From Octopus bimaculoides (lineage: Eukaryota): a stretch of DNA of 40,568 bases. The DNA lies in NCBI RefSeq assembly GCF_001194135.2, contig NC_069003.1:7166979-7207546 (forward strand), written 5' to 3'. Every line of letters begins with the position of its first letter. Within the stretch, counting starts at the first letter, position 1. This document shows positions 1 to 40,568 of the stretch, piece after piece. The notes below the pieces were generated by a model. The model worked only from the letters and a program-made list of their open reading frames with translations. It had not been told where the DNA came from and did no database searches. The translations under genes and the position numbers were made by a program.

Positions 1-300
1 ACAGGAGCCAGTCTGGTGGGACTGGCAACAACCACACTCAAATAGTGCTTTTTATGTGCCACCGGCATGGGGGCCAGTCAGGTGACACTGGCATAGACTA
101 CACTCGAATGGTGCTTTTTATGTGCCACCAGCAAGGGAGCTAGTCAGGCAGCACTGGCAACGACCATACTCGCATGGTGCTTTTTACGTATCACCGGCAC
201 AGGAGCCAGTCTGGTGGGACTGGCAACAACCACACTCAAATAGTGCTTTTTATGTGCCACCGGCATGGGACCAGTCAAGTGGTACTGGCATCAGCTACGA
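1..300. repeat. ~66-bp minisatellite (about 4.5 units), probably the internal tandem region of an interspersed repeat
   Basis: The 71-mer ACAGGAGCCAGTCTGGTGGGACTGGCAAC...CCGGCATGGG occurs at 1 and again at 199 (offset 198 = 3 x 66). Intervening units share CCAGTC..ACTGGCA..ACTC..ATGGTGCTTTTTA(T/C)GTGCCACC. Confidence 0.8.
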
Positions 301-617
301 CAATGATTTCACTATATTCTTAATTAAATTCAGTGGCAGCCTGATCTAGTGTAATCTTTATAGCCAGGGATCTATAGATTACTATGTCAGTCTAACACTG
401 AAGGTCATGGGATGGAACCATACAATACTCTTTACTACAGAAGGTACTTAGAGGTGGGCTGTAGATATTGAAGGAGGTTTTTATCTACTTGTTTATCAAT
501 TTCCATTTTAGGAATAGATACAAAATAGGGACAACTGACATGTTTATCTTTTCTTTGGAGATATTTATCATTAAATAAATAATACTATGACTTTTTAGAG
601 AACCTGTATTTGGATGT

Positions 618-649
<32 letters not shown>

Positions 650-820
650 GCTAAATTTGTACCTTAGAGGTGTCAGGACAATAGGCTCTAGAAATCCATG
701 TTTCATATATACATGGTCATTCCTGAATGAAGGAGGTATTTACATTTGACGGAGCACCACCTTTAGAATTGTATGAAAAAAAAAATTTTAAGTTTGTGTA
801 TTGTACAAGTATAACCAATT

Positions 821-911
821 TCATCATCATCATCATCATCATCATCGTTTAACGTCCGCTTTTCATGCTAGCATGGGTTGGACGATTTGACTGAGGACTG
901 GTGAAACCGGA
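821..911 (-). mobile_element. 3' end of SINE-like family A with (ATG)n tail
   Basis: (CAT)n followed by CGTTTAACGTCCGCTTTTCATGCTAGCATGGGTTGGACGATTTGACTGAGGACTGG, the reverse complement of the end of the copy at 12258-12453. Confidence 0.8.
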
Positions 912-974
912 TATAGGACATAAATTTTAACATCAACATTTTATATAGACCTCAGTTGAAAACCACTTGTTCAA

Positions 975-1254
975 ATGGCATCATGCCATGTAGATGGCAC
1001 CTGTGCATCATACTTGCAGTTGTTGCTGGTGCCATGTAAATGGCATCTGTGAATCGTAATTGTGGTTGTTACCAGTGTCATGTAAATGGCACCTGTGCCA
1101 GTGGCACGTAAAAGCACCCATTACACTCCTGGAGTGGTTGGCGTTAGGAAGGGCATCCAACTGTAGAAACCATGCCAAAACAGACTGGAACCTGGTTGCA
1201 GTTCTCTGGCTCATTTGCTCCAGCATGGAAAGTACATGTTAAATGATGATGACG
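975..1254 (+). mobile_element. SINE-like family A copy
   Basis: GGCACGTAAAAGCACCC...GTGGTTGGCGTTAGGAAGGGCATCCA...CAGCATGGAAAG...GTTAAATGATGATGA, shared with many copies in the window. Confidence 0.8.
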
Positions 1255-1431
1255 AATATTAGAGTGTGCAAGATACATCTTAACCATTTACAAAGTACAT
1301 TAAAACTATTAATTGTTCATTATTTGGTGTCAAAATCCTCGGCACATTAACTGTGACCAGGTCACTGACACGGTTCCAGTGACCATGTCACAGTTAGTTG
1401 GATGAAAATTTTGATATAAAACAATAAAAGT

Positions 1432-1656
1432 TTAACCCTTTCAGCATTCACATTCCTCTGTCAAATGTAATGCTTATTGATTCATTCTGTTTTTTATTAA
1501 TCCTGCATTATCTTGCAGCTTTGATGTTTTGATGATGTGATTGTTTGTTTTTAGAATGATATTTTAAGGGTAGGTGTGAGAGCCTGGGTCTGGCCAGTTT
1601 GAACATAAAACAGGTAGAATATTTGGGCTGAACGTGGTCTGTTGAAATGCTAAAAG
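1432..1656 (-). mobile_element. TTAA-flanked MITE (piggyBac-like termini), opposite orientation to 3647-3868
   Basis: Starts TTAA|CCCTTTCAGCATT and ends AAATGCTAAAAG; the interior resembles the reverse complement of 3647-3868. Confidence 0.65.
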
Positions 1657-1767
1657 CAACCATTCTGTTTTGTCTCTTAAGCTGAACTGCTAAGTTACAG
1701 GGGTACAAAGAGACCAACATTGGTTTTCAAGTGGTGGTGGGACACATCCACAAAGACACACGCACTA

Positions 1768-2185
1768 TCATCATCATCATTATCACTGTCATTTAACGTC
1801 TACTTTCCATGCTGGCATGGGTTGGATGGTTTGACTGAGGACTGGCAAACCAGAAGGCTGCACCAGGCTCCGATCTGATCTGGTAAGGGTTCTACAGCTG
1901 GATGCCCTTCCTAATGCTAACTACTCCAAAAATATAGTGGGTGCTTTTTATGTGACACACTACATAAATATATACATCATCGTCATTTGACATCTGTTTT
2001 CCATGCTGGCATGCATTGGATAGCTTGACAAGAACTGGCTAGGCCAGGGGCTGCACCGGGTCTTATAGTTTGTTTTGACCTGGTTTCTATGGTTGGATGC
2101 CCTTCTGAACACCAACCACTTTACACAATGTACTGGATGCTTTTCTGATACCAGCTTCCACACGAAAGCCTTTTTACATGGTACC
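1768..2185 (-). mobile_element. Two consecutive family A SINE-like copies (1768-1958, 1975-2185)
   Basis: Each begins with (CAT)n, then TTCCATGCTGGCATG...GGATGCCCTTC, the reverse complement of the family A body. Confidence 0.75.
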
Positions 2186-2217
2186 TTGGTTTTAGGATAT
2201 CACTCGTGTTGTCATGA

Positions 2218-2352
2218 CAGGCTTCTTTCAGTTTCCATCTACCAAATCCACTCACAAGGCTTTGGTCAGCCCAAGACTGTGGTAGAAGAGACTTGCCATG
2301 CAGTAGGACTGAACCTGGAACCTTGCGTTTGGGAAGCAAACTTCTTACCACA
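2218..2352 (-). mobile_element. tRNA-derived SINE family B, 5' part
   Basis: GGCTTCTTTCAGTTTCCATCTACCAAATCCACTCACAAGGCTTTGGTC matches 12855-12905. Confidence 0.75.
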
Positions 2353-2656
2353 ATAATCAAATTATATTTTATGCACTTTATTGCTTTGTCGTGCGTGTAA
2401 TCACCCGGTTGATGGAGAAGTTGTTTGTTATAAAACCAGTCTGTTGTTCAAAAGAATGTTTGGGACCACTGACTTGGAAGACCAAGATGGTGACAAAACT
2501 ACAAACAACAACCTTTGAACTGGGTGTATACGAATTAGCTTATGTACACCCAGTTGTTCAAGAACCTGTTTCCATTAATGTGTGTATACAAGGATCTTTG
2601 TTAGTTCAGTAAAAAAGAAATATCATTGGCCTCAGTGACTATCTACTTGAATTAGG

Positions 2657-2714
2657 ATATATATATATATATATATATATATTGGCTAAACTGGCAATAT
2701 GACCATCCCCAAGT

Positions 2715-2758
<44 letters not shown>

Positions 2759-2820
2759 GCATACACGTTTGTATGTATGTATGTATATATATATATACAC
2801 ATACACACACACGTGTGTAA

Positions 2821-2861
<41 letters not shown>

Positions 2862-2881
2862 TACATACATGTTTATATATA

Positions 2882-2932
<51 letters not shown>
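2657..2932. repeat. (TA)n and compound (TA/CA/TG)n microsatellites interrupted by a 40-bp end fragment of the fold-back element family
   Basis: Dinucleotide runs are directly visible. 2681-2720 ATTGGCTAAACTGGCAATATGACCATCCCCAAGTACAA matches the arm end at 11767-11804. Confidence 0.9.
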
Positions 2933-2933
<1 letters not shown>

Positions 2934-2971
2934 GGGGTGGATGTTACTGTTGCTTTTAGCCNNNNNNNNNN

Positions 2972-3017
2972 GATTTCAGGGTTATTTCCCTTCGTCGGCG
3001 TTCGACAGCTGATGACC
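2972..3017. mobile_element. Apex remnant of a fold-back element with hammerhead-like core (Penelope-like pseudo-LTR type)
   Basis: The minus strand reads CCGACGA-AGGG-AAATAA-CCCT-GAAA-TC. The plus strand has CTGATGA at 3009-3015, inverted against 2992-2998. Confidence 0.45.
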
Positions 3018-3156
3018 TTGGTTCAATATTTTGGCCAAACATGTCCAGTTTAAATGCTAGAAGGTTAATTAAGAACTTTTAACTGGCTATCAAATGCCTT
3101 GTTAAGGCTTTAGAAGACATTTCTCTCTTTAACAGTTCCCTTCTTAATTGGCCTAT

Positions 3157-3460
3157 GTGTATATATATATATATACACATAAATACAGGTATTTGAGCCT
3201 TTAAGTCTTGTACCTTCATCAGAAGGCTCAAGACTTTTCATACACTCCTCGTGTGTATATGTATATATATATATATGCACCTACCTACACACACGTATGT
3301 ATATATGTACATATATATATACACATGCACATATATTTATATAAGCATACATATATATGTAAACACACCCATATAACACACACATGTATACATACATATA
3401 TTTATGTGAGTGGGTGTGTGGATGTTTGAGTGTGTGTATATAAATATATATGTATATGTT
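3157..3460. repeat. Degenerate (TA/CA/TG)n microsatellite region
   Basis: Dinucleotide runs directly visible. Confidence 0.85.
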
Positions 3461-3646
3461 GTATGTTGAACTGACCTAATTTATTTCTGATGTCAATGAA
3501 GAGCTGAGCAATTACAGGTGTAGTGATTAAAAATTCAAGTAGACAGTAAAAAGGTGAAATAGGCCAATTAAGAAGGGAACTGTTAAAGAGAGAAATGTCT
3601 TCTAAAGCCTTAACAAGGCATTTGATAGCCAGTTAAAAGTTCTTAA

Positions 3647-3868
3647 TTAACCTTCTAGCATTTAAACTGGACATGTTTGGCCAAAATATTGAACTTGTTT
3701 CATGTTCAAATTGTCCAGATCTTGCCTCTCACACCAGCCCTACAATATCATTGTAAAAGTTAAGTTGCCACATCAAAACCTCAAAGCTACAAGATAATGC
3801 TTGATTAATTCAAAAGAGGATGAATAAGGATTACTTTCAACAGATTAATGTGAATACCAAAGGGTTAA
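3647..3868 (+). mobile_element. TTAA-flanked MITE with piggyBac-like termini
   Basis: TTAA|CCTTCTAGCATT ... GAATACCAAAGGG|TTAA, non-coding. Related copies lie at 1432-1656, ~5535-5650, ~14230-14344, ~14345-14490 and ~15040-15235. Confidence 0.65.
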
Positions 3869-3889
3869 AGTAAGAATTGAACATGCTGT

Positions 3890-4452
3890 TAAATGCAATG
3901 TTATTAGCAGTTCAAATAATGCTTGTGGCAGATTCGAATTTGTAAGCAAGCCATTCACTGTGTCTTGTCATGGAGAACATTTCTTGCTGTAGACAAATGG
4001 TGTAAACACACCTAAATCTGCTTGCAGCGCCACCTATCGAGACTGTGAGATGCAAGCATTTTGGAGTGGTTATCTCCACTTCAGTCACAGAAACCAGACG
4101 GGGACGCTGCTAGCTGATGAGAGAGATTGTCTCTCTCTTATGCTATTCCAGTCTTTGTATGATGACTGGTTGTGCCAAGCAGTGATGTTTATAAATACAA
4201 TGTTATTACCAGTTTAGATATGCTTGTGGTACATTCGAACTTGTAAGCCAACTATTCACTGTGTTTTGTCATGGAGAAAACTTCTTTCTGTAGACAGCTG
4301 ATTTAGGTGTATTTACGTACTTACACCATTTGTCTACAGCGAGAAATTTTCTCCATGACAAAACACAGTGAATGGCCTGCTTATGAGTTTGAATGTGCCA
4401 CAAGCATATTTGAACTGGTAATAACATTGCATTTATAAGTATCACTGCTTAG
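3890..4452. mobile_element. Cluster of three copies of unclassified interspersed repeat family D (full + copy 3890-4175, partial + copy 4176-4296, - copy 4297-4452)
   Basis: Shared CCATTCACTGTG..TTGTCATGGAGAA..TTTCT..CTGTAGACA; a closely similar further copy lies at 11098-11330. Confidence 0.75.
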
Positions 4453-4599
4453 CACTCCCACCCTATAGGATGTTAAATGATGATGGAGCAGGGAAGAGGT
4501 AAATCTCCTTGATTAGGACCCTAGGCTATCACAGGTAACCTTCTCAGATGACTTGTTTACAGAATATTACCTTATTTGGATATTGTTATGGGTAAGTGA

Positions 4600-5070
4600 T
4601 AGGAAGGGCATCTGTCTGTAGAAAATCTGCCTCAGCAATCTTCACCTAATCCATGCAAGCATGGAAAAGTAGATGTTAAAATGATGATGAGGAGAATGTA
4701 GGATATGTCATCTTATATCTGGTGATATGCCGTGTTTGAGAAGACCCGTCAAGTCAAGTGAAATTGTAGTCGCAGCTGATGCCAGTGTCACCTAACTGGC
4801 ACCTGTGCCAGTGGCACATAAAAAACACCCTTCAAGCATTGGGTTTCATGGAGGCAATGATAAGTCACCGAGACCTTTGGTAATATGCCATGCCTGAGGA
4901 GACCTGTTGAGCCGTCAACCCATCACTCTTGGAATGGTTGTTGTCAGGAAGGGCATCCAACCATAGAAACCATGTCAAACCAGACTGGAACTTGGTGTAG
5001 CTCTCCAGCTTACCAGTTTCAGTCAAACTGTCTAACCCATGCCAGCATGGAAAGCAGACGCTAAATGATG
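4600..5070 (+). mobile_element. Family A SINE-like copies (4600-4690 and ~4710-5070)
   Basis: AGGAAGGGCATC..., CATGC(A/C)AGCATGGAAA...GTTAAA/GCTAAATGATGA ends. Confidence 0.7.
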
Positions 5071-5102
5071 AAGGTTCTGTTGTTGTTTGTGTTGTTTAAA
5101 AC

Positions 5103-5416
5103 CTGGCAGTCTGTTGGTTACGATGATGAGGGTCACGGCTAATCTGATCAATGCAACAGCTTGCTCGTAAAATTAAGATGCACACCACAGACATGCCTAC
5201 CCTTTATGTAGTTCTCAGGGATTCAGCATGACACAGAATATGACACGGCTGGCACCTTGAATTACATTACAAATACTACTCATATTCGCCAGCTAAGTGA
5301 ACTGGAGCAACATAAAATAAAGCAACTTGCTCCAGGACACAAAGCACCACCAGGAATTGAACTCACAACCTTACAATCATGAACTAGATACACTAACCAC
5401 CACACCACGTGCCTTG
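5103..5416 (-). mobile_element. tRNA-derived SINE; head/core shared with 7556-7882, tail shared with 10264-10598
   Basis: The minus strand begins with a tRNA-like head (GGCACGTGGTGTGGTGGTTAG...GTGAGTTCAATTCCTGG). The 3' part matches 10430-10598 in reverse. Confidence 0.7.
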
Positions 5417-6375
5417 TGTTGTATGAAGTATATTGTCTGTATATCCTGTTCTTTAAAGAAAAGCTTTTTTATGTCTTTGAAGTTATTTATGATAATCAGA
5501 GGTGTCTGAACTTGACTACACACAGCCTGTATCCGACCCAAATATTTTTATCTGTTTAAGTTCAAGCCATCCTGGTCTTGTTTCTCACAATGTTATTCTA
5601 AAAATATACAACCACATCCATCAAAATCTTGAAGCTATAAGATAATGCAAGTACTCTTTTTATCCCAAGAAGTTTTGGCTAAACGAACGACAAAACTATT
5701 GATCAAATCTCTCGTTATTTCCGTTAAGAAGATTAACTTAATTGCAATGAACCAAAGCTGAATGAGAGATTCAAAAATATATACTGCTTTGGTTGGCTTA
5801 AGAGACACACAGACATATCAGATACATTCCAATTTCAGAGGAAAATGAATTTAGGGCAATAAATCTTGTAATTTAGGTCCAATATTGCGTGTGGGGCTCA
5901 GGGTGATTTTTTAGAAAACTATTTTCTTTGTCTTAGGGGGGGAAAAAAGTGTGGCTTATTTGCCATCGAATATGGTAACACAGGCGACATGTAACAGCAG
6001 TTGACACTGTTTCATAATCATGAAAAGTGTTCGTGAGAAAATTAACAAAAGATTTCAAATGCCAAGCAATACATGCATAGAAAAATATATTTGTGTTTGT
6101 GTGTGAGAGAGAGAGGACTATCTTTTTTTTTTTTTGTTTTTTGAGAGTTTGAAAAATTGTGTAGCTTGTTTTCAACCTGTGACTATAATACACTTTTTAT
6201 ACATATAGTATGGTGAGAGAATGTCTTTCCTTTTTCCCTGCCCTGCACTGCTGACTTTGCAGCAGGTTCATGTTACAGATTTTCTTTTTATTAGGCTCCA
6301 CCTGAAGATTTCTGATACAAACGTGTCAAAAGTAGTGATCCTGATTGGCTGGAAGTAACCACAAAAGCACTATCA

Positions 6376-6549
6376 GGTGTGGCTGTGTGGTTAAGAAGTT
6401 TGCCTCCAAACCACATGGTTTTAAGTTCAGTCCCACTGCATGGCACCTTGGGCAGGTATCTACTACTGTAGCATGGGACTGACCAAAACCTTGTGAGTGG
6501 ATTTGGTGATAGATGGGAGCTGAAAGAAGCCCATCACACACATATGTAT

Positions 6550-6592
<43 letters not shown>

Positions 6593-6599
6593 CACATAC

Positions 6600-6630
<31 letters not shown>

Positions 6631-6635
6631 CATAA
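6376..6635 (+). mobile_element. tRNA-derived SINE family B 5' part followed by (TA/CA/TG)n microsatellite
   Basis: A-box-like TGGCTGTGTGG, B-box-like AGTTCAGTCCC, then CTTGTGAGTGGATTTGG...CTGAAAGAAGCCC as in 12627-13013. Confidence 0.8.
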
Positions 6636-7129
6636 TGTATACAGTATAAGACAAGAGCTATTAATAGTAGTTTCTTGTTGTGAAGACACATGGTTAAGTA
6701 GGTTTTTATACCTTGCCTTGTGTCTCCAAGCAATCTACAGACTCTGAGCACATGGTCTGTTCTAAACCAGCATACTGGTAGTATATGAGAAATGACAAGA
6801 AAAAAAAAAAAACAGAAAACAAAACCAGGTTGATGCAAAAAGTGAAAATTAGAGTTATGTTCTTTGACCATAGAACCCATAATTAAACTAGTTGTAGAAT
6901 AATTCAATAGAAAAAGGGTCCAGCTGCTCAATTCTAGGTTTATCTCCCTTGCCTTTCTTGATCAGAATTAAGTCATTCAGATAATGAATTTTTGTTTCTC
7001 CTCTCAACAATTAATGTAGAAATTTTAATTAATTGAAAGTTCTACATTAATTATGTTAGCACCTTTTTTAATGTTGCATGAGTGCCCCTTAATTAAAATG
7101 CTTGATTGTTGTTTCATCGTTGTTTGCAG

Positions 7130-7242
7130 ATCTTCAACTTGCAGCTGAGATTGGCAAAGCTCTCCTAGAGAACAACAAAGAACTTGAAAGCCAGACTGTG
7201 CATTTACAGACTATTAATGCCGAACAGGCACAGGAACTGGAT
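7130..7242 (+). CDS. CDR2: Internal coding exon (113 bp, phase 1 to 0) of a cerebellar degeneration-related protein 2 (CDR2/CDR2L)-like coiled-coil protein
   Basis: Acceptor TGTTTGCAG| at 7129, donor |GTAAGT at 7243. Encodes (D)LQLAAEIGKALLENNKELESQTVHLQTINAEQAQELD, collinear without gaps with the human CDR2 segment DLQLAAELGKTLLDRNTELE...QEIE as I recall it. Confidence 0.9.
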
Positions 7243-7555
7243 GTAAGTTTGTATTGCGTTAATTATCGTTGTCTTAATTATCATCGGTGGTGATTATTAA
7301 ATGCCAGTTTTTTTATTGATATACTTCCACATTCAACTTCAATCCTGCTTACAGGATTGTTAAAATAAGCAACAGCAATATATTGGTGTCACATTAATTA
7401 ACTATATATATAACCTCTAAATACTTGTGGACTCGCACAAATGTAAGAAATCATCATTATTATTATTATTATAAACACTGGGGTTGATGTGATCGACTAG
7501 TCCCCTCCCCACAAATTTCAGGCCTTGTACCTTTAGTAGAAAGGATTAAAAGGAA

Positions 7556-7882
7556 AAAAAAAAGACCTCCTTCGGTCATGAATGACCAGGGGATTGCACC
7601 TAGAAAGTTACCCTCCGAGGCAGAAGTCTAGGTAAGGTTGCTTTATGGAAGACCAGCAGTCGCCCATGCATACCAGCCTCCTCTCTCCATGCCATTGATG
7701 TTATCCAAGGGAAAGGCAAAGGGGCTGATACAGCTTGGCACCAGTGACGTCGCAACTCATTTCTACAGCTGAGTGAACTGGAGCAATGTGAAATAAAGTG
7801 TCTTGCTCAAGAACACAACATGCAGACAGGTCCGAGAACCAAACTCACAATTTCATGATCATAAGCACAACACTTTAACCAC
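7556..7882 (-). mobile_element. tRNA-derived SINE (head/core as 5103-5416, different tail)
   Basis: CAGCTGAGTGAACTGGAGCAATGTGAAATAAAGTGTCTTGCTCAAGAACACAA is shared with ~5290-5345. Confidence 0.7.
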
Positions 7883-7925
7883 AGTAGAAAGGATTATTAT
7901 TATTATTATTATTATTATTATGATA

Positions 7926-8433
7926 AAGGCAGCAAACTGGCAGAAGTTTTACAATGCCTGGTGAAATGCTTAGCTGCATTTTATCTGTATTTCCATTCTA
8001 AGTTTAAATTCCATTGAGGTCAACTTTGCCTTTCATCCTTTCGGTGTCAATAAAAATAAGTACCAGTCCAGCACTGGGGTCAGTGTAATCATATTGTCCC
8101 CTCCACCAAAATTTCAGGCCTTGTGCTTACAGTAGAAAAGATTCTTATAATTATTAAGGCAACGAGCTGGCAGAATTGTTACAAAATTCTTAGCAGCATT
8201 TTGTCCGTCTTCATGTTCTGAGTTCAAATTCTGCTGAGGTCAGCTTTACCTTTCATGTTTTCGGGATCGATAAAATAAGCACCAGTTTATCACTGATACT
8301 TAATTTATTGACCATCAAAAGGATGAAAGGGAAAGGTGACCTCAGCAGAATTTGAACTCAGAATATAAGGATGGACAAAGTGCTGCTAAGCATTTTGTCT
8401 GGCATGCTCACAATTCTGCCAGCTCACCGCCTT
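7926..8433. mobile_element. SINE family H cluster: + copy 7926-8155, partial + copy 8156-8296, partial - copy ~8300-8433
   Basis: AAGGC..GAGCTGGCAGAA...TTCTGAGTTCAAATTC..CTGAGGTC.ACTTTGCCTTTCATCCTTT...AATAAGTACCAG; (ATT)n tails. Confidence 0.8.
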
Positions 8434-8656
8434 AATAGTAATGATAATAATAATAATAAATGATGTTGATTACTTTTGTATTGTTGTATTCTTTTACTCC
8501 ATTAATTATTACTATGATCTTGGCTTTGTTGACATTTTAGATTCTAGATTATTTTTCTGTGTTTAATATTTTATTTATTTTTTTGTTTATTCGTTCTGCA
8601 ATACTACAATATCAAATTTAAAAAAAATTTTTTTTCTTCCTTCCATTTTCTTGTAG

Positions 8657-8805
8657 TTTTTAAACAAACAATTGGAAGCTTTGCGTCAGGTGAATGAATC
8701 TAGAATGCGCATTTATGAAGAACTAGACAAGAATGTTCAGGAGCTGGAAAAAACAAATCAAAGACTAGTCATGGATCACCGAGCTGACAAACAAAGAATA
8801 GAAAG
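8657..8805 (+). CDS. CDR2: Next internal coding exon (149 bp, phase 0 to 2) of the CDR2/CDR2L-like gene
   Basis: Polypyrimidine tract plus TTGTAG| at 8656, donor AG|GTAAAT at 8806. Encodes FLNKQLEALRQVNESRMRIYEELDKNVQELEKTNQRLVMDHRADKQRIE, collinear with recalled human [38 protein letters not shown]; in frame with the previous exon. Confidence 0.9.
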
Positions 8806-9051
8806 GTAAATGGCATTTTTTTGTAACCTCTTTATTTTTCTCTTTTATTCCATCTTTGTATCATGGAAAATGTTTAACATTTTCAAATCTGACCCATTCT
8901 ATAACTAAATGGGTCACAGAAATAGCATTCAAAAGCATCTCATCTTTTTTTAATGTATCTAGGTTAAGTTAGGGTTGTGTTCCACACAGACAATTATCTG
9001 TTTCTATGTATCTAGGTATTTAGGGCAGAGATTCTCAACCTGAACCAGTAG

Positions 9052-9150
9052 AAAAAAAATTTTCACCTACCCACATCATCATCATCATCATCATCATCGT
9101 TTAACGTCCGATGATGATGATGATGATGTGGGTAGGTGAAAATTTTTTTT
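9052..9150. repeat. Perfect inverted repeat built on a (CAT)n/(ATG)n SINE tail
   Basis: AAAAAAAATTTTCACCTACCCA(CAT)n ... (ATG)nTGGGTAGGTGAAAATTTTTTTT. Confidence 0.85.
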
Positions 9151-9770
9151 TTTTTTTTTTTTTTTTCCCCTCTGTAATTAATATTACATTATGAAAAGTC
9201 AATGTCTGATGATAATTTCTATTTTTACATTATGGAAGACCCATTCTAGCAATTTATTAACAAACAAATGGGTTAAATTTACTTTCTGAATTTATTTCAT
9301 GAGTCCCTGTGGAGCTGTGTCAGTGACTGGGTCGTCAATGTGTGATGAGAATTTTGACAACTCATGAAATAAATTTAAAACGAATTTAGTGGCCTCATGT
9401 TTTAAATGACCAGAACCAACTAAAGTTCACGGATGATAGCTAGAATCTGAAAGAAACCTATTGTGTGTGATAATGTTTGTTTTTATGTAAAATTGTAATA
9501 AAAGCAATTTTACATTAATCCTGTTGGGTTACTCTATACTTTTGTAGAATACAAATTTATTATTCTTGGACAAGAATGTTGTTGACAGTGACATCAAAGT
9601 TTCAGCCAGTTAAGCCATTGTCAGACAGTCATGTGATGACTTAACTGGCCAAAATTTCAAAGTCACTATCAATAATATTCTTGTTTGATAATAATAAATT
9701 TGCATTCTACAAAAGTATGGAGTAACCCATCAGATTAATGTGAAATTGTTTTTATTATAACTTAACATTG

Positions 9771-9882
9771 TGTCTTTATGTTCTGAGTTCAAATTCTGCT
9801 GAGGTCAACTTTGCCTTTCATCCTTTCAAGGTTGATGAATTAAGTACCAGTGAGACACTGGGGTTGATGTAATTGACTAGTC
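9771..9882 (+). mobile_element. SINE family H fragment
   Basis: TTCTGAGTTCAAATTCTGCTGAGGTCAACTTTGCCTTTCATCCTTT...TAAGTACCAG. Confidence 0.75.
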
Positions 9883-9915
9883 GGGATGGTCATTTTATCT
9901 CTTATTATTATTTTG

Positions 9916-9917
<2 letters not shown>

Positions 9918-9958
<41 letters not shown>

Positions 9959-9980
9959 GTAGGTGTATGTGTGTGTGTAT
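9918..9980. repeat. (TA)n/(TG)n microsatellite
   Basis: Directly visible. Confidence 0.9.
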
Positions 9981-10263
9981 GCAAGTATATTTATCTCTTC
10001 TCCTCTTGACCTTGCATTAGAGTTGTAAATAAACATCATCATCATCATCATCATACAAGCAGTACCTTTTGTTTCCAATTTTCCATGCAGATATGCCCAG
10101 CCATGGGGAGTTATTACCATGGTTGGAAGCAGATAAGGACTGGCGACAGAAAGGCCATTATTTCTTTGGAAAATCTGCCTCAGAGAATTCTATTTGACAC
10201 ATGCAAGCATGGAACAAAGGATGTTAAAATGATGATGATGATAAGTATCTATATGGTTAGCGT

Positions 10264-10598
10264 CGAGGCGCATTGGCCTAGTCGTCAGGGCAGTGGACTC
10301 GCGGTTTCGATTCTCAGACCAGGTGTTGTGAGTGTTTATTGAACGAAAACACCTAAAGTTCGATGTGGCTCCGGCGGGGGTGAATCCTGCCTGTACTCTT
10401 TCTTCCTGTTTCTGTTTTATCTGTATTTCAAAGGGTCAGCCTTGTCATACTCTGTGTCACGCTTAATCTCTCTGAGAACTACGTTAAGGGTACATGTGTC
10501 TGTGGAGTGCTCAGCCACTTGCACGTTAATTTCACAAGCAGGCTGTTCCGTTGATCGGATCAACTGGAACCCTCGTCATCGTAACCGACGGAGTGCCA
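10264..10598 (+). mobile_element. Near full-length tRNA-derived SINE
   Basis: A-box-like TGGCCTAGTCG (10274-10284) and B-box-like GGTTTCGATTC (10303-10313). The 3' region matches 5103-5270 in reverse. Confidence 0.8.
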
Positions 10599-10953
10599 CG
10601 ACGATATGGTTAGCTCTAGTATAACGTAGTTCCTCCAGTTCTAGCAATATGGTTTCAGATTGAGTCACTTCTGCCAGCTTGCTACCTTACTACTATTACT
10701 ACTACTACTACTACTAATAATAATAATAATAATAACGAAAAAAAAGGCATTGCATGGGCGATGCATACCATGTGCGCACAAATGAAATTTAATTTAATAA
10801 ATATATTCTTAGACGAATTCATATTTCAACAAAATGACATCAAGAGTTATTTCCCCTGCTTATCGTTTCTCCATCTGTAAACAGAGAAAGAAAACATTTT
10901 GATTCACCTTTCTGTCAGTTTTGAAGATAATCGAACCAAAATAATGGGTGCTT

Positions 10954-11097
10954 GTCGATTACATTGACCCCAGTACTCAACTGGTACTTTATTTTATTGA
11001 CCCCCGAAAGGTTGAAAGGCAAAGTCAACCTCAGCAGAATTTGAACTCAGAACGTAAGGACAGACATAATACTTACTGTTAAGCATTTTGCCTGGCA
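10954..11097 (-). mobile_element. SINE family H fragment
   Basis: GAAAGGCAAAGTCAACCTCAGCAGAATTTGAACTCAGAA is the reverse complement of the family H core. Confidence 0.75.
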
Positions 11098-11330
11098 AAG
11101 TAAGCAAGCCATTCACTGTGGTTTGTCATGGAGAACATTTCTTGTTGTAGACAAATGGTGCAAACACACCTAAATCTGCTTGCAGCGCCACCTATCGAGA
11201 CTGTGAGGTGCAAGCATTTTGGAGTGGTTATCTCCACTTCAGTCACAGAAACCAGACGGGTGCTGAGAGCTAAGAGAGATTGTCTCTCTTGTGCTATTCC
11301 AGTCATCATACAATGAGTGGTAGCGCTAAT
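11098..11330 (+). mobile_element. Interspersed repeat family D copy
   Basis: Long near-identical stretch to ~3945-4160, e.g. CACACCTAAATCTGCTTGCAGCGCCACCTATCGAGACTGTGAG. Confidence 0.8.
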
Positions 11331-11505
11331 CAGCAGATCACTGTAAACAAATAACTGGGATAAAATGTTTAAGGGTTAAATCTATATTTGTAGAATAATA
11401 AAGCTTTCAGTGTATTTAATAGAATAATTATTTTAAAGAATTAGTTAATATATATTTGTTTTTGCAAGATTTTTTATGTGAAATCGTGTGTTGAAACAGA
11501 TATTG

Positions 11506-11804
11506 TTGTATTTGAGGATGGTCATATTGCCAGTTTAGCCAATAAAAAAACACATGCACTGTATATTTGGTGTTAATTTGCTTCAGCTTTATATTACATT
11601 ACATTACATTAATCCTATTTCGGCCAGAGTTCTTTCGTCACACTTGCAACGGACCACTGATGAGATCACAGAAGTGTGACGAAAGAACTCTGGCCGAAAT
11701 AGGATTAATGTAATGTAATATAAAGCTGAAGCAAATTAACACCAAATATACAGTGTGTGTGTTTTTATTGGCTAAACTGGCAACATGACCGTCCCCAAGT
11801 ACAA
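11506..11804. mobile_element. Fold-back element: ~135-140 bp inverted arms (11506-11645 and 11672-11804) around a 26-bp spacer; Penelope-like inverted pseudo-LTR or MITE
   Basis: The inner arms are exact reverse complements (TTAATCCTATTTCGGCCAGAGTTCTTTCGTCACACTT / AAGTGTGACGAAAGAACTCTGGCCGAAATAGGATTAA); the outer arms have a few substitutions and indels. Confidence 0.85.
11650..11696 (+). ncRNA. Candidate minimal type I hammerhead ribozyme motif
   Basis: Stem I CGG(A)CCA / TGGCCG; core CTGATGA 11657-11663; stem II G(A)TCACA-GAAG-TGTGA-C; GAAA 11681-11684; vestigial stem III A-GAAC-T; C11690 as the cleavage nucleotide. Confidence 0.55.
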
Positions 11805-11825
11805 TTAGTTAATAATTCTATCCTA

Positions 11826-12210
11826 AAGATGGTTAGCTGGCAGAATTGTTAGTACCCTGGTCAAAATGCTTTGTAGCATTTTGTCTGTTGTTACATTCTG
11901 AACTCAAATACTGCTGAGATTGACTTTGCCTTTCCTGTTTTTGGGGGTTGATGTAATTGATTTGCTCCCTCTCCTAAGAAATTGCTGGCCTTGTGCCAAA
12001 ATTTGACTAGTGAGCTGGCAGAATCATTAACATGGTAGACAAAATGCTTATTGGCGTGTTTACATTCTAAGTTCAATCCTGCCCAGGTCAGCTCTGCCTT
12101 TCACCCTTTCAGGGTTTATAAAATAAGTACCAGTTGAGCATGGGTTGATGCAATCAACTTACCCCTTTCCCCCAAATTGCTGGCCTTATGTGTATAGTAA
12201 AAAGTGTTAT
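11826..12210 (+). mobile_element. Two tandem SINE family H copies (11826-12005, 12008-12210) with (ATT)n tail
   Basis: GAGCTGGCAGAAT...GTTCAA..CTGC..AG.T.ACT(T/C)TGCCTTTC. Confidence 0.75.
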
Positions 12211-12223
12211 TATTATATTATTA

Positions 12224-12254
<31 letters not shown>

Positions 12255-12257
12255 AAT

Positions 12258-12453
12258 AACTGGCCTTCGTGCAGGTGACACGTAAAAGCACCCACTACAC
12301 TCTCTGAGTGGTTGGCGTTAGGAAGGGCATCCAGCTGTAGAAACTCTGCCAAATCAGATTGGAGCCTGGTGTAGTCATCTGGTTCACCAGTCCTCAGTCA
12401 AATCGTCCAGCCCATGCTAGCATGGAAAGTGGACGTTAAACGACGATGATGAT
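12258..12453 (+). mobile_element. Family A SINE-like copy, well preserved
   Basis: GACACGTAAAAGCACCCACTACACTCTCTGAGTGGTTGGCGTTAGGAAGGGCATCCAGCTG...GGACGTTAAACGACGATGATGAT. Confidence 0.85.
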
Positions 12454-12626
12454 TATTATTAGTAGTAGTAGCAGCATAAGCAGCAATAGTAATAGTAGTC
12501 ACTGTAGATGGGGTCTTTGATTTCACTGAACCAATCAAGAATGTAGATTTAAAGTTGTTAGTATTTGTCAGAGAAGCAGAAGTTTCAATAGTAGACAGCA
12601 ATGAATAGAAAAGTGAATTTGTTACA

Positions 12627-13013
12627 TACTCTTTACTCTTTTACTTGTTTCTGTCATTTGACTGCGGCCATGCTGGAGCATCACCTTTAGTCGAGCAAAT
12701 CGACCCCGAGACTGATTCTTTGTAAGCCTAGTACTTATACTATTGGTCTTTTTTGCCGAACTTCTAAGTTACGGGAACGTAAACACACCAGCATCGGTTG
12801 TCAAGCGATGTTGGGGGAACAAATACAGACACACAAACACACATATATACGACAGGCTTCTTTCAGTTTCCGTCTACCAAATCCACTCACAAGTCTTTGG
12901 TTGGCCCGAGGCTATAGTAGAAGACACTTGCCCAAGGTGCCACACAGTGGGACTGAAGCCGGAACCATGTGGTTGGTAAGCAAGCTACTTACCACACAGC
13001 CACTCCTGTGCCT
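12627..13013 (-). mobile_element. Full-length tRNA-derived SINE family B
   Basis: Minus-strand head AGGCACAGGAGTGGCTGTGTGGTAAG...GGCTTCAGTCCCAC (A- and B-box-like); 3' tail (GAGTAAAA)-type repeat. Confidence 0.85.
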
Positions 13014-14644
13014 ATAATGAAAAAAGAAAAAAAAAAAAATCTAAAAATACTGTAAATAANNNNNNNNNNNNNNNNNNNNNNNNNNNNNNNNNNNNNNNNN
13101 NNNNNNNNNNNNNNNNNNNNNNNNNNNNNNNNNNNNNNNNNNNNNNNNNNNNNNNNNNNNNNNNNNNNNNNNNNNNNNNNNNNNNNNNNNNNNNNNNNNN
13201 NNNNNNNNNNNNNNNNNNNNNNNNNNNNNNNNNNNNNNNNNNNNNNNNNNNNNNNNNNNNNNNNNNNNNNNNNNNNNNNNNNNNNNNNNNNNNNNNNNNN
13301 NNNNNNNNNNNNNNNNNNNNNNNNNNNNNNNNNNNNNNNNNNNNNNNNNNNNNNNNNNNNNNNNNNNNNNNNNNNNNNNNNNNNNNNNNNNNNNNNNNNN
13401 NNNNNNNNNNNNNNNNNNNNNNNNNNNNNNNNNNNNNNNNNNNNNNNNNNNNNNNNNNNNNNNNNNNNNNNNNNNNNNNNNNNNNNNNNNNNNNNNNNNN
13501 NNNNNNNNNNNNNNNNNNNNNNNNNNNNNNNNNNNNNNNNNNNNNNNNNNNNNNNNNNNNNNNNNNNNNNNNNNNNNNNNNNNNNNNNNNNNNNNNNNNN
13601 NNNNNNNNNNNNNNNNNNNNNNNNNNNNNNNNNNNNNNNNNNNNNNNNNNNNNNNNNNNNNNNAAATTGAGGTAAGATTTATCTTTGATTACAATGTGTA
13701 ACGAGAATTTTATTTTTTAAAGCCAGTGTTATTTCTATTTAGAAATCAAAGGAGGTGACTAACCATTCCCTTCAAGCTTTGCTTTTGCGACCTGGACATC
13801 AATGATTTGAAACTGACAGATTTTCTGTTACATTTCAGACAGATTCAGTATTGAGTTGTTGAAGCAGAAATATCATTATAGCAACTATTCTAATCAGATT
13901 TGCTTGTCAGTTGCTTGACCATAACTACTTGAGCATGTCCCTTAGTGGCTGACAATATGTGTAGCTCTGATGATGAGCAGGAGTATTGGGGGAGCATCAT
14001 AGCCATGTGTTGAGAGGGTCTCTTTGGGGTTTGAATAAATGTAACAAAAACAAAGTTTGAAAGAAACATTATCCATTTTTCATACTTCCTATGGGTTAGT
14101 AAATAGAAAATGACAGTTGCTGTGTAAGGACAAAAATTGTGGTCCACAGTGTTATATAACTATGTAATACATATTTATTACTAATCCCGCATATTACATA
14201 GCTTCAATAGTTTGATGATGTTTATAGACTATTTTTAGAATGACATTGCAGGTTAGATGTGAAAAGTCAGATCTGGTCAGTTTGAACATAGAAGTGGTGG
14301 ACTATTTAGGCTGGATATGGCTGGTTTAAATACTAAAGGATTAAACTGGCTGTATCTGGCCCAAATATTCTACCATTTCATGTTTAGACTGGCCAGATTT
14401 GGCCTCACCTAAAAACAAAGTATCACATCATAAAAATCTCAAAACTACGAGATAATAGATGATAAATTCGAAACAAGTAAATAAATCAACTGGTTAACCA
14501 TGTCTCTCTACACTAACACACCCGTTAATGGTCTCAATCTTGATCACCGCTTCTCTCTCTCTCTCTCTCTCTGAGCGGCTAACCATGCATCTCCCCTACA
14601 GCAAGATACCTGTTTCTGTCTCTCTCACACACTAACCTTTCGTC

Positions 14645-14970
14645 ATTTGGTACAAGACCAACAATGTCCCCCTCCCCTCTCAAAGGATGTTTGTCTTGCA
14701 AGTTACTTGGTGACCATGTGAAAAGCATCCAGTCCACACTGTAAAGTGGTTGGGTGTTTGGAAGGACATCCAACGGTGAAACCTGTCTGTGCTGGTGCCA
14801 TGTAAAAAGCACTCAATCCACTCTGTGGGATGGTTGGTGTCAGGAAGAGCACCCAGCCATAAAACCCATACCAAAACAGACAGTGAAATATGGTGCAGTC
14901 TTCTGCCTAGCCAGCTCCTGTCAAATCATGTAACCCATGCCAGCATGGAAAGCAGACATTAAATGATAAT
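14645..14970 (+). mobile_element. Family A SINE-like copy with internal duplication
   Basis: AAAAGCA..CA.TCCAC.CTG...GTGGTTGG.GT..GGAAG occurs twice; ends CCATGCCAGCATGGAAAGCAGACATTAAATGAT. Confidence 0.7.
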
Positions 14971-16450
14971 TTTGACATCTGACAAAGTAAGCTGAATGCT
15001 AAAAGATTACACACACATACACACACACACATTATGTATCCCCTTAGTATTTAAACTAGCCACATTCAGGGTCTAAATATTCTACTTGATTTTTCAAACT
15101 GGCCAGATCTGACCTTTCACATCTAACCTGCAATGTCATTCTAAATATAAACAATTGCGTCATCAAAATTTCAAAGCTACAAGATAATGCATGATTAATT
15201 CAAAACAATGTGAATAGATAAGCATTACACGTGACAGAAGCCACAGAAGCCATTCTTATTTCAAGCCACAAAAAGGAGAGATTTAAATCTATTTTTATTA
15301 TTGATTGGACACTATTATAGATTTAAGTATCTCATCTTTGACAGCAATTCATGGGGGGTCCCGGTAGACTGGTGGGTAAAGGTGAGTGTAGATGAACCGG
15401 ATGAGGGGGATGTTCAAAACTGTCCTGGGTTCAAGCCTGGTCAGGATGGGGGAAGAAGGTAAGAGTCTTTTTATTTTTTTTTCGTTTATACAAAAATATT
15501 AAAAAATATATTTCTAGATAGAGATTGANNNNNNNNNNNNNNNNNNNNNNNNNNNNNNNNNNNNNNNNNNNNNNNNNNNNNNNNNNNNNNNNNNNNNNNN
15601 NNNNNNNNNNNNNNNNNNNNNNNNNNNNNNNNNNNNNNNNNNNNNNNNNNNNNNNNNNNNNNNNNNNNNNNNNNNNNNNNNNNNNNNNNNNNNNNNNNNN
15701 NNNNNNNNNNNNNNNNNNNNNNNNNNNNNNNNNNNNNNNNNNNNNNNNNNNNNNNNNNNNNNNNNNNNNNNNNNNNNNNNNNNNNNNNNNNNNNNNNNNN
15801 NNNNNNNNNNNNNNNNNNNNNNNNNNNNNNNNNNNNNNNNNNNNNNNNNNNNNNNNNNNNNNNNNNNNNNNNNNNNNNNNNNNNNNNNNNNNNNNNNNNN
15901 NNNNNNNNNNNNNNNNNNNNNNNNNNNNNNNNNNNNNNNNNNNNNNNNNNNNNNNNNNNNNNNNNNNNNNNNNNNNNNNNNNNNNNNNNNNNNNNNNNNN
16001 NNNNNNNNNNNNNNNNNNNNNNNNNNNNNNNNNNNNNNNNNNNNNNNNNNNNNNNNNNNNNNNNNNNNNNNNNNNNNNNNNNNNNNNNNNNNNNNNNNNN
16101 NNNNNNNNNNNNNNNNNNNNNNNNNNNNNNNNNNNNNNNNNNNNNNNNNNNNNNNNNNNNNNNNNNNNNNNNNNNNNNNNNNNNNNNNNNNNNNNNNNNN
16201 NNNNNNNNNNNNNNNNNNNNNNNNNNNNNNNNNNNNNNNNNNNNNNNNNNNNNNNNNNNNNNNNNNNNNNNNNNNNNNNNNNNNNNNNNNNNNNNNNNNN
16301 NNNNNNNNNNNNNNNNNNNNNNNNNNNNNNNNNNNNNNNNNNNNNNNNNNNNNNNNNNNNNNNNNNNNNNNNNNNNNNNNNNNNNNNNNNNNNNNNNNNN
16401 NNNNNNNNNNNNNNNNNNNNNNNNNNNNNNNNNNNNNNNNNNNNNNNNNN

Positions 16451-16846
16451 GTTCATGCTGCTAAATTGTCAATGAAATGCAGGCGACTGACCGGATGGAT
16501 TCTTAGGACTTTTAGAACAAGAGATCAGGAAACCATGATGGTGCTCTGGAAGACACTTGTTCTAAGCCACTTTGACTATTGCTCTCAGCTATGGTCACCA
16601 ACCAGTGTCAAATTAATCTCAGAACTTGAGGCAATCCAACGAAGCTACACGAAGAAGATAGCCTCTATGCAGCATATAAGCTATTGAGAAAGACTCAAGA
16701 GATTAAGACTCTATTCCTTAGAGCGTAGACGAGAAAGATATGCCATAATATACATCTGGAAGATCCTCGAAGGAGTTGTTCCAAACTTTTGCATCAAAAG
16801 TTACACACATAAAAGAACTGGACGCCATTGCATAGTGCCAAGGACT
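16451..16846 (+). mobile_element. CR1/L2-clade non-LTR retrotransposon ORF2 fragment, C-terminal to the RT core, with one premature stop
   Basis: A single frame reads VHAAKLSMKCRRLTGWILRTFRTRD..KTLVLSHFDYCSQLWSP..LEAIQRSYTKKI..ISY*ERLKRLRLYSLERRRERYAIIYIWKILEGVVPN. The EYC/DYC-x2-WSP and ERL-x2-L-x-LYSLERRR motifs are typical of CR1/L2 ORF2. Both ends run into N gaps. Confidence 0.85.
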
Positions 16847-19800
16847 NNNNNNNNNNNNNNNNNNNNNNNNNNNNNNNNNNNNNNNNNNNNNNNNNNNNNN
16901 NNNNNNNNNNNNNNNNNNNNNNNNNNNNNNNNNNNNNNNNNNNNNNATGAACAAACGAACGAACGTATGTACATGCGAACGAACGTACACACAAACAAAC
17001 GAACTTACGTACAAAGGACCGAACGAACGAAATGAACAAACGAACGAAAGAACAAACGAACGTACGTACGAAGGACCTTTCGTACATACACACGAACGAA
17101 CGATCGAGCGAACGAACGATCGAGCGAACGAACGAAAGTACATACGTACGTACGCACGAACGAACGAATGTGCGAAAGAACGGACGAACGAACGTACGCA
17201 CGAACGAATGATCGAACGACGTAAGTAAGTACGAACGAACGTACCTTATTCCGTGCGTAAGAACGAACGAGCGTACGAACGACAGAACGAAAGTGCATAC
17301 GGACGTACAAACGAACGAACGAATGAACGTAAATGCGTACGTACAAACGAACGAACGAACGAACGTAATGTACGTACGCACGTACGAACGAAGGAACGTA
17401 CCTTACGTCTGTACGTACAAACGAACGAACGTCCGTATTACGAACGATCGAACCTGCGTACGTACGTGCAAACGAACGAACGGATGAACAAACGAACGAA
17501 TGAACGATCGAACTCAGATACGTACCTACGTACGTACGAACGAATTAACGAACGTAATTACACGAAGGAACGAACGAACGAAGGAAAGAACGAACGAGCG
17601 CACAAAAGAACGTACAAACGAAAAAAATTACGTACAAACGAACGAACGTAAGTACGTACGTTCGTTCATTCGTTCGTCCGTACATTCCTTCGTTCGTTTG
17701 TATGTACGTACGTTCGTTTGTTCCTTCNNNNNNNNNNNNNNNNNNNNNNNNNNNNNNNNNNNNNNNNNNNNNNNNNNNNNNNNNNNNNNNNNNNNNNNNN
17801 NNNNNNNNNNNNNNNNNNNNNNNNNNNNNNNNNNNNNNNNNNNNNNNNNNNNNNNNNNNNNNNNNNNNNNNNNNNNNNNNNNNNNNNNNNNNNNNNNNNN
17901 NNNNNNNNNNNNNNNNNNNNNNNNNNNNNNNNNNNNNNNNNNNNNNNNNNNNNNNNNNNNNNNNNNNNNNNNNNNNNNNNNNNNNNNNNNNNNNNNNNNN
18001 NNNNNNNNNNNNNNNNNNNNNNNNNNNNNNNNNNNNNNNNNNNNNNNNNNNNTCGATCGTTCATTCCTTCTTAAGTTCGTACTTACGTGCGTTCGTTCAT
18101 TTGTTCGTCCGTTCGTTTGCACGTACGTACGCAGGTTCGTTCGTTCTTTCGTTTGTTCGTTCGTACGGACGGACACAAGGTACGTTCCTTCTTTCGATTG
18201 TTAGTACGTACTTATGTAAGTACGTTCGGTCATTCGTTCGTTTGTACGTAAGCTTTTTTCGTTTGTACTTCTTTTGTGCGCTCGTTCGTTCGTACTTACG
18301 TTCATTAATTCGCTCGTACGTTACGTTCGTTCGTACGCACGTATCTGAGTTCGTTCGTTCGATCGTTCATTCCTTCTTAAGTTCGTACTTACGTGCGTTC
18401 GTTCATTTGTTCGTCCGTTCGTTTGCACGTACGTACGCAGGTTCGATCGTTCGTAATAAGGACGTACGTTCGTTCGTTCGTTTGTACGTACGGACATAAG
18501 GTACGTTCCTTCGTTCGTACGTCCGTTCTTCCGTTCGATCGTTTGTACGTACGTACGTACGTTCATTCGTTCGTTCGATCGATCGTACGTACGTACGTAC
18601 ATTCGTTCGTTTGTTTGTACGTACGGACGCACTTTCGTTCGTTCGTTCTTACAGACGGACATAAGTTACGTTCGTTCGTTCGTACTTACTTACGTAAATA
18701 CGTACGTACGTTCGGTCGTTTGATCATTCGTTCTTTCGTACATACGAACGAAAGAACGAACGAATGAACGAGTGCACAAAAGAACGAACGCACGAGCGTG
18801 CAATCGAACGAACGAACGTAAGTACGTACGAACGAACGAACAAACTAACGAATGAACGAACGAAAGTACGTAGGTACGTAAGTACGAACGAACGATCGAC
18901 CGAACGAACGAAAGTACATACGTACGTACGCACGAACGAACGTACGAAAGAACGAACGAATGAATGAACGAACGTACGAACGAATGATCGAACGTACGTA
19001 CGTAAGTACGAACGAAAGTACATACGTACGTACGCACAAACGAACGAAAGAAGGAATGAANNNNNNNNNNATTTACATAAGTAAGTACGAACGAACGAAA
19101 GTGCGTACGTACGTACAAACGAACGAATGAACGTACGTACAAACGAACGAACAATCGAACGAAAGAACGTACGTACGTGCGAACTAACGAACGAACATAC
19201 GTGCAAACGTACTTACGAACGATCGAATGAAGGAACGTACCTTATGTCCGTACGTACAAACGAACGAACGAACGTCCGTATTACGGACGATCGAACCTGC
19301 GTACGTACGTGCAAACGAACGAACGTATGTACGTACGTACGAACGGACGAACAAATAAACGAACGTACGTAAATACGAACGAATGAACGAACGAACTCAG
19401 ACACGCACCTACGTACGTGCGTTAGTTCGTTGGTTCGTATGTATCTTCGTTCGTTTGTACTTGCGCAATTACATACGTACGTAACAACGTACGTTCTTTC
19501 GTTCGTAGGTACGTACGAAAGGTCGTTCGTTCGAATGTTCCTACGTACTTCCGTTCGTTCGTTCGTACATACGTACGTACGTTCTTGTGTATGTACGAAA
19601 GATCGTTCGTTCGAATGTTCGTACGTACGTACATACGTACGTTTGCTTTATCTTTCGTTCGTTTGTACGTAAGTTTTTTTCGTTCGTACGTTGTTTTGTG
19701 CGCTCGTTCATTCGTTTGTACTTACGTTCGTTAATTCGTTAGTACGTTCTTACGTTCGTTCGATCGTTCATAAGTTCGTTCACACGTACGTACGCAGGTT

Positions 19801-22800
19801 CGATCGTTCGTAATACGGACGTATGTTCCTTCGTTCGTTTGTACGTATGGACATAAGGTACGTTCGTACGTACGTGCTTAGGTAAGTACGTACGTTCGTT
19901 CGTTCGTACGTACATTTGCACGTACGTTCGTTCGTTAGTTCGTACGTTTTTTCGTTCGATCGTGTGTACGTAGGTACGTATCTGAGTTCGTTCGTTNNNN
20001 NNNNNNCGTTAGTTCGTACGTTTTTTCGTTCGATCGTGTGTACGTAGGTACGTATCTGAGTTCGTTCGTTTGCACGTACGTACGCAGGTTCGATCATTCG
20101 TAATACGGACGTACGTTCGTACAAACGTACGTACGCACGAACGAACGAATGTGCGAAAGAATGGACGAACGAATGAATGAACGAACGTACGCACGAACGA
20201 ATGATCGAACGACGTAAGTACGAACGAACGTACCTTATTCCGTGCGTAAGAACGAACGAGCGTACGAACGACAGAACGAAAGTGCATACGTACGTACAAA
20301 CGAACGAACGAATGAATGAACGTAAATACGTACGTACAAACGATCGAACGGTAGAACGTACGTACGAACTAACGAACGTACGTGCAAACGTACGTACAAA
20401 CGAACGTACTTACATAAGTACGTACGAACGATCGAACGAAGGAACGTACCTTATGTCCGTACGCACAAACGAACGTACGTAAGTACGAACTTACGAACGA
20501 ACGAAAGATTGAACGAGTGTACAAAAGAACGAACGCACGAGCGTACAAACGAACGAACAACGTAAGTACGTACGTACGCACGAATGAACGAATGATTGAA
20601 TGAATGTACGTACGTAAGAACAAAACAAAGAACGAACGAAACGAAGGACGAACGATGGAACGAACGTACGTATGTACGTAGACACGAAATATCGAACGAA
20701 ATAACGAACGATCGAACGAACCAGCGAAACGAACGTCCGTACGTACGTTCGTAAAAAAGAACGAACGTACGTACGAACAAACGAACGAACGTATGCACAT
20801 ACGAACGAACGTACGCACATACGAACGAACGTACGTACAAAGAAACGAACGAACTTACGTACGTAGGTACAAACGAGCGAACGAACGAAAGAAAAAGCAA
20901 ACGAACGTGCGTATGTACGTACGTACGAACGAAAGAACGTACACATGTACGAACGAACGAACGTACGTAAGTATGTACGTTTGAACGAACGAACTAAAGA
21001 ACGAACGAACGAAAGAACGAACGTACGTAGGAACATTCGAACGGACTAACGAAAGAACGTACGTAGTTACGTACGTAAGTACAAACGAACGAAGATACGT
21101 ACGTTCGAATGAACGAAAGAACGGACATACGAACGAACGAACGTAGGTACGAACGATCGAACGAAGGAACGTACCTTATGTCCGTCCGTACAAACAAACG
21201 AACGTAAGAGCGAACAAACGAACGAACGAAATTACGTATATACGAACGATCGAATCTGCATACGTACGTACAAACGAACGAAGGAATGTACGAACGAACG
21301 GATGAACGAACGTTCGTTCGATCGTTCGTACGTACTTAAGTTCATTCGTTCGTTCGTTTGTACGTAAGTTTATTTCGTTCGTAGGTTCTTTTGTGCGCTC
21401 GTTCGTTCTTTCCTTCGTTCGTTAATTCGTTCGTTCGTAAGTTTGTACTTACATACGTTCGTTCTTTTGTTCGTCCGTTCGTTCGTTTGCACGAACCTAC
21501 TCAGGTTCGATCGTTCGTAATACGGACGTACGTTCGTTCGTTTGTACGTACGGACATAAGGTACTTCCTTGCTTCGATCGTTTGCACGTATGTTCGTTCG
21601 TTAGTTCGTACGTTCGTTCGTTTGTACGTACGTACGTTCATTCGATCGTTCGTACGTACATACGTACGCACTTTCGTTCGTTCGTACTTAGGTAAATACG
21701 TACGTACGTTCGGTCGTTCGATCATTCGTTCGATTGTACGTACGTGCGTACGTTCGTTCATTCATTCGTTCGTTCGTTCTTTCGTACATTCGTTCGTTCG
21801 TGTGTACGTACGTATGTACTTTCGTTCGTTCGCTCGATCGTTCGTTCGTACGAACGACGAAACGAACGGACGACCGAACGTAAGNNNNNNNNNNAAGAAC
21901 GTACGAAAGTACAAACGAAAGAAAGTTCGTAAGTAAGAACGATCGAACGAACGTACGTTCGGATGGACGAAAGAACGAACGAACGTACGTACATAAGTCC
22001 ATACGTACGAATGAAAGGATGAACAAACGAACGAACGTATGTACATGCGAACGAACGTACACACAAACGAACGACCTTTCGTACATACACACGAACGAAC
22101 GATCGAGCGAACGAACGAAAGTACATACGTACGCACAAACGAACGAATGTGCGAAAGAACGGACGAACGAATGAATGAACGAACGTACGCACGAACGAAT
22201 GATCGAACGAACGTACCTTATTCCGTGCGTAAGAACGAACGAGCGTATAAAGGACAGAACGAAAGTGCATACGTACGTACAAACGAACGAACAAGCGCAC
22301 AAAAGAACGTACAAACGAACGAACGTATGTACGTACGAACGAACGTACGTACGTTCGTCCGTACATTCCTTCGTTCATTTGTATGTACGTACGTTCGTTT
22401 GTTCCTTCGTTTCGTTCGTTCGTTTTTACGTATGTACGTTCATTCATTCGTTCATTCGTGAGTTCGTTCGATTATTCGTTCGTTCGTTTGTACGCTCGTT
22501 CATTCGTTCGTACATTCTTACGTTCGGTCGTCCGTTCGTTCGTACGTATCTGAGTTCGTTCGCTCGATCGTTCATAAGTTCGTACATACGTACGTTCGTT
22601 CATTCATTCGTCCGTTCGTACGTACATTCGTTCGTTTGTACGTACGTACGCAGGTTCGTTCATTCGTACGTACGGACACAAGGTACGTTCCTTCTTTCGA
22701 TTGTTAGTACGTACTTATGTACGCTCGTTCGTTCGTTCGTACTTACGTTCATTAATTCGCTCGTACGTTACGTTCGTTCGTACGTTCGTTCGCACGCACA

Positions 22801-25800
22801 TATCTGAGTTCGTTCGTTCGATCGTTCATTCCTTCGTAAGTTCGTACTTACGTGCGTTCGTTCATTTGTTCGCCCGTTCGTTTGCACGTACGTACGCAGG
22901 TTCGATCGTTCGTAATTAGGACGTACGTTCGTTTGTACGTACGGACATAAGGTACGTTCCTTCGTTCGTACGTCCGTTCTTCCGTTCGATCGTTTGTACG
23001 TACGTACATTCGATCGATCGTAGTACATTCGTTCGTTTGTTTGTACGTACGTACGCACTTTCGTTCGTTCGTTCTTACACACGGACATAAGTTACGTTCG
23101 TTCGTTCGTACTTACTTACGTAAATACGTCCGTACGTTCGGTCGTTCGATCATTCGTTCGTTCGTACGTACGTTCGTTCTTTCGTACATACGAACGAAAG
23201 AACGAACGAATGAACGAGTGCACAAAAGAACGAACGCACGAGCGTGCAATCGAACGAACGAACGAACGTAAGTACGTACGAACGAACAAACGTACGTAGG
23301 TACGTAAGTACGAACGAACGATCGAGCGAATGAACGAAAGTACATACGTACGTACGCACGAACGAACGTACGAAAGAACGAACGAATGAATGAACGAACG
23401 TACGCACGTACGAACGAACGAATGATCGAACGTACGTAAATAAGTACGAACGAAAGTACATATGTACGTACGCACGAACGAACGAAAGAAGAAATGAATG
23501 AACGGACGTACGCACGTACGAACGAACTAATGATCGAACGACCAAACGTAGTACGCATTTACATAAGTACGAACGAACGAAAGTGCTACGTACGTACAAA
23601 CAAACGAACGAATGTACGTACATACGTAGTTCGAACGAAAGAATGAACGTACGTACAAACGAACGAACAATCGAACGAAAGAACGTACGTACGTGCGAAC
23701 TAACGAACGAACATACGTGCAAACGTACTTACGAACGATCGAATGAAGGAACGTACCTTATGTCCGTACGTACAAACGAACGAACGAACGTCCGTATTAC
23801 GGACGATCGAACCTGCGTACGTACGTTCGTTCCATCGATCGTACGTGCGTACATTCGTTCGTTCTTTTGTACGTACTTACGCACTTTCTTTCGGTCGTTC
23901 GTTCGTTCTTACGCCCGGACATAAGGTACGTTCGTTCGTACTTACTTACGTAAATACGTACGTACGTTCGATCATTCGTACGTACATGCGTACGTACGTT
24001 CATTCATTCTTTCGTACATTCGTACATACGAACGAACGAATGAACGAGTGCACAAAAGAACGAACGCACGAGCGTACAAACGAACGAACGAACTAAANNN
24101 NNNNNNNNNNNNNNNNNNNNNNNNNNNNNNNNNNNNNNNNNNNNNNNNNNNNNNNNNNNNNNNNNNNNNNNNNNNNNNNNNNNNNNNNNNNNNNNNNNNN
24201 NNNNNNNNNNNNNNNNNNNNNNNNNNNNNNNNNNNNNNNNNNNNNNNNNNNNNNNNNNNNNNNNNNNNNNNNNNNNNNNNNNNNNNNNNNNNNNNNNNNN
24301 NNNNNNNNNNNNNNNNNNNNNNNNNNNNNNNNNNNNNNNNNNNNNNNNNNNNNCGAGTGCACAAAAGAACGAACGCACGAGCGTACAAACGAACGAACGA
24401 ACTAAAGAATTAACGTACGTACGAACGAAAGAACGTAGGTACGAACGAACGAACGAAAGAACGTACGTATGTAAGTACGAACGAAGGTACGTACGAAAGT
24501 ACATACGTACGTGCGTACGTACGCACGAACGAAAGAATGATCGAACGACCGAACGTACGTATTTACGTAAGAACGTATTAACGAACGTAAGTATGAAGGA
24601 ACGAACGAACGAGCGCACAAAAGAACGTACGAACGAAAAACTTACGTACAAACGAACGAACGAACGTACATACGTACGTTCGTTCATTCGTACATACGTA
24701 CGTACATTCCTTCGGTCGTTTGTACGAACGTACGCAGATTCGATCGTTCGTACATACGTAATTACGTTCGTTCGCCCTTTCGTTCGTACGTACGGACATA
24801 AGGTACGTTCCTTCGTTCGTTAGTTTGTACGTACGTATGTTCCTTCTTTCGTTCGTTCGATCGCTCGTTCGTTGGTTCGAACGTACGTAGGTACGTATCT
24901 TCGTTCGTTTGTACTTACGTACTTACATGCATACGCAACTACGTACGAAAGTACGTCCGTTCATTCGTTAGTCCGTCCTTTCGTTCGCTCGTTCGTTCAA
25001 ACGTACATACTTACGTACGTACGCACGTTAGCACTTCCGGTCGTTCGTTCGTACATACGTACGTTCTTTCGTTCGTTCGTTCCATCGTTCGTGTGTATGT
25101 ACGAAAGATCTTTCGTTCGAATGTTCGTACGTACGTACGTTCGTTTGCTTTTTCATTCGTTCGTTCGTTCATTTTGTTCGTTCGCTCGTTTGTACGTACG
25201 TAAGTTCGTTCGTTCGTTTTTATGTACGTTTGTTCGTACGTATGGACTTATGTACGAACGAACGAACGATCGAACGAACATACGTACGTACGTTCGTTCG
25301 TCCGTTCATACGTACGTACATTCCTTCGTTCGTTTGTACGTACGTACGCAGATTCGATCGTTCGTACATACGTAATTACGTTCGTTCGTTCGTTTGTACG
25401 TACGGACATAAGGCACGTTCGTTCGTTCTTTCGTTCGTTCGATCGCTCGGTCGTTGGTTCGAACGTACGTAGTTACGTATCTTCGTTCGTATGTACTTAC
25501 GTACTTACATACGTACGTTCTTTCGTTCGTTCGTACGTACGTAAGTACGCCCGTTCATTCGTTAGTACGTCCTTTCGTAGCTACGTACGAAAGATCGTTC
25601 GTTCGAATATTCCTACGTACGTTCGTCCTTTCGTTCGTTCGTTCTTTCGTTCTTACGCACGGACATAAGTTACCTTCGTTCTACTTACTTACGTAAATAC
25701 GTACGTACGTTCGGTCGTTCGATCATTCGTTCGTTCGTTCTTTCGTACATACGAACGAATGAATGAGTGCACAAAAGAACGAACGCACGAGCGTACAATC

Positions 25801-27061
25801 GAACGAACGAACGTCAGTACGTACGAACAAACTAACGAATGAACGTACGTACTAACGAACGAACGAGCAAAAGAACGTACGTAAGTACGAACGAACGATC
25901 GAGCGAACGAACGAAAGTACATACGTACGTACACACGAACGAACGAATGTACGAAAGAACGAACGAACGAATGAATGAACGAACGTACGTACAATCGAAC
26001 GTACCTTATGTCCGTGCGTAAGAACGAACGAACGAACGAAAGTGCGTACGTACGAACGATCGAATGAACGTACGTACGTACAAACGAACGAACATACGTG
26101 CAAACGATCGAACAAAGGAACGTACCTTATGTCCGTACGTACAAACGAACGAACAAACGAACGAAAGAGCGAACGAACGAACGTACGTCCGTATTACGAA
26201 CGATCGAACCTGGGCACGTACTTGCAAATGAACGAACGTACGTAAGTACGNNNNNNNNNNNNNNNNNNNNNNNNNNNNNNNNNNNNNNNNNNNNNNNNNN
26301 NNNNNNNNNNNNNNNNNNNNNNNNNNNNNNNNNNNNNNNNNNNNNNNNNNNNNNNNNAAGAACGAATTAACGAACGAACGAGCGAACGAGCGCACAAAAG
26401 AACGTACGAACGAAATAAACTTACGTACAAACGAACGAACGAATGAACGTAAGTACGTACGAACGATCGAACGAACGTACGTACGTACGTTCGTTCATCC
26501 GTTCGTTCGTACATTCCTTCGTTCGTTTGTACGTACGTATGCAGATTCGATCGTTCGTATATACGTAATTACGTTCGTTCGTTCGCTCTTACGTTCGTTT
26601 GTTTGTACGTACGGACATAAGGTACGTTCCTTCGTTCGATCGTTCGTTCGTACCTACGTTCGTTCGTTCGTACGTACGTTCTTTCGTTCATTCGGTCGCT
26701 CGCTCGAACGTACGTATCTTCGTTCGTTTGTACTTACGTACGTAACTACGTACGTTCTTTCGTTAGTCCGTTCGAATGTTCCTACGTACGTTCGTCCTTT
26801 CATTCGTTCGAACGTACATACTTACGTACGTTCGTACATATGTACGTTCTTTCGTTCGTACGTACGTACATACGCACGTTCGTTTGCTTTTTCTTTCGTT
26901 CGTTCGCTCGTTTGTACCTACGTACGTAAGTTCGTTCGTTCGTTTGTATGTACGTACGTTCGTTCGTATGTGCATACGTTCGTTCGTTTGTTCGTACGTA
27001 CGTTCGTTCGTTCTTTTTTACGAACGTACGTACGGACGTTCGTTTCGTTGGNNNNNNNNNN

Positions 27062-28476
27062 CTTGGTCAGCAGAAATGTATAGAGAGGGACAGAGAAATG
27101 AAGATGAAGGATTATAAGTCTGACGGATAAAGCTATGGTCAGCAGAAATGTATAGAGTTGTACAGAGATGAAGAGAGAAGAATTATAAGTCTGACGGATA
27201 AAGCCATGGTCAGCAGAAATATATAGAGAGGGACAGAGAGAGACGGAATCGTAGTGGCAGACTACCTTGGTCAGTTGGAAGTAGCAGACCTGAAGGAAAT
27301 GAACTTCGTTGTTGGTAAATGTGCTTTTATATTATTTTAGAGAAAAAAGAACTCTGAGTTGTTAACTGTATTGTTAAATGCTTCTAAAAGAAAGGAAAAG
27401 AAAAGAAATACAAAAAGAAAGAAGCAGAAGAACTTTGTTGTCAAATGAAACTTGAGACACGAACTTTGCGATGTAAAAATGATTGGAAAGCTTATAATTG
27501 CTTGGGAACTTTGACAACGTTATTGAACTGTCATGCCATGTATTGGAATTGTTATTATGTAATGCTCTATTCTAATGTTTTAAATGTATTCTGTGATGTT
27601 ATGTACGACAAAAAGAAAAGGTTACCCAACGCATGGTCTTCGTGTTGTTTCTTCCTCCCCGTCCTATTTGCCTGTGTTGTTCGTTACGTGCTCCAGCCGG
27701 GGCTTTATTATCGGTCAGGATTGTACCGACAGACGAATTTTGCTGGCTCACTGAGTGTTGAACGTTCGCGCGTGCGCGAGTCCCCCTTCGGTGTTTAAGG
27801 AGGTGCTTCGCGTGCGGGCGTTCGTAACAATACGTACGTTCGTTCCATCATTCGTCTTTCGTTTCGTTCGTTCTTTCTTTCGTTCTTACGTACGTACATT
27901 CATTCAATCATTCGTTCATTCGTGCGTACGTACGTACTTACGTTTNNNNNNNNNNNNNNNNNNNNNNNNNNNNNNNNNNNNNNNNNNNNNNNNNNNNNNN
28001 NNNNNNNNNNNNNNNNNNNNNNNNNNNNNNNNNNNNNNNNNNNNNNNNNNNNNNNNNNNNNNNNNNNNNNNNNNNNNNNNNNNNNNNNNNNNNNNNNNNN
28101 NNNNNNNNNNNNNNNNNNNNNNNNNNNNNNNNNNNNNNNNNNNNNNNNNNNNGAACTTTGACAACGTTATTGAACTGTCATGCCATGTATTGGAATTGTT
28201 ATTATGTAATGCTCTATTCTAATGTTTTAAATGTATTCTGTGATGTTATGTACGACAAAAAGAAAAGGTTACCCAACGCATGGTCTTCGTGTTGTTTCTT
28301 CCTCCCCGTCCTATTTGCCTGTGTTGTTCGTTACGTGCTCCAGCCGGGGCTTTATTATCGGTCAGGATTGTACCGACAGACGAATTTTGCTGGCTCACTG
28401 AGTGTTGAACGTTCGCGCGTGCGCGAGTCCCCCTTCGGTGTTTAAGGAGGTGCTTCGCGTGCGGGCGTTCGTAACA
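27062..28476. mobile_element. Non-satellite insert, probable LTR (solo LTR or element end); 27506-27945 is probably duplicated by assembly at 28153-28592
   Basis: Ends in ...GTTCGTAACA (TGTTACG on the other strand, an LTR-type terminus) at 27829/28476, then satellite resumes abruptly. No coding domains are seen and the left end is hidden in a 10-N gap. Confidence 0.5.
27064..27275 (+). repeat. Three tandem ~72-bp repeats inside the insert
   Basis: TGGTCAGCAGAAAT(G/A)TATAGAG starts at 27064, 27136 and 27207; a partial TGGTCAG lies at 27268. Confidence 0.85.
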
Positions 28477-31400
28477 ATACGTACGTTCGTTCCATCATTC
28501 GTCTTTCGTTTCGTTCGTTCTTTCTTTCGTTCTTACGTACGTACATTCATTCAATCATTCGTTCATTCGTGCGTACGTACGTACTTACGTTTGTTCGTTC
28601 GTTTGTACGCTCGTTCTTTTGTACACTCGTTCAATCTTTCGTTCGTTCGTAAGTTCGTACTTACGCACGTTCGTTTGTACGTACGTTCCTTCGTTCGATC
28701 GTTCGTTAGTTCGTTAGTTCGTACGTACGTTCTTCCGTTCGATCGTTTGTACGTACGTACGTTCATTCGTTCGTTCGATCGATCGTACGTACATTCGTTC
28801 GTTCGTTTGTACGTACGTACGCACTTTCTTTCGGTCGTTCGTACGCACTTTCGTTCGTTCGTTCTTACGCACGGACATATGGTACGTTCGTTCGTACGTT
28901 CTTACGCACGGATATAAGGTACGTTCGTTCTACTTACTTACGTAAATACGTACGTTCGGTCGTTTGATCATTCGTTCGTTCGTACGTACGAGCGTGCGTT
29001 CGTTCATTCTTTCGTACATACGAACGAAAGAACGAGTGCACAAAAGAACGAACGCACGAGCGTACAAACGAACGAACGTAAGTACATACGAACGAAGGTA
29101 CGTACGTACGTGCGAACGGACGAAAGTACATACGTACGTACGTACGTACGCACGAACTAACGAACGAATGTACGAAAGAACGAACGAACGAATGAATGAA
29201 CGAACGAACGCACGTACGAACGACCGAACGTATTTACGTAAGTTCGAACGAACGAACGTACATTATGTCCGTGCGTAAGAACGAACGAAAGTGCGTACTT
29301 ACGTACAAACGAACGAACGAATGTTCGAACGAAGGAACGTACCTTATGTCCGTACGTACAAACGAACGAACGAACGAACGTACGTCCGTATTACGAACGA
29401 TCGAACCTGCGTACGTACGTGCAAACGAACGAATGGACGAACAAATGAACGATCGAACTCAGATACGTACCTACGTACACACGATCGAACGAAAAAACGT
29501 ACGAACTAACGAACGAACGTACGTGCAAATGTACGTACGAACGAACGAACGTACGTACTTACGCAAGCACGTACGTACGAACGTACCTTATGTCCATACG
29601 TACAAACGAACGAAGGAACATACGTCCGTATTACGAACGATCGAACCTGCGTACGTACGTGTGAACGAACGGACGAACGAACGTAAGTACGAACTTACGA
29701 ACGAATGAACGATCGAACGAACGTACTAACGAGCGTAAGTACAAACGAATGAACGAGCGCACAAAACAACGTACGAACGAAAAAAACTTACGTACAAACG
29801 AACGAACGAACGAACTTACGTACGTTCGTTCGTACACACGTACGTACATTCCTTTGTTCGTTCGTTCGCTCTTTCGTTCGTTTGTACTCACGGACATAAG
29901 GTACGTTCCTTCGTTCGATCGTTCGTACGTATGTACGTTCGTTGGTTCGTACGTACGTAGGTACATATAGTCGTTCGTTTGCACTTACGTACGTACGTAA
30001 CTATGTACCTACGTAACTATGTACGTTCTTTCGTTCGTACGCATGTAAGTACGTCTGTTCATTCGATAGTTCGTCCCTTCGTTCGTTCGTTCCATCGTTC
30101 GTACGTACGTACGAAAGATTGTTCGTTCGAATGTTCCTACGTACGTTCGTCCTTTCGTTCGTTCGAACGTACATACTTACGTACGTACACACGTTCGTAC
30201 TTTCGTTCGTACATACATACGTAAGAACGTACGTTCTTTCGTTCGTTCGTATGTATGTACGAAAGATCGTTCGTACGAATGTTCGTACGTACGTACATAC
30301 GCACGTTCGTTTGCATTTTTCTTGTTCGTTCGTTCGTCCTTCGTTTCGTTTCGTTCGTTCTTTCTTACGTTCTTACGTACATTCAGTCGTTCGTTCGTTC
30401 GTGCGTACGTACGTTCGTTCGTACATTCTTACGTTCGGTCGTCCGATCGTTCTCTCGTTAGTTCGTTCGTACGTACGTATCTGAGTTCGTTCGTTCGTAA
30501 GTTCGTACATACGTACGCTCGTTCGTTTGTACGTACGTACGCAGGTTCGTTCGTCATTTCGTTTGGTCGTTCGTTCGTTTGTACGTACGGACACAAGGTA
30601 CGTTCCTTCGTTCGATCGATCGTGTGTACGTAAGTTTTTTTCATTCGTACGTTCTTTTGTGCGCTCGTTCGTTCGTTCTTTCCTTTCTTCGTACTTACGT
30701 TCATTAATTCGTTCGTACGTATCTGAGTTCGTTCGTTCGATCGTAAGTTCGTTCATTTGTTCGTCCGTTTGTTCGTACGTATGTACCTACGTTCGTTCGT
30801 TTGCACGTACGTACGCAGGTTCGATCGTTCGTAATACGGACGTACGTTCGTTAGTTCGTACGTACGCTCTTCCGTTCGATCGTTTGTACGCACGTACGTA
30901 CGTTCATTCGTTCGTTCGTTCGATCGATCGTACGTACGTACATCCGTTCGTTCGTTTGTACGTTCGTACGCACTTTCGTTCGTTTGTTCTTACGCACGGA
31001 CATAAGTTACGTTCGTTCGTACTTACGTAAATACGTACGTACGTTCGATCAATTGTTCGTTCGTACGTGCGTACGTTCGTTCATTCGTACATACGAACGA
31101 ATGAACGAGTGCACAAAAGAACGAACGCACGAGCGTACAATCGAACGAACGTACGTACGAACGAACAAACTAAGGAATGAACGTACGTACGAACGAACGA
31201 ACGTAGGTACGTACGGACATAAGGTACGTTCCTTCGTTCGATCGTTCGTACTTCCGTAAGTACGTTCGATCGTTCGTACCTACGTACGTTCTTTCGTTCG
31301 TACGTAAGTACGTCCGTTCATTCGTTAGTCCGTCCTTTCGTTCGTTCGTTCGTACGTACGAAAGATCGTTCGTTCGAATGTTCCTACGTACGTTCGTCCT

Positions 31401-34400
31401 TTATTTCGTTCCAGCGTACATACTTACGTACGTACGCACGTTCGTACTTCCGTTCGTTTGTTCGTACATACGTACGTACGTTCTTTCGTTCCATCGCTTG
31501 TGTGTATGTACGAAAGATCGTTCATTCGAATGTTCGTACGTACGTTCGTTTGCTTTTTCTTTCGTTCGTTCGTTCATTCATTCGTTCATTTCGTTCGTTC
31601 GCTCGTTCGTTCGTATGTACATACGTTCGTTCCTTTGTTCGTACGTATGGACTTACGTACGTACGTTCGTTCTTTCTTACGAACGTACGTACGGACGTTC
31701 GTTCGATCGTTCTTACGTACGAACTTTCGTTATTTGGTTCATTCTTTCGATCGTTCGTTTGTTCGTTCGTTCGTTCGCACGTACGTACGCAGGTTCGTTC
31801 GTTCGTACATTCTTACATCCGTTCGTACGTACGTATCTGAGTTCGTTCATTCGTTCGTTCGTACGTACATTCGTTCGTTCGTTTGTACGTACGCAGGTTC
31901 GTTCGTTCGTTTGTACGTACGCAGGTTCGTTCGTTCGTTCGTCCGTCCGTACTTACGTACGTTCATTCGTTCGTTCGTTTGTACGTACGTTCGTTCGTTG
32001 GTACGTACTTATGTTCGTTCATTCGTTCGTTTGTACGTAAGTTTTTTTCGTTCTTACGTTCTTTCGTCCGTTCGTACGTATCTAAGTTCGTACTTACGTA
32101 GGTTCGTTCATTTGTTCGTCCGTTCGTTCGTACGTACGTACATTCGTTCGATCGTTTGCACGTGCGTACGCAGGTTCGATCGTTCGTAATACCGACGTAC
32201 GTTCGTTCGTTTGTACGTACGGACATAAGGTACGTTCCTTCGTTCGATCGTTCGTTCGTTTGTACGTACGCACGTACGTTCATTCGTTCGTCTGATCGTT
32301 CGTACGTACGTACGTACATTCGTTCGTTTGTACGTACGTACGTATGCACGGACATAAGGTACGTTCGTTCGTTCGATCGTTTGTACTTACTTACGTAAAT
32401 ACGTGGTTCGATCATTCGTTCGTTCGTACGTACGTGCGTACGTTCGTTCTTTCGTACATACGAACGAAAGAACGAACGAGTGAACGAACGAACGTAAGTA
32501 CGTACGAATGAACGTACGAACGAATGAACGTACGTACGTAAGAACGAACGACCGAACGAACAAAAGGAAGGACGAACGTACTACGTACGAACGATCGAAC
32601 GAACGTACGAAAGAATGAATGAACGAACGAACGAAAGAATGAACGAATAACGAACGAAAGTTCGTACGTAAGAACAATCAAACGAACGAGCGAAACGAAC
32701 GAACGAACAAAGGAACGAACGAACGAACGTGAATAAGTCCATACGTACGAGCAAATGAAGGAACAAACGAACGAACGTATGTACATACGAACGAACGAAG
32801 GAACAAACGAACGAACGAACATACGTACATACAAACGAACGGACGAACTTACGTACCTAAGTACAAACGAGCGAACGAACGAAATGAACGAACGAACGAA
32901 AGAAAAAGCAAACGAACGTACGTATGTATGTACGTAAGAACATTCGAACGAATGATCTTTCGTACATACACACGAACGATGGAACGAACGATCGAACGAA
33001 CGGACGGAAGTACGAACTTACGAACGAATGAACGATCGAACAAACGAACGAACGAACGCACGTAAGTACATACGAACGAAGGAACAAAAGAACGAACGAA
33101 CGAAAGAACAAGCGTACAAAACACACGAACGAAAGAAGGTACGTACATACGAACAAACGGAAGAACCAACTAACGAATGAACGGACGTACGTAAGAAAGA
33201 ACGAACGAAAGAACGTACGTACGTACGTACGAACGAACGTACGTATGTACGGACGTACGAATGAACGAACGAACGTACGTACGTCCGAAAAAACGAATGA
33301 TCGAACGAACAAACGAATGAACGTTTGTACGTACGTACGTCTGGACCCAGGAACAAACGTACGTACGTACGAACGATTGAACGAAGAAACGAACGTTCGT
33401 ACGTAAGAACAATCGAACGAACGAGCGAAATTTCCTACGTACGTACGAACGAGCGAAATTCCCTACGTACGTACGAACGAACGAACGTACGTACGTTCGT
33501 CCGTACGTACATGCGTGCGGGTGGATGAAAGAACGAACGAACGTACGTACGTACATGCGTACGGATGGATGAAAGAACGAACGAACGTACATAAGCCATT
33601 AAGTACGAACAAACGAACGTACGTACATACGAACGAACTTCCGTACGTACGAAGGAGCGAACGAACAAAATGACCGAACGAACGAACGTACGTACGAACA
33701 AACGAACGTACGTACGTACTTACGTACGTATGTACGAACAAACGGAAGAACGATCTTTCGTACGTACGTACGAACGATGGAACGAACGAAAGAACGAACT
33801 AACGAATGAACGGACGTACTTACGTACGTACGAACGAAGGAACAAACGAACGAAAATCGTACGTAGGTACGTAAGTTCAAACGAACGAACGAACGAACGA
33901 AAGTACATACGAACGTACGAACGAACGTAGGTACGAACGAACGAAAAAACGTACGTTCGTAAGAACGAACAACCGAACGTACGTTCGTACTTACGTAAGT
34001 ACGTACGGACTTATGTAAGTACGTACGTACGAACGATCGAACGAAGGAACGTACCGTATGTACGTACGTACAAACGAACGATCGAACGAACAAACGAACG
34101 AAAGAGCGAACAAACGAACGATCGAACCTTCGTACGTGCGTACAAATGAACGAACGAATGTACGTACGAACTAACGGACAAACAAATGAACGAACGTACG
34201 TAAGTACGAACTTACGAACGAACGAACGAATTAACGAACGTAAGTACGAAGGAAGGAACGAACGAACGAGCGCACAAAAGAACGTACGAACGAAAAAAAC
34301 ATACGTACAAACGAACGAACGATCTAACGAACGTACGTACGTACTTACGTACGTACGAACGATCGAATGAACAAACGTACCTTGTGTCCGTACGTACAAA

Positions 34401-37400
34401 CGAACGAACCTGCGTACGTACGTGCAAACGAACGAACGAATGTACGTACGGACGAACGAATGAACGAACGTACGTAAGTACGAACTTACGAACGAATAAA
34501 CGATCGAACTCAGATACGTACGTACGTACGAACGAAGAAAGGAACGGACGACCGAACGTAAGAACGTACGAACGAAATAACGAAAGTTCGTAAGTGAGAA
34601 CGATCGAACGAATAAACGAACGTACGTACGTTCGGACGGACGAAAGAACGAACGTACGTACATTAAGTCCATACGTACGAATGAACGGAGGAACAAACGA
34701 ACGAACGTATGTACATTCGAACGAACGAACGTATGTACATACAAACGAACTTACGTACGTATGTACAAAGGAGCGAACGAACGAAATGTACGAATGAATG
34801 AACGAACGAAAGAACAAACAAACGAACATTCGAACGAACGATCTTTCGTACATACACACGAACGATGGAACGAACGAACAATCTAACGAATGAACGTACG
34901 TACCAACGAACGAACGAAAGAACGTACGTACGTAAGTACGAACGAAGGTACGTACGTATGAACGAACGAACGAAAGTACATACGTACGTACGTACGCACG
35001 AACGAATGAATGAACGAATGACCAAACGTACGTACGTATTTACGTAAGTACGAACGAACGAACGTACTTTATGTCCGTGCGTAAGAACGAACGAACGACA
35101 GTGCGTACGTACGAACGATCGAACGAATGAACGTACGTACACACGATCGAACGAAAGAACGTACGAACTAACGAACGTACGTACTTACGTAAGCACGTAC
35201 GTACGAACGAAGGAACGTACCTTATGTCCATACGTACAAACGAACGAACGAAAAAAGGAACGAACGAAGGAACATACGTCCGTATTACGAACGATCGAAC
35301 TTGCGTACGTACGTGTGAACGAACGAACGTAAGTACGAACTTACGAACGAACGAATGAACGAGCGCACAAAACAACGTACGAACGAAAAAAACTTACGTA
35401 CAAACGAACGAACGAACGTAAGTACGAACGAACGAACGTACATTCCTTTGTTCGTTTGTACGTACGTACGCAGATTCGATCGTTCGTAATTACGTTCGTT
35501 CGTTCGTTTGTTCGCTCTTTCGTTCGCTTGTTCGTACGGACATAAGGTACGTTCCTTCGTTCGATCGTTCGTACGTACGTATGTTCTTTCGTTCGTTCGA
35601 TCGCTCGTTCGTTGGTTCGTACGTACGTATCTTCGTTCGTTTGCACTTACGTACGTACGTAACTATGTACGTTCTTTCGTTCGTACGTATGTAAGTACGT
35701 CTGTTCATTCGTTAGTTCGTCCTTTCGTTCGTTCGTTCCATCGTTCGTACGTACGTACAAAAGATCGTTCGTTCGAATATTCCTACGTACGTTCGTCCTT
35801 TCGTTCGTTTGTTCGTTCGAATGTTCGTACGTACGTTTGCTTTTTCTTTCGTTCGTTCGTTCGTTCATTCATTCGTTCGTTTGCACGTACGTACATAAGT
35901 TCGTTCGTTCGTTTGTATGTACGTACGTTCGTTCGTTCGTATGTACATACGTTCGTTCCTTTGTTCCTCCGTTTGTTCGTACGTATGGACTTATGCACGT
36001 ACGTTCCTTCGTTCTATCGTCCGTCCGAACGTACGTTCGTTCGTTCGTTCTTACGAACGTATGTACAGACGTTCGTTCGATCGTACTTACGTACGAACAC
36101 TCGTTCTTTCGTGTGTTATTTCGTTCATTGTTTCGTAGGTTCGTTCGTTCGGAGGTACGTACGTTCGATATTTCGTGTCTACGTACATACGTACGTACGT
36201 TCGTTCGTTCGTCCTTCGTTTCGTTCGTTCGTTCTTACGTACGTTCATTCATTCGTTCATTCGTTCGTACGTACTTACGTTCGTTTGTACGCTCGTGCGT
36301 TCGTTCTTTTGTGCACTCATTCATTCGGTCGTATGTACAAATTTCGGAAAGAACGAACGAACGAATGAATGAATGAACGAACTTACGCACGTACGTACGA
36401 ACGAACGAATGATCGAACGACCGAACGTACGTACGTATTTACGTAAGTATGAACGATCGAACGAACGAATGCACCTTATGTCCGTGCGTAAAAACGAACG
36501 AACGAACGACCGAATGAAAGTGCGTACGTACGTACAAACGAACGAACGAATGTACGTACGAACGATCGAACGAACGAATGAACGTACGTACGTGCAAACG
36601 AACAAGCGATCGATCGAAAGAACGTACGTACGAACTAACGAACGAACGTATGTGCAAACGTACGTACGAACGATCGAACGTACCTTATATCCGTACGTAC
36701 AAACGAACGAACGAAAAAGCGAACAAACGAACGTACGTCCGTATTACGAACGATCGAACCTGCGTACGTACGTGCAAACGAACGAACGAATGTACGTACG
36801 TACGTACGAACGGACGGACGAACAAATGAACGAACGTACCTAAGTAAGAACTTACGAACGAATGAACGATCGAACTCAGATACGTACGTACGAACGAACA
36901 AACGGAGGAACGAACGTAAGAACGTACGCACGAATTAAAGAACGTAAGTACGAAGGAACGAGCGAACGAACGAAGGAAAGAACAAACGAACGAACGAGCG
37001 CACAAAAGAACGTACGAACGAAAAAAACGTACTTACGAACGAACGAACGAAGGAACGTACCTTGTGTCCGTACGTACAAACGAACGAAAGAGCGAACAAA
37101 CGAACATACGTATGTACGAACGACCAAACGAACGAACGAACCTGCGTACGTACGTACAAACGAACGAACGAATGTACGTACGTACGAACGAACGCACGAA
37201 CGAATGAACGAACGAACAAACGAACGAAAGCACGAACAAAAGAACGTACGTACGTATGTACGAACGACCGAACGAACGAACCTGCGTAGGTACGTATAAA
37301 TGAACGAACGAATGTACGCACGTAAGTACGAACGAACTAACGAACGAGTGTACAAAAGAACGAACGCACGAGCATACAAACGAACGAACGAAAGTACGTA

Positions 37401-38133
37401 AGAACGAACGAACGAAAGTACGTAAGAACGAACGAACGTACCTTGTGTCCGTACGTACAAACGAACGAACGAACGAAAGAACGAACAAACGAACGTACGT
37501 ATGTACGAACGAACCTGCGTACGTACAAACGAACGAACGAACGTACGAACGAAAGCACGAACAAACGAACCTGCGTACGTACGTACAAATGAACGAACGA
37601 ATGTACGAACGAACTAACGAACGAATGAACGAGTGTACAAAAGAACGAACGCACGAGCGTACAAACGAACGAACGAATGAACATAAGTACGTACGAACGA
37701 ACGAACGTACATATGTACGTTGGTTCGTACATACGTACGTTCTTTCTTTCGTTCGTTCGCTCCTTCGTACGTAAGTTCGTTCGTATGTACGTACGTTCGT
37801 TTCTTCGTTCGTTCGCGCGTACTTAAGGACTTATGTACGTACGTTCGTTCGTACGTACGTATGTACGTTCTTTCGTACGGACTAACGTACGTCCATACGT
37901 ACGAACGAACGAACATACGTAGGAACGTACATACGTACGGATGGATGAAAGAACGAACGAAGTCCTTAAGTACGAGCAAACGAACGAACAAACGAACTTA
38001 CGTACGAAGGAGCGAACGAACGTACGTCCGTTCATTCGTTAGTTCGTTTGTACGTACCTTCTTTCGTTCGTTTGTTCTTTTGTACGCTCGTTCTTTCCTT
38101 TCTTCATTTGTGCGTACTCCGTTCGTTCACACG

Positions 38134-38186
38134 TAAATATAAATAAATATATATATATATATATTTAAATATATATATATATATAT
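38134..38186. repeat. (TA)n-rich run within or at the edge of the satellite
   Basis: Directly visible, followed by an N gap. Confidence 0.85.
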
Positions 38187-40568
38187 NNNNNNNNNNNNNN
38201 NNNNNNNNNNNNNNNNNNNNNNNNNNNNNNNNNNNNNNNNNNNNNNNNNNNNNNNNNNNNNNNNNNNNNNNNNNNNNNNNNNNNNNTCGTTCGTACCTAC
38301 GTTCGTTCGTACGTACGTACGTTCTTTCGTTCATTCAAACGTACGTATCTTCGTTCATTTGTACTTACGTACGTAACTACGTACGTTCTTTCGTTAGTCC
38401 GTTCGAATGTTCCTACGTACGTTCGTCCTTTCGTTCGTTCATTCTTTTTTACGGACGTTCGTTTCGCTGGTTCGTTCGATCGTTCGTTATTTCGTTCATT
38501 CTTTCGTTCGATATTTCGTGTCTACGTACATACGTACGTACGTTCGTTCCATCGTTCGTCCTTCGTTTCGTTCGTTCTTTCTTTCGTTCTTACGTACGNN
38601 NNNNNNNNNNNNNNNNNNNNNNNNNNNNNNNNNNNNNNNNNNNNNNNNNNNNNNNNNNNNNNNNNNNNNNNNNNNNNNNNNNNNNNNNNNNNNNNNNNNN
38701 NNNNNNNNNNNNNNNNNNNNNNNNNNNNNNNNNNNNNNNNNNNNNNNNNNNNNNNNNNNNNNNNNNNNNNNNNNNNNNNNNNNNNNNNNNNNNNNNNNNN
38801 NNNNNNNNNNNNNNNNNNNNNNNNNNNNNNNNNNNNNNNNNNNNNNNNNNNNNNNNNNNNNNNNNNNNNNNNNNNNNNNNNNNNNNNNNNNNNNNNNNNN
38901 NNNNNNNNNNNNNNNNNNNNNNNNNNNNNNNNNNNNNNNNNNNNNNNNNNNNNNNNNNNNNNNNNNNNNNNNNNNNNNNNNNNNNNNNNNNNNNNNNNNN
39001 NNNNNNNNNNNNNNNNNNNNNNNNNNNNNNNNNNNNNNNNNNNNNNNNNNNNNNNNNNNNNNNNNNNNNNNNNNNNNNNNNNNNNNNNNNNNNNNNNNNN
39101 NNNNNNNNNNNNNNNNNNNNNNNNNNNNNNNNNNNNNNNNNNNNNNNNNNNNNNNNNNNNNNNNNNNNNNNNNNNNNNNNNNNNNNNNNNNNNNNNNNNN
39201 NNNNNNNNNNNNNNNNNNNNNNNNNNNNNNNNNNNNNNNNNNNNNNNNNNNNNNNNNNNNNNNNNNNNNNNNNNNNNNNNNNNNNNNNNNNNNNNNNNNN
39301 NNNNNNNNNNNNNNNNNNNNNNNNNNNNNNNNNNNNNGTACGTACGTACGAACGAAGGAACGTACCTTATGTCCGTACGTACAAACGAACGAACGAACGT
39401 ACGTCCGTATTACGAATGATCGAACCTGCGTACGTACGTGCAAACGAACGAATGGACGAACAAATGAACGATCGAACTCAGATACGTACCTACGTACACA
39501 CGATCGAACGAAAAAACGTACGAACTAACGAACGAACGAACGTACGTGCAAATGTACGTACTTACGTAAGCACGTACGTACGAACGTACCTTATGTCCAT
39601 ACGTACGAACGAAGGAACATACGTCCGTATTACGAACGATCGAACCTGCGTACGTACGTGTGAACGAACGGACGAACGAACTTTTGAACGATCGAACGAA
39701 CGTAAGAACGTACTAACGAATTAACGAACGTAAGTACAAACGAATGAACGAGCGCACAAAACAACGTACGAACGAAAAAGACTTACGTACAAACCAACGA
39801 ACGAACGAAAGTAAAAGAAAACGAACGTACGTATGTACGTACGTACGAACATTCGAACGAACGATCTTTCGTACATACACAAGAACGTACGTACGTATGT
39901 ACGAACGAAGGAACGGAAGTACGTAGGAACATTCGAACGAACGACCTTTCGTACGTACCTACGAACGAATGAACGGACGTACGAACGACCGAACGAAAGA
40001 ACGTACGTATGTAAGTGCGTAAGTACAAACGAACGAAGATACGTACGAACCAACGAACGTACTTACGAACTAACGCACGTACGTAGGTGCGTGTCTGAGT
40101 TCGTTCGTTCATTCGTTCATATTTACGTACGTTCGTTTATTTGTTCGTCCGTTCGTACGTACATACGTTCGTTCGTTTGCACGTACGTACGCAGGTTCGA
40201 TCGTCCGTAATACGGACGTTCGTTTGTACGTACGGACATAATGTACGTTCCTTCATTCGATCGTTCGTAAGTACGTTTGCACGTATGTTCGTTCGTTAGT
40301 TCGCACGTACGTACGTTCTTTCGTTCGAACGTACGTATGTACGTACATTCGTTCGTTTGTTTGTACGTACGTACGCACTTTCGTTCGTTCGTACTTACTT
40401 ATGTAAATGCGTACGTACGTTTGGTCGTTCGTTCGTACGTGCGTACGTTCGTTCATTCATTCCTTCTTTCGTTCGTTCGTGCGTACGTACGTATGTACTT
40501 TCGTTCGTACTTACGTACGTACGTTCGATCATTCGTTCGTTCGTTCGTTCGTTCGTGCGTACGTACGT

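What the first reader, a model, noticed from the sequence alone, without database searches (positions are those of the whole stretch)
16947..40568. ~24 kb satellite with a CpG about every 4 nt, written as a CG-NN code with conserved landmark modules
Seen: most of the array keeps CG in a 4-nt register while the intervening dinucleotide varies (AA, TA, TT, AT, CA, GA). It is not a pure microsatellite. Specific 30-50 bp modules recur in an ordered way: GAAGGAACGTACCTTATGTCCG, GTCCGTATTACGAACGATCGAACCTGCG, GATCGAACTCAGATACG, GAGCGCACAAAAGAACG...GAAAAAAACTTACG and GAGTGCACAAAAGAACGAACGCACGAGCG. CpG density is extreme relative to the CpG-poor first 16 kb. Inference: a complex satellite family grown from CG tetramers, a candidate for specialised chromatin (methylation sink, centromeric or heterochromatic block). 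I do not recognise it as a described family.
Basis: partly seen in the sequence, partly recalled or inferred. Interest (0 to 1): 0.8.

Follow-up and report, generated by a model that had tools for sequence, protein, structure and literature searches.

The report
CpG-dense tetramer-built satellite with strand flips
The right-hand 24 kb of this window is a real, non-coding repeat built from the 4-letter units GAAC, GTAC and GTTC, so it has a CpG about every 4 to 8 letters; it looks like an ordinary but unusually CpG-dense satellite, and nothing here shows that it has a function.

Summary
In 16947-40568, CpG density is 15.4 per 100 nt (observed/expected 3.1). The left 16 kb has 1.25 per 100 nt (0.36). 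95% of CpG-to-CpG distances are multiples of 4.

New points:
- About half the array is the reverse complement of the other half. There are about 28 GAAC-rich and GTTC-rich blocks of 0.1-3 kb. They switch mostly in register, through the self-complementary unit GTAC.
- Blocks of 0.2-1 kb, switch junctions included, recur at 80-91% identity on both strands. There is no fixed long period.
- 79% of indels between copies are multiples of 4 nt.
- The modules are mutated tetramer stretches, not foreign sequence.
- Three gaps are false: their flanks overlap perfectly by 64, 53 and 440 nt. A 774-nt non-satellite island interrupts the array. About 20.5 kb is unique satellite.
- CpG transitions between copies are only 2.7 times as frequent as other transitions. 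This argues against heavy germline methylation.

My reading: a tetranucleotide-derived complex satellite that grew by slippage plus direct and inverted segmental duplication. Centromere, heterochromatin and methylation roles could not be tested. No relative and no published description was found, but no eukaryotic genome or repeat library was available.

The parts
16947..27051 (.). Satellite, first part. It is made of seven contigs separated by gaps and alternates between GAAC-rich (+) and GTTC-rich (-) blocks.
   Evidence: CpG 15-16.5 per 100 nt in every 1-kb bin; TRF period 4 throughout; orientation blocks.
19997..20070 (.). False gap (10 N) followed by a 64-nt copy of 19933-19996: an unmerged contig overlap.
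   Evidence: Suffix-prefix identity 100% over 64 nt; TRF 'period 74' across the gap.
24098..24406 (.). False gap (256 N) followed by a 53-nt copy of 24045-24097.
   Evidence: Suffix-prefix identity 100% over 53 nt.
27062..27835 (.). Non-satellite island: a 71-nt tandem repeat x2.5 (27064-27239), an AT-rich body, then a CpG- and GC-rich right end that runs without a gap into the satellite.
   Evidence: Sequence; TRF; unique in the window apart from the assembly duplicate; no Pfam, Rfam or tRNA match.
27946..28592 (.). False gap (207 N) followed by an exact copy of 27506-27945 at 28153-28592.
   Evidence: 100% identity over 440 nt.
28593..38136 (.). Satellite, part of the longest gap-free contig (28153-38186). 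It holds at least 9 orientation switches inside contiguous sequence.
38287..40568 (.). Satellite, last part, with a 739-N gap at 38599-39337. It runs to the end of the window.
36672..36775 (+). Example of the conserved A+B block, about 105-125 nt. 18 B-containing copies lie on both strands. The 5-nt unit CCTTA in A and the 7-nt unit CGTATTA in B shift the register by +1 and +3.
   Evidence: Alignment A1. For 17 copies the mean pairwise identity is 85%; nearest neighbours reach 99% and are often on the opposite strand. The 13-nt (47 cases) and 7-nt (31 cases) CpG spacings are.
36996..37033 (+). Example of the D+E block (GAGCGCACAAAAGAACGTACGAACGAAAAAAACTTACG).
18700..18798 (+). Conserved minus-to-plus switch junction with module F: GTTC GTTC (T/A)TTC GTAC ATAC GAAC GAA(A/T) GAAC ... 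GAGTGCACAAAAGAACGAACGCACGAGCG. It recurs at 23171, 25732, 28997, 31074 and 32441.
   Evidence: Junction sequences; F positions.
22330..22360 (.). Example of an in-register plus-to-minus switch: GAAC GAAC GTAC GTAC GTTC.
   Evidence: The surrounding 301 nt fold as single-stranded DNA into a long hairpin, -74.1 kcal/mol, z -5.3.

Best explanation
This is a non-coding, simple-sequence-derived complex satellite of an animal genome, probably an octopod.

Base layer (shown). The units are 4 nt long, with CG fixed and the other two letters AA, TA or TT. GAAC and GTTC are reverse complements of each other. GTAC is its own reverse complement and lies one substitution from each.

Growth:
1. Units are gained and lost by slippage or misalignment. 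This is shown by the indel lengths.
2. Point mutations and a few non-4 indels turned some stretches into the landmark modules. This is shown: the modules parse as mutated tetramers.
3. Blocks of 0.2-1 kb were then duplicated repeatedly in direct and inverted orientation, carrying modules and switch junctions with them. This is shown.
4. The inverted copies most likely arose by fold-back or template switching at the self-complementary GTAC tracts, which lets the new strand re-anneal in register on the other strand. This step is inferred.

The CpGs survive because the array is little methylated in the germline, because it turns over quickly, or both. This is inferred from a weak CpG-decay signal.

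I see no sequence-encoded product. The long ORFs exist only because the tetramer grammar contains no stop codons.
For: - 4-nt register and three dominant units.
- 151 of 192 indels between paralogous copies are multiples of 4 nt.
- Modules parse as tetramers. The +1 shift in A and the +3 shift in B restore the register, and they explain the 13-nt and 7-nt CpG spacings.
- Self-BLAST finds 281 repeat pairs of up to 978 nt at 80-91% identity on both strands, and several span switch junctions. Examples: 19071-19996 against 40408-39467, 18282-19060 against 22729-23498, and 20725-21419 against 27047-26369.
- The same minus-to-plus junction occurs 6 times.
- 21 of 23 switches keep the CG register and 22 of 23 contain GTAC.
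- A junction region folds at -74.1 kcal/mol, z -5.3. An in-block region folds at -47.4, z -4.2.
- No period above 4 stands out, and self-identity decays over about 400 nt.
- CpG transitions are 0.055 per site and non-CpG transitions 0.021 per site. The transition:transversion ratio at CpG is 1.4. 67% of CG slots are kept.
- No Rfam or tRNA match. Stop trinucleotides number 38 per kb, against 115 per kb in the flank.
Against: - The window is a gapped scaffold, apparently assembled from short reads, and three of its gaps are false. Long-range order, block orientation across gaps and total length may be wrong.
- The array is joined to the unique left flank only through N runs.
- Copies are counted as cells, not independent events, so the substitution spectrum is only rough. 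A 2.7-fold CpG excess does not exclude moderate methylation.
- Template switching is inferred from the form of the junctions only. Orientation of the bare tetramers could also change by point mutation (GAAC to GTAC to GTTC), though that cannot invert the 22-28-nt modules.
- Genomic copy number is unknown, so calling it a 'satellite' rests on this one locus.
Confidence: 0.65

Rival explanations
1. Assembly product. The repeat family is real, but this 24-kb arrangement (order, orientation, length, link to the flanking gene) was built by a short-read assembler and scaffolder from a collapsed or dispersed repeat.
For: - 14 gaps in the window, 10 of them in or beside the array.
- Three gaps have perfectly overlapping flanks.
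- The array touches the left flank only through N runs, and the RT fragment 16451-16846 is an orphan contig between two gaps.
Against: - The 10-kb gap-free contig 28153-38186 shows the same features, including at least 9 switches.
- Switch junctions are under 60 nt and GTAC runs are at most 16 nt, so single reads would span them.
- The same junction recurs 6 times with diverged flanks.
- Copies differ by 9-20%, too much for alleles or duplicated reads.
Confidence: 0.3
2. Specialised chromatin element: a centromeric or heterochromatic satellite, or a platform that recruits CpG-reading proteins (DNMT/MBD if methylated, CXXC if not).
For: - The CpG density is, from general knowledge, above that of vertebrate CpG islands.
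- Strong hairpin and cruciform potential.
- If the genome is Octopus bimaculoides, the 'satellite' repeat class was reported as relatively more methylated than transposons (PMC9476566).
Against: - There are no data on position, abundance or chromatin.
- There is no regular nucleosome-sized monomer.
- Copies are diverged at 80-91% identity rather than homogenised.
- CpG decay is weak.
- The array is scaffolded next to a gene exon and transposons, not within a repeat desert.
Confidence: 0.15
3. Array carried by or derived from a transposon: an expanded 3' tail of the neighbouring non-LTR element, or the internal tandem array of a Helitron/Helentron-like or other non-autonomous element whose backbone is the 27062-27835 island.
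For: - An RT C-terminal fragment on the + strand lies just left of the array.
- The island abuts the array without a gap and has a GC-rich hairpin near that junction.
- In oysters, satellite-like arrays are carried by Helentrons (PMC7492417, listed).
Against: - The RT-to-array junction is an N run.
- The island occurs once in the window.
- No transposase, Rep or helicase and no element termini were found.
- From general knowledge, 20 kb is far longer than the arrays usually carried inside transposons.
Confidence: 0.1
4. Contaminant, or non-nuclear DNA.
For: None, beyond the lack of a sequenced junction with the left flank.
Against: - The module 24-mers are absent from 32 million bacterial and archaeal contigs, from IMG/VR and from JGI metagenomes.
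- The island, which is contiguous with the array, has the same AT-rich, CpG-poor composition as the flank.
Confidence: 0.02

Closest known systems
Human satellites 2 and 3, (GGAAT)n-derived (from general knowledge; PMC4022460 appears in the list)
   Same: A short simple unit that has degenerated into a complex family. Arrays contain diverged sub-blocks and strand inversions. They carry CpGs.
   Different: The unit is 5 nt, not 4, and CpG density is far lower. The arrays are megabase-sized and pericentromeric with defined subfamilies. Abundance and position are unknown here.
Bkm (banded krait minor) satellite, mixed GATA/GACA tetramers (from general knowledge)
   Same: Long arrays that mix two or three tetramers differing by one base, without a fixed longer monomer.
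   Different: Bkm has no CpG, no self-complementary unit, no landmark modules and no regular strand switching. It is conserved across vertebrates and enriched on sex chromosomes.
Hermit-crab (Pagurus) tetramer satellites with complex 'punctuation' segments (from general knowledge)
   Same: Runs of a simple tetramer interrupted by conserved, more complex segments in a recurring order.
   Different: The unit is different (TAGG) and there is a regular repeat length. Neither the CpG register nor inverted blocks were described.
Hypomethylated CpG-retaining satellites of ape germlines (PMC13308097)
   Same: A repeat that keeps a high CpG content inside a CpG-depleted genome. The proposed reason is low germline methylation plus rapid turnover.
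   Different: That is a methylome observation in apes. No methylation data exist here and the sequences are unrelated.
(AACG)n and (ACGT)n microsatellites, the 'Simple_repeat' class of repeat annotation
   Same: The underlying units are the same. Short examples exist elsewhere: (GAAC)6 in L002/L003, and a 400-nt degenerate array in L001.
   Different: Here the pure runs are at most 5 units, the array is at least 20 kb, and there are conserved 55-125-nt blocks and duplications of 0.2-1 kb.

Membership tests
Microsatellite (simple tandem repeat of a 1-6-nt unit) | Uninterrupted or nearly uninterrupted head-to-tail copies of one unit | tested here: not met
   The longest pure run is 5 units. TRF period-4 rows show only 61-79% matches. 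Three units are mixed.
Microsatellite (simple tandem repeat of a 1-6-nt unit) | Length change in whole units | tested here: met
   79% of indels between copies are multiples of 4 nt.
Classical satellite DNA | A definable monomer repeated head to tail | tested here: not met
   No autocorrelation peak beyond multiples of 4, apart from a faint bump at 24-28. Module F spacing varies from 0.3 to 3.3 kb. Blocks lie on both strands.
Classical satellite DNA | A long array (tens of kb or more) | tested here: inconclusive
   About 20.5 kb of unique satellite sequence that runs off the window. However, the scaffold is gapped and three gaps are false.
Classical satellite DNA | High genomic copy number and a heterochromatic, centromeric or subtelomeric position | not testable with these tools
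   No reads, no chromosome-level assembly and no eukaryotic genome collection are available. There is no (TTAGGG)n in the window.
CpG island (Gardiner-Garden and Frommer criteria, from general knowledge) | Length over 200 nt and CpG o/e over 0.6 | tested here: met
   o/e 3.1-3.2 over 20 kb.
CpG island (Gardiner-Garden and Frommer criteria, from general knowledge) | G+C above 50% | tested here: not met
   G+C is 44.5%.
Transposon-borne tandem array (Helitron/Helentron, MITE or LINE tail) | The array is bounded by element termini or by a coding backbone that recurs with it | tested here: inconclusive
   The island 27062-27835 occurs once and has no protein-family match. The junction between the RT fragment and the array is an N run.
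Centromeric satellite | Occupied by the centromeric histone CENP-A | not testable with these tools
   This needs ChIP or CUT&Tag.

The most novel reading that the evidence does not exclude
The array is one locus of an abundant cephalopod satellite whose reverse-complement-symmetric CpG grammar (a CpG every 4 nt, identical on both strands) makes it a dedicated platform for CpG-reading chromatin proteins. It could, for example, mark the still undescribed centromeres or a germline-hypomethylated heterochromatin compartment. Its in-register strand switches would then reflect a fold-back amplification mechanism specific to self-complementary tetramers.
Probability: 0.1. Interest if true: 0.65.

Novelty: new member of a known kind. 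Interest (0 to 1): 0.3.

Why it matters
For annotation there are three practical warnings:
- The array yields spurious ORFs of up to 381 aa in all six frames.
- Three of its gaps are false and come with duplicated flanks.
- It has only 2 CCGG sites in 20.5 kb, so MspI-based reduced-representation bisulfite sequencing cannot see about 3,300 CpGs.

For biology, it is a clean example of how a tetranucleotide repeat whose units are mutual reverse complements can grow into a two-stranded, module-bearing array. It also keeps CpG at three times expectation inside a CpG-depleted genome. If it proves abundant, it would be an obvious candidate to test for the unknown centromeric or heterochromatic repeats of cephalopods, and for the idea that germline hypomethylation preserves CpG in repeats.

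Tried and rejected
Looking for relatives elsewhere:
- The 156-aa satellite ORF against 5.8 billion protein clusters gave one weak hit. That hit, P0121/L001, is an unrelated short degenerate array.
- The same ORF against 1.84 billion representatives gave 53 weak low-complexity hits, none carrying the modules.
- Exact module 24-mers gave 0 hits in JGI metagenomes, IMG/VR and GTDB genomes.
- The commonest generic 24-mer hit only a (GAAC)6 microsatellite in GC-rich metagenome contigs and gave 0 elsewhere.
- Exact look-up of the island ORF and of a satellite ORF found nothing on record.
- These negatives mean little, because no eukaryotic genome collection and no Repbase or Dfam was available.

Identifying the organism:
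- The RT fragment's best hit is 66% identical and unnamed; the only named hits among the 120 listed are crustacean hypothetical proteins plus one unnamed JGI 'hypothetical protein'.
- The 38-aa exon found no candidate.
- The only lead is a 24-mer that I recalled from an octopus SINE. It matches three flank sites with 1-3 mismatches, against 0 expected by chance. This rests on memory and is not proof.

Literature: nine searches found no description of a GAAC/GTAC satellite or of any cephalopod satellite family.

Ideas rejected:
- True palindromes at the switches. The arms are only 70-76% alike, which I judge to be no more than the general similarity of any two blocks; no control was run.
- A fixed higher-order repeat.
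- A second-order tetramer Markov null. It copies 12-mers and so reproduces the modules, which makes it uninformative.
- Telomeric, rRNA, tRNA or other known RNA content.
- A coding reading. The ORFs are a by-product of a grammar that has no stop codons.
Full report
**1. What is in the sequence**

CpG content. The span 16947-40568 has 3374 CpG in 21,848 read bases. That is 15.4 per 100 nt, observed/expected 3.14. The left part of the window, 1-16946, has 1.25 per 100 nt and o/e 0.36. GpC shows the opposite pattern: o/e 0.34 in the array and 1.04 in the flank.

Register. Of 3363 successive CpG distances, 61% are exactly 4 nt and 95% are multiples of 4. Self-identity is 0.68 at lag 4 and 0.12-0.21 at lags that are not multiples of 4. 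In the flank it averages 0.27.

Units. The two letters between CpGs are TA (31%), AA (29%) or TT (24%), so the units are GTAC, GAAC and GTTC. No pure run of one unit is longer than 5 copies.

**2. Gaps, tested first**

The window has 14 N runs. Ten of them lie in or next to the array, four more than the scan's program listed.

For three gaps, the end of the left contig is repeated exactly at the start of the right contig:
- 19997-20006: 64 nt
- 24098-24353: 53 nt
- 27946-28152: 440 nt, so that 27506-27945 equals 28153-28592

They are unmerged overlaps. No sequence is missing there, and the duplicated ends inflate the array by 557 nt.

For the other gaps I found no overlap. Because gap lengths are only estimates, neither continuity nor the 4-nt register can be followed across them.

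The array meets the unique left flank only through N runs. The 396-nt retrotransposon fragment at 16451-16846 is an orphan contig between two gaps. The array runs to the last base of the window. Both true boundaries are therefore unseen.

After removing N, duplicates and the island described below, 20,517 nt of satellite remain. They have 16.0 CpG per 100 nt, and 71% of all C are followed by G.

**3. The landmark modules are real and ordered**

With up to one mismatch per seven bases, and with duplicates removed, the six modules occur 42 (A), 18 (B), 14 (C), 34 (D), 11 (E) and 10 (F) times.

Two chance models were run:
- Shuffling the tetramers gives means of 0, 0, 0.01, 0.05, 1.6 and 0.
- A first-order chain of tetramers is still exceeded by A, B, D and F in all 100 simulations. 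The short modules C and E cannot be told apart from that stricter model.

A second-order chain reproduces the modules because it copies 12-mers, so it is not a useful control.

The order along the + strand is A-B-C-D-E. On the - strand it is E-D-C-B-A.

An alignment of 11 copies (A1) shows three things:
- A and B form one conserved block of about 105-125 nt.
- D and E form a block of about 55 nt.
- The stretch between them varies in length, with or without C, mostly in steps of 4 nt.

F is a variant of D that always lies just after one particular kind of strand switch.

The modules are not foreign sequence. They parse as mutated tetramers. A contains one 5-nt unit (CCTTA) and B one 7-nt unit (CGTATTA). 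Together these shift the register by 1 + 3 = 4 and so restore it. They account for the 47 CpG distances of 13 nt and the 31 of 7 nt.

**4.

GAAC and GTTC are reverse complements, and GTAC is its own reverse complement. The array alternates between GAAC-rich and GTTC-rich blocks, about 28 of them, each 0.1-3 kb long. The AT skew flips with the blocks while the GC skew stays near zero.

Because the 22-28-nt modules are inverted together with the blocks, these are true inversions and not just point mutations of the tetramers.

Of 23 switches, 21 keep the CG register and 22 contain at least one GTAC unit. The two exceptions run through modules B and A, which carry the known +3 and +1 shifts.

A typical plus-to-minus switch reads GAAC GAAC GTAC GTAC GTTC GTTC.

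One minus-to-plus junction, GTTC GTTC (T/A)TTC GTAC ATAC GAAC GAA(A/T) GAAC followed by module F, occurs six times. It was therefore copied as part of a larger block.

At least 9 switches lie inside the gap-free 10-kb contig 28153-38186. They are not merely contigs that a scaffolder flipped.

**5. How it grew**

Self-comparison gives 281 repeat pairs in the window, nearly all in the array. They reach 978 nt, have 80-91% identity and lie in both orientations. Several span a switch junction:
- 19071-19996 against 40408-39467, 88%
- 18282-19060 against 22729-23498, 86%
- 20725-21419 against 27047-26369, 87%

Seventeen copies of the A+B block average 85% identity. The nearest neighbour of a copy is often far away and on the other strand, for example 19274+ and 40190- at 99%.

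No long period exists. Self-identity at multiples of 4 falls smoothly to background within about 400-600 nt, with only a faint bump at 24-28 nt. Copies of F are 0.3-3.3 kb apart.

Between paralogous copies, 151 of 192 indels (79%) are multiples of 4 nt.

I read this history as follows:
- A tetranucleotide repeat changed length by whole units. This is shown.
- It degenerated and acquired landmark variants. This is shown.
- It was amplified by repeated direct and inverted segmental duplication. This is shown.

The mechanism of inversion is inferred. GTAC tracts are self-complementary, so a nascent strand can fold back or switch template and continue in register on the other strand. As single-stranded DNA, a 301-nt junction region folds into one long hairpin at -74.1 kcal/mol (z -5.3). 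A region inside a block folds at -47.4 kcal/mol (z -4.2).

The arms on either side of a switch are only 70-76% alike. I judge that to be no more than the general similarity of any two blocks, though I ran no control. On that reading the present switches are old joints and not fresh palindromes.

**6. CpG retention and methylation**

If every in-register slot once held CG, 67% still do. The lost slots are CA or TG in 48% of cases, AG or CT in 31%, and GG or CC in 12%.

In 75 alignments of paralogous copies (17.5 kb of aligned columns), transitions at CpG sites are 0.055 per site and transitions elsewhere are 0.021 per site, a 2.7-fold excess. The transition:transversion ratio at CpG is 1.4.

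Sequence that is methylated in the germline usually shows roughly a tenfold excess (general knowledge). Copies that differ by 10-20% would then have lost most of their CpGs. The sequence therefore argues against heavy germline methylation and against a 'methylation sink'. It fits a repeat that is weakly methylated, turns over quickly, or both.

The argument is rough. Cells are not independent events, and the non-CpG sites are mostly A or T.

A comparable idea, that germline-hypomethylated satellites act as CpG reservoirs in a CpG-depleted genome, has been put forward for apes (PMC13308097).

**7. No product**

There is no Rfam family and no tRNA. ORFs of up to 381 aa occur in all frames. However, GAAC, GTAC and GTTC in any combination cannot form TAA, TAG or TGA on either strand. 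Stop trinucleotides are three times rarer here than in the flank. The ORFs are mechanical.

**8. Interruptions**

The stretch 27062-27835 is not satellite. It has a 71-nt repeat x2.5, an AT-rich and CpG-poor body, and a CpG-rich right end with a short perfect hairpin. It runs without a gap into the satellite. Apart from the assembly duplicate it occurs once in the window, and it matches no protein or RNA family. It could be an inserted element or a remnant of the original locus.

An (AT)n tract ends a contig at 38137-38186.

**9. Surroundings and organism**

The left 16 kb contains:
- an exon-like segment with splice sites and a weak HAP1_N match, at 7129-7243
- several SINE-like copies with TA/CA tails
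- a non-LTR reverse-transcriptase fragment

The tools did not name the organism. The RT fragment's best hit is 66% identical and unnamed, and the exon found nothing.

A 24-mer that I recalled from an octopus SINE matches three flank sites with 1-3 mismatches, against 0 expected by chance.

If it is Octopus bimaculoides, published methylomes report the following (PMC9476566):
- under 10% of CpGs are methylated
- methylation is concentrated in gene bodies
- methylation is very low on transposons
- the 'satellite' annotation class is relatively higher

The RRBS part of that study used MspI. This array has only 2 CCGG sites in 20.5 kb, so only whole-genome data could cover it.

**10. Comparison with what is known**

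I found no relative in the protein collections, JGI metagenomes, IMG/VR or GTDB genomes. None of these holds animal genomes in a searchable form, and neither Repbase nor Dfam was available.

Short arrays of the same units exist elsewhere:
- (GAAC)6 in GC-rich metagenome contigs
- a 400-nt degenerate array in L001

Nine literature searches found no description of such a satellite or of any cephalopod satellite family. A recent detailed repeat annotation of O. vulgaris does not mention satellites at all.

In kind, this resembles other satellites derived from simple sequence: human HSat2/3, the Bkm GATA/GACA satellite, and the hermit-crab tetramer satellites with 'punctuation' segments (all from general knowledge). 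It differs from them in three ways:
- a CpG in every unit
- a unit set that is closed under reverse complement
- strand switches that stay in register

It fails the definition of a microsatellite, because its pure runs are too short. It fails the definition of a classical satellite, because it has no fixed monomer. It fails the G+C criterion of a CpG island, at 44.5%.

**11. Verdict**

The functional suggestions are untested, and the sequence leans against the methylation-sink version.

This is most likely a new member of a known kind: a simple-sequence-derived complex satellite. It is of moderate interest. Its practical value is for annotation, and it would be a candidate to check once long reads and methylomes are at hand.

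Noticed in passing
window 19997-20070, 24098-24406, 27946-28592: Three scaffold gaps are false. The contig ends on each side overlap at 100% identity (64, 53 and 440 nt), so each gap carries a duplicated flank.
   Followed up: yes
window 27062-27835: A non-satellite island inside the array. It has a 71-nt tandem repeat x2.5, an AT-rich body, and a CpG-rich right end with the hairpin TCGCGC-GT-GCGCGA that runs straight into the satellite. It matches no protein or RNA family and is unique in the window.
   Followed up: partly
window 16451-16846 (+): C-terminal fragment of a non-LTR retrotransposon reverse transcriptase with one in-frame stop. It lies on an orphan contig between two gaps, immediately left of the array. 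Its best database hit is 66% identical.
   Followed up: partly
window 7129-7243 (+): An exon-like segment with AG and GT splice sites that encodes DLQLAAEIGKALLENNKELESQ... It has a weak match to the HAP1 N-terminal family, so the array may lie in or beside a gene.
   Followed up: partly
window about 2248-2271, 6477-6500, 12883-12906: SINE-like copies with TA/CA microsatellite tails. A 24-mer recalled from an octopus SINE matches them with 1-3 mismatches, against 0 expected by chance. This is the only lead to the organism.
   Followed up: partly
window 3942-4102 and 11100-11260: A 161-nt dispersed repeat at 97% identity in the left flank.
   Followed up: no
window 16947-40568: There are only 2 CCGG sites in 20.5 kb of satellite, against 1019 ACGT, 1061 GTAC and 600 CGTACG. 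MspI-based bisulfite methods cannot see the array, whereas enzymes that cut at ACGT or CGTACG would cut it into very small pieces.
   Followed up: yes
window 33599-34744 (-) and many others: ORFs of up to 381 aa in all six frames, rich in NERT or FVRS-like motifs. The tetramer grammar cannot form stop codons, so gene finders may call false proteins here.
   Followed up: yes
window 38137-38186: An (AT)n tract ends a satellite contig just before a 100-N gap.
   Followed up: no
L001 290-690 (ENA ERZ27293633, 909-nt contig): An unrelated metagenome contig carries a 400-nt degenerate array of GAAC, AAAC and GTAA units between unique flanks. Short arrays with a similar grammar therefore exist in other organisms.
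   Followed up: partly

What the first reader, a model, noticed from the sequence alone, without database searches (positions are those of the whole stretch)
17598..36350. Array polarity flips ~26 times, repeatedly at the same two conserved junctions: a fold-back higher-order unit
Seen: AACG-rich and CGTT-rich blocks alternate, with switches near 17655, 18740, 19415, 20120, 21311, 21850, 22350, 23188, 23822, 24026, 24674, 25253, 25288, 25749, 26485, 29017, 29822, 31090, 31208, 32458, 35440, 36345, 37712, 37885, 38022 and 40085. Many T-to-A switches use GTTCTTTCGT-ACATACGA-ACGAAAGAAC, itself a 10-bp hairpin (18730, 23176, 32446; variants at 24006, 25737, 29006, 31082; inverted at ~36310-36350). 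Many A-to-T switches follow the GAGCGCACAAAAGAACG module and precede GTACATTCCTT (17598, 22296, 24610, 26388, 29757, 35361). The same modules flank the junction in mirror order. Inference: the amplified unit is a kb-scale imperfect palindrome, unlike ordinary head-to-tail satellites. This suggests replication fold-back or template switching at self-complementary ACGT/GATC tetramers, and potential cruciform or hairpin formation.
Basis: partly seen in the sequence, partly recalled or inferred. Interest (0 to 1): 0.8.

Follow-up and report, generated by a model that had tools for sequence, protein, structure and literature searches.

The report
Satellite array with alternating strand orientation
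A 23-kb repeat array in what looks like an octopus draft genome really does switch strand about 26 times at a few recurring junctions, but this is a known kind of satellite architecture, not evidence of repeated fold-back events, and it still needs long-read confirmation.

Summary
From 16947 to the window end the sequence is a degenerate (AACG)n-based satellite. All visible switches lie inside contigs, not at gaps.

Eight T-to-A switches share one junction (J1), eight A-to-T switches share another (J2), and two share a third (J3). Eight are singletons.

CGTT blocks are true inverted copies of an ordered ~300-bp unit. Landmark strand matches block polarity 140/143, and landmark order is mirrored.

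The fold-back reading is not supported:
- The two arms at a switch are no more alike than random pieces of the array.
- Perfect inverted repeats are at most 15 bp.
- ACGT and GATC are not enriched at switches.
- Junctions are no better conserved than other landmarks.

Best explanation: a few old inversion or inverted-duplication breakpoints inside a tandem array, later spread by amplification of a roughly 1.8-2 kb composite unit and reshuffled.

Closest known: Tribolium satellites with inversely oriented subarrays and recurrent inversion sites.

Caveat: this is a gapped draft. Three gaps are spurious contig overlaps, and no independent reads or assemblies could be reached.

The parts
16947..27051 (.). 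Satellite array, first part: degenerate (AACG)n/(CGTT)n blocks of alternating polarity. It starts right after gap 16847-16946.
27062..27820 (+). Non-satellite insert of about 760 bp, including a 71-bp x2.5 tandem repeat at 27064-27239. The inverted paralogue at 20678-20721 has about 42 bp of satellite instead (the empty site). The left border abuts a 10-N gap.
27821..40568 (.). Satellite array, second part; it runs off the window end. It includes the gap-free contig 28153-38186, which holds 11 switches.
18626..18811 (+). J1 junction copy (T-to-A switch at 18736; exact 28-mer hairpin at 18730-18757)
23072..23257 (+). J1 copy (switch at 23182)
23910..24095 (+). J1 copy (switch at 24020; variant with an internal CGTACAT duplication)
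25633..25818 (+). J1 copy (switch at 25743)
28902..29087 (+). J1 copy (switch at 29012)
30975..31160 (+). J1 copy (switch at 31085). Its stem carries a double change, T>A on the left and A>T on the right, that keeps 10/10 pairing.
32342..32527 (+). J1 copy (switch at 32452). The right flank has diverged and lacks the GAGTGCACAAAAGAACGAACGCACGAGCGT module.
36268..36453 (-). J1 copy in reverse orientation (switch at 36343); the hairpin stem is lost.
17596..17690 (+). J2 junction copy (A-to-T switch at 17658): GAGCGCACAAAAGAACG ... switch ... GTACATTCCTT
21281..21400 (-). J2 copy in reverse orientation (switch at 21309); 91% identical to the 26474 copy over 285 bp.
22293..22371 (+). J2 copy (switch at 22342)
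24611..24712 (+). J2 copy (switch at 24663)
25235..25326 (+). Partial J2 copy: a 42-bp A island (25235-25276) followed by the J2 right arm with GTACATTCCTT at 25316.
26388..26519 (+). J2 copy (switch at 26474; 14-bp perfect palindrome GAACGAACGTACGTACGTACGTTCGTTC)
29755..29854 (+). J2 copy (switch at 29812)
35361..35448 (+). J2 copy (switch at 35435)
19260..19543 (+). J3 junction (A-to-T switch at 19393). It lies inside a 1.1-kb segment (18920-19996) that recurs inverted at 39467-40568 with 86% identity.
39924..40231 (-). J3 copy in reverse orientation (switch at 40072)
19933..20070 (+). Exact 64-bp duplicate on both sides of the 10-N gap 19997-20006: an unmerged contig overlap, i.e. an assembly artefact.
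24045..24406 (+). Exact 53-bp duplicate on both sides of gap 24098-24353: an unmerged contig overlap.
27506..28592 (+). Exact 440-bp duplicate on both sides of gap 27946-28152: an unmerged contig overlap.

Best explanation
This is a genuine but old and heterogeneous satellite DNA of an octopod-like animal genome. Its base layer is a degenerate AACG tetramer (CpGs spaced 4 bp apart in 62% of cases). Above that sits an ordered composite unit of roughly 300 bp, recognisable by landmark modules in the order D-H-F-E-B. The array is built of sub-arrays of this unit in alternating orientation (median 657 bp, range 42-2983 bp). They abut directly, with no foreign sequence between them.

Shown: the orientation changes are real inversions of the same ordered unit. 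Most use two junction types in which a truncated unit is followed by a reverse-oriented unit truncated at a different position.

Inferred: one or a few inversion or inverted-duplication events inside a head-to-tail array created J1 and J2. A composite segment of about 1.8-2 kb (J1, A arm, J2, T arm) was then amplified by unequal exchange or segmental duplication. Later recombination between oppositely oriented sub-arrays flipped segments, giving the reverse-oriented copies of J1, J2 and J3 and the extra singleton junctions. No function is required. Hairpins could form in single-stranded DNA, but that is only a thermodynamic prediction.
For: - Polarity blocks and switch positions.
- Landmark strand agrees with block polarity 140/143. 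Cyclic order D>H>F>E>B holds 43:8 in A blocks and is reversed 46:7 in T blocks.
- A spacing of about 306 bp shows up in k-mer distances and in a direct repeat, 18053-18196 vs 18359-18517.
- J1 is shared by 8 switches and J2 by 8, with HSPs of 80-91% identity over 130-290 bp spanning the switch. J3 is shared by 2 at 86% over 300 bp.
- Inverted paralogues of 0.1-1.1 kb at 86-96% identity span junctions.
- J1 and J2 alternate along the array.
- Modules on either side of J1 and J2 also occur in uninverted contexts, which locates the breakpoints.
- All switches lie inside contigs. The longest perfect inverted repeat at any switch has a 15-bp arm. In 20 of 26 switches, no junction-spanning 51-mer recurs elsewhere in the window.
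Against: - There is no read-level or independent-assembly confirmation. The scaffold is a gapped draft with three demonstrably spurious gaps.
- Copies of the composite unit are only about 73-80% identical overall, barely above the roughly 70% background between any two pieces. Unit length varies: J2-J2 spacings are about 1.8, 1.9 (corrected), 2.3 and 5.6 kb.
- Left- and right-flank similarities among junction copies are uncorrelated (Mantel r=0.01 and -0.31). That fits recombination, chimeric assembly or alignment noise equally well.
- Eight junctions are singletons.
- TRF finds no clean long period, and ungapped autocorrelation shows only period 4.
Confidence: 0.62

Rival explanations
1. Assembly artefact: many or most flips are mis-joins or chimeras made by a short-read assembler or gap closer in a low-complexity repeat rich in self-complementary ACGT runs. 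The true locus would be head-to-tail.
For: - The scaffold is a draft with 14 gaps, and three have exact flank duplications.
- Reverse-complementing a contig with an odd number of flips leaves its end polarities unchanged, so polarity continuity at gaps does not verify orientation for most contigs here.
- A 186-bp patch of 100% identity (19125-19310 = 23641-23826) ends exactly where the singleton flip at 23809 begins.
- The flip at 21846 is 38 bp from a contig end, and an inverted paralogy stops there.
- Left and right flank similarities of junction copies are uncorrelated.
Against: - Every visible flip is inside a contig.
- Perfect inverted repeats at flips have arms of 15 bp or less, far below usual k-mer and read lengths. 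A classic assembler fold-back would give long perfect palindromes.
- Most junction-spanning 31- and 51-mers are unique in the window.
- J1, J2 and J3 recur as diverged copies (73-91%) with indels, and kb-scale inverted paralogues at 86-96% identity span junctions. Independent mis-joins would not reproduce that.
- Several gaps are bridged collinearly by paralogues or exact overlaps.
Confidence: 0.18
2. One reading: about 26 recurrent replication fold-back or template-switch events at a hairpin hotspot and at ACGT/GATC tetramers, each creating a local imperfect palindrome.
For: J1 folds as a 9-15 bp stem with an 8-nt loop in most copies, and J2 has 10-14 bp palindromes (z about -4 to -5). GTAC lies within 10 bp of 21/26 switches against 60% of random positions. 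Single-stranded DNA across a flip folds into a long imperfect hairpin (-264 kcal/mol for 800 nt, z=-12.8).
Against: - Arms at each switch are no more similar than random array pieces.
- Adjacent blocks are not closest relatives.
- ACGT and GATC are not enriched, and the junction copies are not independent observations.
- Flanks of J1 and J2 are conserved over more than 100 bp on both sides as different modules, which points to copying of an existing junction rather than re-creation.
- Junctions are as diverged as other landmarks (0.73-0.78 vs 0.71-0.75), so they are old.
- One J1 copy has lost the hairpin.
Confidence: 0.08
3. Nested foldback-type transposons whose long terminal inverted repeats are made of tandem sub-repeats. 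In that case the flips would be element centres and element-element boundaries.
For: Blocks of opposite polarity are built of short tandem units, as in FB elements (my own knowledge of the family). A non-satellite 760-bp piece sits inside the array.
Against: - The two arms are not near-identical.
- The sequence at one 'end' (J2 right) is not the reverse complement of the other 'end' (J2 left) beyond generic tetramers.
- There is no unique central domain at J1.
- The 760-bp insert is flanked by the same polarity on both sides.
- No target-site duplications were seen, though I did not search for them systematically.
Confidence: 0.05
4. No inversion at all: polarity drifts in place by point mutation and slippage (CGAA to CGTA to CGTT), because ACGT-type units are self-complementary intermediates.
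For: CGTA is the second commonest unit (584 against 1027 CGAA among CpGs spaced 4 bp apart). Switches often pass through (ACGT)n runs.
Against: Non-tetramer landmarks of 13-22 bp occur on the strand predicted by block polarity 140/143 and in mirrored order. Inverted HSPs of 0.1-1.1 kb at 86-96% identity exist.
Confidence: 0.02

Closest known systems
[quoted passage not shown]
   Same: Arrays change monomer orientation repeatedly. Sub-arrays abut without foreign sequence. [quoted passage not shown] Short hairpins are predicted at the inversion sites.
   Different: - In Tribolium the inversion-site sequences are 95-99.9% identical and the arrays are homogeneous. Here junction copies are 73-91% identical and no better conserved than the rest.
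- Tribolium sub-arrays are several kb to tens of kb and tend toward symmetric pairs. Here blocks have a median of 0.66 kb and the arms are not symmetric.
- Tribolium was verified on HiFi reads and by FISH. Here there is one locus in a gapped draft.
- Different phylum (mollusc vs insect) and unrelated sequence.
Complex satellite monomers made of two inverted subunits: T. brevicornis 1061-bp monomer with two ~470-bp inverted subunits, T. madens MAD2 (704 bp), T. audax TAUD2 (as cited in PMC12581902)
   Same: A kb-scale repeating unit contains both orientations of a shorter ancestral unit, created by inversion and then amplified.
   Different: Those are fixed-length, homogeneous monomers repeated head to tail. 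Here the composite unit varies from about 0.8 to 5.6 kb and copies are 70-80% identical.
Haplochromine cichlid centromeres: four satellite blocks of alternating orientation around a pair of inverted 'centroid' elements (PMC13652916)
   Same: Satellite blocks alternate in orientation within one array.
   Different: In cichlids there are few switches, organised around about 15-kb transposon-like elements. Here there are many switches with no intervening element.
Foldback (FB) transposons (from my own knowledge; not tested against a library)
   Same: Inverted arms are composed of short tandem sub-repeats.
   Different: There are no near-identical arms, defined termini or central domain here.

Membership tests
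Satellite DNA with inversely oriented sub-arrays and recurrent inversion sites (Tribolium type) | Tandem array of a recognisable monomer | tested here: inconclusive
   Period 4 is clear. An ordered unit of about 300 bp is supported by landmark order (43:8 and 46:7) and by 306-bp spacings. Spacing is irregular, however, and TRF finds no clean long period.
Satellite DNA with inversely oriented sub-arrays and recurrent inversion sites (Tribolium type) | Sub-arrays of opposite orientation abut directly, without extraneous sequence | tested here: met
Satellite DNA with inversely oriented sub-arrays and recurrent inversion sites (Tribolium type) | A few recurrent inversion-site types, each a truncated unit followed by a reverse-oriented unit truncated elsewhere | tested here: met
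   J1 x8, J2 x8, J3 x2. Breakpoints were located against uninverted copies of the same modules.
Satellite DNA with inversely oriented sub-arrays and recurrent inversion sites (Tribolium type) | Inversion sites highly conserved (95-99.9% in Tribolium) | tested here: not met
   Mean pairwise identity of junction windows is 0.73-0.78, against 0.71-0.75 for other landmarks.
Satellite DNA with inversely oriented sub-arrays and recurrent inversion sites (Tribolium type) | Dyad symmetry: paired arms of similar sequence and length | tested here: not met
   Arms are no more similar than the background, and block lengths range from 42 to 2983 bp.
Satellite DNA with inversely oriented sub-arrays and recurrent inversion sites (Tribolium type) | Genome-wide abundance, (peri)centromeric location, confirmation on long reads | not testable with these tools
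   No eukaryotic genome or read collection was reachable. Metagenome scans and protein-space searches found nothing related.
Complex satellite monomer with two inverted subunits (T. brevicornis type) | Fixed-length composite monomer repeated head to tail with high homogeneity | tested here: not met
   J2-J2 spacings are 1811, about 1920 (after removing the insert and gap duplicate), 2321 and 5623 bp. Units are about 73-80% identical.
Foldback transposon | Near-identical long terminal inverted repeats with defined ends | tested here: not met
Assembler fold-back (hairpin) chimera | Long perfect palindrome (arms at least as long as the assembly k-mer) centred on the switch, often at a contig end | tested here: not met
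   The longest perfect arm is 15 bp. Switches are internal to contigs, except 21846, which is 38 bp from a contig end.
Tetranucleotide microsatellite (AACG)n | Period-4 tandem repetition | tested here: met
   TRF gives period 4 with 66-71% matches. CpG spacing is 4 bp in 62%, 8 bp in 24% and 12 bp in 8% of cases. It is too degenerate and too structured to be only a microsatellite.

The most novel reading that the evidence does not exclude
Octopod genomes carry a CpG-dense, tetramer-derived satellite whose arrays are systematically built from alternating-orientation sub-arrays joined at a few conserved inversion junctions. That would be the dyad-symmetric satellite organisation so far reported only in Tribolium beetles, arisen independently in a mollusc and possibly marking (peri)centromeric or other heterochromatic domains.
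Probability: 0.2. Interest if true: 0.55.

Novelty: new member of a known kind. Interest (0 to 1): 0.33.

Why it matters
If long reads confirm it, this would be an example outside beetles of a satellite organised by frequent orientation switches at recurrent inversion junctions. A 2026 study states that such organisation has been documented only in Tribolium (PMC13081366). It would show that inversion followed by amplification is a general route of satellite evolution. It would also give cephalopod genomics a marker for a repeat class that short-read assemblies handle badly. On the practical side, the locus illustrates scaffold errors: spurious gaps with duplicated flanks inflate repeat content.

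Tried and rejected
- **Independent copies.** A metagenome scan with a J1-specific pattern found nothing. A looser module pattern gave three unrelated contigs of 54-60% GC.
- **Protein-space search.** A junction-spanning ORF as query returned only unrelated single-polarity microsatellite ORFs from other organisms.
- **Exact ORF look-ups.** Two long satellite ORFs are not on record.
- **Long-period tests.** Ungapped autocorrelation shows only period 4, and spacing of the D landmark is irregular.
- **Mantel test.** Comparing left- and right-flank divergence among junction copies was uninformative. Fixed windows are disturbed by indels.
- **Library scans.** Rfam gave no match. Pfam gave no match on the multi-copy ORF fragment or the insert ORF.
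- **In-place mutational polarity drift.** Rejected.
- **Foldback transposon.** Considered unlikely.
- **Single reciprocal inversion.** I tested whether J1 and J2 are its two ends. One breakpoint pair matches within about 20 bp, but the other is offset by about 90 bp. One clean event is therefore not enough.
- **Special conservation of junctions.** Not found.
- **A first full self-BLAST at stringent scoring timed out** and was replaced by junction-window queries.

Full report
**What the window is.** The window is a gapped draft scaffold with 14 runs of N. Bases 1-16846 are ordinary interspersed-repeat-rich sequence (GC about 37%, CpG observed/expected 0.38).
- A SINE-derived ORF from the flank finds only one protein in the large protein collection, a hypothetical protein of Octopus vulgaris.
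- The SINE DNA is 82-92% identical to that O. vulgaris locus.
- I therefore treat the source as an octopod or close relative. The species itself was not determined.
- A multi-copy ORF fragment at 16451-16846 has hundreds of relatives. The only named ones are decapod hypothetical proteins at 54-56% identity. It looks like the C-terminal part of a LINE ORF2, but that is from memory, and Pfam gave no match.

**Extent of the array.** From 16947 to the end of the window (40568) the sequence is a degenerate AACG-based tandem array. It is interrupted once by about 760 bp of non-satellite sequence (27062-27820). The feature is therefore larger than the finding's coordinates.

**Check of the observation.**
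- About 97-98% of informative tetramers agree with their block (my sum of the counts).
- TRF independently reports period-4 arrays whose consensus flips between GAAC/ACGA and CGTT/TCGT at the same borders.
The 28-mer is exact at 18730, 23176 and 32446, with 1-2 mismatches at 25737, 29006 and 31079.
- GAGCGCACAAAAGAACG is present at the six stated sites.
- GTACATTCCTT occurs exactly eight times, each at an A-to-T switch. Shuffles expect none of these.

**Gaps, tested first as requested.** Polarity is the same on both sides of all six gaps inside the finding, so no listed flip coincides with a gap.

| Gap | Result |
|---|---|
| 17728-18052 | Consistent with the paralogue at 22342-22968 |
| 19061-19070 | Bridged by the gap-free inverted paralogue 39467-40568 |
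| 19997-20006 | Exact 64-bp flank duplicate; contigs overlap, gap spurious |
| 21885-21894 | No support; the flip at 21846, 38 bp away, is the least secure |
| 24098-24353 | Exact 53-bp flank duplicate; contigs overlap, gap spurious |
| 26251-26357 | Bridged collinearly by the inverted paralogue 20721-21851; true size nearer 40 bp than 107 |
| 27946-28152 (outside the flagged list) | Exact 440-bp flank duplicate; contigs overlap, gap spurious |

One caveat applies. Reverse-complementing a contig with an odd number of flips leaves its end polarities unchanged. Polarity continuity therefore verifies orientation for only two of the contigs.

**Are the CGTT blocks real inversions?** A polarity change could in principle arise in place, because CGAA to CGTA to CGTT needs only two substitutions and CGTA is the second commonest unit. 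Two results exclude this.
- Five non-tetramer landmarks (D ACCTTATGTCCGT, H CGTCCGTATTACG, F CCTGCGTACGTACGTGCAAACG, E GAACTCAGATACGT, B GAGCGCACAAAAGAACGTAC) lie on the strand predicted by block polarity in 140 of 143 hits. They follow the cyclic order D>H>F>E>B 43:8 in A blocks and the reverse order 46:7 in T blocks.
- Inverted HSPs of 0.1-1.1 kb at 86-96% identity exist.

There is thus an ordered unit of roughly 300 bp above the tetramer. A 306-bp spacing appears, although the spacing is irregular.

**The junctions.**
- Alignment of the T-to-A switches shows one family, J1, at 18736, 23182, 24020, 25743, 29012, 31085 and 32452, and reverse-oriented at 36343. About 130-190 bp are shared across the switch.
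- The A-to-T switches share J2 at 17658, 22342, 24663, 26474, 29812 and 35435, reverse-oriented at 21309, and partially at 25276.
- J3 occurs at 19393 and reverse-oriented at 40072, inside a 1.1-kb inverted duplicate of 86% identity.
- Copies within a family are 73-91% identical and differ by substitutions and indels.
- Eight switches are singletons or only background-like: 20117, 21846, 23809, 25234, 31200, 37704, 37873 and 38019.
- The two flanks of a junction are different modules, not mirror images. At J1 the left arm ends with TACGTAAATACGT...GATCATTCGTTC, and the right arm begins with GAGTGCACAAAAGAACGAACGCACGAGCGT. Both modules also occur in uninverted contexts, which places the breakpoints.
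- Each junction is a truncated unit followed by a reverse-oriented unit truncated elsewhere. This leaves inverted repeats of 43-145 bp (77-90% identity) offset by 140-250 bp.
- J1 and J2 alternate, with A arms of about 0.65-0.8 kb and T arms of about 0.85-1.3 kb. The J2-J2 spacings are about 1.8, 1.9 (corrected), 2.3 and 5.6 kb.

**Tests of the fold-back idea.**
- The reverse complement of the left 200 bp scores no better against the right 200 bp than random pairs of array pieces do (z from -2.8 to +0.2).
- Adjacent oppositely oriented blocks are not more similar than non-adjacent ones (p=0.80).
- ACGT and GATC are not enriched within 10 bp of switches (58% vs 56%; 12% vs 11%). GTAC is mildly enriched (81% vs 60%), but the junction copies are not independent.
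- Junction windows are no better conserved than other landmarks.
- The J1 stem is perfect in four copies. One of these carries a double change that keeps pairing. The stem is imperfect in two copies, disrupted by a small duplication in one, and lost in one.
- Short hairpins at J1 and J2 fold better than shuffles (z about -4 to -5).
- 800 nt across a flip can fold into a long imperfect hairpin. That follows from AACG/CGTT complementarity in general. With about 70% arm identity, cruciform extrusion from duplex DNA is doubtful; this last point is my own knowledge.

**Artefact or real?**
- Against an artefact: all visible flips lie inside contigs, and eleven lie in one gap-free 10-kb contig. Perfect inverted repeats at flips have arms of at most 15 bp. 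In 20 of 26 switches no junction-spanning 51-mer recurs elsewhere in the window. Diverged multi-copy junctions and kb-scale inverted paralogues are not what independent mis-joins produce.
- For caution: this is a draft with proven scaffold errors. A 186-bp patch of 100% identity ends exactly at the singleton flip at 23809. Flank similarities across junction copies are uncorrelated. No independent data could be reached.
- My view is that the junction types are real, and that the long-range order and copy number are uncertain.

**Mechanism.**
- Shown: the blocks are inversions of an ordered unit, and a few junction types recur.
- Inferred: one or a few inversion or inverted-duplication events occurred in a head-to-tail array. 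A composite unit of about 1.8-2 kb was then amplified. Recombination between oppositely oriented sub-arrays later flipped segments, which accounts for the reverse-oriented J1, J2 and J3 copies.
- J1 and J2 are not the two clean ends of a single inversion. One breakpoint pair matches within about 20 bp, and the other is about 90 bp off.

**Comparison with what is known.** The closest described systems are the Tribolium satellites.
- Their arrays consist of inversely oriented sub-arrays.
[quoted passage not shown] T. madens shows the same (PMC13081366).
- The older complex monomers with inverted subunits, such as T. brevicornis at 1061 bp, are cited there.
- The present array shares the architecture. 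It differs in being far more diverged, in having short asymmetric blocks, and in lacking special conservation of the junctions.
- PMC13081366 states that such organisation had been documented only in Tribolium. Cichlid centromeres show a coarser alternation around transposon-like elements (PMC13652916).

**Verdict.** This is a new member of a known kind, of moderate interest, pending long-read validation.

Noticed in passing
window 19933-20070, 24045-24406, 27506-28592: Three gaps are flanked by exact duplicates of 64, 53 and 440 bp. The neighbouring contigs overlap, so the gaps are spurious and the scaffold is longer than the real sequence. TRF reports one of them as a 74-bp 'tandem repeat'.
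   Followed up: yes
window 27062-27820 (empty site at 20678-20721): A 760-bp non-satellite piece, with a 71-bp x2.5 tandem repeat at 27064-27239, sits inside the array. The inverted paralogue at 20559-21432 has about 42 bp of satellite at the same place. It is either an insertion or a misplaced contig; its left border is a 10-N gap. There is no Pfam match.
   Followed up: partly
window 16947-40568 versus 1-13059: The array is extremely CpG-dense (15.9 CpG per 100 bp, observed/expected 3.2), while the flank is CpG-depleted (1.3 per 100 bp, observed/expected 0.38). Only 44% of lost in-phase CpGs are TG or CA. This raises the question of whether the array escapes methylation.
   Followed up: partly
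window 19125-19310 and 23641-23826: A 186-bp patch of 100% identity lies between two otherwise roughly 75%-identical paralogous regions. It ends exactly where one copy flips strand (23809) and the other continues. This is either recent gene conversion or a collapsed or chimeric assembly.
   Followed up: partly
window 3021-3156 and 3559-3694: A perfect 136-bp inverted repeat flanks about 400 bp of microsatellite-rich sequence, close to gap 2962-2971. It may be a young element with terminal inverted repeats or an assembler fold-back.
   Followed up: no
window 4172-4455, 8181-8398, 9052-9150, 9485-9768, 11506-11804: Several self-complementary stretches of 100-300 bp (81-91% identity) lie in the non-satellite flank. 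They may be hairpin-forming small elements.
   Followed up: no
window 2075-2356, 6409-6583, 12743-12979; also 1008-1226 and 14579-14960: These are copies of SINE-like repeats. One family is 82-92% identical to a locus on Octopus vulgaris chromosome OX597820.1, which is the basis for calling the source an octopod.
   Followed up: partly
window 16451-16846: A fragment of a multi-copy element ORF, probably the LINE ORF2 C-terminal region, is isolated between two gaps immediately before the array starts. One in-frame stop is present. The best named relatives are decapod hypothetical proteins at 54-56% identity.
   Followed up: partly
window 38137-38186: An AT-only low-complexity stretch, including a 40-bp perfect palindrome (38147-38186), ends a contig at gap 38187-38286 inside the array.
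   Followed up: no
protein P0004: Public collections hold many spurious 'proteins' translated from (TTCG/TTCA)n-type microsatellites. One of them carries a source annotation as an ABC-type multidrug transporter.
   Followed up: no
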